NCBI GenBank assembly: GCA_902762495.1
Contig: CACWOL010000004.1
Coordinates: 355 to 64,354 of the forward strand
Reading direction: 5' to 3'
Source: an uncultured bacterium
GTDB taxonomy: Bacteria; Verrucomicrobiota; Lentisphaeria; Victivallales; UBA1829
Length of the DNA: 64,000 bases
A model generated the notes under the pieces. The model saw nothing but the letters and a program-made list of their open reading frames with translations. It did no database searches and was not told the DNA's origin. The position numbers and the translations under genes are program-made. Numbering within the stretch: the stretch's first letter is position 1; each line of letters starts with the position of its first letter. Positions 1 through 64,000 of this stretch are shown in pieces.

Positions 1-1
1 T

Positions 2-1790
2 GATAAGCTTGTCCGCGCCAAAGAGACATTGGCTGCATATGAAGAAGAACTGCAGATTCGCAGAACCGTGCTTCAGTACCTGGAACTGAAGGAAGACGCA
101 CTGTTTGATACAGATCGCATCCTGAGGGCGGCAGACGGCAAGATCGAAGAACTATCGATCTTCTTCTCCCGGGCAGCCGTTGAGGCTGATGATTTGGAGG
201 CAGAGATTCGGAATCTTACCACCGGACAAACAATAGAGCTGACACCGGAGCTTCAGCATATGCTGGAAAGTCTCGATATCCCTGTTGTCTATGGGATGGA
301 ATGGCTGAAACGGAATGGGCATACGGAGGAAGCCAATCTTGCGCTGGTGGAGAAAAATCCTTTCCTTCCCTACTCATTACTGATGTCAGAAAAGGAGTTT
401 GAAAGGCTTCACAGTGCGGAGATTCCGGTGTATACCTCCGCGCCGATTCCCATTGTCACCAGGGAAAGTCTCGCTAATGGCGCCATGGTGACAGAAAATG
501 CCTCCGGCGGTATTCGTTTCTATATGCTCTTTAACTGCAACCTACTGAATGAAGAACGCCTGGAGGTACTGATCGCCCAGAAGAGGCGCGAGCTGGAGCG
601 CAAGCAGGCGGAGATCACGAGGAAGAAAAAAGAACACAGGGAGTATCTGGAACGTCGTACAAAAGTTGCTGACCAGAAAGTTACGAAGCTGCTTTACGAT
701 GAAGTGAATGATACGATCTCTGCTCTTACAGATCGGATTGAAAAGCTGCGCCGCGAATATACAGAAACAAAAGGACAGCTGGCTGATGCCCAGGCGGAAA
801 AGCAGCAATTAGAAGGGGAAATCGCAGCCCTGGAGCGGACATTTGACGAGAAGACCAGGGAGAAAAAGGACCTGGAAGAACTGACACAGGCATACGAGAG
901 GTATCTATCCAAGAAGGCGGAGCTTCAGAAGGCGGAGAAGAAGCTGAAAAGCCTGGATGCCGCCAAAGCTGAGCTACAGAACCAGATCGGCAAAATCGCG
1001 GATGAGATTCGGCTTCTGGAAGAGCGGCAGTCGGAGTTGAAGGTTCAAGAATCGGATGCGTCAAAAGAACTTACCGCATATGAGTGGTATCAGGAAGCAG
1101 CGGCTCCTGTAGGATTTGACGCTCTTCTTCAGGGAGACTATACAGCCCTCGCTGCCCGATATCGGGCCATTACGGATACAGTGGCAAGAGAAGAAAAAGA
1201 GCTGGAAGCGGCGCGGCAGAAGGCAGCGGACAGGCTTCAGAAAGCTCAGAAGGAACTGTACCGCCGGGCCCAGAAATATGGGTTTTCCGAAGAAGACTGG
1301 AAGAACGTCCGCTTCAGTGTGGCTTCGCAGGACCATGCAGAATCCCAGATTGGCGCATTGAGGGCGAAAATCCAGGAAAATACGAACAAAAAGCATGCAC
1401 TTGACATCCAGAAGAACAGACAGGAGGAAGCCCTTCGGGGAATTCTGGAACGGATGCAGCGCGATTGCGGGGTACAGATACCGCTCTCCCAGGAAGAAGT
1501 TCCTGTTACCAATTTTGAAGAACAGAAAAAAGTACTGCTCCACCAGAAGGGAGAGCACGAAAGAACTGCTGAACTGCTGAATGGAAGGATTTCTATCTAT
1601 GGATCGAATCTGACATCCCTCTCGGAATATCAGGATGTACCGGTTTCAGAGTTCGTGCGGTTTAAAGAAGATTTCGGACATTTTTCAGAAACAGAATTCC
1701 GGGCATTTACCGGAAGGATCCAGAGGGAGTACCGCTCCTTAGTTGAGGAAACTTCAGAACAGAAGAACCGCCTGGAAAAGGTGCTCAAAC
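2..1790 (+). pseudogene. SMC-like long coiled-coil ATPase fragment (resembles Firmicutes Wadjet type III JetC); open at the window start, C-terminal head missing after the junction at ~1790
   Basis: Frame is open from position 2; long E/K/Q-rich heptad coiled coil around a globular segment (VVYGMEWLKRNG...NPFLPYSLLMS). Past ~1790 the ORF is only the antisense of the AraC gene and composition jumps to host-like high GC. The family call is from memory of the motif. Confidence 0.5.
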
Positions 1791-2521
1791 AGGTCGTTCA
1801 GGTACTGGCAGAACGTCAGCCCCGTCGTCTCCTGGAAATGAACATGGAACGCGCTCCTGCTCATCCCGGTGATCCGCAGGGCTTCTTCGACCGTGACCGG
1901 GCGGACGTACATGCTGTCCAGGTAGAACAGCAGTTCGGAGATGCGGCGTTCGGGGTCGCCCGAGTCGGGCGAGACGGGGCCGCGTGGCAGTTCGGGCAGG
2001 TGGAACCCGATCTCCAGCATGGCACCAAGCAGGGAATTGACTCGCAGGGCATTGCCGAACGCGGGCTTTTTCTGGAGGTCCATGATGCGGTGCAGGATCT
2101 CGCCGCAGGTCTTGCTGTCCGCCTCGGACAATGGCAGCAGATAACCGTTTTTCTCCACGTAGCGCTTGAGGTGGTCCATCAGGAACGCCGCTTCGGACGA
2201 GGCCGTGGTGTCGCCGACGCAATACCGCACGGACTGCATCAGCACGGCGGTCCGGCAGCCGGATTCCGATGCGCAGAACACGTGCGGTTTTCCGGGCGGG
2301 ATGAGCAGGAGATCGCCGACTTTCACGCGCTGACGCCACTGGCCGACGGCCTGGATGCCGCCGCCTTCGCAGCAGTAGAACCACTCGTATTCATCGGGAT
2401 GCATGTGCTGGCGGCAGCTCGAAACGTCGCCTTGGAACGGGTGCAGATAAACGTCAAGCACATTCGGCATGACACGGATTTTTCGGACTCCGGACGGTGC
2501 TTTTTTCATAGGGCGGGCCAC
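1754..2521 (-). pseudogene. AraC family transcriptional regulator (cupin + HTH), truncated after the first HTH
   Basis: HMHPDEYEW cupin, GDLLLIPPGKPH, and MSRSAFHVHFQETTGLTFCQYLNDL. The expected R and second HTH are replaced by unrelated FEHLFQAVLLF read from the SMC-like DNA. Confidence 0.8.
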
Positions 2522-2554
2522 TTCTCAATTGGGGGTGTGAAGTTGAGTTTCTGA

Positions 2555-2583
2555 AATATATCCACGATTGTACGCAATATCAA
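2555..2583 (-). promoter_or_regulatory. sigma70-type promoter of the AraC gene
   Basis: TTGATA-17 nt-TATATT on the minus strand. Confidence 0.5.
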
Positions 2584-2723
2584 CCATTTTCCTCGCTTTT
2601 TTTTGTGTTTTTTTGTGCCGGAAAAGGAATGAAACGTTACTTACCGTTGAAAGAATTGATTTTGAGTTCAAGTCTTACGTATTCAAACAATGATGCCTTC
2701 TCAGCAGCTGAACTCGGGAAACA

Positions 2724-2880
2724 ACAAAAAAGAACCCGGCAAATCCTGAATGAAAGGATCGCCGGGCCCCGTATACTGTTCAAAAGAACGGAAGATTATT
2801 TCTGCACGTTCTTCATGGCAGTTTCGTCGTCTTCGGGAGCATAGAACTCGATGTTGATGCTCATGCCGCCACCCATGCCA
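2724..2880 (-). repeat. Distal copy of the DUF3237 gene 3' end plus terminator (direct repeat of ~4275-4430)
   Basis: Encodes the identical MSINIEFYAPEDDETAMKNVQK-stop, followed by the same CCCGG..ATCC/GGAT..CCGGG hairpin and U-tract. Confidence 0.95.
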
Positions 2881-3299
2881 CCCATCTTGGGGTAGTCTCC
2901 GATATTGCCGGGGACGCCGCCTGAGGGATGATTGCAGGCAAAAACAATAGCCTGATCAAGAAGATTGAATACAATATCGGGCTCCGTACTATGATTAAAC
3001 GTTACGCCGACCCAATCCGGGCCAAACATCCGGATTGGGAAAGACAAATATGGCTTTCCAAGTTCAAGGATAGACTGTTGCCCACACCTAATGTCGCATC
3101 GCTCAATATCCATGCCAGCTTCCATGTCCCATTGTCGCATCAGTAACGCAATCCATTCGTTTGTTCGAGCATTTGAATAAGACAATATATCGCCTCTGAA
3201 TAAATCATTATGCTTCTCAAGGATATTATATTTCTCTTTTGCATATGCTGTAAAATCCGATAGTTTCATTGTTTTTCTCCATTCGTTGGAAATCTTCAA
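2796..3299 (-). CDS. MmcQ/YjbR-like protein fused in frame to the duplicated DUF3237-gene tail (chimeric ORF)
   Basis: YAKEKYNI..WIALLMRQWD..ERCDIRCG..DWVGVTF..IVFNLLDQA resembles YjbR/MmcQ; AT-rich; the last 22 aa are identical to the 4345-5274 protein. Confidence 0.6.
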   Translation of the reverse strand: MKISNEWRKTMKLSDFTAYAKEKYNILEKHNDLFRGDILSYSNARTNEWIALLMRQWDMEAGMDIERCDIRCGQQSILELGKPYLSFPIRMFGPDWVGVTFNHSTEPDIVFNLLDQAIVFACNHPSGGVPGNIGDYPKMGGMGGGMSINIEFYAPEDDETAMKNVQK

Positions 3300-3338
3300 T
3301 CGAATTCAAATAAAATATCTTTCCAACTTTTTTTCTTG

Positions 3339-4136
3339 TCAAAAACCATTTGGCGCCTTATTCCCGAAATCGTCTCTAAACTTCTGATCTTCTTTCAGGA
3401 GGCGCTTGCGGATATCTTTTAGAACTTCAGGAATGCCCTGTGGGAAATCGGACGCGACAGGGGCACCCCAGTAATGCATTTTAAGAACCATCGCTTCCAG
3501 GCCATCCATGGCCAGTTCATGACCTTGTTCAGCCGCCATTTTAAGCCACTTGACGGCCTCTTCATAATCTTGCTTGACACCTCTACCTTCCCAACAGCAC
3601 CCACCAAATGACCATTGCCCGTCGGCATTGCCCTGTTCCGCCGACTTTCTGTACCACTTGGCGCACTTGATATTGTCCTGTTCGACGCCTTGGTAATACT
3701 CATAACACCAGCCAAGTCGCCATTGTGCTTGGGCGTGGTCCTGTTCCGCAGCCTTATAGAGCCACTTAACAGCCTCATCATATTCTTCTTCTTGATAAAG
3801 GTATTCGCCCAGTTGGTATTGAGCCTCGGCATACCCCTTTTCCGCGGACTTACGAAGAAATTCGAGAGCCTCGTCCCAGTCCATATACTCCTCAAAAGTA
3901 GAGAGTTCGTACATAGCCTTTGCACTACCGGCATCTGCTGCAAGCTTAAACCATTTGAAGGCTTCTTCTTCATCTTGTTCCACCCCATAGCCCAATCGGT
4001 AACACATTGCGAGCGTCATCTGGGACTCGATGTGCCCATTTTCGGCGGCCTTACGAATAGCAGGAAGCATGTGGAGAAGCTGGTTTAAGTCAAACGTATC
4101 ATCTTTTTTTTTCATTAGGGTGTTGTTCCATGACAA
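3339..4136 (-). CDS. Sel1-like repeat (TPR) protein
   Basis: Repeated GVEQDxxEAxKWyxKAAEQGxAxAQ motifs; AAAGGAACC upstream of a TTG start. Confidence 0.9.
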   Translation of the reverse strand: MSWNNTLMKKKDDTFDLNQLLHMLPAIRKAAENGHIESQMTLAMCYRLGYGVEQDEEEAFKWFKLAADAGSAKAMYELSTFEEYMDWDEALEFLRKSAEKGYAEAQYQLGEYLYQEEEYDEAVKWLYKAAEQDHAQAQWRLGWCYEYYQGVEQDNIKCAKWYRKSAEQGNADGQWSFGGCCWEGRGVKQDYEEAVKWLKMAAEQGHELAMDGLEAMVLKMHYWGAPVASDFPQGIPEVLKDIRKRLLKEDQKFRDDFGNKAPNGF

Positions 4137-4190
4137 GGTTCCTTTTTGGGGGACTGAGGGGAAACGGGGAATATAACATATAAACGGTTT

Positions 4191-4218
4191 ACTATACCCC
4201 CCTTTTTAAGAATGTCAA
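4191..4218 (-). promoter_or_regulatory. sigma70 promoter driving the islet cargo (Sel1, MmcQ-like)
   Basis: TTGACA-16 nt-TATAGT on the minus strand. Confidence 0.6.
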
Positions 4219-4275
4219 GCTTTTTAGAACGACAAAGGGGTATTACTTTATAAATACCTCTCTTTTATCAACGCA

Positions 4276-4318
4276 CAAAAAGGACCCGGAAATCCTAAAT
4301 GAAAGGATCGCCGGGTCC
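4276..4318 (-). terminator. Rho-independent terminator of the DUF3237 gene
   Basis: GGACCCGG...CCGGGTCC stem followed by TTTTT on the minus strand. Confidence 0.75.
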
Positions 4319-4344
4319 AGTATATCGTTCAGAGGAACGGAGGA

Positions 4345-5274
4345 TTATTTCTGCACATTCTTCATGGCAGTCTCGTCATCTTCGGGAGCATAGAACTCAA
4401 TGTTGATGCTCATGCCCATACCGCCGCCCATGCCGCCGGCAGGACGATTGCCGCCAGCCGCGGGAGCCGCGCCACCGGCGGGAGCATTACCGGCAGGAGC
4501 CGCACCGGGAGCACCGGCAGGAGCACCGCCTCCGAAGCCGGGAAAACCGCCCATGCCGCCGCCCATCGGGGGCATACCGCCGCCGAAGCCGCCCATGCCG
4601 CCGCCGAAGCCGCCGAATCCGGCAGGAGCGCCGCCGGCAGGAGCGTTACCCGCGGGAGCCGCACCGGAAGGAGCGCCGGCAGCAGGCGCTGGAGCCCGAT
4701 TCGGAGCAGGAGCGCCGCCGGGAGCTCCGCCCCCGAAGCCCGGGAAGCCGCCCATGCCGCCGCCCATCGGGGACATACCGCCGCCAAAGCCGCCCATGCC
4801 GCCGCCGAAACCGCCCATAGCGATCCGGGCTTCCCAGTCGGTGGTTTCGAGCCAGCGGAGTTTCGGATTGTCGGTCAGGACGTACGGCTTGAGCACACCG
4901 TTCACCTGGCTGTTGTCGATGAAGATCTTGGTCGGGGTGCCGTCGGCGTCCTTGCCAACGAGGATGTAACGCGCGGAGATCGAGCCGCTGCGCTGCGTAT
5001 CGACCGCGCCGGGCTGGATCTCGCCCTTGAAGAACGTGGTGTCGAGGTCGCCGTGGAAGAGGATCATGTTGGCGCTGCCTTTGCCGCCCTGCACGTTGAA
5101 CATCTGGTCCAGGACCACGTGTATCTGGAAGACTTTCTTGCGTGCGACCTGTTTGGCGGCGGCGTTCGCGCCGGCCGTGGGCCGGGCGTTCTGGGCGCTC
5201 ACGATCATGGGGACGCCGACCAGGGTTGCGCACACGGCCGTGGCCGTGGCGGCATACAGGATGCTTTTCTTCAT
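4345..5274 (-). CDS. Secreted DUF3237-like protein with a long Gly/Phe/Met/Ala/Pro low-complexity insertion
   Basis: Signal peptide MKKSILYAATATAVCA...VSA-QN; VFQIHV..MILFHG..FKGEIQPGAVDTQ..SARYIL beta-barrel motifs; GGMGGFGGG repeats. Confidence 0.7.
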   Translation of the reverse strand: MKKSILYAATATAVCATLVGVPMIVSAQNARPTAGANAAAKQVARKKVFQIHVVLDQMFNVQGGKGSANMILFHGDLDTTFFKGEIQPGAVDTQRSGSISARYILVGKDADGTPTKIFIDNSQVNGVLKPYVLTDNPKLRWLETTDWEARIAMGGFGGGMGGFGGGMSPMGGGMGGFPGFGGGAPGGAPAPNRAPAPAAGAPSGAAPAGNAPAGGAPAGFGGFGGGMGGFGGGMPPMGGGMGGFPGFGGGAPAGAPGAAPAGNAPAGGAAPAAGGNRPAGGMGGGMGMSINIEFYAPEDDETAMKNVQK

Positions 5275-5324
5275 TTCTGAAACCTTTCTTCTTAAGGTTA
5301 AATGGATTTGCTCCCACCGTCTTT

Positions 5325-5804
5325 TCAGGTGCGGAAGCCGTAAATAAAAAGATAGAACATGAATTCTAGGACATCGCGCAAATCTTCCGCGCCCTTCACT
5401 GCCAGCTCGGGGATGCCGTTGCAGTTGCCGTTCGAGTAGAACTCCGCGATACGGCCGTTCTGCCGGATCGACCACTTCGGGAAGCCGTTTCCGTTGCCGT
5501 TGTCGTAGATGGCGACATAACGGCCTTTGAACTCGAAATAATAGATCGGGAAGCCGTTTCCATTGCCGTTCGGGTAAAACTCCGTACCGCGCGAACCGTA
5601 CTTGAAATACCCGACGGGGATGCCGTTGCAGTTGCCATTCGGGTAAACCTCGCAGGCGCGGGACGATTTCTTCATCGACCAGAACGGCATGCCGTTGCAG
5701 TTGCCGTTGTCATAGACGACCAGATAGCCGCGCTGGCTGGTCATGGAGGCGTACGGCATGCCGTTGCAGTTGCCGCTCTTGTAGGCGCAGATCATGGAAC
5801 TCAT
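5325..5804 (-). CDS. Hypothetical protein with six 23-aa Yx(N/S)GN(C/G)NGxP repeats
   Basis: Exact 23-aa periodicity; host-like codon usage. Confidence 0.8.
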   Translation of the reverse strand: MSSMICAYKSGNCNGMPYASMTSQRGYLVVYDNGNCNGMPFWSMKKSSRACEVYPNGNCNGIPVGYFKYGSRGTEFYPNGNGNGFPIYYFEFKGRYVAIYDNGNGNGFPKWSIRQNGRIAEFYSNGNCNGIPELAVKGAEDLRDVLEFMFYLFIYGFRT

Positions 5805-5906
5805 GGGAACCCCGGGGCGAAGGAAATCGGAGGATTTGCGGGATGCGGCGGAGCGGCCGGATTCGAATTCGGACCGCCCCGCCCGGAATGGTGAACTGAA
5901 CTCAGA

Positions 5907-6926
5907 TCAGTCCGCCCACTCGGTGATGGCCGCGACCGCGGCGCAGTCCACGATGTCGTCCACGGAGCAGCCGCGGGAGACGTCGGTGAACGGGCGGCGG
6001 AGGCCCTGGATCAGCGGTCCGATGGCCGTGGCGCCGGCGAGGCGTTCCGTGGCCTTGTACATGGTGTTGCCGCAGTTCAGGTCGGGGAAGATGAGGACGT
6101 TGGCCTGGCCGGCGACCGGGGAGCCCGGCGCTTTCTTCTTGGCGATGTCCGGGATGATCGCGGCGTCGAACTGGAGTTCGCCGTCGATGAGCAGGTCGGG
6201 GGCGAGCGCCTTGGCCTTGGCTGTGGCTTCGACGACCTTGTCGATGATCGGGTCGTGCGCGGAGCCCTTGGAGGAGCAGCTGATCATGGCGACCTTCGGC
6301 TCCTGGCCGGTGTACTGGCGGAACGTCTTCGCCGTGGTGACGGCGATCTCGGCGAGCTGGTCGGCGTCGGGATTGATGTTCAGGCCGCAGTCGGCGTAGA
6401 AGAAGACGCCTTCATAGCCCCACTTCGGATCGGGGAGCTGCATGATGAAGAACGCGGAGGCGATGTGGTTGCCTTTGGCGGTCTTGAAGAGCTGGAGCGC
6501 GGGCTTCGTCTTCTGGGCGGTGTTGTGCGCGTAGCCGTTCGGATTGCCGCCGCCGGACACATAGCCGTGGGCGTCTCCGGCGCAAACCATGGCGGCGGAG
6601 AAAACGCAGGTGTCCTTCAGCCATTCGCGGGCCTGTTCCGGGGTCAGCCCCTTGTTCTTGCGGATCTCGACGCAGACGTCGATGTACTTCTGCAGGTTCG
6701 GGGTCTTCAGGATGTCCACGACCTCGACGCCGTCGAGGGACACGCCGTTTTCGGCGGCGAGCTTGCGGATGGCGTCTTCATCGCCGACCAGGACGGGTTT
6801 CACATAGCCGAGCTTCGCGAGCTTTTCGGCCGCTTTCAGGTTGCGGGGGTCGTCGCTTTCGGTCAGGCAGACTTTTCTGCCCAGGGACTTCGCTTTTGCG
6901 CGAATGGATTCGAGCACGTTGGCCAT
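5907..6926 (-). CDS. pta: Phosphate acetyltransferase
   Basis: ADCGLNINPD, DGELQFDAA, ANVLIFPDLNCGN and DVSRGCSVDDI motifs. Confidence 0.95.
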   Translation of the reverse strand: MANVLESIRAKAKSLGRKVCLTESDDPRNLKAAEKLAKLGYVKPVLVGDEDAIRKLAAENGVSLDGVEVVDILKTPNLQKYIDVCVEIRKNKGLTPEQAREWLKDTCVFSAAMVCAGDAHGYVSGGGNPNGYAHNTAQKTKPALQLFKTAKGNHIASAFFIMQLPDPKWGYEGVFFYADCGLNINPDADQLAEIAVTTAKTFRQYTGQEPKVAMISCSSKGSAHDPIIDKVVEATAKAKALAPDLLIDGELQFDAAIIPDIAKKKAPGSPVAGQANVLIFPDLNCGNTMYKATERLAGATAIGPLIQGLRRPFTDVSRGCSVDDIVDCAAVAAITEWAD

Positions 6927-7216
6927 TCTAAGGAATCTCCTTGACTGAGTTTTTTGGATGGTTCAGCGCACGGGGACGCAGTCGACGAACTCATGCGCGT
7001 TGTTTGTTTGAACGTGGGGACGCGCGAAAACCGCAGGCGCATATCCCATGCGTCCGCGAGCCGTGCGCGTTACCTAACCATAATGTATCACAAAAAACGA
7101 AAACTGAAAGTGCAAAACACATTTTTTTCGTCTTTTTTTGCCTTTTTTTCGTTTCATGCTTGATTTTTCGCCTCATCGGGTGTAAAGTATATTCTGTAAT
7201 CCAGTTTATTTGGAGT

Positions 7217-7299
7217 GCTCGGGTGGCGGAATTGGCAGACGCGCTAGCTTGAGGTGCTAGTGGGCAACCGTGGGAGTTCAAATCTCCCCTCGAGCACCA
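7217..7299 (+). tRNA. tRNA-Leu (anticodon GAG)
   Basis: GCTCGGG/CTCGAGC acceptor stem, GGCGGAATTGGCAGAC D-arm, CTAGC-TTGAGGT-GCTAG anticodon arm, variable arm, GGGAG-TTCAAAT-CTCCC T-arm, encoded CCA. Confidence 0.97.
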
Positions 7300-7452
7300 T
7301 TTTTTGTTTTAAAGGGGCGGATCACACATCCTGCGCTTGAGCGGAGCCAGACACACCGCAAGCGGTGTTGATTCAGTGCGCGGCTGTGCTCGCGCACATA
7401 TACCGTCGCGAAGCCTGGCCCGCAGCAGAGAACTTGTCCCATTTCCTGTGTC

Positions 7453-7494
7453 CGAGCGAAGCCGGACACTACCGCAGTGGAGGACTTGTCCTCC
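7453..7494. repeat. GTGG-tagged REP-like palindrome, copy A
   Basis: CGAGCGAAGC-12 nt-CAGTGGAGGACTTGTCCTCC; inverted copy at 38291-38332. Confidence 0.75.
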
Positions 7495-8752
7495 CTTCCC
7501 CCCGATCAACGTCCGACTCTGTCTCATATTCCGACAGATGTCTGTCGCCCTCCTTCGGGTTCAGGTACATATCGAATTGGATCCTCCAGTAGGACTTCTC
7601 GCCGAACGCTTCGGAATCCACGGGTCCGAGCCGGATGTCCGAGAACCCGTTAGTGTAATATAAACAGGCTTTCGCATAATGCCCCCTGATTCTGATAAAT
7701 ACTGTTCTGTAAACCCGGAGCGAACACGCCTTGAGCCCGTTGGCGTCCCAGATGCGGATGACCTCTTCGATGGGGATGGATATCTCCCTGCGCGTGTATC
7801 CATCCTCCGGCGCCATCGTCTGTTCCTTCAGGAACCGGGCCGGCGCATCGGTCAATTCCTTTCTGAAGAGTTCGCGTTCCTTGTCAAACTCCCTTCCGTT
7901 GCCGAACGGCCGGATATTGCCGTCGAAGAGATTCTTTTCCGGCACGGATTCCCCTTCGCCGACCAAAAGGATCCCGTCGTCCGGATCGTCGGAATGGAGG
8001 CGGACGATGAAGACCGCGGGATACTGGATCGGAACGCCCCAGTCGTCAACGACGTCGGGAAACTCCCTGAAGACGATCTCGCCCCATTCGTCCCGCAGGA
8101 AATCAAGTTCGAAATACCTGGCCGCTTCCGGTTTCTTCCCGAAAGGGACGTAGCGAGAATACACATCAAAGTACCCGGTAAAGGGAGTCACGTAAAACTC
8201 GATGAAGTGGTTTCTCCGATTGGCCATTTCGTATATCACGTCCTCGGTCTCATGATCCAGAGTCCGGACTTTTCTCGGCGGCGGCGGCTTTTTCCGCATC
8301 ACGACGCGCATGTCGCCCCACTGAGACACTTTTTTCCCGTCCGCCGTGACCTCGTATTTCTGATCAATGCGGTATTCCTCAGTGTAATACCCCTCCTTGA
8401 CAAAGTATATGCTTTCTACTTCGCCCCTGCGGAACAGTACTTTGTCCCGAACACGGAATTCCCCGTCGACGGTCATGCGCCGGGGGATACTCTCAGACTG
8501 ATTCCAGGATGGTGTGTCCGGCCACCTACTGTAAAAGAGAAGATTGAAAATCCTCGGATACGGCGGCGGCACATAATAAGTGACCCCGACTGTGACGCCG
8601 TCAAGCGGCGCGCCGCTTTCGTCCACGATGGTCCCGCAAATAGTCTGCGTGGGTACGGTCCTCCCGACTTCGATCAGGACAATCAGGCAGGCAGCCCCCA
8701 GAAGGAGGAAAAGGAATAATCGGATCTCACGTTTTCGTTCAGCGTTCAACAT
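7469..8752 (-). CDS. Membrane-anchored hypothetical protein with an N-terminal carboxypeptidase-regulatory-like domain
   Basis: N-terminal TM helix; GTIVDESGAPLDGVTV and FVKEGYY motifs. Confidence 0.65.
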   Translation of the reverse strand: MLNAERKREIRLFLFLLLGAACLIVLIEVGRTVPTQTICGTIVDESGAPLDGVTVGVTYYVPPPYPRIFNLLFYSRWPDTPSWNQSESIPRRMTVDGEFRVRDKVLFRRGEVESIYFVKEGYYTEEYRIDQKYEVTADGKKVSQWGDMRVVMRKKPPPPRKVRTLDHETEDVIYEMANRRNHFIEFYVTPFTGYFDVYSRYVPFGKKPEAARYFELDFLRDEWGEIVFREFPDVVDDWGVPIQYPAVFIVRLHSDDPDDGILLVGEGESVPEKNLFDGNIRPFGNGREFDKERELFRKELTDAPARFLKEQTMAPEDGYTRREISIPIEEVIRIWDANGLKACSLRVYRTVFIRIRGHYAKACLYYTNGFSDIRLGPVDSEAFGEKSYWRIQFDMYLNPKEGDRHLSEYETESDVDRGEGRTSPPLR

Positions 8753-9020
8753 GATGGAGCTTTCTCTGTTGTTTCAAAACTGCAAAAGGCATCAACAATG
8801 CAGATACTATACCGCATGTTCATTAAGAAATCAAATTGCAAGGGGATCGTTCCCCTGACATTTTATCGAAAACCGTCGAAGAGGCGGGTTTTTCTCTTTT
8901 CAGCCTGAAAACCTCCGTCTTTTTCGCGTTTTTCCCTTGCGGAATCGGCCTCGGGCGTGTATATTATTAGGATAAGAATTTTCAACCGCATTTTTGAACT
9001 CAATCCGGAGTACGTTTCCC

Positions 9021-10253
9021 ATGGCTGTTTTCAGACCCTTCCACGCCCTCATGCCCCGTCCGGCCGAAGTCGCGCAGGTGGCCGCCGTCCCCTACGACGT
9101 CGTAAACACCGCCGAAGCGGCGAAGCTCGCCGACGGCAATCCGCTGACATTCCTCCGCGTCTCCCGCCCCGAGATCGAACTCCCCGCGGGCACGGACATC
9201 CATTCCGACGCCGTGTACGACAAGGCGCTCGCGAACTTCAAACGCCTCTGCGCGGCGGCCCCCCTCGCCCACGACCCCGAGGCGAACCTCTACGTCTATG
9301 CGCTCACCATGGACGGCCGCACGCAGATCGGCATCGCGGGCACCGCTTCCGCCGCCGAATACGATTCCGGCGTCATCAAGAAGCACGAGACCACGCGCCG
9401 CGACAAGGAGGACGACCGCGCCCGCCACGTCATGACGCTCCGTTCGCAGACCGGCCCGGTCTTCCTGACCTACCGCGACGTCCCGGCAATCGACGCCCTC
9501 GTCGCCGACATCATCAAAGAGAAACCGTTCTTCTCGTTCACTGCCGCGGACGGCATCAGGCACGAACTTTGGAAGGCCGGTGACAAGAGCGTCGCGCTCG
9601 CCCGCCTCTTCGCGGACGCCGTGCCGTGCTTCTACATCGCCGACGGCCACCACCGCGCCGCATCCGCCGCCCGCGCCGCCAGGACCTGCCGCGCCGCGAA
9701 CCCGGCCCACACCGGCGACGAGGAGTACAACTACTTCCTCGCCGTGGCGTTCCCCGCCAACCAGCTCCGCATCCTCCCGTACAACCGCGCGGTGAAGGAC
9801 CTGAACGGCCTCACGGAAGCGGAATTCCTCGCGAAGATCGCCGACGCAGGCTTCGAAGTTGCGGAAACCGCGACGAAGTCGCCCGACCGCTCCGGCACGT
9901 TCCGCATGTACCTCGGCGGGAAATGGTACGCGCTCACGCCGAAGTTCTCCTTGGACGGGCTCTCCGTGACCGCCTGCCTCGACGTCAGCATCCTGCAGGA
10001 CCGCGTGCTCGGCCCGATCCTCGGCATCGACGATCCGCGCACAAACGCCCGCATCGACTTCATCGGCGGCATCCGCGGCACGGGCGAACTCGAGCGTCTC
10101 TGCGCCGAGGGCCTCGCCGCCGTCTGCTTCTCCATGTATCCGACCACGCTCGACCAGCTGATGGCGATCGCCGACGCCGGTTCCATCATGCCCCCGAAAT
10201 CCACCTGGTTCGAACCGAAGCTCCGCGACGGCCTCGTGTCCCACGATTTCTGA
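9021..10253 (+). CDS. DUF1015 family protein
   Basis: PYDVV, KKHETTR, YIADGHHR and MPPKSTWFEPKLRDGL motifs. Confidence 0.9.
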   Translation: MAVFRPFHALMPRPAEVAQVAAVPYDVVNTAEAAKLADGNPLTFLRVSRPEIELPAGTDIHSDAVYDKALANFKRLCAAAPLAHDPEANLYVYALTMDGRTQIGIAGTASAAEYDSGVIKKHETTRRDKEDDRARHVMTLRSQTGPVFLTYRDVPAIDALVADIIKEKPFFSFTAADGIRHELWKAGDKSVALARLFADAVPCFYIADGHHRAASAARAARTCRAANPAHTGDEEYNYFLAVAFPANQLRILPYNRAVKDLNGLTEAEFLAKIADAGFEVAETATKSPDRSGTFRMYLGGKWYALTPKFSLDGLSVTACLDVSILQDRVLGPILGIDDPRTNARIDFIGGIRGTGELERLCAEGLAAVCFSMYPTTLDQLMAIADAGSIMPPKSTWFEPKLRDGLVSHDF

Positions 10254-10270
10254 TCCCGGAGAAACGCGAC

Positions 10271-11008
10271 ATGAAGACAGCCGTCATCATCCCCGCCCGA
10301 ATGGGCTCCATGCGGTTCCCCGGCAAAGTCCTCGCCGAACTCGGCGGCAAGCCGGTCATCCAGCACGTCTGGGAGAACGCCATGCGTTCGAAGGCCGATT
10401 CCGTCACCGTCGCCGCCGACGATCCCCGCGTGGAACAGGCCGTGAAGTCGTTCGGCGGGCACGTCGTCATGACGAAGCCGTCGCACCCGTCCGGGTCCGA
10501 CCGCGTGTGGGAAGCCGCCCAGTCGACCGACGCCGGGCTGATCGTGAACGTCCAGGGCGACGAACCGTTCCTGCCGCACGAGGTCATCGACGACCTGATC
10601 GACGCCATGCACGGTCCCGACGCGCCCGCGATGGGCACCGTGGTCCTGCCGTGCTCCCGCGCCGACATCGCCGCGAACCCGAACCTCCCGAAGGTCGTCC
10701 TCACGACCGACGATTACGCGCTGTACTTCAGCCGTTCCATGATCCCCTACCTGCGCGAAGGCGGCGAGGAAACCGAGGTCTACCGTCACTGGGGCATCTA
10801 CGCCTACCGCCGCGAGACGCTCGCGAAGTTCGTTTCCCTGCCGGAAGGCCGCCTCGAACGCTGCGAAAAGCTCGAACAGCTCCGCGCGCTGGAGAACGGC
10901 ATCCGCATCAAGGTCATCAAAACGTCGTTCGACTCCATCGGGATCGACACGCCGGACGATCTCGTGCGTGCGCAGGAATTTCTTGCCCGTAGGGCAAAAA
11001 GCATTTGA
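10271..11008 (+). CDS. kdsB: 3-deoxy-manno-octulosonate cytidylyltransferase
   Basis: IIPARMGSMRFPGK, VNVQGDEP and LEQLRALENG motifs. Confidence 0.95.
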   Translation: MKTAVIIPARMGSMRFPGKVLAELGGKPVIQHVWENAMRSKADSVTVAADDPRVEQAVKSFGGHVVMTKPSHPSGSDRVWEAAQSTDAGLIVNVQGDEPFLPHEVIDDLIDAMHGPDAPAMGTVVLPCSRADIAANPNLPKVVLTTDDYALYFSRSMIPYLREGGEETEVYRHWGIYAYRRETLAKFVSLPEGRLERCEKLEQLRALENGIRIKVIKTSFDSIGIDTPDDLVRAQEFLARRAKSI

Positions 11009-11077
11009 TTTTTCCCGCTTTTGTGATATTGTATTGAAAACCGAAATATTTTTTCTGCAAACAGGACGTACGACGCC

Positions 11078-11905
11078 ATGACAGTTTCTCCCGTGAAAAC
11101 CTCGAACCGGACCATCGGCTGCGGCAAACTCGCCGTGTTCGCCGGACCTTGCGTCGCGGAATCCCGCGACCTGTGTCTCCGCGTGGCGGAACACCTGACG
11201 AAGGTCTGCGACAAGCTCGGCGTTCAGTATATCTTCAAGGCGTCGTTCGACAAGGCGAACCGGAGTTCCGGCGAATCGTTCCGCGGCCCCGGCATCGATG
11301 CCGGGCTCGCCATGCTCTCCGCCGTGAAGGACCAGTTCGGGCTTCCGGTCGTCACCGACGTCCACGAATCCGCGCAGGCCGCGCAGGTGGCCACCGTGGC
11401 GGATTTCCTTCAGATCCCGGCGTTCCTCTGCCGCCAGACCGACCTCCTCGCGGCGTGCGCTGCGACCGGCCGTCCGGTCAACGTGAAGAAGGGGCAGTTC
11501 CTCGCTCCCGAAGACATGGCAGGCGTGATCGGCAAACTCCGCGCCACGGGTTGCAAAGACATCCTGCTGACCGAACGCGGCACCACGTTCGGCTATCACA
11601 ACCTCGTGGTCGACATGCGGTCGCTGGCGGCGATGCGCGCGCTCGGCGTGCCGGTGGTATTCGACGCCACGCACTCCGTGCAGCTCCCCGGCGGGCTCGG
11701 CAAGGCGTCCGGCGGCCAGCGCCAGTACGTGCCGTATCTGGCGCGCGCGGCCGCGGCGGTCGGCATCGACGCGCTGTTCCTAGAGGTCCACCCGGATCCC
11801 GACCACGCGCTTTCCGACGGCCCGAACTCGTTGAATTTCGAATCCGCGGCAAAAACCATTGAACAAGTCAAGGCGATCTATGAGCTTACCGGACAATATC
11901 TCTGA
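11078..11905 (+). CDS. kdsA: KDO-8-phosphate synthase
   Basis: [30 protein letters not shown] and FDATHSVQ motifs. Confidence 0.97.
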
Positions 11906-12404
11906 CATCAAGGCGATCGTGCTCGACGTCGACGGCGTCCTCACGGACGGCCGCATCGGCTACGGAGCAGGCAGTCCCGACGAGATCAAGTTCTTCGACG
12001 TCCGGGACGGCCAGGGCATCCGCCTTGCCATGCGCGCCGGACTGCTCGTCGGCATCCTCTCCGGTCGCAAGAGCAAGGCAAACGAAACCCGCGCGAAAGA
12101 GCTCGGCCTCTCGTTCCTCTACGAAGGCTGCCTCGACAAGCTCTCCGGCTGGGAGACGCTCCTCACCGAACAGGGCCTGAAACCCTCCGAATGCATGTAC
12201 ATCGGCGACGACGTCGTGGACATGCCCCCCATGCGCCGCGCGGGATTCCCCGTGGCGGTCGCCGACGCCGCCCCCGAACTCGACTCCGTGGCGGCCCTCC
12301 GCACCAAGCACTCCGGCGGTCGCGGCGCGGTCCGCGAAGCCGTCGAAATACTTCTGAAAGGACAGGGCAAATGGGACTCCGTGCTCGCAAAATACATGCT
12401 CTGA
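11880..12404 (+). CDS. kdsC: KDO-8-phosphate phosphatase (HAD)
   Basis: [17 protein letters not shown] and [11 protein letters not shown] motifs. Confidence 0.93.
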
Positions 12405-14881
12405 GCCTGCTGTTCCTCCTCGCGGCGGCATTCGGCTCCGGGACGATCCTGCTTGCGCAGGACCTCTCGTCGGGCTCCCATACCGTCATCAAACGGTACA
12501 TCCTGCCCCGGTACAGCAACAGGGGCGATCTCCAGTGCATCATCTACGGCACGCAGGCGATCAATGAAGGTTCGCTGATCCGTCTGGCCTTCACTCCGCA
12601 TCAGGATTCGGGCAAAAACGATGAAGACCAGGTCGCCGTCATGATCGACTTCGTGGACGGGTCCGCCTACTCGTCCATCAACCAGATCGAGACGGTCAAG
12701 CCGAATCAGGTCTATCCGACCCCGTACAAGCTCGGAGCGAAGGAAAAGACCATTCAGGAATGGTGGACCAGAAACCGTCACAAACACTCCCAGGCATGGA
12801 TTTTCATTGAAAAGACCAAGCTGAACGCCGCGGAGGGGTCCGTCTCCGATTCTTCCGTGAAAAAGAGTTCGGATTCTGCGGTCGTCGTCGCGGTGTTCGA
12901 CAAGTCAACCAATATCCTCACCAGCGATGAGACCGCCTTCTTCCGTTCCCGCCAGCTCGACGCGGACGGCATCGGATTCGACGCGTTCAGTGAACGCAAG
13001 TTCATCCATATCCGGTCCAATGTCCGGGCTATCCTCCATATCAAGGACGACAAAAAGCATTCCCCGGATGAACCTTCCGAGGACGAGGAAGAGGAGGGAA
13101 TCGGCAGCCTGTTCTCGTCGGAAAAGCCTGCCGATGTGTGGGCGGATTCGGCGGACATCGACCTCGAAAATAACATCGTCACGCTGATCGGCAATGTAAT
13201 CGTGGACGACCATAAGAACAAGATCACCTGCGACAAAATGGAGATCAGCCTGGAAGACGACGCCGCGGATACGCTGATCGGCTCCGCGGAAAAGCCCGCC
13301 GATGCCCCCGGCGCGGAAAAGACGGAGGAACCCGAAGTCGAGGAAGACGATGATGACGACGATGAAGATACCGGCAGCATCCGCAAGATCGTCTGCATCG
13401 GAAATGTGGTATGCAGGATGAAGGACGATTCCGACGGAAACGGGAAAGACCAGATCGCGCTGTGCGAACAGGCAGAATACGATGTCCGCAAGAGAGTCGT
13501 CGTGATGACCGGCGCGCACTCTGCGCCCGCGGACGTGGTCCCGGAATCCGTGTACGGCGTCATGGAGCGCCAGATCCGCAGGAACATCCTCGCGAAAAGC
13601 CCTGTGATGATACAGGGCGAGGACTGGATGATCGGGGATTCCTTCACCATCTTCATCAAGGAAAAGAACCGTCTGCAGGTCAACGAGATCAAGGTCAATT
13701 ACACCGGCTCCCTCATGTCCATGAAGGAGGAAGACCAAAAAGAATCTTCCGGTGAACAGACGGACGCCGGCGAAAACCAGGCCACGCTGATCTCCGCCGA
13801 CAAAGCCGATATCAACATCGAAAACAATTTCATCCTGCTCAGCGGAAACGTGGACGTCGACGACCAGGCCAGCAAGATCACGTGCCGGGAAATGGAAATC
13901 CGTCTGAACGGGGACAAACAGTCCTCCGCCGCGGGCGATGACGCCCCGGACAAAACCGCGGCACAGGATTCCGGCGAACAGGAAGACTCTTTGCTCGGCA
14001 ACAAAAGCGTTTCGAAGGTCATCTGCAAAAACGACGTCGTGTACATGGAACGCCCGAAAGCGGACGAGCCCGACGGAGAAAGCCGGATCGCCATGTCCGA
14101 ACGGGCCGAATACGACGCCGTCAAGGAGACCATCCTCATGACGGGCGCCCCCGTCGTGATGCAGGGCACGAACAAACTGCACGGCGAGACCATCGAAATC
14201 CTGACAAAGGAAGACAACCGCGTCAAGGTCAACACGGTCAAGGCGCACCTCGCGGGCAGGCTCCTCTCCTCCGACGAGGAGGATTCGTCCGGCATCGGCA
14301 CGACCACGATCACGGCCAGCACCGCCGACTTCAGGCCGAACGAAAAGATCACGCTTTCCAGGAACGTCGTCATCGACGACGGTTCCGGCAGGATCACCTG
14401 CTCCGAAATGGATATCTTCCTGCAGAAGGATTCCTCGAATTCGTTCTTCTCCTCCGGGAAACAGACGGCTCGGGACAATGAGGACGGCGACGAGATCAAA
14501 AACGACGTCTCGAAGATCGTCTGTTCCGGGAACGTCGTCTATCGCAGGCAGGCCGACGGACAGGAACAGGTCGTCCTGGCCCGCAAGGCGGACTACGATG
14601 CCGTCGACGAGATCATCGTCATGTCCGGCGCGCATACAGCCCCGCAGGGCGAGGTCTCACAGGAAACTTACGCCGAGATCAAACGCGCGCTCGGAAGCGG
14701 GACCACGGCCTCGGGCGCCAGCATTTTCGAGCAGTATTCGATCCTGATGCAGGGGGACAACTGGATCGCCGGAAATCCCATCACGATCCATCCCAAGGAA
14801 GGGAACCGCCTGAAGGTAACCGACATGAAGGCCGCCCTGAGACGGTCTTCCCTGACCCAATCCGCAGAGGGGAGGAACTGA
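12371..14881 (+). CDS. LptC-like N-terminal domain fused to three tandem LptA/OstA-like domains
   Basis: Occupies the lptC position (kdsC-X-lptA-lptB); N-terminal hydrophobic anchor; three repeats of ADxAD..TLxGNVxVDD..KITC..MEI..L..KIVCxGxVV..AxYD. Confidence 0.75.
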   Translation: MGLRARKIHALSLLFLLAAAFGSGTILLAQDLSSGSHTVIKRYILPRYSNRGDLQCIIYGTQAINEGSLIRLAFTPHQDSGKNDEDQVAVMIDFVDGSAYSSINQIETVKPNQVYPTPYKLGAKEKTIQEWWTRNRHKHSQAWIFIEKTKLNAAEGSVSDSSVKKSSDSAVVVAVFDKSTNILTSDETAFFRSRQLDADGIGFDAFSERKFIHIRSNVRAILHIKDDKKHSPDEPSEDEEEEGIGSLFSSEKPADVWADSADIDLENNIVTLIGNVIVDDHKNKITCDKMEISLEDDAADTLIGSAEKPADAPGAEKTEEPEVEEDDDDDDEDTGSIRKIVCIGNVVCRMKDDSDGNGKDQIALCEQAEYDVRKRVVVMTGAHSAPADVVPESVYGVMERQIRRNILAKSPVMIQGEDWMIGDSFTIFIKEKNRLQVNEIKVNYTGSLMSMKEEDQKESSGEQTDAGENQATLISADKADINIENNFILLSGNVDVDDQASKITCREMEIRLNGDKQSSAAGDDAPDKTAAQDSGEQEDSLLGNKSVSKVICKNDVVYMERPKADEPDGESRIAMSERAEYDAVKETILMTGAPVVMQGTNKLHGETIEILTKEDNRVKVNTVKAHLAGRLLSSDEEDSSGIGTTTITASTADFRPNEKITLSRNVVIDDGSGRITCSEMDIFLQKDSSNSFFSSGKQTARDNEDGDEIKNDVSKIVCSGNVVYRRQADGQEQVVLARKADYDAVDEIIVMSGAHTAPQGEVSQETYAEIKRALGSGTTASGASIFEQYSILMQGDNWIAGNPITIHPKEGNRLKVTDMKAALRRSSLTQSAEGRN

Positions 14882-15008
14882 CGATGAACCGAATCCATGA
14901 AAACGTTTTGCGTGCGGAATCCCATCTCCGCAATACGCTTCTCCGCACATATCCCGTCCCGGCAATTGATACGGCCGCGGCTCTCACTCCAACCAAAGGA
15001 ACCAAGCT

Positions 15009-15803
15009 ATGACGTCCATCTTCCGTTCGTTTCTGGTCGCGTCCGGCATCTTCGCCGCTTTCACAGCTGTTCAGCCCGCGCTCCACGCCCAGGGGTTCGG
15101 CGGGGCTTTCTCCTCCTTCTTCGCGGAAGACGAGGACGACGACAATTCCCCCGTCGACGTTTCCGCCAACGTCGCGGACATCTACCTCGAGAAAAACATC
15201 ATCACGCTCCTCGGCAACGTCATCGTGGACAAGAAGGGGACCAAAATCACCTGCAACAAGATGGAGATCTTCCTGAAGGACAAGTCGGAAAAGTCCGACG
15301 ACGAGGAGAAGGAAAAGAAGGCGGAGGAGAAACCCGCCCCCAAGCCAGCCGCGGTCGCGGTCCCGGCCGGGGAAGCCGCCGCGAAACAGGACGGCAAGGA
15401 GAAAAAGGACGACGACGGAATGAACCAGAACATCTCCAAGCTCGTCTGCACGGGCGACGTCGTGTATCGTCAGCAGAAACCGGAAAACCCGGACGACGAT
15501 TCCCTCGCGCTGTCGAACAAAGGCGACTACGATGAAAAGACCGGGATCATCGTCATGACCGGCGGCCATGCGAATCCGGAGGAAGAGCTTTCCAAGGCCA
15601 TGTACGACGACATCGTGCGCGTGGTCGGCAAGAACATGGTCAAGGAATACCCCATCATGAAACAGGGAACAAACTGGATCCTCGGAGACAGGATCGAAAT
15701 CTTCGTCAAGGACCGCAACCATATGCGCGTCATCAACCCCAGAGTCAGCTCGAACAAAGCCCTCTCGACCAGCAACACACAATCCGGGAGCACACGCCGA
15801 TGA
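15009..15803 (+). CDS. lptA: LPS transport periplasmic protein, LptA-like
   Basis: Signal peptide; single OstA-like domain (ITLLGNVIVD..ITCNKMEIFL); directly before lptB. Confidence 0.7.
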   Translation: MTSIFRSFLVASGIFAAFTAVQPALHAQGFGGAFSSFFAEDEDDDNSPVDVSANVADIYLEKNIITLLGNVIVDKKGTKITCNKMEIFLKDKSEKSDDEEKEKKAEEKPAPKPAAVAVPAGEAAAKQDGKEKKDDDGMNQNISKLVCTGDVVYRQQKPENPDDDSLALSNKGDYDEKTGIIVMTGGHANPEEELSKAMYDDIVRVVGKNMVKEYPIMKQGTNWILGDRIEIFVKDRNHMRVINPRVSSNKALSTSNTQSGSTRR

Positions 15804-16663
15804 TCGATACCAATGAAACCAATTTCCCCGCCGAAGAACGGAACGAGGCCGGAACACAGCCGGCGGCCGGGACGGCGGAAACATCACACGTCGAACCGGA
15901 GTTCGACGCCCTCATGAATCCGGAACAGATGCCGCCGGGCCAGGTCCTTCTGGAGGCGAAAGGCCTTGTCAAGGCATACCGCGGCAGGAGAGTCGTGAAC
16001 AACGTCAACCTCACGGTCAAGAGCGGCCAGATCGTCGGCCTCCTCGGACCGAACGGCGCGGGCAAGACCACGAGCTTCTACATGGTCACCGGCCTCATCA
16101 AGCCCAACGAAGGCGAAGTATTCTTCAAGGGCGTGGACGTCTCGCATTTCCCGATGTACGTCCGCGCGCGCATGGGCATGGGCTACCTGGCGCAGGAACC
16201 CACGATCTTCCGCAAACTCTCCGTCGAGGACAATATCCTTGCCATCCTCCAGACGCTCGACATCTCCGCCAAGGAACGCAAGGCGCGCCTGAAGGACCTG
16301 CTCGCGAAACTCGACCTCACCCACCTCGCGAAACAGAAGGCCATGACCCTCTCCGGCGGCGAACGCCGCCGTCTCGAAATCACGCGCGCGCTCGTCACGA
16401 ATCCGTCGTTCATCATGCTCGACGAACCGTTCAGCGGCGTCGACCCGATCGTGGTGTACGAGATCCAGAAGATCATCAGGAAGCTCCGCGACATGGGCCT
16501 CGGCATCCTCATCACCGACCACAACGTCCGCGAAACGCTCTCCTGCGTGGACCACGCTTACCTCATGGCCGACGGCAAGGTCTGCCTCGAGGGGTCTTCC
16601 GATTTCCTCATCAACAGCGAGGAAGCGCGCAAGATTTACCTCGGTCCGGCATTCGTGCTCTGA
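15800..16663 (+). CDS. lptB: LPS export ABC transporter ATP-binding protein
   Basis: GLLGPNGAGKTTSFYM, LSGGERRRLEI, LDEPFSGVDP and ITDHNVRETL motifs. Confidence 0.95.
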   Translation: MIDTNETNFPAEERNEAGTQPAAGTAETSHVEPEFDALMNPEQMPPGQVLLEAKGLVKAYRGRRVVNNVNLTVKSGQIVGLLGPNGAGKTTSFYMVTGLIKPNEGEVFFKGVDVSHFPMYVRARMGMGYLAQEPTIFRKLSVEDNILAILQTLDISAKERKARLKDLLAKLDLTHLAKQKAMTLSGGERRRLEITRALVTNPSFIMLDEPFSGVDPIVVYEIQKIIRKLRDMGLGILITDHNVRETLSCVDHAYLMADGKVCLEGSSDFLINSEEARKIYLGPAFVL

Positions 16664-16691
16664 CCGCTCATTTCAACCCGGAGGCACGCCC

Positions 16692-17060
16692 GTGAAAGCC
16701 CGCATCAATCTCGTTCTTCAGGTCGCCGACATCGCGGCGGAACGCACTTTCTACCGGGACGTCGTCGGGCTCGGCGAACCCGTCATGAACAGCAACGTCT
16801 GGGTCGAGTTCAAGCTCGACGGGGGAACCTCGTTCTGCCTGGAGCAGGCCGCCCCGAACAAGCCGCCCCTGCCCCCGCACGGCCGTACGGAGTTCCTGTT
16901 CATCGTCGATTCGCTCGACGAATTCGAGAAGCGCTACCGTTCGCACGGGATCGCAAACGCCCCGGAAGGCGTGCCCTGCGGACAGGTCGGGATCCATGCC
17001 GTACAGTACCCGGACCCCGAAGGCAACCTCTTCCGCGTCACCGACAGACAGCACAGCTGA
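16692..17060 (+). CDS. VOC/glyoxalase family protein
   Basis: VADIAAERTFYRDVVGL..WVEF..DPEGNLF. Confidence 0.8.
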   Translation: MKARINLVLQVADIAAERTFYRDVVGLGEPVMNSNVWVEFKLDGGTSFCLEQAAPNKPPLPPHGRTEFLFIVDSLDEFEKRYRSHGIANAPEGVPCGQVGIHAVQYPDPEGNLFRVTDRQHS

Positions 17061-17074
17061 AAGGGGGCAGCCCC

Positions 17075-18046
17075 ATGAAGACGACAGCTTCTTTCCCCTC
17101 GAAGGCCGCGCATCTCTGCGTGTGCACGGCCCTGCTCGGACTCGCCGTCCCGCTGGCCGCGCATCCCGCCGGAGACCACCTGCCCGAAGTCGAGGGAGCC
17201 GTCACGCTCCTGACGCCCGATCAGGTCAAAGACGCCCCGTTCCTGCCGGACGCGAAGAACAATCCGCTGTTCCTCAAGTACGAGGACATGCTCGCCAAAC
17301 TCGAGGCGAAGCACATCAAATTGAACGTGCGTTCGCTGGCGGTCTTCGGCGAGGGATTCCTGATGAACTCGTCCGCCTCGCCCGCGACCGTGCGCTACAT
17401 CCTGAAATACAAGCTCCTCGGCGAAGAATACACCTGGACCGAGACCGGAGACGCGGATCATCCGGCATTCAATCTGACCGTCCCCGACGGCGGTTCCTTC
17501 CGCATCACCTTCCCCGCGAAGGACTGGCTGCTGTGCGCGGCGAACCGGCCGCCCGAGCCCGCGGACGATCCGTCCGAAGCGAAGCAGCCGGAAAATAAAG
17601 AGAAAATGTCCGCCGTTTCCGCCGCGTCCCTGCTCAAATCCCTGCCGGACGACGTCGCGATGGCGTATGTCTGGCCGGAACCCGGCGCCACGCCGGAATA
17701 CCCCCTGATGGGCGAGCTCAAAAGCATCTCGTTCCACATCGTCCGCGACGCGAAGGACAAGCGCCCGGTCCATGCGGAACTCGTCATGCCCGCGAAAACC
17801 GCCGACGCCGCGCTGAAGATTCAGCGGGCATGCCAGGACACGTTCGATCAGGTCTACGGCGAGGCGGCGAAACTCGGCAAAATCCCGCCCGAACTCGTCA
17901 ACGCGTTCACGGTCGCGCGCGACGACGACAAAGTCACGATCCGCATCGCCCTCCCCGACGACATGGCGAAATACTTCTTCACGACGTTCGCCGCCGCGCT
18001 TCAGGAGGAGGTCAAACCGTTCGCCGTCCCGGACAAGCTCAAGTAA
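17075..18046 (+). CDS. Secreted hypothetical protein
   Basis: Signal-peptide-like N-terminus; host codon bias; its last 63 nt are duplicated at 19001-19063. Confidence 0.75.
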   Translation: MKTTASFPSKAAHLCVCTALLGLAVPLAAHPAGDHLPEVEGAVTLLTPDQVKDAPFLPDAKNNPLFLKYEDMLAKLEAKHIKLNVRSLAVFGEGFLMNSSASPATVRYILKYKLLGEEYTWTETGDADHPAFNLTVPDGGSFRITFPAKDWLLCAANRPPEPADDPSEAKQPENKEKMSAVSAASLLKSLPDDVAMAYVWPEPGATPEYPLMGELKSISFHIVRDAKDKRPVHAELVMPAKTADAALKIQRACQDTFDQVYGEAAKLGKIPPELVNAFTVARDDDKVTIRIALPDDMAKYFFTTFAAALQEEVKPFAVPDKLK

Positions 18047-18125
18047 TCCCGACGCAGGCGGAATGCCGTGCCATTTATGACGGCCCGTCCGTTTTTCGCA
18101 ACTCGCTGATTTTTTTTTATTTAGC

Positions 18126-18153
18126 TTGACTTTACCCGTTTTTGTGATATAGT
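18126..18153 (+). promoter_or_regulatory. sigma70 promoter (related copy at ~19147-19178)
   Basis: TTGACT-16 nt-TATAGT; the TTAGCTTGACTTT..CCCGTT..TTGTGATA context recurs before 19216. Confidence 0.6.
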
Positions 18154-18200
18154 ACAACAAACAAAACAATCGCACAAGGATTTCAGGATCGGATTCGGGC

Positions 18201-18989
18201 ATGAACACAAATGAAACAGTACCGCCGACCATCGGCAAAGTCAGCGCGGATTATGTGTGCTTCCTATTCCGGTGTGATGTCACACCGGTCATAAAGATGA
18301 TATGGACCGCGGTGGTGATGCAGATCATCTTTTTCAGTCCGATTTTGGTGTCGATTCTGGGCGCATTCCAGTTCCCGCAGGTACCGATTCTGCAGAACAT
18401 ATTTTTTCTCATCGCGCCGCCGATCCTGGTCTCACTCGTATTTCCGTTCATCCCGGGCATCATTGTCCGCAGAAGACTCATGAATGACGTGATCCCCGCG
18501 TGCAGGAATTCCTGCTCCGAAAAAGAGATCGTTTCCGGTGCATTTCAATGCCTGCGGTTCATGTGGGGTCGTTACATCCTGTGTCTGCTGCCCGCCATCC
18601 TTGCCATCCTCGGAAGCATAGTCTACCTCTGTGCGGCGTGGCCTTTTAAAACCCCTTTTATCCTGCTGCTCGTTCCGGTTTTTCTTATCTTTCTGCTGGG
18701 GGAATGCGCTCTGGCGGTCTTCCCCGTCGCACGGATATTCAGCAGGAGAGCCGGCATGGTCGTCATGTTTCCGTTCATCATTCCGGGGCAGATCGTCATG
18801 ATACTGGATTGCCTCATCGGAGCATCCGGGTTTCTCTATTTCACGGACGGAGATGTACCGATACGGGAATATACCAACGCGACCATCATCATCCTTGCGG
18901 TCTGCGCCGCGCTGTTCGGCGGCGCACTTGCGTATTTCATCCATGCCGCGAAAAAAGATTCCGAAGGATGCTGGATGACGGACTTCTAA
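18201..18989 (+). CDS. Multi-pass membrane protein, paralog 1
   Basis: About 6 TM helices; shares MNTNET, KMIWxAVV.Q, PGII.RR, VIP.C.N.C..KEIV.GA, VFPVAR.F.R and YFIHAAK.D.E with 19216-20136. Confidence 0.8.
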   Translation: MNTNETVPPTIGKVSADYVCFLFRCDVTPVIKMIWTAVVMQIIFFSPILVSILGAFQFPQVPILQNIFFLIAPPILVSLVFPFIPGIIVRRRLMNDVIPACRNSCSEKEIVSGAFQCLRFMWGRYILCLLPAILAILGSIVYLCAAWPFKTPFILLLVPVFLIFLLGECALAVFPVARIFSRRAGMVVMFPFIIPGQIVMILDCLIGASGFLYFTDGDVPIREYTNATIIILAVCAALFGGALAYFIHAAKKDSEGCWMTDF

Positions 18990-19000
18990 AACGAATTTGT

Positions 19001-19063
19001 ACGTTCGCGACCGCGCTTCAGGAGGAGGTCAGACCGTTCGCCGTCCCGGACAAGCTCAAATAA
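19001..19063 (+). repeat. Orphan copy of the 3' end of gene 17075-18046
   Basis: 59/63 nt identical to 17984-18046. Confidence 0.95.
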
Positions 19064-19215
19064 CGATCCCGATGCAGGGCGTATCCGCGGGATTCGGGAC
19101 GATTCCGTCTTTTTTGTTGCAAGTCACTGTTTTTTTTTGATTTAGCTTGACTTTGCCCGTTACTTGTGATACTTTATAACAAAACATCATAAAGAACAGG
19201 GAAAAGGAACTCCGC

Positions 19216-20136
19216 ATGAACACGAATGAAACGAGCGACTCACGGCAGACCGTCGCTCCGGACTCTTCCGCCGCATCGTCGAAGCCCCCTCTTTATATCG
19301 GCTCGGAACATGAGTACGTGTACTCCATTTTCCGGCAGAACGCTCCGATCTTGAAGATGATCTGGATCGCGGTGGTGATACAGCTCCTCCTGATCCCCAT
19401 CGTCTGTATCATGCCCTATCCCTGGGCAGGGACCGCAAAAATTGTATTCGGGCCCCAGGCAGACAGTTTCGCCAAAGCGTTGAAAGAGCTTCCTCCTAAC
19501 CTGTATATCCCGCTTGCGCTCGCATCCCCGGTTTCTTTCATCGCCCTCCTCGCGATCCCGTACGTTCCGGGCATCATCCTGCGCAGGCATTTCAGGGATG
19601 CCGTGATCCCGATGTGCGGGAATACCTGTCCCGGAAAGGAGATCGTCCGCGGCGCGATGCGGAGTCTGCATTACATGCTAGTCCGTTACGTTCCGGTCCT
19701 GATTCCCGGGATCCTCGTTTACCTCGTGCCTGTCGTTTTCACGCTGGTCTTTTTCTTCAATTTTTTTTCCAATGCTCAGAACTCCGACGGCGAGCGTCTG
19801 ATCATACATGGCAGTTTTTCCGTCATCTTATGGATGTATCTTCTGTCGCTCCCGGGCTGGCTTCTGAGCGAGTACGCCCTGACAGTCTTCCCCGTCGCGC
19901 GGCTGTTCACGCGGCTGTCCGGCGCGGTCCGGCCCGGCATGTTCCTGATGCTGTCGCTGATCTATCTGGCGCGGATCGTATACGTCCTGAATCCCGTCTT
20001 CACGGCGGACAAAACCGCATTCCTTAACATCGCTATCATTGCGGTCTGCACCGCGCTTTCCGTCGGCGCGATCGTGTATTTCATCCATGCCGCAAAAACC
20101 GACGCGGAAAAATGGGGACAGAGAGACGAGGGCTGA
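19216..20136 (+). CDS. Multi-pass membrane protein, paralog 2
   Basis: Shares the motifs listed for paralog 1; AAAAGGAAC RBS. Confidence 0.8.
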   Translation: MNTNETSDSRQTVAPDSSAASSKPPLYIGSEHEYVYSIFRQNAPILKMIWIAVVIQLLLIPIVCIMPYPWAGTAKIVFGPQADSFAKALKELPPNLYIPLALASPVSFIALLAIPYVPGIILRRHFRDAVIPMCGNTCPGKEIVRGAMRSLHYMLVRYVPVLIPGILVYLVPVVFTLVFFFNFFSNAQNSDGERLIIHGSFSVILWMYLLSLPGWLLSEYALTVFPVARLFTRLSGAVRPGMFLMLSLIYLARIVYVLNPVFTADKTAFLNIAIIAVCTALSVGAIVYFIHAAKTDAEKWGQRDEG

Positions 20137-20165
20137 AGAGCTGAGCTTGCGCCGGTTTTTACGTT

Positions 20166-21347
20166 TCAAAACAGGCCGCGCAGAAGCGCTTCGGCCTGTT
20201 CGTCGCTCATGGGCTCCGGGTTGTTCTTCATGCTGTTGCTGCGGCAGTTCGCCACAATGAACGGCAGGTGTTCCTCGGCGAGACCGTAGTCGCGCAGATG
20301 GTCCGGCACGCCCAATCCGAGGGAGAGTTCGCGCATGGCGGCGATGAAGAGCGCGGCGTCGGGACGCGGCTCCTTCGGCAGGAATTCATGGGCGAGTTCG
20401 GCGTAGAGACGCCCGCAGGCGTTCATATTGAACTGGAACACGGGTAGCATCAGGATCGCGCAGGAAACGCCGTGCGGCACGTGCAGGAGTGAACCGACCG
20501 GGTGCGCCAGTCCGTGGACCGCGCCGAGTCCGGCATGTGCGAACGCCATTCCGGCAAGCATGGAGCCTTCGGCCATATCGACGCGGAATCCGGCGTCAGG
20601 CGCGGGTTCGTCGCCCGCGTCCTTCCACGATTCGTGCGTGATGCGCTTCAGCGCGCCGTAAAGCTTGCAGGCGGCGGCCTTCGCCAGCGCCCGCGTGTAG
20701 TCCGTCCCCTTCGGCGAAACGAACGCCTCGACCGCCTGCACCAGCGCGTCCAGTCCGCTCGCGACCGTCACGCCGCGCGGACAGTTCACGGTGAGGTCGG
20801 GATCGACCACCGCGAGGTCGGCGGTCATGCCGGGGTGCCGGATGGATTTCTTGATCTGCGTCGCGGGGTCGGTGAGCACGGAGTTGTTCGTCATCTCGGC
20901 CCCGGTCCCGCTCGTCGTCGGCAGCGCGGCGAAGAACGGACGGTCCGTCACGACCAGCTCGCGCGTCCCGTTGAAATACTCGATGCAGGATCCGTCCAGA
21001 CGCGACAGCGCCGCGGCGGCTTTCGCCGTGTCGATCACGCTGCCGCCGCCGACAGCGACGACCGCGTCGGCGTTCCACGCGCGGATGGCGGCCGTGGCGG
21101 TATCGACCGCGCCGGGCGAGGGTTCCGCCATGGTCTCGGCAAAGATGCGCGTCTCGCGGCCCGAAGCCGTCAGGGAATCCGCGATCGTTTTCGCCTCGGC
21201 GTCCGCGGCATGACGCCCGGAGATCACGAGGACGCGCTTTACGGTCGCGGGCAGGAATGTGGCGAGGAGCGCGGCCTTTCCGCGCCCGAACACGATGTCG
21301 CGCGGGGTATGGATCGCAAACGAGGTGAACTTGACTTCGGATTCCAT
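20166..21347 (-). CDS. Iron-containing alcohol dehydrogenase
   Basis: AVGGGSVIDTAK, PTTSGTGAE and GLGAVHGLAH..HVPHG motifs. Confidence 0.93.
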   Translation of the reverse strand: MESEVKFTSFAIHTPRDIVFGRGKAALLATFLPATVKRVLVISGRHAADAEAKTIADSLTASGRETRIFAETMAEPSPGAVDTATAAIRAWNADAVVAVGGGSVIDTAKAAAALSRLDGSCIEYFNGTRELVVTDRPFFAALPTTSGTGAEMTNNSVLTDPATQIKKSIRHPGMTADLAVVDPDLTVNCPRGVTVASGLDALVQAVEAFVSPKGTDYTRALAKAAACKLYGALKRITHESWKDAGDEPAPDAGFRVDMAEGSMLAGMAFAHAGLGAVHGLAHPVGSLLHVPHGVSCAILMLPVFQFNMNACGRLYAELAHEFLPKEPRPDAALFIAAMRELSLGLGVPDHLRDYGLAEEHLPFIVANCRSNSMKNNPEPMSDEQAEALLRGLF

Positions 21348-21353
21348 GCTGAC

Positions 21354-22073
21354 TCACTCCTTTTCGCCTGATTTGTCCTTGCCGCCGTCGTGATGAAGCA
21401 GGATATGCACCGCCGCGCGGGCGGCTTCGCGTTCGGCGAGCTTGTGGCTGCTGGCGGTGCCGCGCGCGACGACCTTGTCCTTGATGAGCACTTCGACTTC
21501 GTACTGGGGCGCGTGGGCGGGGCCGGTCACGGCCACAACGCGGTACTGCGGCACGCCCTGCGCTTTCTGCTGGGTGTATTCCTGAAGGATGCCCTTCGGA
21601 TTGATCTCCTGAAGGCTTTCCGCCGGGTCGGGATAGTTTTTGAGGAGGATGGGCAGAAAGAGCTCGGTCGCGGTCTGAAGCCCGAGGTCGAGATAGACCG
21701 CCCCGATCAGCGACTCGAACGCGTCGGAGATCGTGGAATCGCGGTCCTGCCCGTTCAGCTCGAGTTCGCCGCGTCCGAGCAGCAGAAACGACCCGAGCGA
21801 GATATCGCGCGCGAACTGGGCGAGCGCGTCCTGGTTGACCATCGCGGACCGTATCTTCGTGAGATCGCCCTCCTGAAGGTCCCAGTAGCGGCGGTACAGG
21901 TAGTCGGTCAGGATGATCTGGACCACGGCGTCGCCGAGAAGTTCCAGACGCTGGTTGTCGTAGTTGAGCCGATGCTCGGCGGCGAATGACTTGTGGGTCA
22001 GCGCCTCCTTGTAGACGGCTTCGTCGCGGAATTTGATCCCGAGGATACGTTCCAGCTTGACTAAATCGCTCAT
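21354..22073 (-). CDS. rnc: Ribonuclease III
   Basis: ALTHKS, NQRLELLGDAV and DAFESLIGAVYLD motifs; dsRBD (NPKGILQE..GPAHAP). Confidence 0.96.
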   Translation of the reverse strand: MSDLVKLERILGIKFRDEAVYKEALTHKSFAAEHRLNYDNQRLELLGDAVVQIILTDYLYRRYWDLQEGDLTKIRSAMVNQDALAQFARDISLGSFLLLGRGELELNGQDRDSTISDAFESLIGAVYLDLGLQTATELFLPILLKNYPDPAESLQEINPKGILQEYTQQKAQGVPQYRVVAVTGPAHAPQYEVEVLIKDKVVARGTASSHKLAEREAARAAVHILLHHDGGKDKSGEKE

Positions 22074-22175
22074 ATCATCTCAAAAAACGTTGCAAACATA
22101 GAAAGGGGGCACAGAGTCCCGGCCCCGGACGGTCATACCGCCGGAGCGAACCGCGCCCTTTCGTTTTGAAAGTTA

Positions 22176-23861
22176 TTATTCGGCCGCGGGAGCCGCCGGG
22201 GCTTCCTTCGCGGGCTGTTCCTTGTCCTTCATCTCACCGAGGTACTTCGGCAGGTCGATGCCCGCCATGGCGGCGACGTCGTGGATCGGGGGCAGGCTCT
22301 GCATCATGCCGCTGAGGAAACCGGCAGTGGAGGACTTGCCGTCGGCGCGTCCGTTCGGGGAATCCCAGACGGTGACCTTGTCGATCTTGATGTTGCTGAT
22401 GGCTTCGGTCTGGAGCTTGACGATCTCCTCGAGTTTTTCGACGAGGAGCATCTTTGCGGCGGCATTGGCGTCGTTGCCGCAGGATTCGATGATCTTGCGG
22501 TAGCCGTCGCCCTTCGCCTTCAGGACTTCGAAGTTACCTTTCGCTTCGGCGTCGTACTTGGCGAAGATCGCGGCGGCCTGGCCTTTCGCCTCGGTCTCGA
22601 TCTTGGCGGCCTCGGCCTCGGCTTCGATGATGCGCTGTTCTTTGTCGATCTTCGCTGCGACGATCGTTTCGGCGCGCTGCTTTTCCTCTTCCATCTTGGC
22701 GCGTGCGGCCTGCGCCTGCTGTTCCGCCTCGAAGTCGGCCTTGCGGATCATGGCCTCGGCGACGCGTTTCGCGGCTTCGGCGGCCTGGTACGCGGCGGCT
22801 TCCTGTTCGGCGCGGACGGCGTTGGACTTGGCGATGTTGATGGCGGAGATGTTTTCGCCCTCGATCGCGGTCGCCTCGGCCTGTTTCACGGCGATACGGC
22901 GTTCCTTGTCGGCTTCGGCTTCGCCCGCCTGCGCGGCGGCTTCGGCCTGCTTCACGGCCACGCGGCGTTCGCGGTCGGCGTTCGCTTCGCCGGTCAGTGC
23001 GGCGGCTTCTGCCTGTTTCACGGCGATGCGGCGTTCCTTGTCGGCTTCGGCTTCGCCCGCCTGCGCGGCGGCTTCTGCCTGCTTCACGGCCACACGCCGT
23101 TCGCGGTCGGCGTTGGCTTCACCGGTCTGCGCCTGCGCTTCGGCTTCGGACACAGCGATACGCTGGACCTTGCGGGCTTCGGCTTCGCCGATTCCGCCCT
23201 TCCGCTCTTCTTCGGCGACGTCGACGCGGGCCTTGTTGATGGCTTCCGCGGCGGCGCGCTTTCCGATGGCGTCGATGTATCCGCTCTCGTCGGTGATGTC
23301 GGTGATATTGACGTTCAGGAGGTGCAGGCCGATCTTGTTGAGTTCGTCTGCCACGTTCTCCTCGACGTTGCGGAGGAACGTCTCGCGGTCGGCGTTGATC
23401 TGCTCGATGGTCATGGACGCGATCACCAGACGCAGCTGGCCGAGGATGATGTCCTTCGCGAGGTCGGCGATGGATTCCTGGCGCAGGCCGAGCAGGCGGT
23501 TCGCCGCGTTGCCCATCAGGGACTCGTCCGTGCTGATGCCGACCGTGAACACGCTCGGCACGTTGATGCGGATGTTCTGGCGGCACAGGGCGTTCTGCAG
23601 GTTCACGTCCAGCTGCATCGGGCGCAGGGAGACGAACCCGTAGTCCTGGATCACCGGCCAGATGAACGCCGCGCCGCCGTGGATGCAGCGACTGGCGCGC
23701 TGTTTGCCGGTCTTGCCGTACACGACCATGATCTGGTCCGGCGGGCATTTCTTGTAGCGGGAAATGAACGTGATGACCAGGATGAACAGGATGACGAGCA
23801 GCGCCGCGATCAGCATGGCGACGCCTCCGGGATTGGCTGCTGCGAAAATCGGGTTGATCAT
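22176..23861 (-). CDS. Flotillin/SPFH family protein
   Basis: TM helix, RYKKCP..IMVVYG..GGAAFIWPVIQ, Ala/Glu coiled coil with 22-aa repeats. Confidence 0.92.
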   Translation of the reverse strand: MINPIFAAANPGGVAMLIAALLVILFILVITFISRYKKCPPDQIMVVYGKTGKQRASRCIHGGAAFIWPVIQDYGFVSLRPMQLDVNLQNALCRQNIRINVPSVFTVGISTDESLMGNAANRLLGLRQESIADLAKDIILGQLRLVIASMTIEQINADRETFLRNVEENVADELNKIGLHLLNVNITDITDESGYIDAIGKRAAAEAINKARVDVAEEERKGGIGEAEARKVQRIAVSEAEAQAQTGEANADRERRVAVKQAEAAAQAGEAEADKERRIAVKQAEAAALTGEANADRERRVAVKQAEAAAQAGEAEADKERRIAVKQAEATAIEGENISAINIAKSNAVRAEQEAAAYQAAEAAKRVAEAMIRKADFEAEQQAQAARAKMEEEKQRAETIVAAKIDKEQRIIEAEAEAAKIETEAKGQAAAIFAKYDAEAKGNFEVLKAKGDGYRKIIESCGNDANAAAKMLLVEKLEEIVKLQTEAISNIKIDKVTVWDSPNGRADGKSSTAGFLSGMMQSLPPIHDVAAMAGIDLPKYLGEMKDKEQPAKEAPAAPAAE

Positions 23862-24116
23862 CGTAGGAACCCTTTCTTGGTTGATTATGATTGTATCGTT
23901 TGAGGAAAAGCGAGTTCGCGCCCGCACAGGCGGACGATTCGACATTCGGAGTAAATATAGCGTCCCCGCGCGGAAATGCAAACCTTATTTGAGGTTTTTA
24001 CGAAAAAAACCTGAAAGTGCTGAAAAAAAGCCGTCGGAAGATTGAAAAAAACGGTCACACGTACTATATTTAAGGCAAGTTGCCTTTTTCACACTCATTA
24101 ACCCAAAGGATTCACC

Positions 24117-24635
24117 ATGTCTGAAAACACGAAAGTCCTGATCGAAACCTCCCTCGGCAACATCACCGTCGAGCTCTTCGAGAAGGAAGCGCCTGTCACC
24201 GTCGCGAATTTCCTCGCCTACGTCGACGACAATTTCTACGCGGGGACCATCTTTCACCGCGTCATCAAAGGATTCATGATCCAGGGCGGCGGCCTCGACG
24301 CCGATCTCCGCGACGTCCCGTCCAAGCGCGCCCCGATCAAGAACGAAGCCGGAAACGGCCTCTCGAACAAGGTCGGCACCATCGCCATGGCGCGCACCGC
24401 CGTGGTCGACAGCGCCACCAGCCAGTTCTTCATCAACACCGCCCCGAACACCTTCCTCGACCATCAGGACGAGACCCCGCGCGGCTTCGGCTACTGCGTC
24501 TTCGGCCAGGTCACGGACGGCATGGACGTGGTCCGCGCGATCGAGGCCGTCCCGACGACCTCCGTGCGCTACTACGACGACGTCCCGTCCGCCCCGATCA
24601 CCATCTTCCGCGTCTCCCGGATCGCCGCGAAGTAA
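24117..24635 (+). CDS. Cyclophilin-type peptidyl-prolyl cis-trans isomerase
   Basis: FHRVIKGFMIQGGG, AMART and SATSQFFIN motifs. Confidence 0.95.
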   Translation: MSENTKVLIETSLGNITVELFEKEAPVTVANFLAYVDDNFYAGTIFHRVIKGFMIQGGGLDADLRDVPSKRAPIKNEAGNGLSNKVGTIAMARTAVVDSATSQFFINTAPNTFLDHQDETPRGFGYCVFGQVTDGMDVVRAIEAVPTTSVRYYDDVPSAPITIFRVSRIAAK

Positions 24636-24691
24636 GCCCGCTTTCGAGCTCAACTCAAGTTCAACTTTCCCAATAGAAACAGGTACAAGCA

Positions 24692-25300
24692 ATGGATACC
24701 AACGAAATCCTGGTGCTGACCGTGGGGGCGATCCTCGTGAACAACGTGGTGCTCTCGCGCATCCTCGGCATCTGTCCGTTCCTCGGCGTCTCCAAGCGCA
24801 TCGAAACCGCGCTCGGCATGTCCGGGGCCGTCATCTTCGTGATGACGCTCGCATCGTTTGTCACCGCGCTGTTCAACAGGTTCCTGGTCACGCAGACCTT
24901 CACGATCAACGGCCAGACCGTCGACCTGTCGTTCACGCGCATCCTGCTCTTCATCGTGGTCATCGCGGCGCTCGTCCAGATCGTCGAGATCCTGCTGAAG
25001 AAGTTCAGCCCGTCCCTCTACGTCTCGCTCGGCATCTATCTGCCGCTCATCACGACCAACTGCGCCGTGCTGGGCGCGGCGGAACTGAACGCCGACGCGT
25101 CGCGCGGGCTCATCTCCTCGACCGTGTTCGGGTTCAGCACCGGCGTCGGCTTCGGCCTCGCGCTCCTGCTCTTCGCCAGCATCCGCGAACGTCTCGCCAT
25201 CGCCCGCATCCCGAAGGCCATGGAAGGCACCGCGATCGCGCTCGTGACCGCCGGCATCCTCGCAATGGCGTTCATGGGCTTCTCGGGCCTGGTCAAGTAA
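24692..25300 (+). CDS. rnfA: Rnf complex subunit A
   Basis: ATG GAT ACC AAC reads on the + strand (the ORF track labels it minus, which conflicts with the sequence); LGICPFLGVS and LPLITTNCAVLG motifs. Confidence 0.95.
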   Translation: MDTNEILVLTVGAILVNNVVLSRILGICPFLGVSKRIETALGMSGAVIFVMTLASFVTALFNRFLVTQTFTINGQTVDLSFTRILLFIVVIAALVQIVEILLKKFSPSLYVSLGIYLPLITTNCAVLGAAELNADASRGLISSTVFGFSTGVGFGLALLLFASIRERLAIARIPKAMEGTAIALVTAGILAMAFMGFSGLVK

Positions 25301-25319
25301 GGGGAGGCGCGACGAAATC

Positions 25320-26198
25320 ATGTTGACAACGATCCTTGTTTCGGCCGGTGTGGTCGCCGCCGTCGGGCTCATCCTCGGCGCGCTGATCGGCTTCACTGCC
25401 AAGAAATTCGAAGTCCAGACCGACCCGAAGATCGAGGCGGTCCAGGAACTCCTCCCCGGCGCGAACTGCGGCGGCTGCGGTTATGCCGGATGCGCCGACT
25501 TCGCCAGCGCCATCGTCACGAAGGACGCCGATCCCTCCGGCTGCTCCGCCTGCTCCGACGCCATGCTCGCGAAGATCGCCGAAGTCACCGGCAAGGCCGC
25601 CGGCAAGAAGGAAAAGATGACCGCGGTCGTCTTCTGCTCCGGCAGCTTCTCGCGTTCCACGCGCGCCGCCGACTACAACGGCATCCTCGACTGCCGGTCC
25701 GCCTCCATCGTGGCGGGCGGCGGCGGAAAAGCCTGCCGGTTCGGCTGCCTCGGCTACGGATCCTGCGCCCGTGCGTGCCCGTTCGGCGCGATCGAGATCC
25801 GCGACGGTCTGGCGGTCGTCCATCCCGAGCTCTGCCGCGCCTGCGGCAAGTGCGTGAACGTCTGCCCGCGCAAGCTGATCCGCCTGGTCCCGGCCTCCGC
25901 ACCGATCCACGTCTACTGCAACTCGCTGGAAAAGCCCGCGAAACGCCGCAAATTCTGCAAGAACCCGTGCCTGGCCTGCAAGAAATGCATCCGCACCGAC
26001 GAGAACCACATGCAGATGCAGGGCGGCCTCGTCCGCGTGAACTACTCCAACCCGCCCGAAGCATCCTTCGTCGAGCAGGTCAAATGCCCCACCGGCGCGC
26101 TCCAGGTCGAAGAGATCCACCGCAAGATCGCGGCGCTCAAGCCGGCTGAACCCGCGCCGAAAGCCGCGTCCGCACCGAAAAAGGAGGAGTCCAAATGA
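25320..26198 (+). CDS. rnfB: Rnf complex subunit B
   Basis: LPGANCGGCGYAGC and ferredoxin CxxCxxCxxxCP motifs. Confidence 0.95.
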   Translation: MLTTILVSAGVVAAVGLILGALIGFTAKKFEVQTDPKIEAVQELLPGANCGGCGYAGCADFASAIVTKDADPSGCSACSDAMLAKIAEVTGKAAGKKEKMTAVVFCSGSFSRSTRAADYNGILDCRSASIVAGGGGKACRFGCLGYGSCARACPFGAIEIRDGLAVVHPELCRACGKCVNVCPRKLIRLVPASAPIHVYCNSLEKPAKRRKFCKNPCLACKKCIRTDENHMQMQGGLVRVNYSNPPEASFVEQVKCPTGALQVEEIHRKIAALKPAEPAPKAASAPKKEESK

Positions 26199-27541
26199 AC
26201 ATCCCGATCAAGACATGGCGTTTCCACGGCGGCGTGCATCCCGCCGACGGCAAAGCCCTTTCCAACTCCGTTCCCGCGCAGCGCGCCCCGCTCCTCGAAC
26301 GCTACACGGTCGCCATCCAGCAGAACATCGGCGCGCCGCCGAAACCCGTCGTCGCGAAGGGCGACACGGTGAAGAAGGGCCAGCTCATCGCCGAGCCCGG
26401 CGGATTCGTCTCCGCCCCGGTCCACGCGCCCACCAGCGGCACGGTCGGCGACATCGTCGAAGTCCCCGGCGCCAACGGCGGCGCGATCCCGGCCATCGAG
26501 ATCATTTCCGACGGCAAGGACGAATGGGGCTCCGGCCTCGACCCGATCCCGAACTGGAAGAACACCGACCGCGAAATCCTGAAGAAGCGCATCGCGGACG
26601 CCGGCATCGTCGGCATGGGCGGCGCGGCGTTCCCGACCCACGTGAAGCTCTCGCCCCCGCCCGAAAAGGTCATCGACACGCTCGTCCTGAACGGCGCGGA
26701 ATGCGAACCCTACCTTACCGCCGACCATCGCCTCATGCTCGAACGCACCGAAGCGGTCCTCGAGGGCGCGGCCATCGCAGCGAAGATCCTCCGCGTCGAC
26801 CGCGTGTTCCTCGGCATCGAGGAGAACAAGCCGGACGCCATCGCCGCGCTCAACGAAAAGGCAAAAGATTACGGCGTGACCATCGTGCCGCTCCACGTCC
26901 GCTATCCGCAGGGCGGCGAGAAACAGCTCATCTACGCCCTCACCGGACGCTCCGTCGCCACCGGCGGCCTCCCCATGGACGTCGGCTGCGTGGTGCAGAA
27001 CGTCGGTTCCTGCGCCGCCATCCGCGACGCCGTGGTCGAGGGGCATCCGCTGATCGAACGCTACACCACGGTCACCGGCACCCCGGTCGCCAATCCCGGC
27101 ACCTGGATCCTCCGCCTCGGCACGACCGTCGAACAGGCCCTGACATTCGCGGGCGGCGTGAAAGCCCGTACGGCGAAAGTCATCATGGGCGGCCCGATGA
27201 TGGGATTCACCCAGACCTCGCTCGGCGTCACGGTCACCAAGAACTCGTCCGGCATCCTGCTGCTCCAGTGGCAGGAGACCGCCGAGTACACCTCCAATCC
27301 GTGCATCCGCTGCGGACGCTGCGTCCGCGCCTGCCCCATGAAACTCCTCCCAGGCCCCGTCAGCGTCATGGTCGAAAGCGAGAACTACGACGAAGCCGAA
27401 AAGAACTACGTCATGGACTGCATGGAGTGCGGCGTCTGCACCTACGTCTGCCCGGCGAAACGCCCCCTCGTCCAGCATTTCCGCAGGGCGAAGGCGGAGA
27501 TCAACGCCAAACGCCGCGCCGCGAAAGCAAAACAAGCCTAA
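26195..27541 (+). CDS. rnfC: Rnf complex subunit C
   Basis: GGVHP, GIVGMGGAAFPTHVK, NGAECEPYLTAD and CIRCGRC motifs. Confidence 0.96.
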   Translation: MNIPIKTWRFHGGVHPADGKALSNSVPAQRAPLLERYTVAIQQNIGAPPKPVVAKGDTVKKGQLIAEPGGFVSAPVHAPTSGTVGDIVEVPGANGGAIPAIEIISDGKDEWGSGLDPIPNWKNTDREILKKRIADAGIVGMGGAAFPTHVKLSPPPEKVIDTLVLNGAECEPYLTADHRLMLERTEAVLEGAAIAAKILRVDRVFLGIEENKPDAIAALNEKAKDYGVTIVPLHVRYPQGGEKQLIYALTGRSVATGGLPMDVGCVVQNVGSCAAIRDAVVEGHPLIERYTTVTGTPVANPGTWILRLGTTVEQALTFAGGVKARTAKVIMGGPMMGFTQTSLGVTVTKNSSGILLLQWQETAEYTSNPCIRCGRCVRACPMKLLPGPVSVMVESENYDEAEKNYVMDCMECGVCTYVCPAKRPLVQHFRRAKAEINAKRRAAKAKQA

Positions 27542-27562
27542 TCACGGAGCTGTTCCCCTACT

Positions 27563-28615
27563 ATGAGTGAAGAAATCGAAAAAAACAACGTCGCTCTCCC
27601 CGAGCCCGGTTCGCTCGTGCTGAGCACTTCGCCTCACGTTCAGGACGGCGACAGCATCACGAAGATCATGGCCAAGGTGCTGATCTGCCTCCTCCCCGCC
27701 GTTGCGGCGTCCATCTGGTTCTTCCGCTTCGACGCCATCCGCATCCTCGTCTACTGCGCCGCCTTCAGCATCTTCGCCGAATACGGCTGGACGCTCGCCA
27801 CCCGGCAGCAAGCAACGGTCGGCGACTGCAGCGCGCTCGTCACGGGCGTGATCCTGGCGCTGAACCTCCCGCCCGGAGCCCCGTGGTGGCTCTGCCTCGT
27901 CGGCAGCGTCTTCGCGATCATCGTCGTGAAGGAGCTCTTCGGCGGCCTCGGACAGAACCCGTTCAACCCCGCCGCCGCGGCCCGCGTGGCCCTGCTGGTC
28001 GGTTTCGCCGGCCCGATGACCCAGTGGGCAGCCCCGGCAACCGGAAGCCTGATCTCCGGCGCGACCCCGCTCGGCGCGATCCAGGCGGCGAAAGGCTCCG
28101 CCGAAGCCATCGCGCAGCTCGGCTCGCACGACAACCTGATGAATCTGTTCCTCGGCAATGTCGGCGGCTCCATCGGCGAGACCTCCGCGCTCGCCATCCT
28201 GATCGGCGGTGTCGGCCTCATGTGCTTCCGCCTCATCAAATGGCAGATACCGCTCGCCATGCTCGCCACGATCTACGTCTTCTCCGGCATCGTGCACCTG
28301 GCGGCCCCCGGCCTGACCCCGAGCCCGCTCTACCACATCCTCAGCGGCGGCGTCATGATCGGCGCGTTCTTCATGGCCACCGACATGGTGACCTCGCCCA
28401 TGACTCCGCTCGGGGCGCTCGTCTTCGGCGTCGTCATCGGCGTCCTGACCTGCATCATCCGCATCTGGGGCGCGTATCCGGAGGGCGTGAGCTTCTCCAT
28501 CGTGATCGCGAACGCCCTGGTCCCGCTGATCGACCGCATGTGCTACATCCGTCCCTTCGGCTGGCACTCCCACAGCGTTTCCGCGCTCAATATCAGAAGG
28601 GGTGAGATCAAATGA
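27563..28615 (+). CDS. rnfD: Rnf complex subunit D
   Basis: FGGLGQNPFNPA, SGATPL (FMN site) and FFMATDMVTSP motifs. Confidence 0.96.
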   Translation: MSEEIEKNNVALPEPGSLVLSTSPHVQDGDSITKIMAKVLICLLPAVAASIWFFRFDAIRILVYCAAFSIFAEYGWTLATRQQATVGDCSALVTGVILALNLPPGAPWWLCLVGSVFAIIVVKELFGGLGQNPFNPAAAARVALLVGFAGPMTQWAAPATGSLISGATPLGAIQAAKGSAEAIAQLGSHDNLMNLFLGNVGGSIGETSALAILIGGVGLMCFRLIKWQIPLAMLATIYVFSGIVHLAAPGLTPSPLYHILSGGVMIGAFFMATDMVTSPMTPLGALVFGVVIGVLTCIIRIWGAYPEGVSFSIVIANALVPLIDRMCYIRPFGWHSHSVSALNIRRGEIK

Positions 28616-29277
28616 AAGACATGACAAAAGCATCCAATCCGTTCTATCTGGCGTTCTTCCTCCTCGTCGTCTGCGGCGTCTCCACGCTCGTCATGGCCGT
28701 GACCGCCGTCAAGACCGACGCCCCGATCAAGGCCGCTCAGGCGAAAGAGACCGCCGACAGCCTGAAAATGATCCTCCCGCCGTTCGACAACGACCCGGCG
28801 GCCGAAGCGATCGACATCACCTCGCCCGACGGCGTGCCCGTCAAACTTTACACAGCCAAGAACGGCGGCCTCGTGGTCGGCTACGCGGCCGAAGCCGCGG
28901 CCTCCGGGTTCGGCGGCAAAGTCGCCGGCATCGTCAGCTTCAAGCCGGACGGAACCATCGATACCGTGATCGTGAAGTCCGGCCACGCCGAGACCCCCGG
29001 CATCGGCACGAAAGTGACCGACCGTTCCGTCAAACGCACCATCTCCGACGTCGTCAAGGGCGTGAAGCCAGACACCTCGAAGCTCCCGCCGAACGCCGCG
29101 CTGGATTCCTACTCCGGCGTGAAGCCCGGCGACGCAAAATGGACCAAGGAAAAGGACGGCGTCCACTTCGTTTCCGGCGCGACTTATTCCTCGAACGCCG
29201 TCTGCGATCTCGTCTGGTACGCCGCGACCGCAGTCCGCGCGCACCTCGCGTCCGCTGAAAAGAAGGAGGCTAAGTAA
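28612..29277 (+). CDS. rnfG: Rnf complex subunit G
   Basis: HAETPGIG and VSGATYSS (FMN-binding) motifs. Confidence 0.92.
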   Translation: MKDMTKASNPFYLAFFLLVVCGVSTLVMAVTAVKTDAPIKAAQAKETADSLKMILPPFDNDPAAEAIDITSPDGVPVKLYTAKNGGLVVGYAAEAAASGFGGKVAGIVSFKPDGTIDTVIVKSGHAETPGIGTKVTDRSVKRTISDVVKGVKPDTSKLPPNAALDSYSGVKPGDAKWTKEKDGVHFVSGATYSSNAVCDLVWYAATAVRAHLASAEKKEAK

Positions 29278-29279
29278 TC

Positions 29280-29966
29280 ATGAGCATCTTCAAGGAATTT
29301 ACCAAAGGATTCTGGAAAGAAAACCCGGTCCTCGTCCTCGTCCTGGGCATGTGCCCCACGCTCGCCACGTCCTCCGACGCGGTGAAGGGACTCGCCATGG
29401 GACTCGCCACCACGTTCGTGCTGATGGGCAGCAACCTGGTGATCTCGGTCATCCGCAAGCTCGTCCCCGGCAAGATCCGCATCCCGTGCTACATCGTGGT
29501 CATCGCCACGTTCGTGACTGTCGTGAAGCTCCTCATGCAGGCGTTCGCGCCCGAAGCGTACCAGACGCTCGGCATCTTCCTGCCGCTGATCGTCGTGAAC
29601 TGCATCGTGCTCGGCCGCGCCGAGGCGTTCGCATCGAAGAACGGCCTGCTGGCGTCCGCCGCCGACGGCCTCGGCATGGGACTCGGCTTCACGCTCGTGC
29701 TCGTCTGCCTCGGCTGCATCCGCGAATTCCTCGCCGCCGGAACCCTCTTCGGCATCAGCATGCAGTGCTGGGACAACGGGTTCGCGATCATGGGTCAGGC
29801 CCCCGGCGGATTCATCCTCCTCGGCCTCATCCTCGCCGGCATGAACCTCCTGAACATGCACAAGGCGAAAAAGGCCGGTGTCAAGTACGAGCCGCCCGCC
29901 GAGTTCGACTGCCGCCACTGCTCCATCTGCAAGCTCAGCACCGAAGAACCTGCCAAAACGAAATAA
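29280..29966 (+). CDS. rnfE: Rnf complex subunit E
   Basis: ENPVLVLVLGMCPTLA and LPLIVVNCIVLGRAEAFA motifs. Confidence 0.96.
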   Translation: MSIFKEFTKGFWKENPVLVLVLGMCPTLATSSDAVKGLAMGLATTFVLMGSNLVISVIRKLVPGKIRIPCYIVVIATFVTVVKLLMQAFAPEAYQTLGIFLPLIVVNCIVLGRAEAFASKNGLLASAADGLGMGLGFTLVLVCLGCIREFLAAGTLFGISMQCWDNGFAIMGQAPGGFILLGLILAGMNLLNMHKAKKAGVKYEPPAEFDCRHCSICKLSTEEPAKTK

Positions 29967-29972
29967 CCCTCC

Positions 29973-32003
29973 GTGATTCTCCCGGTCGTCGATCATGAAC
30001 TGAAAGAGGTCGCTCTTTCGGACGCTCTCCCGCGCACCGCCGCCTTCTTCTCCGAGGACACCCCTCTGAAGCGGGCGGAGGAGTACGGCGGCCGCCCGTA
30101 CGAACGCCGCGAACAGCAGACGGAGATGGCGTGCGCCGTCGCCGAGGCGTTCCAGAACGGGCGCAACCTGCTGGTCGAAGCCCCGACCGGAGTCGGCAAG
30201 AGTTTCGCGTACCTCGTCCCCGCGATCTACCACGCCAAGGCTATGCACCAGTGCGTGCTGATCACCACCGAGACCATCAACCTCCAGGAACAGCTCGCGA
30301 AGAAGGACCTGCCGCTTCTGCAGGACCTCCTCGACGTCGAGTTCACGTTCGCCATCGCCAAGGGGCGCAGCAACTATCTCTGCAAACGCCGCCTCGCGCT
30401 CGCCGCGGGCAGCCACCGCGACGAGATCCTCCCCGCGGACGCCCCGGTCAACGAGCTCCAGAACCTCATGGACTGGGCCCGCACCACCCACGACGGCACG
30501 CTCTCCGACATCCCGTTCCGCGTGAATCCCCACCTATGGACCAGCGTCTGCTGCGAAACCAGCACCTGCCTCGGCCCGAAGTGCCTGAACTTCCATTCCT
30601 GCTTCTACTGGCGCGCGCGACATTCGTGGGACAAGGCCGACCTGCTCATCACGAACCACGCGCTCTTCTTCACCAACCTGAAGATCAGCCGCATTGAGGA
30701 GCAGGAGAACTGCCCCCTGCCCGAACACTGCGCCGTCGTGTTCGACGAGGCGCACACGCTGGAAGACAACGCCGCGAACCACCTCGGTCTCCACATTTAC
30801 TCCTCCGCCGTCCGCGGCACCCTGAACCGGCTGTTCAATCCGGTCAGCGGGCGCGGCCTGCTGATGAAGCCCGGCGAGGACTCCATGCAGGTCCGAAACA
30901 GCATCGCGAACGCGCACGAGGCGCTGACCGACTTCTTCGCGCAGTTCGACGAAACGCTCGACAAGTCCCCGGAGCAGACCTTCCGCCTCTCCCAGCCGGG
31001 GAGATTCCGCGACCTCGTTTCCGACAACATCCTGGACGTCGAGACCATCGCGCGGACCTACGCGGACAATCAGGACGACGCCGGATTCCGACTCGAACTG
31101 GAGGCCCAGCTCGAACACTGCATGAGCTACCGCGAGGAGCTGGACCAGTTTTTAAACATGTCCCTGCCCGAACAGGTCTACTGGGTCGAGGGCCACAAAT
31201 CCGGATTCAGCCGCATGCGCCAGACCGAACTCGCCTCCGCCCCGCTCAACGTCTCCGAGCTCCTCCATGACCTGCTTTTCGACTCCGGCAAGCCGATCAT
31301 CCTCACCAGCGCCACGCTCGCCGTGCACGGGTCCCTCACCTACTACGCCCGCCGGGTCGGGTTCCACGGCGGTGAAGGGCTCATCCTCGACTCGCCGTTC
31401 GACTACGGCAAACAGGTCCGGCTGTATCTCACGAAGGACATGCCGCAGCCGGGCGAACGCGAGTTCAACGACGCGGCGGCGGAAAAGATCAGGATGTTCG
31501 TGGAGAAGACCAACGGCAGCGCGTTCGTGCTGTTCACGAGCTACAATATGCTCAAATACTGTTCGGACAGGCTCTCGCGCGGCTTCCTCTCGAAAGGCAT
31601 CAACCTGCTGGTCCACGGCGAATCGCTCTCCCGGTCCGCCATGATCTCCGAGTTCAAAAAGGTCAAGTCCTCGGTCATCTTCGGCGCGACCAGCTTCTGG
31701 ACCGGCGTCGACGTCCCCGGCGACGCCCTCAGCAACGTCATCATCACCAAGCTCCCGTTCGCCGTCCCCACGCATCCGCTCATCCAGGCGCGCTGCGAAC
31801 GCATCCAGCGCCTCGGCGGCAACCCGTTCGGCGACTACTCGATCCCGGACGCCGTCCTGAAGTTCCGGCAGGGCATCGGCCGCCTCATCCGCAGCAAGAC
31901 CGACACCGGCATCATCGTGGTGCTCGACCCGCGCATCATGACGAAGAGTTACGGCCGGTCCTTCCTCGAATCCATCCCCTCGTGCCCCATCGAACACTTC
32001 TAA
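29973..32003 (+). CDS. DinG/YoaA family ATP-dependent helicase (Fe-S)
   Basis: EAPTGVGKS, KGRSNYLC, DEAH, TSATL and FWTGVDVPG motifs. Confidence 0.93.
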   Translation: MILPVVDHELKEVALSDALPRTAAFFSEDTPLKRAEEYGGRPYERREQQTEMACAVAEAFQNGRNLLVEAPTGVGKSFAYLVPAIYHAKAMHQCVLITTETINLQEQLAKKDLPLLQDLLDVEFTFAIAKGRSNYLCKRRLALAAGSHRDEILPADAPVNELQNLMDWARTTHDGTLSDIPFRVNPHLWTSVCCETSTCLGPKCLNFHSCFYWRARHSWDKADLLITNHALFFTNLKISRIEEQENCPLPEHCAVVFDEAHTLEDNAANHLGLHIYSSAVRGTLNRLFNPVSGRGLLMKPGEDSMQVRNSIANAHEALTDFFAQFDETLDKSPEQTFRLSQPGRFRDLVSDNILDVETIARTYADNQDDAGFRLELEAQLEHCMSYREELDQFLNMSLPEQVYWVEGHKSGFSRMRQTELASAPLNVSELLHDLLFDSGKPIILTSATLAVHGSLTYYARRVGFHGGEGLILDSPFDYGKQVRLYLTKDMPQPGEREFNDAAAEKIRMFVEKTNGSAFVLFTSYNMLKYCSDRLSRGFLSKGINLLVHGESLSRSAMISEFKKVKSSVIFGATSFWTGVDVPGDALSNVIITKLPFAVPTHPLIQARCERIQRLGGNPFGDYSIPDAVLKFRQGIGRLIRSKTDTGIIVVLDPRIMTKSYGRSFLESIPSCPIEHF

Positions 32004-32100
32004 TTCCGTTTTTTCAGTGCATTCATTTGCCACATGCGCGTTTCCGCGTTATATTATGCGGAAAAAACGCATTCTTTTCCGTACAAAACAGGAGCAACCC

Positions 32101-34275
32101 ATGAAACCCCACCTGACAGGAGCGCTTCTTATGACCGCCGCAGTCTTCTCCGCCGCCGATTTTGGACTTTCCGCCCAGTCCGACGCCCCCGCGGACGCCC
32201 CCGCGACGATCCGGTGCACGTTCCAGCCGTACGTCAAGCCCGAAATCCTCACGGACCACCTCAATCTCGGCGGAAAGAATCCGTCCGGCGGCGAGATCGG
32301 CATCAACAGCCTGTACCTCACGCGCGACGGCAAACCGTGGATCCCGGTCATGGGCGAACTGCATTTCTCCCGCGTCCCGCGCGACCAGTGGCCCGCCGAG
32401 CTCGCAAAACTGAAAGCGGGCGGCGTCACGGTCGTCTCGACCTATCTTTTCTGGATTCACCACGAAGAAGTCGAGGGCGAACTCAGTTTCTCCGGCAATC
32501 TCTCCATCCGCGATTTCGTGCTGGAGGCGCAGAAACAGGGCCTCGAGGTCGTCGTGCGTCCCGGCCCCTGGGCGCACGGCGAATGTCGCAACGGCGGCTT
32601 CCCTGACTGGCTCATGAAGAAGCCGTTCCGGCTCCGCACGAACAACGACGGTTATCTGGCCGAGGTACGCCGCTGGTATGGCGCCATCGGAAAAGAGCTC
32701 AAGGGCCTCTTCTACGGCGATGGCGGACCGATCATCGGACTCCAGCTTGAAAATGAGCTCACGGGCAACGCCGCTCACCTCGAAACGCTCCGCACCATCG
32801 CCATCGAATCCGGCATGAACCCGCCGCTCTTCACCGCCACAGGCTGGAACGCCGCGGAGGGCGCGCGCATCCCGCTCACCGGTGTGCTGCCGGTCTTCGG
32901 CGGCTACTGCGACGCTCCGTGGAACAACGGCACTCGGCCGCTCCCGCCCTCGCCTCACTTCTTCTTCAACCGGATGCGGAATGACACCGCCATCGGCGCG
33001 GACCTGATGCCGACCACCCGCACCGGACGCGACGGCTGGCGGCTGCCCTACGAACGCTATCCTTTCGCGACCTGCGAGATCGGCGGCGGCCTCGAAAGCA
33101 CGCACCACCGCCGCTACATCATCCAGCCGTTCGACGTCTACGCGCCCGCGCTCATCAAAGTCGGAAGCGGCTGCAACCTGCCCGGCTACTACATGTACCA
33201 CGGCGGAACGAACCCCGTCGGCAGGCTCTCGACGTTCCAGGAATCGAAGGCGTCCGGCTACCCGAACGACGTCCCGATGCTGTCCTACGACTTCCAGACG
33301 CCCGTCTCGGAGTACGGCGAGATACGCCCCTCCTACCGCCTCCTGAACATGATGCACCTCTTCCTGGAGGACTTCGGCGACAGGCTCGCCCCGATGCCCG
33401 CGTTCGACTCCACGATCCCCGTGAAGCGCGACGACACGACGACCATACGCGCGGGCCTCCGTACCGACGGGAAATCCGGCTTCGTCTTCGTGAACCACTA
33501 CCAGCGCCGCTCGAAACTCGCCGACCTGGAGAACGTCGTGTTCGACACCGGTTCGGTCGTATTCCCCGCCATCGACGTCGTGGGCGACATCGCGTTCTTC
33601 CTGCCGTTCAACATGGACCTCAACGGCGAGATGCTGGAATACGCCACGGCGCAGCCCGTCTGCCGCATGGGCGACACGTTCTTCTTCGCGGCCATCCCCG
33701 GCGTCATGACCGAATACAAGTTCGCGGACGGCACATGGGAGGCCGGACCAATCTTCAAGCATGGGAAGATTCGGATTCAAACGCTCCCATGGAAAGATGC
33801 GCTGGGGCTCCGGCGGCTCGGCGGCGAGCTGTATTTCTCGCGCGACTGCGACCTGATCCGCGTGGAAGGCGACAACCCGGACGTGCGCCCCGTCCAGACC
33901 GGCGCGTACGACGCCAGGAAATGGAACGGCGAGAAATTCACGGACCTCCGGGTCGGCGTCCGCACGATCCGCCCCGTGCTGAAGATCACCGATCTGGACA
34001 AAGCCCCGTTCGAGCTCCCGGAGATGTTCGCGCCCGAACTCAAACTGGGCGGGGAGCGTCCGTTGATCTGGAAGAAACTTGACGTGAAGGGCACGAGCGG
34101 CTTCGTCGAACTTGATTTCAAGTACGACGTCGCGCAGATCTACGCCGACGGCAAGCTCGTGGCGGACCAGTACGACTGCGGATTCCCGTGGCGCATCCCG
34201 GCCTCGCTCCTGAACGGAAAAGAATGCTATCTGGTCATGTCGCCGCGTTACGACCGCGTCTATAGGGAAGACTGA
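32101..34275 (+). CDS. Secreted GH35 beta-galactosidase
   Basis: GELHFSR, YLFWIHHEE, RPGPWAHGE, LQLENE and YYMYHGGTN motifs. Confidence 0.9.
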   Translation: MKPHLTGALLMTAAVFSAADFGLSAQSDAPADAPATIRCTFQPYVKPEILTDHLNLGGKNPSGGEIGINSLYLTRDGKPWIPVMGELHFSRVPRDQWPAELAKLKAGGVTVVSTYLFWIHHEEVEGELSFSGNLSIRDFVLEAQKQGLEVVVRPGPWAHGECRNGGFPDWLMKKPFRLRTNNDGYLAEVRRWYGAIGKELKGLFYGDGGPIIGLQLENELTGNAAHLETLRTIAIESGMNPPLFTATGWNAAEGARIPLTGVLPVFGGYCDAPWNNGTRPLPPSPHFFFNRMRNDTAIGADLMPTTRTGRDGWRLPYERYPFATCEIGGGLESTHHRRYIIQPFDVYAPALIKVGSGCNLPGYYMYHGGTNPVGRLSTFQESKASGYPNDVPMLSYDFQTPVSEYGEIRPSYRLLNMMHLFLEDFGDRLAPMPAFDSTIPVKRDDTTTIRAGLRTDGKSGFVFVNHYQRRSKLADLENVVFDTGSVVFPAIDVVGDIAFFLPFNMDLNGEMLEYATAQPVCRMGDTFFFAAIPGVMTEYKFADGTWEAGPIFKHGKIRIQTLPWKDALGLRRLGGELYFSRDCDLIRVEGDNPDVRPVQTGAYDARKWNGEKFTDLRVGVRTIRPVLKITDLDKAPFELPEMFAPELKLGGERPLIWKKLDVKGTSGFVELDFKYDVAQIYADGKLVADQYDCGFPWRIPASLLNGKECYLVMSPRYDRVYRED

Positions 34276-34298
34276 ACTCGCCCCCTGCCCCGGCAGAT

Positions 34299-34877
34299 TC
34301 AGCGGGCGGCCTTGTCCGTGCGCTCGATCTGAAGAAAATTCGCCGCGCCGAGCTGACGGATCCCTGTGAGCTTCCACGGGCCGGACGGCGGACGCAGGGC
34401 GCACTGGAAATCGGGCAGTTCCCAGTAGAAGACTGCGCCGCGCGTCCAGTCGTTGAACGTCCCGTCCGAGGTCAGCGCCGCCAGCATCTCCATGGACTTG
34501 GCGTAGGGCGGATCGGCGAACACGATGTCCGGGCACGGCGGCAGGATCCGCACTTTCAGCGAGGCGGGCAGCGTGCCCGGCACGACCTGAAGTCGCGCGG
34601 GCGATTTCGTATGCTCGAACCGGGCGATGTTGTGCCGGATGAGCGCAAGCGCGTCGGGCGACTCCTCGGCGAAGACCACCGTGGATGCGCCGCGGCTGGC
34701 GGCCTCCAGCCCCATGCAGCCGGACCCGGCGAAGAGGTCGGCGAACGTCTTCCCCCCGATGGAGCCGATGCTGTCGAAGAACGCCCGGCGGGCGCGCACC
34801 GAGGTCGGACGCACACCGCGTCCTTCGGGCAGTTCGCCCAGTTTCAGTCCCAGCGCGGTCCCGGCGGTGATTTCCAT
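34299..34877 (-). CDS. rsmD: 16S rRNA G966 methyltransferase, RsmD family
   Basis: RPTS, DLFAGSG, EAASRGA and FADPPY motifs. Confidence 0.88.
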   Translation of the reverse strand: MEITAGTALGLKLGELPEGRGVRPTSVRARRAFFDSIGSIGGKTFADLFAGSGCMGLEAASRGASTVVFAEESPDALALIRHNIARFEHTKSPARLQVVPGTLPASLKVRILPPCPDIVFADPPYAKSMEMLAALTSDGTFNDWTRGAVFYWELPDFQCALRPPSGPWKLTGIRQLGAANFLQIERTDKAAR

Positions 34878-35141
34878 GGTTTCGGCTCCTGTTTTTTCAT
34901 GATGGCGGCGGACGGAATCGCCGGAGCGAAGTATCGCCTCCGGCATACTTAATATGCCCCGTTTTGACGGAAAATGCAATCTTTCCACGAAAAAAAACGC
35001 ATTTTTCGTGCTTTCGGGCTTGCATTTCCCGAACAATGGGCTATCTTAGCGGGTATAAGAGTTTCCGGCGCATCCGCGCCCGTTATTCGACAACATCAGA
35101 CATTCATCATAACACACAAACCTGAAAAGGAACCCCGAACC

Positions 35142-35417
35142 ATGATCACCGCAATCATTCTGGTCAACGTCGAACGTCAGAGCCTCGCAGCCGTCACGAA
35201 AGAAATCCTCGCCGTCGACGGCATCGTCGAAGTCCACGCAGTCGTCGGTGAATACGACCTCGCCGCCATCGCCCGCGTGAAAGATCAGCAGCAGCTCTCC
35301 GCAATCATCGCCGACAAGATGTGCAACCAGATCCCCGGCATCACCCATACGAAGACCCTCCTCTCCCTCAACGCGCAGTACAACTACGACGCCGCGAAGG
35401 CCTACGGGATGGAATAA
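35142..35417 (+). CDS. Stand-alone Lrp/AsnC ligand-binding (RAM) domain protein
   Basis: MITAIILVNVE..EVHAVVGEYDL..PGITHTKT; AAAAGGAA RBS. Confidence 0.85.
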   Translation: MITAIILVNVERQSLAAVTKEILAVDGIVEVHAVVGEYDLAAIARVKDQQQLSAIIADKMCNQIPGITHTKTLLSLNAQYNYDAAKAYGME

Positions 35418-35651
35418 AAACTGCCCGCACCGCGGGTGATGCACTGCATGGACGGCGCCGTCATGACGCCGTCCCATTTTTCGGCCTTTTTCATGTTTCC
35501 GGCCTGTTTTTTCGCGTTTTCTTTAGAAAGTCGCGTTTTTTTCTAAAAAAAAGACACGTTTTTTTCCGGTTCGGATTTGAAATTCCGGCAAACAGGATGT
35601 AGTGTACATATTGTATCAGATAATTTTCACGCAATTACAGGAGTCCCGGTA

Positions 35652-37118
35652 ATGAGCAAAGCCAGCAAGGTCATCAATATTTTTATTTTCGTCTTTGCGA
35701 TCGTCGTGGTCGTCTTCGGCGTGCTTCTCTTCCAGAAGAGGGAGCAGATCACCCAGGCGCGGTCGGACATCGCCCGCACGGTGGAAAAGGTCTCCGGCAA
35801 GATCGATCCGTCCGCGGCCATCCCCGCCGACGACCTCAAGATCAGCAAGACCCCGGCCGAGGTCAAGGAAGCCATGGTCAAGCTGGAATCCGCGGTCGAA
35901 AAGATCGTCAAGCAGCGCAACGCCATCGCCGAGAACCTCACCGACGTGACCAACGCCGTGCTTGAAAAGGCGTTCTACGGCGAAGGCGACGAGCCGTTCA
36001 TCGTCGAGTCCGGCAGCCTGACCAACTACAAGACCACCGACGGCACCCTCGCCGAGATCAAGACCCATATCGGCGAACGCATGGAATACTTCAACGTCCG
36101 CGACAAGCACCTCTCCGAGTTCATGTCCAAGGACGGCGCCAACCTCGGCATGCCCGCCAGAAACTACGCGTTCTCCGCGGACAACGCCAAGCTCGCGAAC
36201 GCCCTCAACGAACTCCTCGCGAAGACGAACGACACCGTCGAACGCATGAAAGCCTTCCGCGGCCACATCGTCACCATCTCCGGCCAGATCTCTCCCGACT
36301 CCAAGGAGCTCGATCTGAACTCCCAGGAATACAACCGCCTCCTCCGCGAAAACGTCACCACGATCGAAGAGTTCGTCAACCGGCACAACCAGCTGATCAA
36401 GGACAACGAAGAACTCCGCATCCGCGTGGAACGTGCGGAGGTCAGCCTCGGAACGGCGGACGAAAACACCGCCAATTTCAAGCGCGTCGCCGAGGAGCTT
36501 TCCCAGAAGCTCGCCGAAGCGGAAAAAGAAATCATCCGCCTCAGAAAGATCATCGACCCGACCGGTTCCGGCGAGGAAAATGCCATCAACATCGACTTCG
36601 CTGTCCTGAAGGACCTCGTCGGCAAAGTCGTTTACGTGAATGAGCAGTACGGCTACATCACCGTCGATATCGGTTCCGAAAGCAACGTGATCCGTTCCAA
36701 CGGTGAACGTCTCCGCGCCGCCGTTCCGGAAGGCGCCGTCCTGACCATCGCGACCAGCCTTGAACCCGAGACCGCCAAGTTCATCTGCAAAGCGCAGGTC
36801 ATCCGTCTCCGCGCCAATGCCTCCGTCGCCACCATCCTCGCTTCCCCCGGCGGTTCCTTCACCTATCCGAGCGTCGGCGACGTGGTCTACTTCTCGCAGG
36901 CTGACATCGCGACCATGAAGTCCGCATACGCAGAAAAACTGCGCAAGGAAGCCGAAGACCGCGCCGCCCTCGAACAGGCGCAGTCCATGCAGGACTTCAA
37001 CGACATCATGACCGGCGAAGACGAATCCGACGATACCGGCATCGACACGGGCGACGACTTCCTCAACGAAGAAGACGACCTCGGCCTCGACGACGACGGC
37101 TTCGGCGAGGAAGAATAA
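35652..37118 (+). CDS. Membrane-anchored coiled-coil protein with a beta-rich C-terminal domain and acidic tail
   Basis: N-terminal TM, coiled coil, GKVVYVNEQYGYITVDIG, D/E-rich end; strong host codon bias. Confidence 0.8.
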   Translation: MSKASKVINIFIFVFAIVVVVFGVLLFQKREQITQARSDIARTVEKVSGKIDPSAAIPADDLKISKTPAEVKEAMVKLESAVEKIVKQRNAIAENLTDVTNAVLEKAFYGEGDEPFIVESGSLTNYKTTDGTLAEIKTHIGERMEYFNVRDKHLSEFMSKDGANLGMPARNYAFSADNAKLANALNELLAKTNDTVERMKAFRGHIVTISGQISPDSKELDLNSQEYNRLLRENVTTIEEFVNRHNQLIKDNEELRIRVERAEVSLGTADENTANFKRVAEELSQKLAEAEKEIIRLRKIIDPTGSGEENAINIDFAVLKDLVGKVVYVNEQYGYITVDIGSESNVIRSNGERLRAAVPEGAVLTIATSLEPETAKFICKAQVIRLRANASVATILASPGGSFTYPSVGDVVYFSQADIATMKSAYAEKLRKEAEDRAALEQAQSMQDFNDIMTGEDESDDTGIDTGDDFLNEEDDLGLDDDGFGEEE

Positions 37119-37148
37119 TCTCCGACCTCAAACAGGAAAGGCACTCAC

Positions 37149-37256
37149 ATGTTCAGATCCAAGTTCTTTCTTGCAGTCGCGGCGATTACGCTCCTCGTCC
37201 TCATCGCCACGGTCGTCATGCAGGTCATGGAAATGCGCGAGTACATGATGTTCTGA
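37149..37256 (+). CDS. 35-aa single-TM small protein (absent from the ORF track)
   Basis: CAGGAAAGG RBS; MFRSKFFLAVAAITLLVLIATVVMQVMEMREYMMF; host-type codons. Confidence 0.65.
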   Translation: MFRSKFFLAVAAITLLVLIATVVMQVMEMREYMMF

Positions 37257-37456
37257 CGCCATGATGCTCCGTTATCTCATCCTCAGCATTCTCGCGGCGG
37301 CGCTTTTTCTGAGCGCCGCCGCTTGTTCTACCCCGCAGGAGCGCTCCGGCCGCAATCCGAAGCCGTTCAACTCCCCCGCCGCTTGGGAGACCAATCCCTA
37401 CGGCGACGTGTTCCGCAACTGATTTTCCGCACCACCTTTCCACGCGAGGTCCCGTC

Positions 37457-38311
37457 ATGTCCTCCGCCTCCACGCTTCATTTCGACGTCATCGGCGACCC
37501 CATTGGCCATTCCAAGTCCCCGCTCATGCACAACGCCGCGTTCCGCGCGCTCGGCATCGACGCCGACTACACGGCGGTCCACGTTACGCGCGAGGGTCTG
37601 CCCGCTTTCCTCGAATCCGCCCGGACCACGCTCAGCGGATTCAACATCACCGTCCCCCACAAAAACGCCGTGATCCCGTTCCTCGACGGCATCACCCCGC
37701 GCGCCGCGCTCGCGGGCAGCGTCAATACGGTCTCCGTCCGCGACGGCAAGCTCTTCGGCGACACGACCGACGCGACCGGGCTGGAACGTGCCGTGCAGGA
37801 GGTCTTCGGGCTTCGGCTGAAGGGCGCGAACGTCTGCATCCTCGGCTGCGGCGGCGTGGTCCGTGCGCTGGCGTTCCATCTGGCGGACGCCAGTTGCGCC
37901 CGCCTCTGCATCCTGAACCGCACGGCGGAAAAAGCCGCGCTGCTCACGGACGAGATTCTGAAGCACGCCCCTGTGTTCGACTGCAGATTCGCCGCGCTCG
38001 ACGATCTTCCGTCCGTAAAGAAGGCGCTCGACGGCACAGGTCTGGTCATCCAGTGCACCAGCCTCGGACTCCGCGATGGCGACGGCTCGCCGATCGACCC
38101 GGATTTGATCCCCTCCTCCGCCTGCCTCTTCGACACCATCTACCGCGAAACGGACATTCTGGTCCGCTGCCGCAAACGCGGACTCCGCGTCTCCGGCGGT
38201 CTGCCGATGCTCGTGCATCAGGGCGCGGAATCGTTCCGCATCTGGACCGGCCGGGAGGCTCCGGTGGACGTCATGCGCGCCGCCGCTGAAGGAGGACAAG
38301 TCCTCCACTGA
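37457..38311 (+). CDS. aroE: Shikimate dehydrogenase
   Basis: GDPIGHSKSPLMHN, GFNITVPHK, SVNT and MLVHQGAESF motifs. Confidence 0.95.
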   Translation: MSSASTLHFDVIGDPIGHSKSPLMHNAAFRALGIDADYTAVHVTREGLPAFLESARTTLSGFNITVPHKNAVIPFLDGITPRAALAGSVNTVSVRDGKLFGDTTDATGLERAVQEVFGLRLKGANVCILGCGGVVRALAFHLADASCARLCILNRTAEKAALLTDEILKHAPVFDCRFAALDDLPSVKKALDGTGLVIQCTSLGLRDGDGSPIDPDLIPSSACLFDTIYRETDILVRCRKRGLRVSGGLPMLVHQGAESFRIWTGREAPVDVMRAAAEGGQVLH

Positions 38312-38332
38312 AGTAATACGCTGCTTCGCTCG
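38291..38332. repeat. GTGG-tagged REP-like palindrome, copy B (inverted relative to A)
   Basis: GGAGGACAAGTCCTCCACTG-12 nt-GCTTCGCTCG. Confidence 0.75.
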
Positions 38333-38465
38333 CGCACGAAAATTATGCGTGTTTTCCGCCACAAAAACACGCTTTGGATTTGCATTCCGCCGATTTTGTG
38401 ATATATTATTTAATTCAAGATGTTGATTCATACCATATCATAACTGCTAACCAAGGAGTCTTATC

Positions 38466-38645
38466 ATGGCAGTCCCGAAACGCAAAGTCTCGAAAATGAA
38501 ACGCCGCCAGCGCCAGGCCGCGAACCGTTACGAAGGCGTTCAGGCTTCGTTCTGCAAGGAATGCGGCAAGCCCGTCGCTCCGCACTCCGTCTGCACCGCC
38601 TGCGGCATGTACAAAGGCCGCCAGGTCCTGACCGTCGCCGAGTAA
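38466..38645 (+). CDS. rpmF: 50S ribosomal protein L32 (absent from the ORF track)
   Basis: MAVPKRKVSKMKRRQRQAA...CKECG..PHSVCTACGMYKGRQVL; directly upstream of plsX. Confidence 0.97.
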   Translation: MAVPKRKVSKMKRRQRQAANRYEGVQASFCKECGKPVAPHSVCTACGMYKGRQVLTVAE

Positions 38646-38690
38646 TTTCCCGAGCAATATTCCCCCTCAAATCCAACCGGAGTCGTTTCG

Positions 38691-39755
38691 ATGAGGATCG
38701 CGGTTGATGCAATGGGCGGCGATTACGCGCCCGCCGTCGTGGTCGAAGCCGTCGCCGACGCCCTGCGGATGATCCCTGATGTGGAGATCCTGCTCGTCGG
38801 TCACCTGGAAAAACTCGCCTATTACCTTCAGAAAGAACACCTGAAGGAAGGTCCGCGTCTCCAGCTCGTCCACGCCGAGGAAGTCGTCGAAATGGGCGAA
38901 CCCTCGACCACCTCGATCCGCGCAAAGAAACACTCCTCCATCACGGTCTGCGCCACGCTTGCCGCCGAAGGCAAGGCCGACGCGGTCATCTCCGCCGGAC
39001 ACACCGGCGCGGCCGTGGCGGCGTCCAAGGTCAAGATGCGCATCCTGAAGGGCGTCGACCGCCCCGCCATCGCGACCTTCATGCCCGCGGTCGGCGGCAG
39101 GTTCATCCTGGTCGACGCCGGCGCGAACACCGACTGCACGCCGCTGAACCTCGCGCAGTTCGCCATCTTCGGCGAGGTCTACGCGCAGATGTTCCAGAAC
39201 ATCGAAAAGCCGCGCATCGGCCTGATCTCCGTCGGCGGCGAGGACATCAAGGGCAACGAACTCACCAAGGAAGCGTTCAAGATCCTCTCGAACATGCCCA
39301 TCAACTTCGTGGGCAACGTCGAGGGGCACGACATGTTCTTCCACAGCGCCGACGTCGTCGTCTGCGACGGCTTCTCCGGCAACCTCGTCCTGAAGACCGC
39401 CGAAAGCATCGCCTCCGCCATCCGGCACTGGCTGAAGGAAAGCATCATGAAGAATGCCATCCGGAAGACTGGCGCTCTGCTCGCGCAACAGGCGTTCGCC
39501 GATGTGAAGGCCATCAGCAATTTCGAAGAGTACGGCGGAGCCCCGCTCCTCGGACTCAACGGCGTCTGCATCATCGGACACGGCGCGTCCACGCCGAAGG
39601 CCGTCCGCAACGCCATCAAGGTCGCGAACGATTTCGCGAAGCGCGGCCTCCCGAGCCGCATTTCCGAGCGCATCACCGAGTGCGGCATCGAATTCGCGCC
39701 GCCTCAGCACCGCACGCCCCCGCCCGATCAGCCGCCGCTGACCACGCATCTCTGA
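38691..39755 (+). CDS. plsX: Phosphate acyltransferase PlsX
   Basis: MRIAVDAMGGDYAP, DAGAN, VVCDGFSGN and GGAPLLG motifs. Confidence 0.96.
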   Translation: MRIAVDAMGGDYAPAVVVEAVADALRMIPDVEILLVGHLEKLAYYLQKEHLKEGPRLQLVHAEEVVEMGEPSTTSIRAKKHSSITVCATLAAEGKADAVISAGHTGAAVAASKVKMRILKGVDRPAIATFMPAVGGRFILVDAGANTDCTPLNLAQFAIFGEVYAQMFQNIEKPRIGLISVGGEDIKGNELTKEAFKILSNMPINFVGNVEGHDMFFHSADVVVCDGFSGNLVLKTAESIASAIRHWLKESIMKNAIRKTGALLAQQAFADVKAISNFEEYGGAPLLGLNGVCIIGHGASTPKAVRNAIKVANDFAKRGLPSRISERITECGIEFAPPQHRTPPPDQPPLTTHL

Positions 39756-39780
39756 TGCCCGCCGAGGGAGAGGCCCGGAC

Positions 39781-40383
39781 ATGACCGCAATTCAGGCTCG
39801 CACTCTCATCCTCGCTGGCGTTCTCGCCTCATCCGCATGTATCCCGTGCGCCGCCGTGCTGTGCGCGCAGGAAGTCACCGAAGTCCCCGTTTCCTCCGCA
39901 GCCTCCGCGTCCACGAAGGACAAGGTCGTCAACGCCATTGAAGGCATCAAGTCCGGCGACATCTCCGCCGCGAAGGAAGCCGTCGCGTTCGACCGTCTCC
40001 TCAGCTACACACTCATCCGCATTTCCGACTGCTGGACCCTCTGCAAACAGGAAATGATCCTCGCGAAGGAATGCGCCCGCCAGGAGGCCGTCCAGACGGC
40101 CAAGGACATCTTCACCAAGGGCAAGGACGCCGCCATGGGACAAGGCCGCGAAGCCATCCTGGATGCGCTCCCTCTGCTCACCATTTCCGGCAAGGACGAG
40201 CTTCTGGACGATCCGGCGTCCGCATCCGCGCCCGCTTCTTCCGCCGCCGCGCCGGGCAGCAGCAACGACCCGGCGAAGATCCGCGAGTCCATTCAGAACC
40301 AGCTGAGCAATCCTGCCACCTCCGGCAGCACCGATCCCGCTCAGACCCGCGAAGCCGTCCAGAGCAATATCCGCAAAAACTGA
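39781..40383 (+). CDS. Secreted hypothetical protein
   Basis: Signal-peptide-like N-terminus; short C-terminal repeat (DPAKIRESIQ / DPAQTREAVQ). Confidence 0.65.
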   Translation: MTAIQARTLILAGVLASSACIPCAAVLCAQEVTEVPVSSAASASTKDKVVNAIEGIKSGDISAAKEAVAFDRLLSYTLIRISDCWTLCKQEMILAKECARQEAVQTAKDIFTKGKDAAMGQGREAILDALPLLTISGKDELLDDPASASAPASSAAAPGSSNDPAKIRESIQNQLSNPATSGSTDPAQTREAVQSNIRKN

Positions 40384-40489
40384 TCCCCGGTCCCGTTCCG
40401 CATCCGTCCGCGCAAACAGCGATTTTTTATCAAAAAGAGTTAAATATAGGATTCATGTTTGACTTTTTCCTGCACGCGGATATATTATC

Positions 40490-41125
40490 ATGAAAACAGC
40501 GGACTCAAAAAAAGCTGTTTCCACATCAAAACATCGCAGGGGAATACACCGAATGACATCCGGCGGGACATATGACGGGCAGGCGGAACAGCATCCGCCG
40601 GCGCGCGTCTTCATCATTGCGAAACGCGTCCTCTTCATCTGCATGCTCCTGTTTCCCGTTGTCGTCCTCGGATGCTTCGGCATCACGCAGTGGATTTACA
40701 ACATCCGGCATCCCTCGGAGATGAACGATACCCAAAGCCCCCTGCCCGGCGCATCGGCACCGGAACTGTCTGTTTTGAACGGCATCGAACCCGAAATCGC
40801 CGGAAAATACGACCTGACCGATTTTGAGTTCAAATACCGGGACGGCGCACTCCGCATCAAAATCAAGACCGCCGCAAGGGATGCGCGTCGCGTCCGCGCC
40901 GGGCAGGCGTTCGCGATCATGGAGGACATCCGCAAATTGCGCGGGACGATGCCGGGGATGCCGTCGTATGCATGGGTGCTGGAGATCGACCACGACGCGC
41001 CGGACGGCGGCATGACGTTCGTGCTGCCGGACACGGTCCGCGGTTACGAAGAGGAACATCGATGGCACAATGCCGCGCTGTACGAGGACTCGCCCGCGCA
41101 GACGGGGAAGGAGGCGCGGCCGTGA
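40490..41125 (+). CDS. Single-TM hypothetical protein, paralog A (start may be 40553)
   Basis: TM helix; PEIAGKY and VLEIDH..DGGMT motifs shared with the next gene. Confidence 0.65.
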   Translation: MKTADSKKAVSTSKHRRGIHRMTSGGTYDGQAEQHPPARVFIIAKRVLFICMLLFPVVVLGCFGITQWIYNIRHPSEMNDTQSPLPGASAPELSVLNGIEPEIAGKYDLTDFEFKYRDGALRIKIKTAARDARRVRAGQAFAIMEDIRKLRGTMPGMPSYAWVLEIDHDAPDGGMTFVLPDTVRGYEEEHRWHNAALYEDSPAQTGKEARP

Positions 41126-41643
41126 AGAAACTGACCTTCTGGGAAAAGATCGACGGCGTTTTCGGCGTCGGGACGTTCCTGCTGCTGTTGCTGCTGGACC
41201 TGCCGTTTCTGCTCGTGCCGCTCATGCTGATCCGCTACGACAACCACCGGAAAGACGGGATCGCACTGCACGAGCGCGCCTCGGACCGCCTCATCAACAA
41301 ATTCATCCGGCCCGAGATCGAAACGAAGTACAAAACCAAGGCTTTCCGCGTGAAGAGCCGCTTCAACAACGCCGCCATCCGGATCGAAACTGACGGCGCG
41401 GGGCAGTACGCCGGGATCACGGAGGACATCCTCCGGCTCGCGCGGGAGCCCGATATCCCGGCAAAACAGACACCGGAGGAACGGGGCACGGTTCAGGATC
41501 TCCGGAAGAGTTATATTCTTGAGTTCGACCACACTTCGGAGGACAGGGGCGTCACCGTCTTCTGCGCGAACGGGCACGGACATCCCTTCTACAGCACACC
41601 GTGGCACACGTCTGAGTTCTGGCCGGAAAAGAACGTCAAGTAG
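41122..41643 (+). CDS. Single-TM hypothetical protein, paralog B
   Basis: GGAGG RBS with a GTGA start/stop overlap; PEIETKY and ILEFDH..DRGVT motifs. Confidence 0.65.
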   Translation: MKKLTFWEKIDGVFGVGTFLLLLLLDLPFLLVPLMLIRYDNHRKDGIALHERASDRLINKFIRPEIETKYKTKAFRVKSRFNNAAIRIETDGAGQYAGITEDILRLAREPDIPAKQTPEERGTVQDLRKSYILEFDHTSEDRGVTVFCANGHGHPFYSTPWHTSEFWPEKNVK

Positions 41644-41826
41644 AGTTAAGACTCACGTTATTAACGCTTCCGCCTGCATTTTTTCCGCGTTTTTTACCGT
41701 GATGCGCCTCTTTTCCCGTTGAAAAACACTCTTCGGGCATTTATTGTATAGGCGTGTCCGCAAACGCGAACCGTTTTTTCGAACCGTTTCATCACTCCAC
41801 AATCAAGTTCCCAAGGAGATTGTAAC

Positions 41827-44502
41827 ATGACATTCATCCCCCACAGAAAAACGCTGCTGCGCGCGTTCTCCGTGGCAGCGGTACTCTCCGCGGCGGCGTT
41901 CGTCCCGTCCTGTCTTCAGTCGGCTTACACCGCCGATGCGGAGGTAAATCCCCTGAGTCCGGTATCGTTCACGTACCACGCAAAAGACGGTACGCTGATC
42001 GAGCTGACCGCGCTGACGGACAACTCCGTCCGTGTCCGCAGCACGAAAAACAAAGCATTCTCGAACAAACCGGAATTCATCCTTACCGGCGCCAAGCCGC
42101 GGGCATTTACGAAAGTCAGGCAGAATGCCGACGGCTTTACCTGCACGATCGACGATCTTTCCGTCCGCTATCAGGGCAGCACCCTGTCTTTTTCCGACGC
42201 CAAACACCCGTCCTCCAATCTTCAGGAGAACGTCGGAGCCCGGAAATTCGGGAAATCTCCGTCAAGGGACGCCGCCGCCGATTCCTACTGCGTCGAATCG
42301 ACATTCGTATCTCCCGGCGCGGAATTCCAGTTCGGCCTCGGCCAGTTCCAGGACAGCGTCCTGAACATCAAGAACCAGCCCCGCCAGCTCATCCAGGTCA
42401 ACACGCAGGCGTCCGTGCCGTTCCTCTACTCCACCGCCGGATACGGCCTGCTCTGGCACAACTACAGCCGCACGGAGTTCAACCCCGCCGACACGCCCAT
42501 TGAACTGAAGAAAGTCGCCGAAGGACAGGGCCAGACCGTCGAGGTCACCACGGCGACCGGCGGACGACGCGAATTCCGCCGCGACAACACCCTCTCCGGC
42601 GAGTTCACGGCGGACGCGGACGGCCTCTACGCATTCGAACTTGACTGCGGTCAGACCATGGCGCGCCGCCATGTCGTCCTCATCGACGACAAGCTTATCG
42701 TGGAACAGCGCAACACCTGGCTACCCCCGGTCATCGGATTCCAGGCGAATCTCACAAAAGGCAAACACACCATAACCGTCCAGAACGAGGCGAGAGACCG
42801 TACATCGCTCAAGGTCCGTCCGCTCAAGGGCAACCTCAATTTCACGACGTTCCGTTCCGACGACGCGAAGGAGATCGACTACGTCTACATCTCCGGCGAC
42901 GCCGAGAAGACCATGAAGACCTACCGCGAACTCTGCGGCAAGACCCCCATGCTCCCGAAATACGCGTTCGGCTACTGGCACTGCCGCGAACGCTACGTCT
43001 CGCAGGACGACCTGCTCTCCAATCTCCGTGAATTCCGCAACCGCAAGATCCCGGTCGACATCATCGTGCAGGACTGGCAGTGGTGGGATTCCGGCAAGTG
43101 GAACTCCATGCACTTCGACTCGCAGCGTTTCGGGAACCCGAAGGGCATGAACGACGAAGTCCACAAGCTGAACGCGCATTCCATGCTCTCCGTGTGGTCG
43201 AAGGCCAGCAAGGACAACCCGTTCGCCGAAAAGATGGTCGCCCTCGACGGCTACATCCGCGGCACCGACTGGATCGACTTCACCAAGCCCGAAGCCGCCA
43301 AGCTCTACTGGGACACCATCGTCTCCGACATCCTCTCCACCGGCATCGACAGCTGGTGGTTTGACGCCACTGAACCTGAAAACGACGATCTGCACAACCG
43401 CAACATCACGCTCGGACGCGGCAACGAGTACCGCAACGTCTACCCGCTCATTGTTAACACGACAGCCTATGACCGCCTGCGCCAGGCGCAGCCCGAACGC
43501 CGCGCCCTCATCCTGACCCGCTGCGCATTCGCGGGACAGAGCCGCCAGCCCAGCGTGATCTGGTCCGGCGACGTCGGCAGCAACTGGAGCGATTTCCGCA
43601 CGCAGATCATCTCCGGCCTCGGCATGATGATGAGCGGCATCCCGTACTGGACCACCGACACCGGCGGATTCTTCCGTCCCGGTGACCAGTACAGAAACAA
43701 GGAATACATCGAGCGTATGCTCCGCTGGTTCGAGTACAGCACGTTCTCGCCCATCCTGCGCGTCCACGGCTACACCAGCCAGACCGAACTCTGGCGTTAC
43801 GGCGAGGAGGCGGAAAAGGTCTTCCGCAAGTATCTCGACATCCGTTATCATCTGCTGCCCTACGTCTACACCGCCGCGGCCGACGCCGCGCTCGAAGGCG
43901 GCATCATCATGCGTCCGTGGATGGCCGACTTCCCCGGCGGCACTCTGACCGCGCAGAACGAAACAGAATATATGCTCGGCCCCTCCCTGCTCGTCGCGCC
44001 CGTCACGTCCCAGGACAAAACGGCGGAAGTCTATCTGCCGGCCAACAAGAAAGGCTGGTACGATCTCTGGACCGGGAAACAGTATAAGGAAAACAGTGTC
44101 GCAAAAGTCGACGCCCCGCTGGACCGCATCCCGGTGTTCGTGAAGGCGGGCGCGATCCTGCCCTGGGGTGAGACCATGCAGTACGTCGACGAGAAACTGC
44201 CCGAGACGCTCGAAATCCGTGTGTATCCCGGCGCGGACGGCTCCTACTCCCTGTACGAAGACAACGGCAAGGACTATTCCTACGAACAGGGCAAGTTCAC
44301 GCGCATCAAATTCGAGTGGAACGACGCGAAGGGCGAACTCACGATCGGAGACCGCAAGGGTGAGTACGACGGCATGCTGAAGAACCGCACGTTCCGCGTC
44401 TGCCTCATGAACGAGAAGAACGCCGGCGCGGACAATGTCGCGAAAGCCGACGCCGAAGTCAAATACTCCGGCAAAAAAGTGACCGTGAAACTGAGCAAGT
44501 AA
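41827..44502 (+). CDS. Secreted GH31 glycosidase (alpha-xylosidase/glucosidase type) with a DUF5110-like C-terminus
   Basis: IVQDWQWW, WWFDATEPE, WSGDV, WTTDTGGF and LYEDNG motifs. Confidence 0.92.
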   Translation: MTFIPHRKTLLRAFSVAAVLSAAAFVPSCLQSAYTADAEVNPLSPVSFTYHAKDGTLIELTALTDNSVRVRSTKNKAFSNKPEFILTGAKPRAFTKVRQNADGFTCTIDDLSVRYQGSTLSFSDAKHPSSNLQENVGARKFGKSPSRDAAADSYCVESTFVSPGAEFQFGLGQFQDSVLNIKNQPRQLIQVNTQASVPFLYSTAGYGLLWHNYSRTEFNPADTPIELKKVAEGQGQTVEVTTATGGRREFRRDNTLSGEFTADADGLYAFELDCGQTMARRHVVLIDDKLIVEQRNTWLPPVIGFQANLTKGKHTITVQNEARDRTSLKVRPLKGNLNFTTFRSDDAKEIDYVYISGDAEKTMKTYRELCGKTPMLPKYAFGYWHCRERYVSQDDLLSNLREFRNRKIPVDIIVQDWQWWDSGKWNSMHFDSQRFGNPKGMNDEVHKLNAHSMLSVWSKASKDNPFAEKMVALDGYIRGTDWIDFTKPEAAKLYWDTIVSDILSTGIDSWWFDATEPENDDLHNRNITLGRGNEYRNVYPLIVNTTAYDRLRQAQPERRALILTRCAFAGQSRQPSVIWSGDVGSNWSDFRTQIISGLGMMMSGIPYWTTDTGGFFRPGDQYRNKEYIERMLRWFEYSTFSPILRVHGYTSQTELWRYGEEAEKVFRKYLDIRYHLLPYVYTAAADAALEGGIIMRPWMADFPGGTLTAQNETEYMLGPSLLVAPVTSQDKTAEVYLPANKKGWYDLWTGKQYKENSVAKVDAPLDRIPVFVKAGAILPWGETMQYVDEKLPETLEIRVYPGADGSYSLYEDNGKDYSYEQGKFTRIKFEWNDAKGELTIGDRKGEYDGMLKNRTFRVCLMNEKNAGADNVAKADAEVKYSGKKVTVKLSK

Positions 44503-44536
44503 TCATCCGGCGCATCGGCGCCGAACTCAAAAGCAG

Positions 44537-44571
44537 AAGCCGCATCCGAAATTCGGGTGCGGCTTCTTTTT
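44537..44571 (+). terminator. Rho-independent terminator after GH31
   Basis: GAAGCCGCATCCGAA/TTCGGGTGCGGCTTC followed by TTTTT. Confidence 0.8.
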
Positions 44572-44791
44572 GTTGCCCGGTTCCCCCGACACAGGCGCAT
44601 CCCCGGACGCAAAGCATCCTCAATATAAGTCCTTTAAGATCTATATGACCTATCTGGAAGACTTTTGCCGGATCAGGCGTTCTCCGACTGAGGCGGATCC
44701 CTCCGCAAGCGCACAAGAAAAAACGCGGGCCGGAATGAAGCCGGTCCGCGGTACCGATGGCAGTGCGCAACTGACGCACGCACATGCGGTG

Positions 44792-47700
44792 TTAACGATT
44801 TCTGGGCGGAAGCGTGATGATGGAGCCGGTAACGGGCTGACCGTCACGGAGCTTGTCGGCGTTCTCGCGGGCAATCTCCTGCGCGCGGGAACGGTCCCCG
44901 AGCTGGGATTCCGCGATGTCCTCCAGCGTCTCGTTTGCGCGCACCTGATACATGCGGGAAACGTCGGGGGCCGCGCCGCCTCCAAAACCGCCGACCGGAC
45001 GGTCATCGACCACGGGGTTCTTCGGCGGATAACGCCGTTCAGGTTCCTTCGGAGTGACCTTGGAGCCCTTCGTGGTCACGGTAGCGACGTCAACCATCTC
45101 GTCGCGGGTGGCGAGGCGGAACATCAGGGTCTCGCTCTTTTCCTCGGGACGCCCGAAGTCGGTCACGATCTCGGCGTAGAGGGTCACGGGGCCGATCATC
45201 TTCTGCGCGCGCTGCCCGTAGTAATGCGTCTTGATCCTGTAGTCGCCGTTCATCGCGTTGCGGACCATGAACTCCTCGGGGCCGTAGCCCTGCGTGATAT
45301 CGAACGAGTTGCGGCCGCCGTTGGTGGTCAGGCGGTGCTGGTAGAAGCACTCCTCGCCGGTCGGGTCGATCGTGTGCAGGTCCATGTCGGACATGTCGGT
45401 GTCCCAGCCGATGGTCACGCGGAGGTCCATTTCGAGCGGATGCACGAGGCGGGAATCGATGTCCTTCAGCTCAATCCCGGCGCGTTTCGCCTTCACGATG
45501 AAGTTGTTCAGCTCGGTGATGGCGATCAACTCCACGTCGCGGAACCGTCCGTCCGGCTTCTTCACGATCGCGTTCAGCATCATGTCGGCGGCCTCCTGCC
45601 AGCGTCCCGCGTCGGCGAACACGAGCGCGAGGTCGCGGTAGGACTGCGGCTCCTCGGGAGCGAGTTCCAGCACCTTGCGGAACACGGTTTCGGCGGCATC
45701 GAGTTCGCCGAGGTATTTCAGGTTGTAGCCGAGCACGCGCAGGAGCATGCGATTTTCGAGCTGCATTTCGGCGAGGTTGGAGACCACGCGGATCGCGAAC
45801 TCACGCTGGCCGTTGCGGGCGAAATAGTCCGCGCAGTCCACGAAGAATCCGAGATTGTCGGCGTTCTCCTTCTTCGCGCGGAGTTCGAGATAGCGTTCCT
45901 GCGCCTTGTCCTTCGCGTCTTCGAGTTCCTTCAGGTAGGACGCGCCGGAAGTCCACTGGTTCAGCTTGATGGACTTGGATGCGCCGTTCGACGAGGAATC
46001 GGATTTCTTCGCGGAGGGGGCGCGCTCGAACGAGGCGTCGGCTTCCACCGCCATTTCCATCACGGGCATGGCGTCCATGGCCATGCCGTCTTCCATGTCG
46101 CGGCTGGCACGTTCCCTGCGTGCGGCGCCTCCTCCGAACCCGCCGCCGAAGCCGCCTATGCCGGGAGCAGCACCGCCGGCCGCGCCGCCGAAACCGCCCA
46201 TGCCGCCGGCCGCGTTCATCGGACGGATGCCGCCGCCACCGCCGAAGCCGCACTTGAAGACGGGATCCGGTCGTTTCTTGCCGTCGTACCAGTCGATGAT
46301 CTCGCTCTGATAGCGTTTCGCAAGCTGGTCGATGCGTTTATCCTGTTCGGTCGCGGCATCGGCTTTCTCCTTTGCCTTGTCCTTGGCGATCTGCGCCTGG
46401 CGTTCGTCGTACTGGGCGCGCCATTCGGGCAGCGTCTCGGGCGGACGGATGCTGTATTCGAGGTACTGGGAGAGGCTTTCGAGCACGAGCATGGAGGTGC
46501 CGGGCGTCACGAGGCCGTACGTCTGGCCGAGCGTGAGGAATTCGGACGGCGTGGTCTTCGGGTTGCGTTTCGCCTTTTCGAGTTTCAGCATGCCGTAGAG
46601 CGTGCGGATCATCCTGCCGTCGACCGCGGCGGCGGAATCCAGGTCGAACGCCATCGCGGGCAGTCCGGCGATCTTCACTTCAAGTTTGTGCTTGCCGTCG
46701 GGGAACGTCCCGGCGATCCTGACCGCTTCCCCGGAACGCGACACTTCGTAATCTGCGTCCGCGCCGTCGATCTTTACGGATTCGAGCGCGGCAGGATTCC
46801 CGGCGAGGAAACTTGCGAGCGCCGCCGCGGGCGTCATGCGCGCCAGATTCAGGTACAGGGCGTTCGCGCCGGACGCGTCGGCGAGGTATTCGAGGTAGGA
46901 CGTCTCGGAGGTCGTGGAGACGGAGACGAACGCGGTGCGGCCCTTCGCGGCGGGGATGTTCTCCGCGCCCTTGCCGAAGGTCTGGATGCCGTCTGTGAAG
47001 ACGAACGCGCAGGCATCGGCGGGGACCGCGGCGAGGAACTTCTCCAGCCCGAGGAAGTCGGTACCGCCGTCGCATGCGGTCTTCTTCAGGAAGTCGAGCA
47101 GCGCGGACGCGTCACCGTTCTTCACTGTGAACGTCTTCGCGGGCTCCAGCGTGTTGCGGAGCACGGACACATTGACGTCGACCGTCGCGCCTTTCATCTT
47201 GTCCGACGCGAAGAACTGTTTCAGCAGTTCCAGTTCGGGCGCGTGGTCGTTCGAGGCGCGGGACCCCGAGGCGTCCCACAGAACGGAGACGGATTTCGGC
47301 GTCTTGAAATCGGCGGCGTTCGTGGCGGCGGAAATGGTCGCGGAAACGAGGAAGAAGTTTTCGCCGCCGAAACGCTCGGTCTGCACGGGCGCGGGCTTGT
47401 CCGCCACGGTGATGCGGAGGTCTTCCGGCAGGGCGATGTTCTCAAGCGTGCGTTCGCCGAGCAGGGCGTTTTCCCATCGCTCGAAATTCAGGTTCGCGAA
47501 CGGCGCGGACTCGACCTGCGGCGCGGCGGCGGGATCCATGACCTCGACGCGGATGGACGCTTTTTCAAGCTCGTTCTCAAAGCGCATCGGCAGCGTGAAG
47601 ATCGGCGTGCCGTCCACGCGGTCTACCTCGGAGATGAACGTGATGCGGATGCGGCGGCTGCCGCGTGCCGGAATCGGATAGATGCGCGTGCGGTAGCTGT

Positions 47701-49162
47701 TGCCTCCGACGGACTCAATGAGCGCAGGGTCCGCGCCCTTGCGTTCGATGGCCTCGAAGACCTCCTGCGCGCGCTTCTTTTCCACGATGGCGGCATCGAT
47801 CATCTTGCCGTTGATGTCCAGCGCCGCGCCGGTCACGGTGGCTCCTGCGGGCAGAGGCAGCGTGAATTCGCCTTCCAGCGCGAGCGGGTTCGGATTGCTC
47901 ACGACCGCCTCGAACTCCGTGCTGGCGATCTCGCCGCGGATGCGGACTTTCGCCGAGACCTCGGACACGACGACCGGGACCAGTTTCGGGTCGGCCGGAC
48001 GCGGCGGAGGCAGGATGCGGATCGGGGGCAGGATCACGCGCGGTTCGACGAACGGACGCGGACGGAGATACAGGTCTTGCGTTTCATTCATGGTTCTTGC
48101 TCCTTTTGTTCCTCCCGCGGCCGCAAGTGCCTGCGTCGCGGCAATTTTCATCTGGGGTGCGGATTCTTCCTTTGCAGCTGCACCCGGTTCGGAATTCGTA
48201 TCGGCAACGGCATTTTCCGGCTGAATCGTTCTGGCACGCGCATCACGAGCGGGAGCAGCGCCACCGCCGAAACCGCCGCCGAAGCCGCCAGCGGGAGCAG
48301 CACCGCCACCGAAACCGCCACCGAAACCACCGAAGCCACCGGCAGGACGATTACCTCTAGCAACACCGCCACCAAAGCCGCCGAAGCCGCCAGCGGGAGC
48401 AGCACCGCCACCGAAACCACCGAAGCCACCGGCAGGACGATTACCTCCAGCAGCACCGCCGCCCATCGGAGGCAGACCGCCGCCGAAGCCGCCCATACCG
48501 CCGGCAGGACGATTGTCTCCGGCAGGAGCAGCATCGCCTGCGGGAGCGGCACCGGCAACAGCCCCGCCGTCGGCAGGAACAACACCCCCGACGAAGGCAT
48601 CAGCAGCAGGAGCAGCGGCCTCGTCAGGTTCGGGATCGACAACGGCCATTCGGCGCGCATTCACTGCGGGCGCGACATTATCTTCGCGCGCCAAAGCCAT
48701 AGAAGCGGCGACCATCCCGCCGTCAAGCGATGCGCTTGCCTCCGCAGATTCCCTGTTATCCAGCATGGACATAAGGACCACCGATTCCGGCTCATTTTCT
48801 GTCGCTTTCGCTTTCATCAGGTTCGCGCCGTATGCGGCAGGAGTCTGCGCTTCAACGACCGTGTCGACGCCCGGCATGCCGTAGTTGTCGCTGCGGATCG
48901 CGGACGAATCGTCCTTCAGCGTGGTGAGCACGAGCTGGAAGGCCAGGAGGCAGACCGCGACGCCTGCCGCGGCCTTCCAGATCATGGGGAAATGAGGGCG
49001 TTCCTGCGCCTTCGCCGCCGCGAAGAAACGGTGTGTGAATTCGTCTTCCGGTGTGTAGATGCCGGACTGTTCGCGGACGTCGTGGCGCTCCTTCAGCTTC
49101 TGGAGCAGAGCGTCCAGGTCGCGCGCGCCGTTTTCGTTGCTGTCGGTGTTATGCTTCTTCAT
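44792..49162 (-). CDS. Large fusion: anti-sigma-like N-terminus/TM, Gly-rich linker, VIT domain, vWA-like domain, TPR, DUF2135-like domain, LysM
   Basis: VIT (NPNPLALEGEFTLPLPAGATVTG..A.IVEK), WDASGS/DGGT/FTDG (vWA MIDAS-like), TPR (APEEPQSYRDLA), WDTD..DMDLH..DITQGYGPEEF, and YQVRANETL..IA (LysM-like). Confidence 0.8.
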   Translation of the reverse strand: MKKHNTDSNENGARDLDALLQKLKERHDVREQSGIYTPEDEFTHRFFAAAKAQERPHFPMIWKAAAGVAVCLLAFQLVLTTLKDDSSAIRSDNYGMPGVDTVVEAQTPAAYGANLMKAKATENEPESVVLMSMLDNRESAEASASLDGGMVAASMALAREDNVAPAVNARRMAVVDPEPDEAAAPAADAFVGGVVPADGGAVAGAAPAGDAAPAGDNRPAGGMGGFGGGLPPMGGGAAGGNRPAGGFGGFGGGAAPAGGFGGFGGGVARGNRPAGGFGGFGGGFGGGAAPAGGFGGGFGGGAAPARDARARTIQPENAVADTNSEPGAAAKEESAPQMKIAATQALAAAGGTKGARTMNETQDLYLRPRPFVEPRVILPPIRILPPPRPADPKLVPVVVSEVSAKVRIRGEIASTEFEAVVSNPNPLALEGEFTLPLPAGATVTGAALDINGKMIDAAIVEKKRAQEVFEAIERKGADPALIESVGGNSYRTRIYPIPARGSRRIRITFISEVDRVDGTPIFTLPMRFENELEKASIRVEVMDPAAAPQVESAPFANLNFERWENALLGERTLENIALPEDLRITVADKPAPVQTERFGGENFFLVSATISAATNAADFKTPKSVSVLWDASGSRASNDHAPELELLKQFFASDKMKGATVDVNVSVLRNTLEPAKTFTVKNGDASALLDFLKKTACDGGTDFLGLEKFLAAVPADACAFVFTDGIQTFGKGAENIPAAKGRTAFVSVSTTSETSYLEYLADASGANALYLNLARMTPAAALASFLAGNPAALESVKIDGADADYEVSRSGEAVRIAGTFPDGKHKLEVKIAGLPAMAFDLDSAAAVDGRMIRTLYGMLKLEKAKRNPKTTPSEFLTLGQTYGLVTPGTSMLVLESLSQYLEYSIRPPETLPEWRAQYDERQAQIAKDKAKEKADAATEQDKRIDQLAKRYQSEIIDWYDGKKRPDPVFKCGFGGGGGIRPMNAAGGMGGFGGAAGGAAPGIGGFGGGFGGGAARRERASRDMEDGMAMDAMPVMEMAVEADASFERAPSAKKSDSSSNGASKSIKLNQWTSGASYLKELEDAKDKAQERYLELRAKKENADNLGFFVDCADYFARNGQREFAIRVVSNLAEMQLENRMLLRVLGYNLKYLGELDAAETVFRKVLELAPEEPQSYRDLALVFADAGRWQEAADMMLNAIVKKPDGRFRDVELIAITELNNFIVKAKRAGIELKDIDSRLVHPLEMDLRVTIGWDTDMSDMDLHTIDPTGEECFYQHRLTTNGGRNSFDITQGYGPEEFMVRNAMNGDYRIKTHYYGQRAQKMIGPVTLYAEIVTDFGRPEEKSETLMFRLATRDEMVDVATVTTKGSKVTPKEPERRYPPKNPVVDDRPVGGFGGGAAPDVSRMYQVRANETLEDIAESQLGDRSRAQEIARENADKLRDGQPVTGSIITLPPRNR

Positions 49163-49655
49163 AAGATACCTCCCGGATGGATTGGGCCAGTAATTGTTTC
49201 GCTTTGTGGATCCTCTGGTACAACGTGTTGCGAGTACAGCCCAGCATCGCGGCGGCCTCGTCCGGAGCGTATCCGGAAAGAACCCCGACCGACAACGATT
49301 CCCGGTAGAGTCTGGGGAGGCGGGCAACGGCTGCATCCAGCCGGTCCAGCAGGCTCGCTTCCTCGGCTGCCTCGCCGGACGCTGCGCCCGATTCCCCGTA
49401 ATCCGCCAGGACTTCGTGTTCCCGGGCACGATCACGCACCATGTCGTAGCACACGTTGATCAGGATTCTGGTCACCCAGGTCGCGAACTCCGACTGACCG
49501 TGGAACCCGGCGTACTTCCGCCAGGCGGTCATCAAAGCCTCCTGAACGGCGTCGTCAACGTCCGCCGGGCTGCCGAGGATCCGCATCGCGGTCCCACGGA
49601 GCAGTCCGAGCTTCTCTCTGATCAGCTGTTCGAAGACCTGTTCTCTGGTTTCCAT
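49149..49655 (-). CDS. ECF (sigma-70 family) RNA polymerase sigma factor
   Basis: DDAVQEA, FATWVTRILINVCYD, and region 4 (EAAAMLG..NTLYQRIHKAK); overlaps the downstream gene start. Confidence 0.92.
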   Translation of the reverse strand: METREQVFEQLIREKLGLLRGTAMRILGSPADVDDAVQEALMTAWRKYAGFHGQSEFATWVTRILINVCYDMVRDRAREHEVLADYGESGAASGEAAEEASLLDRLDAAVARLPRLYRESLSVGVLSGYAPDEAAAMLGCTRNTLYQRIHKAKQLLAQSIREVSYEEA

Positions 49656-49758
49656 AAATCCCTTTCAACACGTTTCTGACAATTAGACCCCCAAGACCGG
49701 GTAAATCTTAGCGTGTTTTCGGAAAAAAATCAAAAAAAACAAAAAAAAGTTCGAAAAA

Positions 49759-50538
49759 TCATTCCCCGGCGCCGTAATAGACCTCCAATATCAGTAAAAA
49801 CACCGAAATCAGATTGAATCCGGCATGGATCAGCATCGACGGAATGATGGATTTGCTCTTTTCGTATTGCCACTGCAGGAAAAGCGCCAGGATAAACAGC
49901 GGGACCACCGGCATCACGAGCATTTCCCACGGGAACGGCTTCGTCTGGATCATCGTCGGCAGCGACACATGGAACAGCGCGAACACCAGCGAGATCACGA
50001 CGGCCGCCTCTTTTCTATAAAGGAATACGCGAACGAACCGGTAGAAGATATGACGGAAGGCAAGTTCCTCGGTGATCGGCGCGGCGATCACGGAGATCAG
50101 CGCGAACCCGAAGAACGCCAGCGGCTTCAGCGTCCGGAAGAACTCCACGACGGACTGCTCCTTCGGTTCGTGTCCGACCGCCTTCAGCAGATACGTCAGC
50201 CCGGTCTGCGCGCCGAGCGTGGCGAGGACTGCCAGCACGAACACGGGGAACAGGAAGCGCAGGGAAAACTCGGGGGCCATGCTCAGGCCCATTTTATCTT
50301 TCAGCGAGTATTTCTGTTCCGTGCAAAGCGCGGCGGCCAGCACGGACAACACGACCAGGCCATCCTGGATCAGGAATTGCGCCGCCACCAGCATGTTCTT
50401 GCCCATGTGCGGCGACAGGGCTTTCACGATCTGCGCCGAGAACACGGCGTACGCGGCCCAGGTCAGCAGGATCAGCACGAACGCCGTGCAGACGAATGCG
50501 CTGCGGCGTCCGGTAAAGGTATCGTAGTTCAGTCTCAT
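49759..50538 (-). CDS. CPBP (CAAX protease/Abi) family intramembrane metalloprotease
   Basis: APITEELAFR, FALFH and HAGFN motifs. Confidence 0.9.
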   Translation of the reverse strand: MRLNYDTFTGRRSAFVCTAFVLILLTWAAYAVFSAQIVKALSPHMGKNMLVAAQFLIQDGLVVLSVLAAALCTEQKYSLKDKMGLSMAPEFSLRFLFPVFVLAVLATLGAQTGLTYLLKAVGHEPKEQSVVEFFRTLKPLAFFGFALISVIAAPITEELAFRHIFYRFVRVFLYRKEAAVVISLVFALFHVSLPTMIQTKPFPWEMLVMPVVPLFILALFLQWQYEKSKSIIPSMLIHAGFNLISVFLLILEVYYGAGE

Positions 50539-52034
50539 TTCGCTTCTCCAAGATGTTTTTCACGCAGATAACGCAGGAACGGCGCGGGATCCGGGACGGC
50601 GCTCCCGGTCAGGCGGCGCAGGAAATCGGACGGGGCGTACTTCGCGCCGAACCGGTAGATACGGTCGCGGAGCACGGACAGCGCATCGTGCGGCGTTTCC
50701 GGCAGGCCGTCGGCGAAAAGACGCTCCTTCAGCATCGCGCCGATCAGGTTGCCCAGCATGTACGTCGGGAAATACCCCACGCCGCCGCTGTACCAGTGGA
50801 CGTCCTGCAGCACGCCTTCGCGGTCGTTCGCGGGACGGATCCCGAAATACCGCTCGAACGTGTCGTTCCAGACCGCCGGAAGGTCGTCCACGGATATTTT
50901 ATCCTCGATGAGGGCCTGTTCCAGCTCCACGCGCAGGATGATGTGCAGGTTGTACGTCACCTCGTCGGACTCCGTGCGGATGAACGACGGCTGAACGAGG
51001 TTCACGGCCTTCAGGAAGGCTTCGAGCGGGACGTTCTTCAGGTTCGCGGGGAACGTGCGGACGAGGTCCGGGTAGAAATTGCGCCAGAATTCGGGCGAGC
51101 GCCCGAGGATGTTCTCCCAGAACCGCGACTGCGATTCGTGGAACGCCAGCGATGCGCCGTCGGAAAGCGGGGTCCCGGCGTATTTCCGCGCGATCCCCTG
51201 CTGGTACATCGCGTGGCCGCATTCGTGGATGCAGCTGAAAATGCAGTTCGCGGGCTCGTTGCGGCGCACGCGGGTCGTGATGCGGACGTCGTCCAGCCCG
51301 AAATCCGTGGTGAAGGGATGCGTGGAGAGGTCGAGGCGGCCGTGGGTGTAGTCGAACCCCATCGCTTCGGTCAGACGGCGGCAGAACGCCAGCTGGGCGT
51401 CCGCGTCGTAGTCGAGATGCAGGAACGAATCGTCGGGCGCGGGCTTCGCCATGATCTCGGCGAGGAGAGTTTCAAGGCCCTGTTTGAGCGGCGGGACGAT
51501 CTTGTCGAGCGTTTCGGACGTGAGCCCTTCCTCGTAGTCGTCGAGCATGGCGTCGTATCGGCTCCCCGCCTCGGGGAAACAGTCGGCGTATTCGCGCTGG
51601 AGCGCCAGCAGTTTTTTCAGGGAATCGGCGCAGAGACGGAAATCCGACGCGGCGTAGGCCGCCTCCCACGCCGCCTGCGTCTCGCCGTTCTGGCGCGCGA
51701 GGCGTCCGGCAAGCTCGGCGGGGACCGCCTGTTTCTTGCGGAGATCGCGTTCGAGGCGGCGGACCAGCGCGGCTTCGTCGCTGTCCGGTTCGAAATCCAT
51801 CGCGGCGGCCTCGCGGACCAGATCGGCGTAGGCCGGATCGGTCGATTTCCCGTGCACGATCACGGTCAGCGTTTCGAGCTGCTGCGCGCGCCCTGCCGCC
51901 GCGCCGGACGGCATGTAGACCTGCTGGTCCCAGCCGAGCACAGCGAGCGCCGCGTTCAGGTCGCGGATCTCGGCGCAGCGTTTCAGCAGCGGGGCCAGCC
52001 GGGGGTCCCAGGGCTGTTTCCGGCAGTCGGTCAT
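50535..52034 (-). CDS. Carboxypeptidase, family M32 (Taq type)
   Basis: HPF, DVRITT, HECGH, HESQSR, LQDVHW and GYFPTY motifs. Confidence 0.95.
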
Positions 52035-53470
52035 ACCCGGACTTCCTCCTCGGAGGATTTGCGGTCGGCGGCGTGCGCCTCAAGGGCGGGCTTCACGACG
52101 GTCGCGAGGTAGTCGGCGACCTGCTGGGACGCCATGCCGGTGAACGCCTCCGGCTTCAGGATTTCGTCGAAGCGGTCCGCCACGGAGGCGAAGAGCGGAT
52201 CGGTCTTGAGGCGGGCGATCAGGTCGTTTTCGCCGCCGCCCTCCTTCACGGTGCGCGCGGCCTCCATGGAGTGCATGCGGATGTGCTCGTGGAGTTCCTG
52301 GCGGTCGCCGCCGGCCTTCACGGCCTCCATGATGATGTTTTCGGTGGCCATGAACGGCAGTTCGGCGCGGATGTGGGCGGCGATGACCTTCGGCCACACC
52401 TGAAGCCCGTTCGTGATGTTCGTGAGCAGCGACAGGATCACGTCCGCGGTCAGGAACGCCTCGCCGATCACGATGCGGCGGTTCGCCGAATCGTCCAGCG
52501 TGCGCTCGAACCACTGCACGGACTCCGTGAGCGCGCAGTTCAGCGGCAGGCCGATCAGGTAGCGCGCCAGCGAGCAGACGCGTTCGCTGCGCATCGGGTT
52601 GCGCTTGTACGCCATCGCGCTGGAGCCGACCTGTTTCTTGCCGAACGGCTCCTCGATCTCCTTCATGTGCGCGAGCAACCGGATGTCGTTCGCCATCTTG
52701 GACGCGCTCTGGGCGATGCCGGAGAGGACCGCCAGCACGCCGTAGTCGATCTTGCGCGTGTACGTCTGGCCGCTCAGGCACACCGGATGCTCGAATCCCA
52801 TCTTCGCGGAGACCATGCGGTCGAGCTCGCGCACCTTGTCGCAGTCGCCGCCGAAAAGGTCCAGGTAGCTCGCCTGCGTCCCGGTGGTGCCCTTCGCGCC
52901 GCGGAACGGCAGTTCGTCGATGGCGCGGTCAAGCGCGGTCAGGTCGAACATGAAGTCCTGGATGTAGAGGGAGAAGCGCTTGCCGAGCGTGGTGAGCTGG
53001 GCGGGCTGGAAATGCGTGAAACCGAGCATCGGCATGGATTTGTGTTCGGCGGCGAACTTCGCGAGGTTGTCGATCAGGTCCAGCAGCTTCGAGCGCAGGA
53101 TCTTCATGCCGTCGCGCATCTGGATCAGCTCGGTGTTGTCCGTCACGAAGCAGCTCGTCGCGCCCAGGTGGATGATGCCTTTCGCCTTCGGGCAGACCTC
53201 GCCGAACGTGCGGATGTGGCTCATCACGTCGTGCCGCACCTCCGCCTCGATCCGCTCCGCTTCCTCGAAGTCGATATCGTCGAGGTGCGCGCGCATTTCG
53301 TTCAGCTGCTCGTCGGTGATCGCCAGTCCAAGCGCCTGTTCGCTCTCGGCGAGCGCGAGCCAGAGACGCCGCCAGGTGGAGTGCTTCCGCTGGGGCGAGA
53401 AATTGTAGCTCATTTCCTTGCTTGCGTAACGTCCGGTCAGGGGGTTCTGATAGGTCGTGTAATCCTTCAT
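52031..53470 (-). CDS. purB: Adenylosuccinate lyase
   Basis: RHDV, HLGATS, THFQPAQ and [11 protein letters not shown] motifs. Confidence 0.96.
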
Positions 53471-53616
53471 TCTGCGAACCTTTCGTGGGGGATGCCCGTT
53501 ATTTTATAATTATGGAATTGAATTTTCACAGCATTGAATATACACCATTTTTCCCGTTCTTCAACCGCGCGCGCCATTTTTCCTCAAATTTCCCCCGTTT
53601 TCTCCCAAAAAGGAAG

Positions 53617-53657
53617 CGCCGGACCCGGTTTCATTCGGATCCGGCACATTTGATGTC
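53617..53657 (-). repeat. Terminator-like hairpin; direct-repeat partner of 58899-58942
   Basis: CGCCGGACCCG..TCGGATCCGGC is present at both sites, each downstream of a minus-strand gene. Confidence 0.75.
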
Positions 53658-53690
53658 CTCTGTGGATGGGTGTCAACAAAACACCGTTTT

Positions 53691-56462
53691 TCACACGATG
53701 TGCGATCCCTCGAAGATGCGTTCCGAGGTAAAGTCGAGGAAGGCTCCGATAGAGGACAGTGCGGCGAATTGGGCGGAACCGTCGTCGCCGAATTTGAGCG
53801 TGATCTGTTCTGCCGCGACGCCGGAGACCTTGACGCTGTTGTCGCCGTCCATATAGGTCAGCGTTTCTGCATTCCAGTTCGCTTCACTGCCGGATGCGAA
53901 CCACAGCGTGACGGTGCCTGACACGAGCTGTTCCACATTATCCACGCCCCAATTATCGCAGAAGGTGAAGACATCCTCACCACCGCCACCGTGCAAGCGG
54001 TCATTTCCAATGCCACCGGCGATCACATCATTGCCGGATGCACCGACAATGCGGTCGTTTCCAGCATCACCGAACAGGAAATTGTCGCCCTTGTTTGCCC
54101 AGATGGTATCGTTGCCTTCACCACCTCGAATCGTCAGACCTTCGCCGATGTACTCGAACCGTTGACTGGTCATGTCTACGATGTCGGCACCTGCACCAGC
54201 TCTGATTTCGTCAATTTGAGCGATACGCGACTGTTTCTCTGCAACATTCCCTGGAGACGCCGTGTAAATATCGTCCACGAATAACGTATCGCCGTTGTCA
54301 TCATCCGTCATGAGCAGGATGTTCGCATCGGTCGAGCCTTCGATGATGTCCGCAAGCTTGTTCTTGCCGGAAACAGAGGCATACTCGTTCGTTCCAGCCC
54401 AATCGTTGATAGATCCGACGTGCTGCGCCAGATAACCAGATTCCCAAGTGCCGACAGCATTGGCGAAGAATACATCCGCATTACCGTCTGCATCGGACTT
54501 GATGAGTTGCGGTTTAATGTCGCTCTCGGGAGCAACGATTGGATCGCCAGTCATCCATTCACTGCTGCCATCCTGCTTAACGCGCATTTGATATGTGCCA
54601 GTCGGCATACGGAAGGCATCAAGCGAGGGTGTCGTGACCGCGAATGTGATTACATGCTCGAAGTTGTCCGGACTGTATTCGACAGTGTACGGCTTGAAGC
54701 CAGAGACAGTAAACGCATCTCCAGTTGTCACTGCGGATTCATTGCCTGCGAAGTCCACCGCCTGCACACTCCAGCTGTAGGATCCGAAGTCAGCGTTGTT
54801 CAGCACATAATTCGTGTTGCTCGTCCTGACGGAGAACACCAGATCATTGATCAAATAGGTCACGACGTACTCCTTGACTCCGGACTGATTGTCCGTGCTT
54901 CCATTCCAGAGCAACGCGACATCCTGTCCTTCGACAAACGCCCTAACACCTGCCGGATCACTTGGGGCGACCTTGTCAATATTGGAAACTGTGTAGCTGA
55001 CGACCTCGGATTCATTCCCAGATGTATCTACAGCCTTGAAATAGACGGTTCCGTTTTCCCTCACGGTCACACCATCCACATATGCGGACCACTCGCCAGC
55101 CTCGCCGAGCTTGAACAGGGATTGTGCCAGTTCAACGTCATCGGCGAAATCCGCCGTCAGCACGACATCCTGATTCGTCAGTGTGGTTGTGCTCGCTTGA
55201 ACATTCGACACTGTCGGAGCTGTAGTATCCGGCGGTATGGGCCCTGCGACACTCAAAAAGAGGGTTTCATCGCAAATCTGCAACGTGTAAGTGTCTTCGC
55301 CTACTTCAAACGATTCCCCGACTTTGAGCGTACCAAGGGATTTCCCCGTTGTATTCTTTACCGTAATCGTACCGTCGAATTCAGACGCTGCATCTGCAAG
55401 CCTGTAGATGCCCGTTTCCTGATTGTCTTTGACTGCAATCGTGTAGTCCGGTGTCCCCTGAATCAGCGACCAGTCACTCAACAACGCTTTTTTTTCTTCA
55501 TCACTCTGTGTTAAGTCAAAAACAATAAGCGCCCCATCTTCGACCGTACATAAAGCTCCATTTTCGATATTAATCTTTCCTGTAATTATTCCACCAGCAA
55601 AGATTTTTACAGTGCCACCAATGGATACAACGAGATTATTAAGCAAACCTCCAGAAGAAACAAAAACTTGTCCACTATGTTTTATCTTAGTTTCATTCGC
55701 TACTCCACCACTAAAAACATATATGTTTCCACCGGAGTTTGCAGTTATATCATTCCCTGTTGTTGAGGAGTGAATAGTTGTAATAGCATCAGAGATGGAT
55801 AAATCAGAAAAAGTATTAGAGAGAAAAGAACATGTTCCTCCTTCTTGGATATCAACAGCTCCACCATTTTCGACAAAAGATTCCCCTTTTCCCCTTTTAT
55901 TTATCCTAATACGGCCACCAGCATTGACAAGGACATGATTCGCAACGCCATCATTTATCCACATGCTTCCGCCATTGTTTATTACAGTATTATTTGCTGT
56001 TCCCAACTCAATTTGAACGCTCCCACCGGAGTTAACTATGGTACTATCTGCTATTCCACCCCAGATATCAAACAAACCATTTTTATATATTTCTGTGTTA
56101 GTAGCAGTTCCACCGGAATAAACGTGAAATCCGCCCTTACTGTTGATAATTGTACTATCCGCAACTCCCCCAGAAATGCCAACCCAACCACTACTGTTGA
56201 GAATAGTTCGAGTCAACTGCCCACCAAAAACATGAATAGAACCAGAGTTAGCTATGGTATTATTTACAACACCACCAGAAGAAATAAGCATACGGCCTTT
56301 TGAAAGCGTAGTGCTATTCACAGCACCTCCGGAAGAGACAAACATATCACCACTTTTGATTGTAGTAGACAGGGCTATTCCTCCGTCAAGAACAGTCATT
56401 GTATCATTTTCAAGAATAATTCCGCTACTGACTTCGCCATTGGGAACAATGTATTCAGCCAT
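53691..56462 (-). CDS. AIDA-like repeat beta-helix protein with Ig/Fn3-like domains and RTX-like Ca-binding repeats (probable T1SS-secreted surface protein)
   Basis: SSGGxANSTTVNSGG-type repeats; DTTAPTV..AVDTSGNES..IDKVAP; GGEGNDTI/GDAGNDRI/GGIGNDRL nonapeptides; no signal peptide. Confidence 0.8.
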   Translation of the reverse strand: MAEYIVPNGEVSSGIILENDTMTVLDGGIALSTTIKSGDMFVSSGGAVNSTTLSKGRMLISSGGVVNNTIANSGSIHVFGGQLTRTILNSSGWVGISGGVADSTIINSKGGFHVYSGGTATNTEIYKNGLFDIWGGIADSTIVNSGGSVQIELGTANNTVINNGGSMWINDGVANHVLVNAGGRIRINKRGKGESFVENGGAVDIQEGGTCSFLSNTFSDLSISDAITTIHSSTTGNDITANSGGNIYVFSGGVANETKIKHSGQVFVSSGGLLNNLVVSIGGTVKIFAGGIITGKINIENGALCTVEDGALIVFDLTQSDEEKKALLSDWSLIQGTPDYTIAVKDNQETGIYRLADAASEFDGTITVKNTTGKSLGTLKVGESFEVGEDTYTLQICDETLFLSVAGPIPPDTTAPTVSNVQASTTTLTNQDVVLTADFADDVELAQSLFKLGEAGEWSAYVDGVTVRENGTVYFKAVDTSGNESEVVSYTVSNIDKVAPSDPAGVRAFVEGQDVALLWNGSTDNQSGVKEYVVTYLINDLVFSVRTSNTNYVLNNADFGSYSWSVQAVDFAGNESAVTTGDAFTVSGFKPYTVEYSPDNFEHVITFAVTTPSLDAFRMPTGTYQMRVKQDGSSEWMTGDPIVAPESDIKPQLIKSDADGNADVFFANAVGTWESGYLAQHVGSINDWAGTNEYASVSGKNKLADIIEGSTDANILLMTDDDNGDTLFVDDIYTASPGNVAEKQSRIAQIDEIRAGAGADIVDMTSQRFEYIGEGLTIRGGEGNDTIWANKGDNFLFGDAGNDRIVGASGNDVIAGGIGNDRLHGGGGEDVFTFCDNWGVDNVEQLVSGTVTLWFASGSEANWNAETLTYMDGDNSVKVSGVAAEQITLKFGDDGSAQFAALSSIGAFLDFTSERIFEGSHIV

Positions 56463-56531
56463 TTTGAATTCACCATTTGTTATCTGTTATTGTTCATTTG
56501 AATTCGGAAAGAATTCGTCGTTTGCAAGTCC

Positions 56532-57140
56532 TTATCGAATCAAATCACATAACGACAAATGTTCCCCATCTGTCGTCTTTCTTATAAAAGCCTGTTCTGG
56601 AGTTATATTGCTTACTGGTCGTGTATAAGGAATATCTTCTGAAATTGGCGGCATAACCGCATCGTGTAAAACAACAAAGTATCTTCTATAATCGTTGCCT
56701 AAAATATAACATCGATGGAAACGAGCAAGAATTGCATGAAGAAAATCCAACAAACAGGAACTGCTTCTTAGCTGTGATACATAGTCTTCATAATTGTCCC
56801 CCTCCATTTGCGGAGTTGTTGCTACCGCTGATTGAGAATGTACAGAGGATTTTAGTTCAACAAAAACAGCAACCTTGTTGCCTTCAAATTCCGATAATAG
56901 GATATAGTCGCACTGCACGCCCCCATATCCACTAGTAAAGTATTTCATTTTTGTTTTATCCGGTTTTAGTGCCAGATAATTTGGTGTCAAATCAGAAACA
57001 AATACCCTTCTTAAAGTCGCATGTTCTCCTCGCTCTTCCAAAACAAAAGAATCAGAAGAATAATTTCTTTTTACACTATCCAAAAGGACTTTATTCAGCA
57101 AAGATATTTCTTTTGCTGTTGGCTTGATATTACTCGCCAT
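56532..57140 (-). CDS. Hypothetical protein with a PD-(D/E)XK-like motif
   Basis: CDYILL..VFVELKS..SQL; AAAGGAGG RBS inside the ATPase 3' end; AT-rich. Confidence 0.6.
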   Translation of the reverse strand: MASNIKPTAKEISLLNKVLLDSVKRNYSSDSFVLEERGEHATLRRVFVSDLTPNYLALKPDKTKMKYFTSGYGGVQCDYILLSEFEGNKVAVFVELKSSVHSQSAVATTPQMEGDNYEDYVSQLRSSSCLLDFLHAILARFHRCYILGNDYRRYFVVLHDAVMPPISEDIPYTRPVSNITPEQAFIRKTTDGEHLSLCDLIR

Positions 57141-58482
57141 AAAGGATCCTCCTTTGAAGCGCGTTGACCTCGCGAATAGATTCGTCAAAACTAGTAACTT
57201 CAATGCCATATTTTTGATTGATATCCATTTGCTTTACTGTACCATCTTCAGCGATATAGCATTTGACTTTTTTGGGGGATAGCAGACAATTAAGATGTTT
57301 TTTATCATAGCCCAGTTCTTTTACAATATTCTTTAACCGGGGCGATTTGGCATTGTTTAACATGATCAAAGTGTTAAGTTCGCGGATAATATAATCGCTA
57401 TGAGTTGTAACAGCGACATAAATATCTGCATTCACCAGCATTGCTAGCAGTCGTGCGATTTTTCTTTGATTTTCAGGATGCAAATTCAGCTCAGGCTCGT
57501 CAATGACTAAGCATTGGGCATATTTGGATTTGTGTTTCAAATAAAAGTTAAGTTCCATTAAAGAACGTACCGAACTAGAACTTTCCAACATTGTCAATCC
57601 TGTATTTGTACCAAATGGAACAAATGTTACAATGTTGGGTTCTACTAGACGATACTCGCCTCCAACAATACTAGCAAAATATTCTAATATTTCTGGGTGT
57701 TTTTTTGCTATATACCCTTTTTCTTGAATTGCTTCATCAAAGCGGCATACGAATTCCAAATCCTTGTTCATTGGGCGGGGATGTCCGCGAAAGTCCATTT
57801 TTTGATACAATTCTTCTATTTTCTGATCAACATTTTCCTGTTTTGAAGAAACAGATCTTGAAACAACAAAATCAGTGCGAAACGCCGCTGCACCCGTCCG
57901 TTCACAGGTTATAATAAACAATTCAGGAATTGCAGTTTTCAAAACAGCAATCAAAGAGTTCGTTAAAACTTGTGTTATTACATCTTGATTCGGCAATTCA
58001 TGAGCGTTGTTGTACAATGAAACATCTAAGTATTTTTTTTCTTTTTCCTTAATAACATTTATTGTACAATCCTTTAATGCAGGAATATTCCAATTGAAAT
58101 GGACATATTTCATGACAGCATTTTGGCGTTTCTTTTCGACATGCAAAGAAAGCTTTGTGTTTTTGTATAAATCTTCATGAGCCGCCATTTGTCTTGCCAT
58201 TTCATTTTTTATCCAAGGCGCCATAGATGATTCAATGTATTGATTAATATTGCTTAAAAATGGCTCAAGGGGGATGCTAATCTTCCCTTTTTCCAGAAGC
58301 TGTTCCGCATATTGATTATCCATGGGAACTTTCAAGTAGTAATGAATAGCATCAATATAGTTAAACGCATTATAGGTTATATATGTTTTTCCTGTATTGT
58401 TTTTTCCGCACAAAATAGTCAAATCACCGAATTCTAATTCGGCATTTTTGATTAAACCGGCATTTTGAATTGTAAATTTCAT
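57130..58482 (-). CDS. ABC-fold (AAA_15/AAA_21-like) ATPase
   Basis: Walker A CGKNNTGKT, degenerate signature SSSSV, Walker B/D-loop VIDEPELNLHP, H-loop TTHS; AAGGAG RBS; AT-rich. Confidence 0.9.
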   Translation of the reverse strand: MKFTIQNAGLIKNAELEFGDLTILCGKNNTGKTYITYNAFNYIDAIHYYLKVPMDNQYAEQLLEKGKISIPLEPFLSNINQYIESSMAPWIKNEMARQMAAHEDLYKNTKLSLHVEKKRQNAVMKYVHFNWNIPALKDCTINVIKEKEKKYLDVSLYNNAHELPNQDVITQVLTNSLIAVLKTAIPELFIITCERTGAAAFRTDFVVSRSVSSKQENVDQKIEELYQKMDFRGHPRPMNKDLEFVCRFDEAIQEKGYIAKKHPEILEYFASIVGGEYRLVEPNIVTFVPFGTNTGLTMLESSSSVRSLMELNFYLKHKSKYAQCLVIDEPELNLHPENQRKIARLLAMLVNADIYVAVTTHSDYIIRELNTLIMLNNAKSPRLKNIVKELGYDKKHLNCLLSPKKVKCYIAEDGTVKQMDINQKYGIEVTSFDESIREVNALQRRILYGE

Positions 58483-58603
58483 ATAAAAAACTCCTTGGTA
58501 TATCAAAAAGAAATCAGGCGTTGTGTGCACAATTTTTTAAATAAAACGGCAAAAATGAACTTGGCATGAGGAAACATGAAGGATAAATATGGTCCCAGTC
58601 GCT

Positions 58604-58632
58604 AATATACCCCCCTTCCCAGGAAAAATCAA
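58604..58632 (-). promoter_or_regulatory. sigma70 promoter upstream of the ATPase operon
   Basis: TTGATT-17 nt-TATATT on the minus strand. Confidence 0.55.
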
Positions 58633-58892
58633 ATGGTTTTTCTGTTTTTTTAATCTTTTTCAGCTTTTTATAGTGGGAAAGGACGCGATGCGTCCCCGCT
58701 TCGCCGGGGGCGGCTTTGCCGCCTCGGTAGCCTCGCTTACGCTCGGCGACTTTTTTAGATTACTGCTGAGGCGCGAGAGGCGGAGCCTCCGCTGCGGAAG
58801 TGTTCTGCTATGCGAGAACACGAAGACCGCGGAGCGGATTATGCAATCAGGGCAGGCGCAGGCAGACGGTCTGGCGGAGGCAGAATCCGAGC

Positions 58893-58930
58893 AGAAAACG
58901 CCGGACCCGAGTTTTGTCGGATCCGGCGCG
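58893..58930 (-). terminator. Terminator of the GH43 gene
   Basis: CGCCGGATCCGA-CAAAAC-TCGGGTCCGGCG-TTTT on the minus strand. Confidence 0.75.
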
Positions 58931-58956
58931 ATTGATCATGTCGTCAGGTATGGAGA

Positions 58957-61077
58957 TCAATCCTTCGGCAGGTTGGTGCCCCATTTTTTCATCAGGGCGT
59001 CGTACTCGGTCTGGCCGAGCGTGATGACGCCGCCGTGACGGAACCGGTACGGGAACTCCAGCCCGCGTTCGGACGGGGCGAAATCGCCCTTCGAGAGGTC
59101 GTCGCAGAAGAACGCCTTGTAGCCCTGGCCGCGCGAATAGTAGTCGATGATCATGCACCAGCGGCCGTCGGCCATGCGGAAGCATTCCGGCCCCTCGTAG
59201 CCGACGAAGTTCTTCACGGGGAATCCGGGCACGGGCTTCCATTCGCCCTCGAGCGAATCGGAGACCTCCAGGATGATGGATTTCTGCGTCTCGTCCTTGG
59301 AGAACCGGTAGAGCTTGCCGCCCTCGGACACGATGTCGGTGTCGATGATGTCGTTCGGCTTCTCGATGTAGAGTTTCGCCGGGGTGAACGTCTTGAAGTC
59401 CTTCGTGCGGGCGGAGTAGATGCGCTGGCGGTTCGAGCCGTTCAGCGTTTCGCGCGACGCCCAGAAGACGAAGAACTCTTTCTTATCGGCGTCCCAGAAC
59501 GCCTCCGGGGCCCACGTGCAGCCCGCGTTCGGCACGGCGACCTCCACGCGGCGCGGCTCGCTCCAGTTCACCATGTCCTTGGACTCCCACACGATGATCG
59601 CCTTGCTGCCCGCGCGCTGGGCGCGTCCCCAGTCGCCATTGCGCCCGATGCACAGGTCGGTCGCGATGAGGTAGATCATGCCGTTGTCGGGATTGCGGAC
59701 GATATACGGATCGCGCACGCCGCCTTCGCCGAGGTTGCTCTGAAGCACGGACTTCCCGCCGTTCAGCGGCTGCCACTTCGCGCCGTCCTTGCTGATGGCG
59801 AAGAAGATCTGTTCCCATTCGTTCGAGCGTTCGCCGCGGAAGTGGGCGAAGAGATAGCCCGCGGTCTTGCCGTCTCCGGCGGGCTTCGCGGCGTCATTTT
59901 TCGAGGCGGCGGCGGGGGCCGGTGCGAGCTGCGCGGGCAGTTTCCAGGTCTTCTGGTACTTCGCGACCGGCTTTTCGCCCTCCCATTCGAGCGGGAGCCA
60001 GATGTACTGGCTGGTCATCAGGTTCTGCGGCTTCCAGCTGTCCAGCATCACCACACGTTCTTCCTTGCCGTCCTTGCCCGGCACGGTGAAGCTGTGCGCC
60101 GTCTGCCCCTCGTAGGTGCGGTCAGCGCCCTGCCCGACCGCGAAATTGCCGAGTTCGCGCCACGGCCCGGTGATCTTGTCGGCGACCGCGGTACGCCCGG
60201 GGTTCGGATTCCAGCCGGTGCAGTGCGAACCGAGCAGGTAATACTTGCCGTCGTGACGGAACACGACCGGCGCTTCGTAGGATTTCCCCTCGAGGATGCG
60301 CCACCAGCGGCCGGTGAATCCGGTGTACTCGTCATTCAGCTCCACGATGTGCATGGTCTGGTTGTTCTCCGACGCGCAGAAGAGATACGCCTTGCCGTCG
60401 TCGTCCACGAACACCGTCATGTCGCGGCTTTCCTGACCGGGCTGGTAATTCTCCACGAGGCGCGCGAACTGCCGGTCGTAGGTCTGCGATTTCCCCTCGG
60501 CGTAATCCTTCAGTCCGGCGGGCAGATTGACCGGCCAGGTGCCCGGCGCGGTGCGGCCGCTGTAGAGGTGCTTGAACGGTCCGGTCGGCGAGTCGGCGAT
60601 GCCGCAGCCCACGAACGCGGAGTTGTAGTTGCCGCCGGATTCCTGATGGAACCACAGCACATACTTTTTCGTTTTCGCGTTGTAGACCACCTTCGGACGC
60701 TCGATGTTCGCCCCGAACGAGAATCCGAACCCGCGGCGTCCGCCGGGCTGCTGTCCCTGCGTCTGCATGGTCGCGGAATCAAACACCAGCCCTTCGTCTT
60801 TCCAGTTGTAAAGGTCTTTCGAGCTGTACGCGTGCACCCCGGTCTTCCGGTCGCGCGTGCGGTGTTCGCCGTACCAGTAGTAGGTGTCGCCGACTTTCAG
60901 CATGCAGCCGCCGTGCGCGCTGATGTGCGCGCCGTTGTTGTCCGGCCAGACTGTGGCATGGTTCGTGAATTCGCTCAGCTTGGGGACGCTGTTCTGTGCG
61001 GACGCGGTGAACGCCGCGGCGCAGAGCATGACGGCGGCCGCGACCGCCGGACGGATGAGATTCGTGCGGAAAAACAT
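58957..61077 (-). CDS. Secreted tandem GH43-GH43 glycoside hydrolase
   Basis: Domain 1: AHGG..YYWYGE..IERPKV..SRDM (exo-beta-1,3-galactanase-like). Domain 2: YLFAHF..GVRDP..TWAPE..IDT..EGP..RHG. Confidence 0.88.
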   Translation of the reverse strand: MFFRTNLIRPAVAAAVMLCAAAFTASAQNSVPKLSEFTNHATVWPDNNGAHISAHGGCMLKVGDTYYWYGEHRTRDRKTGVHAYSSKDLYNWKDEGLVFDSATMQTQGQQPGGRRGFGFSFGANIERPKVVYNAKTKKYVLWFHQESGGNYNSAFVGCGIADSPTGPFKHLYSGRTAPGTWPVNLPAGLKDYAEGKSQTYDRQFARLVENYQPGQESRDMTVFVDDDGKAYLFCASENNQTMHIVELNDEYTGFTGRWWRILEGKSYEAPVVFRHDGKYYLLGSHCTGWNPNPGRTAVADKITGPWRELGNFAVGQGADRTYEGQTAHSFTVPGKDGKEERVVMLDSWKPQNLMTSQYIWLPLEWEGEKPVAKYQKTWKLPAQLAPAPAAASKNDAAKPAGDGKTAGYLFAHFRGERSNEWEQIFFAISKDGAKWQPLNGGKSVLQSNLGEGGVRDPYIVRNPDNGMIYLIATDLCIGRNGDWGRAQRAGSKAIIVWESKDMVNWSEPRRVEVAVPNAGCTWAPEAFWDADKKEFFVFWASRETLNGSNRQRIYSARTKDFKTFTPAKLYIEKPNDIIDTDIVSEGGKLYRFSKDETQKSIILEVSDSLEGEWKPVPGFPVKNFVGYEGPECFRMADGRWCMIIDYYSRGQGYKAFFCDDLSKGDFAPSERGLEFPYRFRHGGVITLGQTEYDALMKKWGTNLPKD

Positions 61078-61268
61078 GGAAAAAACTCCTTGTTGAAGGG
61101 GTGAAACATTCATTTTCTGAATAATAGCATAACTTACATTCCATCCGGCAAAAAAACAAGCTGGATTCTTATCTTTTTAGAAAAAAGATTTCCGAAACCC
61201 TTGTTTTTTTACATTTGAAGCGTTACTGTAAATGCACGATCATTTCATCCGATGAAAGGACAAGGTGA

Positions 61269-62147
61269 ATGATGACAAAACGAAACATCATGCTGTTTCT
61301 CGCGTTCCTTGCCGTCTGTCTGGGCGGAACGGGATGCATGGCATGTTCGAAAGCTTCGATGAAATGGACCGGCAGAAAAGAGGTCCGGTTCAAGGACATC
61401 GAGTACGAGCTGTCTCCGGACAAGCAGGAACTCATCCTGACCTACGAACGCGAAAGAAAATGGTACGTTATCCCGCTGACATGGATATGCTTTGAGATCA
61501 TGCGGGACGTGCCGCCGGCCATGACTTCCGTTCAGACATTCGAAAAACACATTTCCCTCGACCCTATGCCGGACGAACTGGCAAAGAAGTATGTGGACGT
61601 TACGGTCGATCCAGCCGCGCCGAAGAAACGTTATCACTCCCGCTGGACGGATATGCCGTATTTCGACTACCATTTTCTGCACTATGTCGTGAGGCCGAAC
61701 GATCCCTTCAAAGATTTCAAGACTTATGAAGAGTTTCTGAAGGTCTATCCGCAGTTTTTATATGCGGCGACGGTTCACCCGGACGAGTTTCCGGACCTGT
61801 CCGAACCCTGGGTCCAGTCCGGCCCCAGCCCAATGATCTTCTATGGCCGCGACGGAGACCGGTATATTTACATTTCACCGGTGAGGAGCGGATGGTACGG
61901 AGTCGATTTTCCGCCCAGAGAAGACTACTCCGGATATGACAGGAAGGAGTATCTGGTCATGAAAGCCGATTCCTTCGACTGGTGCTGGAAAGTGATCTGG
62001 GCGCCGGTCGGACTCGTCGCGGACGTGGTGCTGCTGCCTGTGTCAATTCCGCTCTATTGTCTCGGGCGCATGCTTGATGGGGCTTACGGTTCGCATAGGA
62101 CCAGAGTTTGGCAGGATATGCAATTCTGGGATGATATCTACCGCTGA
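61269..62147 (+). CDS. Hypothetical putative lipoprotein
   Basis: Signal peptide ending GTG-C; C-terminal PVGLVADVVLLP resembles YceK/YidQ-type lipoproteins. Confidence 0.6.
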   Translation: MMTKRNIMLFLAFLAVCLGGTGCMACSKASMKWTGRKEVRFKDIEYELSPDKQELILTYERERKWYVIPLTWICFEIMRDVPPAMTSVQTFEKHISLDPMPDELAKKYVDVTVDPAAPKKRYHSRWTDMPYFDYHFLHYVVRPNDPFKDFKTYEEFLKVYPQFLYAATVHPDEFPDLSEPWVQSGPSPMIFYGRDGDRYIYISPVRSGWYGVDFPPREDYSGYDRKEYLVMKADSFDWCWKVIWAPVGLVADVVLLPVSIPLYCLGRMLDGAYGSHRTRVWQDMQFWDDIYR

Positions 62148-62305
62148 CGGACCGCCGGCACCCGGCGGCTTGAAACGACGATCAAAAGATGCCTGTCCCG
62201 GCGCGGAACCGGAACAGGCTTTTTATTCTGATTTCAAAGCATCGGATTCATCCGTCGAGCCTTTGCCGCAAAAAGGCAATAAGAACTCCAGCTCAACGGA
62301 TTATA

Positions 62306-62330
62306 ATTTTGGACTCACTGAGTCCAAAAT
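62306..62330. promoter_or_regulatory. Perfect 12-1-12 palindrome, operator-like
   Basis: ATTTTGGACTCA-C-TGAGTCCAAAAT overlapping TTGGAC-16-TATAAT on the minus strand. Confidence 0.55.
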
Positions 62331-62342
62331 CCTGATGCCGCC

Positions 62343-63980
62343 TCACTTGATTTCGTTCTGCATGGCAACGAGCTTGTCGGCGCCGTACATCTTGCGGAGT
62401 TTCGGCTTTTCGATCTTTCCGGTCGGGTTGCGCGGGACCTCGGCGAAGATGATCTTGCGCGGACGCTGGTAGCGCGGCAGGTCGAGGCAGAAATCGTTGA
62501 CCTGTTCCTCGGTGAGCGTGAAGTCCGGCTTGACCTCGATGATCGCGGCGGCGATTTCGCCGAGGCGCGGATCGGGGAGACCGATGACGGCGACGTCCTT
62601 GATGGCGTTGTTGCGGCGGAGGAAGTCCTCGATCTGGACGGGATAGAGGTTTTCGCCGCCGGTGATGATGACGTCCTTCTTGCGGTCGACGAGGTAGATG
62701 AAGCCGTCCTCCTCCTTCGCCATGTCGCCGGTGTAGAGCCAGCCCTCGTCGTCGAGGACCTCCTTCGTGGCCTTTTCGTCCTTGTAATAGCAGCGCATCA
62801 CGCCGTCGCCCTTCACCGCGAGCTCGCCGACCTTGCCGGGCTCGACGGGGTTGTGCTTCTCGTCGACGATTTTGGTCTGCCAGCCGTAGCCCGCCACGCC
62901 GATCGCGCCCACGTGGTCGATGTTCTCGATTCCGAGGTGCACGGCACCCGGTCCGATGGATTCGCTGAGGCCGTAGTTGGTGTCGTAGTCGTGCTTCGGG
63001 AAGACGGTCTTCCAGCGCTTGATGAGGCTGGGCGGGACCGGCTGCGCGCCGATGTGCATCAGACGCCACTGGTCGAGCTTGTAGTCCTCCAGCTTGATGT
63101 CGCCGCGGTCAATGGCGTCCAGGATGTCCTGCGCCCACGGCACGAGCAGCCAGACGACCGTGCAGTGTTCCTCGGAGACCGCGCTGATGATCCATTCAGG
63201 CTTGATGCCGCGCAGGAGCACGGCCTTGCCGCCGACCAGGAAACTGCCGAACCAGTGCATCTTCGCGCCGGTGTGGTACAGCGGCGGGATGCAGAGGAAC
63301 GTGTCCTCGCGGGTCTGGCCGTGGTGCTTCTGCTCCACGATGCAGGCGTGCATGAGGCTGCGGTGTCGGTGTACGATGGCCTTCGGGAATCCGGTGGTGC
63401 CGGAGGAGAAGTAGATCGCGGCGTCCTCGTCGTCGGAGAGCGGGATCGCCGGGGACTTGCTGGAGCAGTAGGAAACGAGGTTGTAGTACGGCTCGGCGAA
63501 CGACGGGCAGTCCTCGCCGACGTAGACCAGCGCCTTCACGCGCGGGATGCGTTCGCAGATGGACTCCACGCGGCCGATGAACGACGGTCCGAAGATGAGC
63601 ACGTCGATGTCGGCGAGCTCGATGCAGTATTTGATCTCCTCGGCGGTGTAGCGGAAGTTCAGGGGAACGGCCATCGCGCCGCTCTTCAGCACGCCGAAGT
63701 AGATCGGGAGCCATTCGAGACAGTTCATGAGCAGGATGCCCACCCGGTTGCCCTTCTTGATGTGGCGCGTGAGCAGGAAGTTCGCCACGCGGTTCGCCTT
63801 GCGGTCGAATTCGCCCCAGGTGAGTTCGGAGCGGAACGAGTCGGTCGGGCTCGGCTCCATCAGCGAGTATTCACGCCAGGTCGTGTGGCGTTTTTCGAGT
63901 TCCTGCGGGTTGATCTCCACCAGCGCGACGTCGTCTTTGTAGAGCTGGGCGTTGCGTTCCAGAATTTCGGTGATAGGCAT
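62343..63980 (-). CDS. AMP-dependent acyl-CoA synthetase (class I adenylate-forming enzyme)
   Basis: FSSGTTGFPK, YGLSE, WLYTGD, DRKKDVIITGGEN and PTGKIEK motifs. Confidence 0.95.
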   Translation of the reverse strand: MPITEILERNAQLYKDDVALVEINPQELEKRHTTWREYSLMEPSPTDSFRSELTWGEFDRKANRVANFLLTRHIKKGNRVGILLMNCLEWLPIYFGVLKSGAMAVPLNFRYTAEEIKYCIELADIDVLIFGPSFIGRVESICERIPRVKALVYVGEDCPSFAEPYYNLVSYCSSKSPAIPLSDDEDAAIYFSSGTTGFPKAIVHRHRSLMHACIVEQKHHGQTREDTFLCIPPLYHTGAKMHWFGSFLVGGKAVLLRGIKPEWIISAVSEEHCTVVWLLVPWAQDILDAIDRGDIKLEDYKLDQWRLMHIGAQPVPPSLIKRWKTVFPKHDYDTNYGLSESIGPGAVHLGIENIDHVGAIGVAGYGWQTKIVDEKHNPVEPGKVGELAVKGDGVMRCYYKDEKATKEVLDDEGWLYTGDMAKEEDGFIYLVDRKKDVIITGGENLYPVQIEDFLRRNNAIKDVAVIGLPDPRLGEIAAAIIEVKPDFTLTEEQVNDFCLDLPRYQRPRKIIFAEVPRNPTGKIEKPKLRKMYGADKLVAMQNEIK

Positions 63981-64000
63981 CGTGTTTCTTTCCGTGTGTT

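Follow-up and report, generated by a model that had tools for sequence, protein, structure and literature searches.

How do accessory genes come to lie directly behind core genes, followed on their far side by a second copy of the core gene's 3' end or terminator, in a stretch of DNA without an integrase? The question arises from three loci in a 64,000-nt window (the whole stretch analysed) on contig CACWOL010000004.1 of a rumen bacterium of an uncultured lineage. A preliminary description had claimed this layout for the three loci, a process that recurs and the local absence of integrases, and had named empty sites and swapped cargo in relatives as its trace. All of this was borne out. The three islets are low in G+C and each has a second, diverged copy of the 3' end or terminator. 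The same layout was found at six loci of the genome: loci 1, 2 and 3 of the window, valS (contig C55), C15 and C42. Within the genus each of the six is polymorphic, being empty in some genomes and filled with other cargo in others, and profile searches with PF00589, PF00239 and PF01797 gave no match on the window's contig. (G-numbers denote same-genus genomes, G000 being the study genome, C-numbers contigs and X-numbers metagenomes.) The islets are a recurring recombination scar known from other bacteria rather than a new type of mobile element.

The direct repeats measure 143 nt at locus 1, 63-172 nt at locus 2, about 30-44 nt at locus 3, 105 nt at valS, 48 nt at C15 and 39 nt at C42. The cargo of loci 1, 2 and 3 has a G+C content of 42-50%, 50-53% and 32-52%, respectively (most flanking genes: about 60-67%), and promoter-like sites precede it in the orientation of the host gene. 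The host gene is uninterrupted, and it is always the distal repeat copy that adjoins the native flank downstream. The repeat edge is a terminator T-run or a stop codon, where conserved synteny stops; the inner boundary differs from locus to locus. In relatives with an empty site the two repeats align to one and the same copy, so that the flank alignments overlap by 153 nt (locus 1, G008), 190 nt (locus 2), 41 and 31 nt (locus 3, G012 and G003), 103 nt (valS, G004), 41-45 nt (C15; G003, G012, G004 and G005) and 39 nt (C42, G009). Both forms occur together in one metagenome (X5), and the structures are backed by contigs of other metagenomes. Insertion, duplication, empty sites and turnover of cargo are demonstrated by these comparisons. 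No other copies of the repeats occur in the genome, except for a third, partial tail on C3. A comparison of all six revealed no common motif or core, the best similarity between loci being 10-12 nt with an E value of 0.02 or worse.

At locus 1 the host gene (4345..5274, minus strand, within an ORF at 4345..5475) encodes a secreted Gly/Met-rich protein with the C-terminal end MSINIEFYAPEDDETAMKNVQK, and its orthologues P0012 and P0013 have the same tail. Its start was placed by inference at the signal peptide MKKSILY of the translation. The tail and terminator attached to the gene (copy A, 4274..4416) recur as copy B (2725..2867), which is contiguous with the native downstream flank. This repeat extends from the terminator T-run into the 29 final codons of the host gene; its 143 nt are 87% identical (141 nt and 90% by BLAST). 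The cargo consists of a gene for a Sel1-repeat protein (3339..4136, minus strand; Pfam Sel1, 2.4e-35), preceded by a promoter-like TTGACA-16-TATAGT at 4218-4191, and a 167-aa ORF (2796..3299, minus strand) that ends in the duplicated host tail, 29 residues fused in frame. Close homologues of this ORF keep a decayed relic of the tail, which is absent from distant ones, and the cargo is also present elsewhere, on C6 of G004, with a 51-nt relic of the host tail. The single copy of G011 is 91.6% identical to copy A and 90.2% to copy B, the two copies being 86.7% identical to each other; at the 19 sites where they differ, G011 agrees with A at 10 and with B at 8, and these sites are interleaved. 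No inverted repeats bracket the locus. The cargo continues into copy A in X5 and into the start of copy A in X2, and X1, which may be the source sample, bridges 2475-4453.

The host gene of locus 2 (17075..18046, plus strand) encodes a secreted 323-aa protein without a Pfam family. Repeat copy 1 (17984..18161) comprises its last 63 nt, the terminator region and a promoter (TTGACT-16-TATAGT at 18126-18153), and copy 2 (19001..19183) is a displaced host tail with a copy of the promoter. Gene 1 (18201..18989, plus strand), the extra allele, encodes a 262-aa polytopic membrane protein; it is found in G003 and G011 and was not found at the same site in G004, G009, G012 and G013. Gene 2 (19216..20136, plus strand) encodes a 306-aa paralogue and is the orthologue of the gene in single-copy relatives. 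G015 has a hybrid gene here, and G014 and G001 have neither. Divergence is uneven: the 63-nt tail repeat (17984-18046 / 19001-19063) is 94% identical, the repeat extended across terminator and promoter (172 nt) 81%, the promoter region ~80%, and the proteins share 32% of their amino acids with many gaps. A simple tandem duplication was rejected on these figures. Together with the G015 hybrid, they are what is expected from recombination between divergent alleles of one slot. On this comparison locus 2 consists of two divergent alleles stacked behind a conserved tail and promoter; the earlier reading as capture of foreign cargo gives way to allele stacking of a membrane-protein gene. Inverted repeats bracketing the islet were not found at locus 2. 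A single record of X3 covers the whole of it (17397-20118), and the contigs of X1 break at its repeats.

Displaced orphan modules, which locus 2 resembles, are known also from CDI and Rhs loci. In the Vibrio Aux1 T6SS modules (PMC9711863) a new allele has been added after an upstream part that is conserved, and downstream the old allele or gene end persists; the stacked divergent alleles of locus 2 and the G015 hybrid match this pattern. Locus 2 differs in that what it retains is the end of another gene, the one lying upstream.

At locus 3 a GH43-family glycoside hydrolase gene (58957..61113, minus strand; Pfam) is followed by a terminator hairpin (58893..58936), of which a distal copy (53611..53654) lies beside the native flank on the purB side. 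The two are 77% identical over 44 nt or, alternatively, 83% over 29 nt, a repeat that is weak alone because its genome-wide E value is only about 0.03. A single terminator hairpin stands between the same flanks in five same-genus genomes (G012, G003, G009, G005 and G011). The cargo comprises an AAA_15 ATPase of the PD-T4-4 A defence type (57130..58530, minus strand; Pfam; PADLOC, 2.7e-111 for PD-T4-4_A and 4e-119 for PDC-M47A), its partner of the PDC-M47B / PD-T4-4 B type (56532..57209, minus strand; weak PADLOC match, 9.2e-9 and 1e-5) and a 923-aa AIDA / RTX-repeat adhesin-like protein (53691..56462, minus strand; Pfam), whose gene has a 3' half of about 52% G+C, and it is this half that has many paralogues in the genus. 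The islet border carries one unpaired copy of a genus-specific GC-rich repeat of ~105 nt (58677..58780, plus strand; nhmmer 3.3e-26, and alignment), with promoter-like TTGATT / TATATT on its cargo side. The preliminary description had missed this repeat, and its claim that terminal inverted repeats are lacking stands for loci 1 and 2; at locus 3 one copy, not a pair, of this multi-copy repeat is present.

Outside the window, at valS, the sites of G004, G009 and G003 are empty; G000, G012 and G010 have shared ends, different cargo and repeats of 103, 152 and 92 nt, and cargo turns over here inside one old insertion. The structure of C42 is also present in G012 and G004. At C15 both copies have a substitution in common that was seen in 0/8 relatives. 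The islets C8 and C42b have no flanking repeat of the kind found at loci 1-3, and C8 has no target duplication. Nor was the proposed genome-wide enrichment detected: in a crude test for flanking repeats of at least 35 bits, 6/296 low-GC islets and 17/888 controls scored, no excess, the test being insensitive because loci 1 and 3 escaped it.

The phenomenon has a precedent. Nobusato et al. reportedly described 'insertion with long target duplication' of restriction-modification genes in 2000, and the question of its mechanism dates from then. It is in print in the survey of Furuta, Abe and Kobayashi (2010; PMC2853133), and the islets match the pattern given there: an insert of deviant G+C content and without mobility gene is present in one genome and missing from a close relative, and is flanked by a direct repeat of >30 bp and variable length that has one copy in the empty genome and in some cases overlaps the 3' end of a gene. 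Locus 3, with 29-44 nt, is borderline in repeat length. Pfam and PADLOC scans of the islets revealed a Sel1 protein, membrane proteins, the PD-T4-4 defence pair, an adhesin and small ORFs and no restriction-modification genes, in contrast to the published cases; such cargo is what defined that survey, not the mechanism. The repeats here have also diverged further (77-95%), several events are old and saw later turnover of their cargo, and the present cases give a first view of Lentisphaerota. Behind core genes, accessory genes and among them an anti-phage system enter and turn over without integrases or transposases, and the scar left by their entry is recognisable. It could be searched for systematically. 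Young events might well be caught in a genus which, like this one, has many polymorphic sites.

How the DNA was joined and by which route it entered we infer from these arrangements. The best explanation, to which we give roughly even credence, combines one homologous exchange within the core gene with one illegitimate joint, the islets being later maintained and swapped by recombination among congeners. Each locus would be a slot of variable content immediately behind its core gene. Accessory DNA would enter by homologous exchange within that gene and an illegitimate or short-homology joint, either through a single crossover of a circularised fragment carrying the gene's end or through the equivalent homology-facilitated illegitimate recombination (HFIR) of a linear fragment. 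The incoming DNA would supply a complete gene end. With a joint lying a few dozen to about 150 bases before the end of the resident gene, that end would be displaced downstream as a non-functional second copy and would then decay. A dedicated recombinase would be unnecessary, and islets once formed could be inherited, swapped, stacked and lost within the genus through ordinary homologous recombination. Of the two routes suggested earlier, a RecA-type single crossover or HFIR survives in the form of a homology-dependent event with one illegitimate joint, whereas a trans-acting site-specific recombinase is disfavoured by six repeats that have no common core, range from 39 to 172 nt and are not identical. 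Nor need gene tails be landing pads, since the duplicated end may be a mere leftover of the joint.

HFIR and single-crossover insertion-duplication were reportedly described by de Vries and Wackernagel (2002) and Prudhomme (2002). Like the islets, such events have one homologous anchor and one illegitimate joint, and single crossover of a truncated circle duplicated the anchor over 109-950 bp in experiments with E. coli, the diagnostic PCR product being obtained in 56/60 clones, of which 14 were sequenced (PMC3240628). They are laboratory events with known donors, whereas for the islets a donor, a homologous tract, microhomology at the joint and recA dependence are postulated. It counts against the model that HFIR experiments usually delete recipient DNA instead of duplicating it (PMC3240628), as does the negative outcome of the crude enrichment test. 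In Vibrio, HFIR has been put forward for displaced orphan genes (PMC9711863), and most cases of long target duplication come from competent species (PMC2853133). A search for competence genes had been proposed; ComEC and DprA are present, but both occur in most bacteria, so that competence is conjectural.

Appreciably less probable than this homology-dependent entry, though the strongest of its rivals, is a genuine long target duplication formed in situ during insertion, with copies identical at first and diverging later, for example by replication template switching at a terminator hairpin or by fill-in of widely staggered nicks and ligation of a foreign fragment. The published cases have no settled mechanism (PMC2853133), and several repeats here terminate at a terminator hairpin. 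Copies A and B of locus 1 each look like descendants of an ancestor resembling G011, with private changes in about equal number, which fits in-situ duplication equally well and to that extent speaks against the crossover model, as does the private substitution common to both copies at C15. On the other hand, no Ku gene was found in the genome (94.7% complete), repeat length (39-172 nt) and position relative to the stop codon vary by locus, the divergent alleles of locus 2 are unexplained by template switching on one chromosome, and the ORF in the cargo of locus 1 already has a tail relic at another site. That the structures are chance similarities or assembly artefacts of a metagenome-assembled genome is most improbable. 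The weak repeat of locus 3 and the broken X1 contigs at locus 2 could be so explained, but other genomes show the same structures (G003 and G011 for locus 2, G012 and G004 for C42, G012 and G010 for valS), as do contigs of other studies, and repeats of 39-172 nt with 84-95% identity within 2 kb are unlikely by chance.

CIMEs and other integrase-less elements flanked by att sites lie at gene 3' ends between direct repeats. The islets share all three traits, and could be remnants or satellites of site-specific integrative elements, with attL and attR derived from the target 3' end and a recombinase encoded elsewhere. The arrangement is that of 3'-end integration, and the search for orphan recombinases did yield six tyrosine and two serine genes, none of them on the window's contig; one (C6, start about 26469) directly follows a partial GC-rich repeat. 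We nevertheless regard this origin as improbable: six different targets without common att core would each require a recombinase specificity of their own, the repeats are imperfect (77-95%) and variable in length, and no cognate integrative element was seen at the sites. No integrase lies beside any islet here or at the filled valS and C42 sites of relatives, whose ORFs were read non-systematically, and Pfam and PADLOC scans of the cargo found no mobility gene. Equally improbable are non-autonomous transposon-like cassettes bounded by inverted copies of the GC-rich repeat and moved in trans, the direct repeats being a by-product. This repeat is multi-copy in 13/15 same-genus genomes and was found in 0/25 genomes of other genera; 8/11 copies in G000 lie at a border of low and high G+C in fixed orientation, and inverted copies bracket the C8 and C55 islets on both sides. 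Yet it is missing from loci 1, 2, C15 and C42 and single at locus 3, the valS boundaries lie about 90 and 35 nt beyond it, C8 has no target duplication, and a genome search limited to Y1 transposases (PF01797) found only a 48-aa fragment. A MITE or transposon cassette with terminal inverted repeats at its boundaries was rejected on the evidence of loci 1, 2, 3 and valS.

Minimal mobile elements of Neisseria, reportedly described by Saunders and Snyder, are strain-specific cassettes in slots between conserved genes, swapped by homologous recombination in the flanks. The same behaviour is seen at valS and C8; unlike the Neisseria elements, some slots here have internal ends that are conserved (GC-rich repeat, promoter and leader RNA) as well as duplicated gene ends. 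It is conceivable, if rather unlikely, that the GC-rich inverted repeat, the promoter and a covarying leader RNA form a genus-specific portable cassette scaffold, whose entry behind core genes makes the long target duplications. Such a scaffold might, speculatively, be a non-autonomous element, or a platform for recombination, through which defence and accessory genes are recruited and exchanged at several sites of the chromosome. The leader, a structured RNA of ~230 nt without a match in Rfam, shows strong covariation.

The genome under study (G000; 2.76 Mb in 96 contigs, 59.5% GC; the window is C4:355-64354) was compared with 15 genomes of the same genus, whose conserved DNA is about 80-95% identical; its genes were called with a codon-model caller, and the calls are still imperfect. 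All three duplications that the preliminary description had seen in the window are present where it placed them. Locus 1 lies behind the gene of a secreted Gly/Met-rich protein and has a repeat (2725-2867 and 4274-4416) of 143 nt at 87% identity (BLAST aligns 141 nt at 90%). Its cargo is a gene for a Sel1-repeat protein and an ORF of 167 aa, the final 29 residues of which are an in-frame copy of the host tail. At locus 2 the host gene encodes a secreted 323-aa protein, the cargo is two polytopic membrane proteins, and the repeat (17984-18046 and 19001-19063) measures 63 nt at 94%, with homology reaching 172 nt at 81% through the terminator and the promoter. Locus 3, between a GH43 gene and purB, has a repeat (53611-53654 and 58893-58936) of 44 nt at 77%, or 29 nt at 83%, which is weak on its own (E about 0.03 against the whole genome). 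Its cargo comprises an adhesin-like gene of the AIDA/RTX kind, 923 aa long, and a defence pair of the PD-T4-4 type (A match 2.7e-111, B match weak). The GC content of the cargo is low (locus 1 42-50%, locus 2 50-53%, locus 3 32-52%; most flanking genes about 60-67%), and promoter-like sites oriented as the host gene lie upstream of it.

The adhesin-like gene looks chimeric: its 3' half (window 53704-54959) has a normal GC content of about 52% and matches of 70-85% at many sites in the genus, and in its 5' half GC is 38-40%. Low GC (50-53%) also marks the initial 2 kb of the window (1-2000), with a long coiled-coil-like ORF at 29-2554; this stretch may be another acquired block.

A BLAST comparison of G000 with itself yielded 117 pairs of direct repeats that lie 0.3-12 kb apart and match over 35 nt or more at 80% identity or better, 69 of them within genes on both sides. 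The remaining 48 rows held five loci with one copy on a stop codon and the other beyond inserted DNA: loci 1 and 2, valS on contig C55 (repeat 105 nt at 84%), a 421-aa host gene on C15 (48 nt at 87.5%) and a 333-aa host gene on C42 (39 nt at 95%). The layout therefore recurs in the genome, as had been proposed, but the expected excess of such repeats did not appear: 6 of 296 low-GC islets and 17 of 888 random spans had flanking repeats of at least 35 bits, in a crude test whose islet calling passed over loci 1 and 3 and which is therefore insensitive. Flanking repeats of the gene-end kind were not found at an islet on C8 or at a second islet on C42 (a 1.3-kb gene, 98% identical between G000 and G014). 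A third, partial locus 1 tail with part of the Gly-rich region (G000:C3:44964-45018) stops after ...FYAPE; the DNA joined to it is low in GC, the surroundings are non-genic, and the whole resembles a further scar of recombination.

The host gene is whole, and the distal copy invariably adjoins the native downstream flank without a break. Outwards, the repeat ends at a terminator T-run (locus 1, valS, locus 3) or at a stop codon (C15, C42); its inner boundary is variable.

Empty sites and exchanged cargo, as foreseen in the preliminary description, were found in relatives at loci 1 to 3. At locus 1, flank and host gene are adjacent in G008, whose single tail aligns to both copies with an overlap of 153 nt, and about 620 nt of different DNA fill the site in G011 and G004. 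The locus 1 cargo (2816-4220) lies elsewhere in G004, within a low-GC island and at 92% identity; it is without a flanking repeat there, but 51 nt of the host tail survive as a relic. A decayed remnant of the tail closes every close homologue of the cargo ORF (84-91%) and is missing from distant ones (46-50%); the ORF was therefore fused to the host tail long ago, and the cargo later moved with part of that tail. Metagenome contigs of set X5 run from the cargo into copy A (4274-4416, adjoining the host gene) and also show an alternative form in which 671 other letters replace the cargo; set X1 bridges 2475-4453 without a difference, but it is possibly the source sample itself and does not count as independent. 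Locus 3 is empty in G012, G003, G009, G005 and G011, with the flanks adjacent and one terminator hairpin between them. Tandem small hairpin repeats lie between the terminator and the GH43 stop codon at the empty sites G009:C24:39730-39910 and G011:C20:21220-21320, so this slot takes up REP-like elements too.

Locus 2 is spanned entirely by one X3 record (contigs of other metagenomes). Both of its genes are found in G003 and G011, gene 2 only in G004, G009, G012 and G013 (the two alignments overlapping by 190 nt), neither in G014 and G001, and a hybrid in G015. The tail is 94%, the promoter about 80% and the proteins only 32% identical, which excludes a plain tandem duplication; the locus is a stack of two divergent alleles of one slot. 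Such stacking resembles the orphan arrays at T6SS loci (PMC9711863) and those at CDI and Rhs loci. Four tandem paralogous genes at G000:C65:3656-7405 share a 53-nt block (89-96%) comprising the ribosome-binding site, the start codon and the start of the signal peptide, with differing bodies, a mirror image of the conserved ends of locus 2.

The valS, C15 and C42 loci are all polymorphic among congeners. The valS site is empty in G004 (103-nt overlap), G009 and G003; the C15 site in G003, G012, G004 and G005 (41-45 nt); and the C42 site in G009 (39 nt), being occupied in G012 and G004. In the 15 congeners searched, the C15 cargo was not found at its site, and elsewhere only paralogues of 68-73% occurred. 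The valS islets of G000, G012 and G010 have a common left end (97% and 88%), a common right end and different cargo; the repeats measure 103 nt (84%) in G000, 152 nt (90%) in G012 and 92 nt (94.6%) in G010. Between G000 and G012 the distal copies are only 82% alike, whereas the DNA on either side is 93-96% alike. By these comparisons valS is a single insertion of long standing, in which the cargo is replaced over time and the displaced end undergoes neutral decay.

A homologous exchange within the core gene, combined with one illegitimate joint, gives exactly the observed product, and we put the chance of such an origin at about even. A circularised fragment could enter by a single crossover, or homology-facilitated illegitimate recombination (HFIR) could place the joint within the recipient's gene end. 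For E. coli, PMC3240628 reports that single crossovers of truncated circles gave duplications of 109-950 bp (the diagnostic PCR was positive for 56 of 60 clones, and sequences were obtained for 14), whereas true HFIR is described there as usually deleting recipient DNA. The competence genes raised in the preliminary description are represented by ComEC and DprA; one reverse transcriptase is also present, and Ku was not found in the genome. Duplication of the target in situ fits as well. The locus 1 copies are closer to the single copy of G011 (copy A 91.6%; the distal copy B, 2725-2867, 90.2%) than to each other (86.7%); of the 19 sites that distinguish the two copies, G011 shares 10 with A and 8 with B, interleaved. 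The two C15 copies have one private substitution in common. The sites are too few for phylogenetic signal to part this from a two-lineage origin, and we consider in-situ duplication possible though unlikely.

A recombinase acting in trans, which had been entertained earlier, is improbable: no att motif is shared among the six repeats, which have nothing better than 10-12 nt in common, and this argues against one site-specific recombinase. The integrase noted as absent was indeed not detected, PF00589, PF00239 and PF01797 having no match on the window's contig. We also see little chance that the islets are transposon-like cassettes. Inverted copies of a GC-rich repeat of about 105 nt stand at both ends of the C8 and C55 islets; no inverted repeats were found bracketing loci 1 and 2, again as noted before.

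Insertion with long target duplication was reportedly described by Nobusato in 2000. As published (PMC2853133), such inserts lie between long, variable direct repeats exceeding 30 bp, for which the empty genome has one aligning copy. Mobility genes are absent; the cases concern restriction-modification genes and come from several phyla, and gene 3' ends are overlapped by some of the repeats. The pattern is thus already known, and the Lentisphaerota case is a further example at six loci. It shares the long variable repeats and the single copy in the empty genome; its cargo is of kinds other than restriction-modification, and its comparative support is good.

The GC-rich repeat has 11 copies in G000, eight of them at a border of low and high GC in fixed orientation. 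It is single at locus 3 (window 58677-58780) and further occurs at C8:45100-45369 and 47783-47887, C55:7805-7909 and 9089-9183, C16:903-1005, C27:2409-2516 and C22:9977-10222; a partial copy (C6:26237-26301) directly precedes a 472-aa tyrosine recombinase gene. At the valS and C8 sites the GC-rich-repeat ends are retained and the cargo varies by genome, so cassettes may be exchanged by means of the homology that these portable ends provide. Clean empty C8 sites were sought to fix the ends of the repeat, and every genome examined has the slot occupied. Its single-stranded folding z-scores are modest (-0.6 to -2.3), and we make no claim of an attC-like nature. An element of about 128 nt at L056:166-295 (G000:C42:2565-2694) has many copies in every same-genus genome, with about 20 in G010 among the matches listed, and is probably a repeat of the MITE or REP kind.

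Beside the GC-rich repeat lies an RNA of about 230 nt with a promoter-like site (TTGATT-16-TAAATT) and, at its end, a hairpin with a U-run. Repeat, promoter and leader together are multi-copy in 13 of the 15 same-genus genomes and a search of 25 genomes from other genera did not find them; the RNA is so far known from this genus alone. Rfam gave no match for it, none over locus 3 at E ≤1, and in six other islet stretches just two matches at chance level (E 0.8 and 0.94), which fell far short of their gathering scores. Copies lie at C8:45449-45694 (L029:1950-2195), C55:7980-8232, C16:578-835, C2:27004-27219, C51:2469-2648, C38:32006-32217, C69:3831-4052 and C3:53185-53330. The folding z-score is -4.83. 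Across 19 copies, pairing is kept in 97.4% of cells against 87.6% in shuffles. Compensatory changes occur in 23 of the 59 pairs; shuffles give 14.4 and slid controls 4-9, and none of 500 shuffles reached the observed value. The covariation is strong. Since the RNA stands upstream of islet cargo and giant adhesin-like genes, as well as of other genes, it is probably a regulatory leader and not part of a mobility machine.

Follow-up and report, generated by a model that had tools for sequence, protein, structure and literature searches.

A probable phage-defense operon of the PD-T4-4/PDC-M47 family on a foreign, low-GC insert in an uncultured gut bacterium

The 64,000 nt stretch of DNA analyzed here (the window) has two adjacent genes, gene A followed by gene B, both on the minus strand and both strikingly different in base composition from the genes around them. 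What does this pair do? A first-pass annotation had described a two-gene unit at this place and proposed that it is an unnamed ATPase-nuclease system for defense or abortive infection. Both ORFs are present as described. The evidence presented below suggests a horizontally acquired two-component anti-phage system of the PD-T4-4/PDC-M47/WonAB type, in which an ATPase would license a nuclease and infection would be aborted; the probability of this reading is put at roughly 0.8. The proposed functional class is upheld by profile matches, motifs and the foreign islet, but the "unnamed" part of the proposal is not.

Gene A (positions 57133–58482, minus strand) encodes a 450 aa OLD/PtuA-like ABC ATPase of the PD-T4-4_A/PDC-M47A family, as defined by PADLOC profiles. 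It has an ATG start at positions 58482–58480, a TAA stop at 57132–57130 and a ribosome binding site, AAGGAG, at 58496–58491, 8 nt 5' of the ATG (minus strand). Gene B (positions 56535–57140, minus strand, stop codon at 56532–56534) encodes a 202 aa partner that belongs to the PDC-M47B/PD-T4-4_B family by PADLOC profiles and is classed as a PD-(D/E)XK-type nuclease. The gene B ATG is within the last codons of gene A, which produces an 11 nt overlap, and AAGGAGG is present just upstream; the earlier observation that the partner's RBS and start overlap the end of the ATPase gene is therefore correct.

The region upstream of the operon (positions 58483–58632, minus strand) contains the gene A RBS and one sigma-70-like -35/-10 pair. 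In a promoter scan this candidate site, at 58632–58604 (minus strand), agrees with 9 of 12 consensus positions. Promoter-like sites upstream of the operon number four, fewer than in shuffled sequences (mean 8.4), so the -35/-10-like site is no evidence by itself. That the operon has its own promoter is the weakest of the earlier claims, with one candidate site seen but a site count below the shuffle mean, and any promoter read from this sequence is a guess. With respect to expression, a 192 nt contig from an RNA library is identical to part of gene A, and further short RNA-library contigs that cover genes A and B are about 90–94% alike. These contigs represent thin evidence of expression because RNA libraries may include DNA, and stretches that lack RNA cover are uninformative.

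The base composition shows a sharp break at the islet. GC content is 0.33–0.39 across positions 55400–58600 versus 0.62–0.70 in the flanks, and GC3 is 0.32 in gene A and 0.28 in gene B versus 0.85–0.92 in flanking genes. These are large differences, and they confirm the description of the islet as far more AT-rich than the host. The inserted islet is about 5.24 kb (~5.3 kb) in length (positions 53655–58892) and is found between a GH43 gene and purB. As additional cargo it carries a gene for a 923 aa AIDA/RTX repeat protein (positions 53691–56462, minus strand, assigned by Pfam). A GC-rich stretch at positions 58640–58895 consists of host-type repeats that have copies elsewhere in the genome.

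The low-GC insert is bounded by two copies of a 44 nt imperfect direct repeat (repeat family D2) that are 77% identical. The left copy (positions 53611–53654) is a terminator-like hairpin, and the right copy (positions 58893–58936) is just 3' of the GH43 gene stop. The repeat core pattern has two matches in the window and none in shuffled sequences, and these two are the only such sites in the 2.76 Mb genome. Four genomes from the same genus have 207–344 bp from the GH43 stop to the purB start with nothing in between, i.e., they represent empty sites, and the islet repeats were aligned with the empty sites of these relatives. There are no real matches to the gene A–gene B pair in 40 related genomes. 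The insert is of foreign origin. No tRNA gene was found at positions 48000–64000 and therefore this is not a tRNA-targeted island; Rfam gave no matches at E <= 1 for positions 53300–59100, and no integrase or further defense gene was seen in the islet. Entry may have been by an integrase-free mechanism that duplicated the terminator hairpin. A dif/Xer-type site was considered for the hairpin repeat and rejected: by eye, the two arms in the related genome G009 differ from those in the window in a manner that suggests a drifting hairpin rather than a conserved recombinase site, and the position after the GH43 stop is terminator-like. The AIDA/RTX gene was considered as a third component of the system and also rejected, with no PADLOC match and no such neighbor in 14 sampled homologous loci.

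The gene A protein displays the full set of ABC ATPase motifs: Walker A (G26-KNNTG-K32-T33), a signature-like segment (S301-SSSVRS307), Walker B/D-loop (L325-VIDEPELNLHP336) and H-loop (T359-THS362). Key residues in these motifs (G26, K32-T33, S302-S303 and R306, as well as D328-E329-P-E331, H335 and T360-H361-S-D363) vary little or not at all among 30 gene A homologs. Motif positions and invariance bear out the Walker A/B, D-loop and H-loop assignments made earlier, and the catalytic motifs are intact. Pfam analysis shows matches to AAA_15 (1.1e-22) and AAA_21 (1.8e-9), the latter confined to residues 316–366, which is the stretch from Walker B to the H-loop. The PADLOC match to PDC-M47A (3.4e-119, 396.8 bits) extends over profile positions 1–460 of 461. 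Of the two PD-T4-4_A models, PDLC04033 aligns residues 1–449 with positions 1–457 of 460 (E 2.3e-111, 371 bits), and PDLC04032 gives 6.7e-65 and 218 bits. An AF2 model of the protein has a pLDDT of 85, with PtuA and Rad50 as top Foldseek matches (E about 1e-10 to 1e-8). Solved relatives found by sequence are limited to motif-level matches, to UvrA, OLD and PtuA.

The resemblance of the fold to Rad50, together with faint NCBIfam matches to transporter ATPases, RecF and RecN (E 3e-4 to 0.1), might be taken to indicate a housekeeping role, in which gene A would encode a transporter ATPase or a RecF/RecN/SbcC-like repair factor, accompanied by an accessory nuclease and with no part in defense. The NCBIfam alignments are short, with scores of 11–26 bits versus curated cut-offs of 170–500, and ABC transporter models score gene A at 12–20 bits versus cut-offs of 190–330. 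There is no transporter membrane subunit next to the ATPase gene, as had been noted from the start; the neighbors are the AIDA/RTX repeat protein and the GH43 enzyme. A core function is also unfitting, since no real match to the pair was found in 40 related genomes and the pair is located on a foreign insert. A housekeeping role is highly improbable.

The gene B protein has the motifs C77-D78-Y79, E95-L-K97 and Q123-L124. These are the residues listed in the first-pass annotation as CDY, ELK and QL, but the spacing of about 12 aa given there does not hold; it is 16 residues from D78 to E95. No variation is seen at D78 and K97 among 85 representatives of the gene B family, nor at D78, E95, K97, S98 and Q123 among 22 close homologs. 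In an AF2 model (pLDDT 79), D78 opens the strand at 79–85 and E95-x-K97 closes the strand at 88–97. In the model, this placement on beta2 and beta3 is the topology typical of PD-(D/E)XK nucleases. Three PDC-M47B models match gene B with values of 6.4e-9 (33.8 bits), 2.5e-8 and 2.9e-7. The match to PD-T4-4_B (PDLC04034) is weak, with an E of 6.5e-6 and 24 bits, and aligns residues 30–200 with positions 25–188 of 190. Pfam shows no match at E <= 1, including TOPRIM and HNH, NCBIfam and PHROGs gave nothing usable, and a search by sequence for solved relatives found none (best E 1.3). Structure comparison was the check that had been suggested for this protein, and restriction-fold nucleases are among its matches, but all are below the informative level: a Foldseek search of the PDB returned nothing at E <= 0.001, and in the VIA wide comparison the best Z is 4.8, below the tool's informative level, to nuclease domains of Upx, Can2 and BsmI. 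The weak structural matches are mostly to restriction-fold nucleases, and the neighbors include BsmI, Nt.BspD6I, McrC, SdaI, NucC and HamA.

The two proteins together identify the family. The PADLOC comparison that had been proposed as a check gave matches at the profile level to PD-T4-4 and PDC-M47 for both. The claim of an unnamed system fails because the pair matches these named models, which is the outcome that the first-pass annotation had itself listed against its claim. The pair is a divergent new member of the known PD-T4-4-type family. All 30 gene A homologs compared match both PDC-M47A and PD-T4-4_A, and among 85 gene B representatives, 79 match PDC-M47B and 62 match PD-T4-4_B. As the A and B homologs match both sets of models, PDC-M47 and PD-T4-4 look like one superfamily. 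The gene order is also conserved between phyla. A gene B homolog is directly 3' on the same strand at 75 of 80 gene A homolog loci, and the 80 loci are from many bacterial phyla and from Methanosarcinaceae. The PDC-M47 clade is widespread, with members in cyanobacteria, Poribacteria, Desulfobacterota and Methanosarcinaceae. The ATPase-first pair is found as well in E. coli plasmid and Vibrio phage records.

The neighborhoods of homologous pairs were sampled at 14 loci, and four of these are beside defense genes. One pair is within a BREX cluster, with BrxA/B/C upstream and an Eco57I-type methylase and PglZ downstream; a second is between an N6_N4 methylase gene and a ResIII gene; a third has a type I R-M system on one side and a TOTE conflict-system gene on the other; and the fourth is beside SLATT, methylase and PIN genes. 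Defense-system neighbors are thus seen for some homologs, but at the other 10 of the 14 loci, by raw counts, the neighbors are housekeeping, unknown or only marginally defense-like. In a P2-like Vibrio phage the pair is located between the repressor and integrase genes.

Homologous pairs are also present on small 4–5 kb plasmids of E. coli and Klebsiella, where a toxin-antitoxin-like addiction role would make sense. The gene A protein would then restrain a toxic gene B nuclease, and the pair would serve mainly to stabilize the mobile DNA that carries it. The Pfam AAA_21 family matched by gene A is described as a "putative AbiEii toxin, type IV TA system", although the match covers only the short segment given above. 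The paper on WonAB, an operon of the Vibrio cholerae WASA-1 prophage of the "OLD-ABC ATPase + novel REase" type (PMC12137116), reports that WonB alone is toxic when overproduced, yet this toxicity requires active WonA. Simple sequestration was ruled out by the WonAB authors because WonB is non-toxic in the absence of active WonA (PMC12137116). In addition, the islet carries neither replication nor transfer genes that the pair could stabilize. Addiction is therefore a very unlikely role for the pair.

WonAB is the best-studied functional model for the family. Activity of WonAB depends on both genes, on the ATPase motifs and on the lysine of the nuclease; WonAB acts by abortive infection, in which growth stops when the multiplicity of infection is high, and WonB toxicity stops translation while genomic DNA stays intact (PMC12137116). 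These properties also bear on a second alternative within the same family, direct immunity, in which the ATPase would sense phage DNA or a replication intermediate, gene B would cut phage DNA in the manner of a restriction enzyme and the cell would survive. Its catalytic core is of the restriction endonuclease type, its weak structural neighbors listed above are DNA nucleases, and PtuA and Rad50, the structural relatives of gene A, act on DNA. Vassallo et al. (PMC9519451) report direct immunity for 7 of 11 systems that have a component of the DNA binding or cleavage type, which is often PD-(D/E)XK-like. Against this, none of 11 DNA substrates was cut by purified EcPD-T4-4, for which mass photometry shows higher-order complexes (bioRxiv 10.1101/2025.07.10.664194), and the intact genomic DNA, translation stop and abortive-type growth arrest described for WonAB point in another direction. 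Direct immunity is regarded as unlikely.

The preferred reading, an abortive ATPase-nuclease system, can be stated as a sequence of proposed steps. Five of its elements are inferred from homologs: defense against phage, assembly of a complex, a need for ATP, abortive action and an RNA target. By analogy, the gene A protein would be a soluble OLD/PtuA-type ABC ATPase that forms a head-to-tail dimer around two ATP sites, and it would serve as a sensor or switch. The effector would be gene B, a small PD-(D/E)XK nuclease with D78, E95 and K97 as catalytic residues. The overlapping genes are presumably translated together, and the A–B complex most likely stays inactive as long as the cell is uninfected. 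A phage cue would lead to ATP-dependent licensing of the nuclease, which would then cut nucleic acid, such that infection is stopped and the infected cell is lost. RNA of the translation apparatus is a likelier target than bulk DNA.

The practical value of the analysis is in correct annotation: the pair is a probable phage-defense operon that falls in a named family, and its host is an uncultured gut bacterium with a high GC content. The pair is near-identical in ruminant gut metagenomes, with 20 runs from 15 studies among the matches listed; 10 of the 20 listed runs hold at least half of the sampled words. This occurrence shows how far the family reaches. In addition, a very divergent natural member, with D78 and K97 alone invariant family-wide in the partner protein, could help to define the minimal conserved core.

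Among known systems, both proteins score highest with PDC-M47, a candidate in PADLOC-DB v2 (PDLC04664–04669). This name was not found in the literature searched, and PDC-M47 brings no experimental knowledge because it is a database candidate name only. It is conceivable, although doubtful, that the PDC-M47 clade is functionally separate from PD-T4-4, with an RNA-cutting PD-(D/E)XK nuclease licensed by an OLD-type ATPase and with its own trigger and target.

PD-T4-4 itself comes from E. coli ECOR58, was selected experimentally for defense against T4 and protects E. coli (Vassallo et al. 2022, PMC9519451). Similarities to the window pair are an ATPase gene followed by a partner of about 200 aa, an AAA_15/AAA_21 OLD-type ABC ATPase, and a partner with a PD-(D/E)XK core that corresponds motif to motif. 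Both pairs are carried by mobile DNA; in ECOR58 this is an ICE-like element (PMC9519451) and here it is the insert. A prototype-like pair on an E. coli plasmid scores 862 bits with PD-T4-4_A and 357 bits with PD-T4-4_B. Gene A aligns with the ATPase of this pair over its full length, with 26% identity (E 5e-39). BLAST shows no significant similarity between gene B and the prototype-like PD-T4-4_B (E 3.8). Comparison of the gene B family with this protein by hhalign gives 97.4% probability (E 1.5e-11) and sets the gene B CDY and E-x-K opposite CDL and D-Q-K. There are also differences: gene B has E-L-K where the prototype-like partner has D-Q-K, gene A matches best to the second model, PDLC04033, and not to the prototype's model, PDLC04032, and the host, a gut bacterium of high GC content, is not an enterobacterium. 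The transfer of function from PD-T4-4 crosses a long distance, since gene B has no significant BLAST similarity and scores 24 bits with PD-T4-4_B. One preprint remarks, as an aside, that the nuclease of PD-T4-4 is of the HNH type (10.64898/2026.07.10.737580); this label conflicts with other papers and with the observations made here.

Like the window pair, WonAB is an operon of two genes carried by mobile DNA, one for an OLD-type ABC ATPase and one for a variant PD-(D/E)xK nuclease (PMC12137116). The link is by way of that paper's likening of WonAB to PD-T4-4 operons, and according to the paper the two differ in ATPase inserts, a C-terminal extension and sometimes the nuclease (PMC12137116).

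The more distant systems are PARIS, Septu, Gabija and P2 OLD. The pair had been set apart from the first three, and this separation holds: Pfam and PADLOC show that gene B has no TOPRIM domain and no match to AriB, the TOPRIM nuclease of PARIS, and no HNH match, whereas PtuB of Septu is an HNH nuclease. AriA scores gene A at 87 bits and PtuA, GajA and Old at 33–54 bits, compared with about 370–397 bits for its own family, and the NCBIfam PtuA model gives 26 bits versus a cut-off of 500. The AriA, PtuA, GajA and Old profiles nevertheless all match gene A, which places it in the same ABC ATPase clade, and these four systems follow the same logic as the window pair, that of an ATPase paired with a nuclease as effector.

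Gene A, which encodes the 450-aa ABC-type ATPase, is on the minus strand at positions 57133–58482 and has an ATG start 8 nt after AAGGAG. Gene B (positions 56535–57140, also minus strand) encodes the 202-aa partner, and its ATG, preceded by AAGGAGG, is inside the last codons of A, such that the two genes overlap by 11 nt. The GC content is 33–39% across positions 55400–58600, compared with 62–70% on either side. The third-position GC (GC3) is 0.32 in A and 0.28 in B, compared with 0.85–0.92 in the five flanking genes measured. As the ORFs, the overlap, the ribosome binding sites and the GC contrast are all found, the two-gene arrangement and AT-richness described in the first-pass annotation are accurate. 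Its proposal that the operon has its own promoter is weak. A promoter scan shows a single -35/-10-like pair at positions 58632–58604, and -35/-10-like sites in the region scanned number 4, fewer than the mean of 8.4 in its shuffled sequences. Several other genes of lower GC3 (0.67–0.74), at positions 61269–62147 (plus strand) and 18201–20133, have no Pfam or PADLOC match, among these a 292-aa ORF just past the GH43 gene.

Protein A matches Pfam AAA_15 at residues 2–366 (E 1.1e-22), and also AAA_21. An alignment of 30 homologues with 35–91% identity, chosen among 120 matches listed, shows that the ABC-ATPase motifs claimed for A are present and that their key residues are invariant, i.e., Walker A (G26, N28-N29-T30-G31-K32-T33), Walker B and D-loop (D328-E329-P330-E331, L334-H335-P336) and H-loop (T360-H361-S362-D363). 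Also invariant are the motif E194-R-T-G197 and R306 in the signature-like SSSSVRS. The AlphaFold2 model of A (mean pLDDT 85, pTM 0.85) matches 223 PDB chains at E <= 0.001, the best of which are PtuA proteins from Septu and from retron systems (E about 4e-10) and Rad50. These fold matches make A a soluble ABC ATPase akin to OLD, PtuA and Rad50 and not a transporter subunit. The NCBIfam transporter models give only 12–20 bits on A compared with cut-offs of 190–330.

Protein B has no match in Pfam or NCBIfam and nothing useful in PHROGs. A word-indexed search yields 29 proteins at E <= 0.001, which are B itself and 28 others of 41–62% identity. When B is aligned with 21 of these, C77-D78-Y79, E95, K97-S98 and Q123 are invariant. 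A profile from the close-homologue alignment matches 395 clusters at E <= 0.001 and 113 at E <= 1e-10 in a library of 1.84 billion proteins. In a wide alignment of the family (85 of 150 representatives listed), only D78 and K97 are invariant, with E36, L43, C77 and L200 near-invariant. In the AlphaFold2 model (pLDDT 79, pTM 0.83), D78 starts strand 79–85 and E95-x-K97 ends the next strand (88–97); these are followed by a long helix (119–142) bearing Q123 and by strand 152–159. This order and motif placement represent the canonical PD-(D/E)XK arrangement. Structure searches with the model weakly support the PD-(D/E)XK fold. Foldseek gives no match at E <= 0.001, and its weak matches include many restriction-fold enzymes (BsmI, Nt.BspD6I, BamHI, FokI, Cas4, AddB). 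With VIA-align the nuclease portions of Upx, Can2 and BsmI rank best at a Z of 4.8, a level that may be chance according to the tool, with McrC, SdaI, NucC and HamA lower. The assignment of the partner as PD-(D/E)XK-like is upheld by motif conservation and model topology, and less so by the structure searches.

Both proteins match named models in PADLOC-DB. Protein A matches PDC-M47A, of a PADLOC candidate system (E 3.4e-119, 396.8 bits, profile positions 1–460 of 461), and PD-T4-4_A, of an E. coli anti-phage system (E 2.3e-111, 371 bits, positions 1–457 of 460). It also matches AriA (E 4.3e-25, 87 bits) and PtuA, GajA and Old (33–54 bits). Protein B matches PDC-M47B (E 6.4e-9, 33.8 bits) and PD-T4-4_B (E 6.5e-6, 24 bits, residues 30–200 on positions 25–188 of 190). 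Both A models are matched by 30/30 A homologues; 79 of the 85 B representatives match PDC-M47B and 62 match PD-T4-4_B. Judged from these matches, the two PADLOC names overlap heavily. A literature search on the name PDC-M47 found no paper. By the profile matches the pair belongs to a named family, and its active sites are intact. The first-pass annotation was mistaken in calling the system unnamed, but it was right in its functional guess of an ATPase-nuclease defence or abortive-infection pair.

The pair is located in a 5.24-kb insert between the GH43 gene and purB. Four genomes of the same genus have a GH43 protein 92–94% and a purB 98–99% identical to those of the window, and in them the distance from GH43 stop to purB start is 207–344 bp, compared with 5.5 kb in the window. 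Two aligned empty sites have one terminator-like hairpin after GH43. The insert has such a hairpin on either side, a 44-nt imperfect direct repeat (positions 53611–53654 and 58893–58936, 77% identical) with just these two copies in the 2.76-Mb assembly. The insert contains the gene of a 923-aa AIDA-repeat/RTX-repeat protein (positions 53691–56462, minus strand), then B and A, then a GC-rich, hairpin-rich stretch (positions 58640–58895) between the operon upstream region and the right repeat. It has no integrase, transposase or tRNA gene. The AIDA/RTX gene is a mosaic, with a GC3 of 0.23–0.31 in the first ~300 codons, similar to the defence pair, and 0.55–0.66 in the remainder. Among its homologues with source names Lentisphaeria predominate, a hint of the host's lineage. 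The GC-rich stretch, of which partial copies (76–91% identical) are found at 12 further genomic sites, resembles a short intergenic repeat family; Rfam shows nothing in it. Among 40 related genomes, 15 of them same-genus (completeness 69–94%), none has a real match to protein A; in three of the 40 there are only hits of about 1e-4 that fall on the Walker B region of other ATPases. DNA contigs of an independent ruminant-gut run cover the insert from end to end, both junctions included, with 0–4 differences per contig among those listed. Near-identical copies are present in at least 20 runs from 15 studies, two of which runs may be the source of the window's DNA.

When one genome of each species was scanned, ATPase homologues of 33–38% identity turned up at 80 loci, in cyanobacteria, Poribacteria, Desulfobacterota, Chloroflexota, Gemmatimonadota, Methanosarcinaceae and other groups. 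In 75 of these 80 the ATPase stop and the start of a co-oriented B homologue (B-profile E <= 1e-3) are no more than a few bases apart; 76 have at least 600 nt of downstream room. Fourteen loci, chosen to span the taxa and to have complete flanks, were scanned with Pfam (115 flanking ORFs), and defence neighbours are clear at four. In Desulfobulbus rhabdoformis (NZ_JAFFQA010000032.1) the pair is within a BREX cluster between brxC and a pglX-type methylase, with BrxA, BrxB and BrxC upstream and an Eco57I-type methylase and PglZ downstream. In a Bryobacterales MAG it is flanked by N6_N4 DNA methylase and ResIII genes. At these two loci a defence pair is nested within another defence system. At the third, the pair has type I R-M genes on one side and a TOTE-system primase-helicase on the other, and the fourth adjoins SLATT/DUF4231, a DNA methylase and PIN. 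Three loci have only a Uma2 or an HNH gene, several kilobases away, and at seven the neighbours are housekeeping or of no known function. A defence association of homologues is seen in part of the sample, and these counts, from 14 loci without a background rate, give qualitative support to a defence role. A–B pairs are also present between the repressor and integrase genes of a P2-like Vibrio phage and on small E. coli and Klebsiella plasmids.

One other ORF of the window (positions 2–2554, plus strand, open at the window start) matches PADLOC JetC3 of Wadjet (E 3.8e-117, profile positions 649–1165 of 1471). The gene exits the window, and the contig extends only 354 nt further. No plus-strand ORF of at least 100 aa is found within 4.2 kb after it, where JetD would be expected.

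PD-T4-4 was found by functional selection in E. coli and is reported in an ICE-like element (PMC9519451). A review places it under PF13175 and under PD-(D/E)XK nuclease (PMC10952713), and it is listed among ABC-ATPase defence systems (bioRxiv 10.1101/2024.01.29.577857). One preprint gives it an HNH nuclease (bioRxiv 10.64898/2026.07.10.737580), in conflict with the remaining sources as well as the sequences analyzed here. WonAB, a Vibrio cholerae prophage system, is described as an OLD-type ABC ATPase with a variant PD-(D/E)xK nuclease; its authors tie it both to PD-T4-4 and to an "OLD-ABC ATPase + novel REase" operon, which 0.96% of genomes carry (PMC12137116). According to the same source, defence depends on both genes, on the motifs of the ATPase and on the lysine of the nuclease, and acts by lysis-independent abortive infection; overproduced WonB is toxic only alongside active WonA and is unstable, with Lon-dependent loss.

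In the window pair, A would be an ATP-dependent sensor or switch and B the nuclease effector. The two would be produced together, as their genes overlap, and probably assemble into a complex that stays inactive until a phage cue, after which B would cleave a nucleic acid and the infection would be aborted. Given defence, the target of B may be RNA of the translation apparatus, with a probability of about 0.5. This target is favoured because of the WonAB and E. coli PD-T4-4 data. With WonAB, translation is reported to halt while genomic DNA is intact (PMC12137116). Purified PD-T4-4, counted as a PD-(D/E)XK nuclease-NTPase system that forms higher-order complexes by mass photometry, is reported inactive on every DNA substrate tested; the options offered by its authors are a missing viral cue or an RNA/tRNA target (bioRxiv 10.1101/2025.07.10.664194). 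Direct DNA cleavage by B is the main rival to RNA cleavage.

The A–B pair of an E. coli IncX1 plasmid is the natural comparator, being near the PD-T4-4 prototype with scores of 862 bits for PD-T4-4_A and 357 for PD-T4-4_B. Its ATPase aligns end to end with A at 26% identity (E 5e-39), whereas its partner has no significant BLAST match to B (E 3.8) and is aligned to the B-family profile by hhalign (97.4%, E 1.5e-11). In this alignment C-D-Y and E-L-K of the B family are opposite C-D-L and D-Q-K of the plasmid protein. Because A aligns fully and B only by profile, sequence comparison places the window pair far out within the PD-T4-4 superfamily, on a branch distant from the prototype. It is a new, divergent representative of the PD-T4-4 / PDC-M47 / WonAB-like family.
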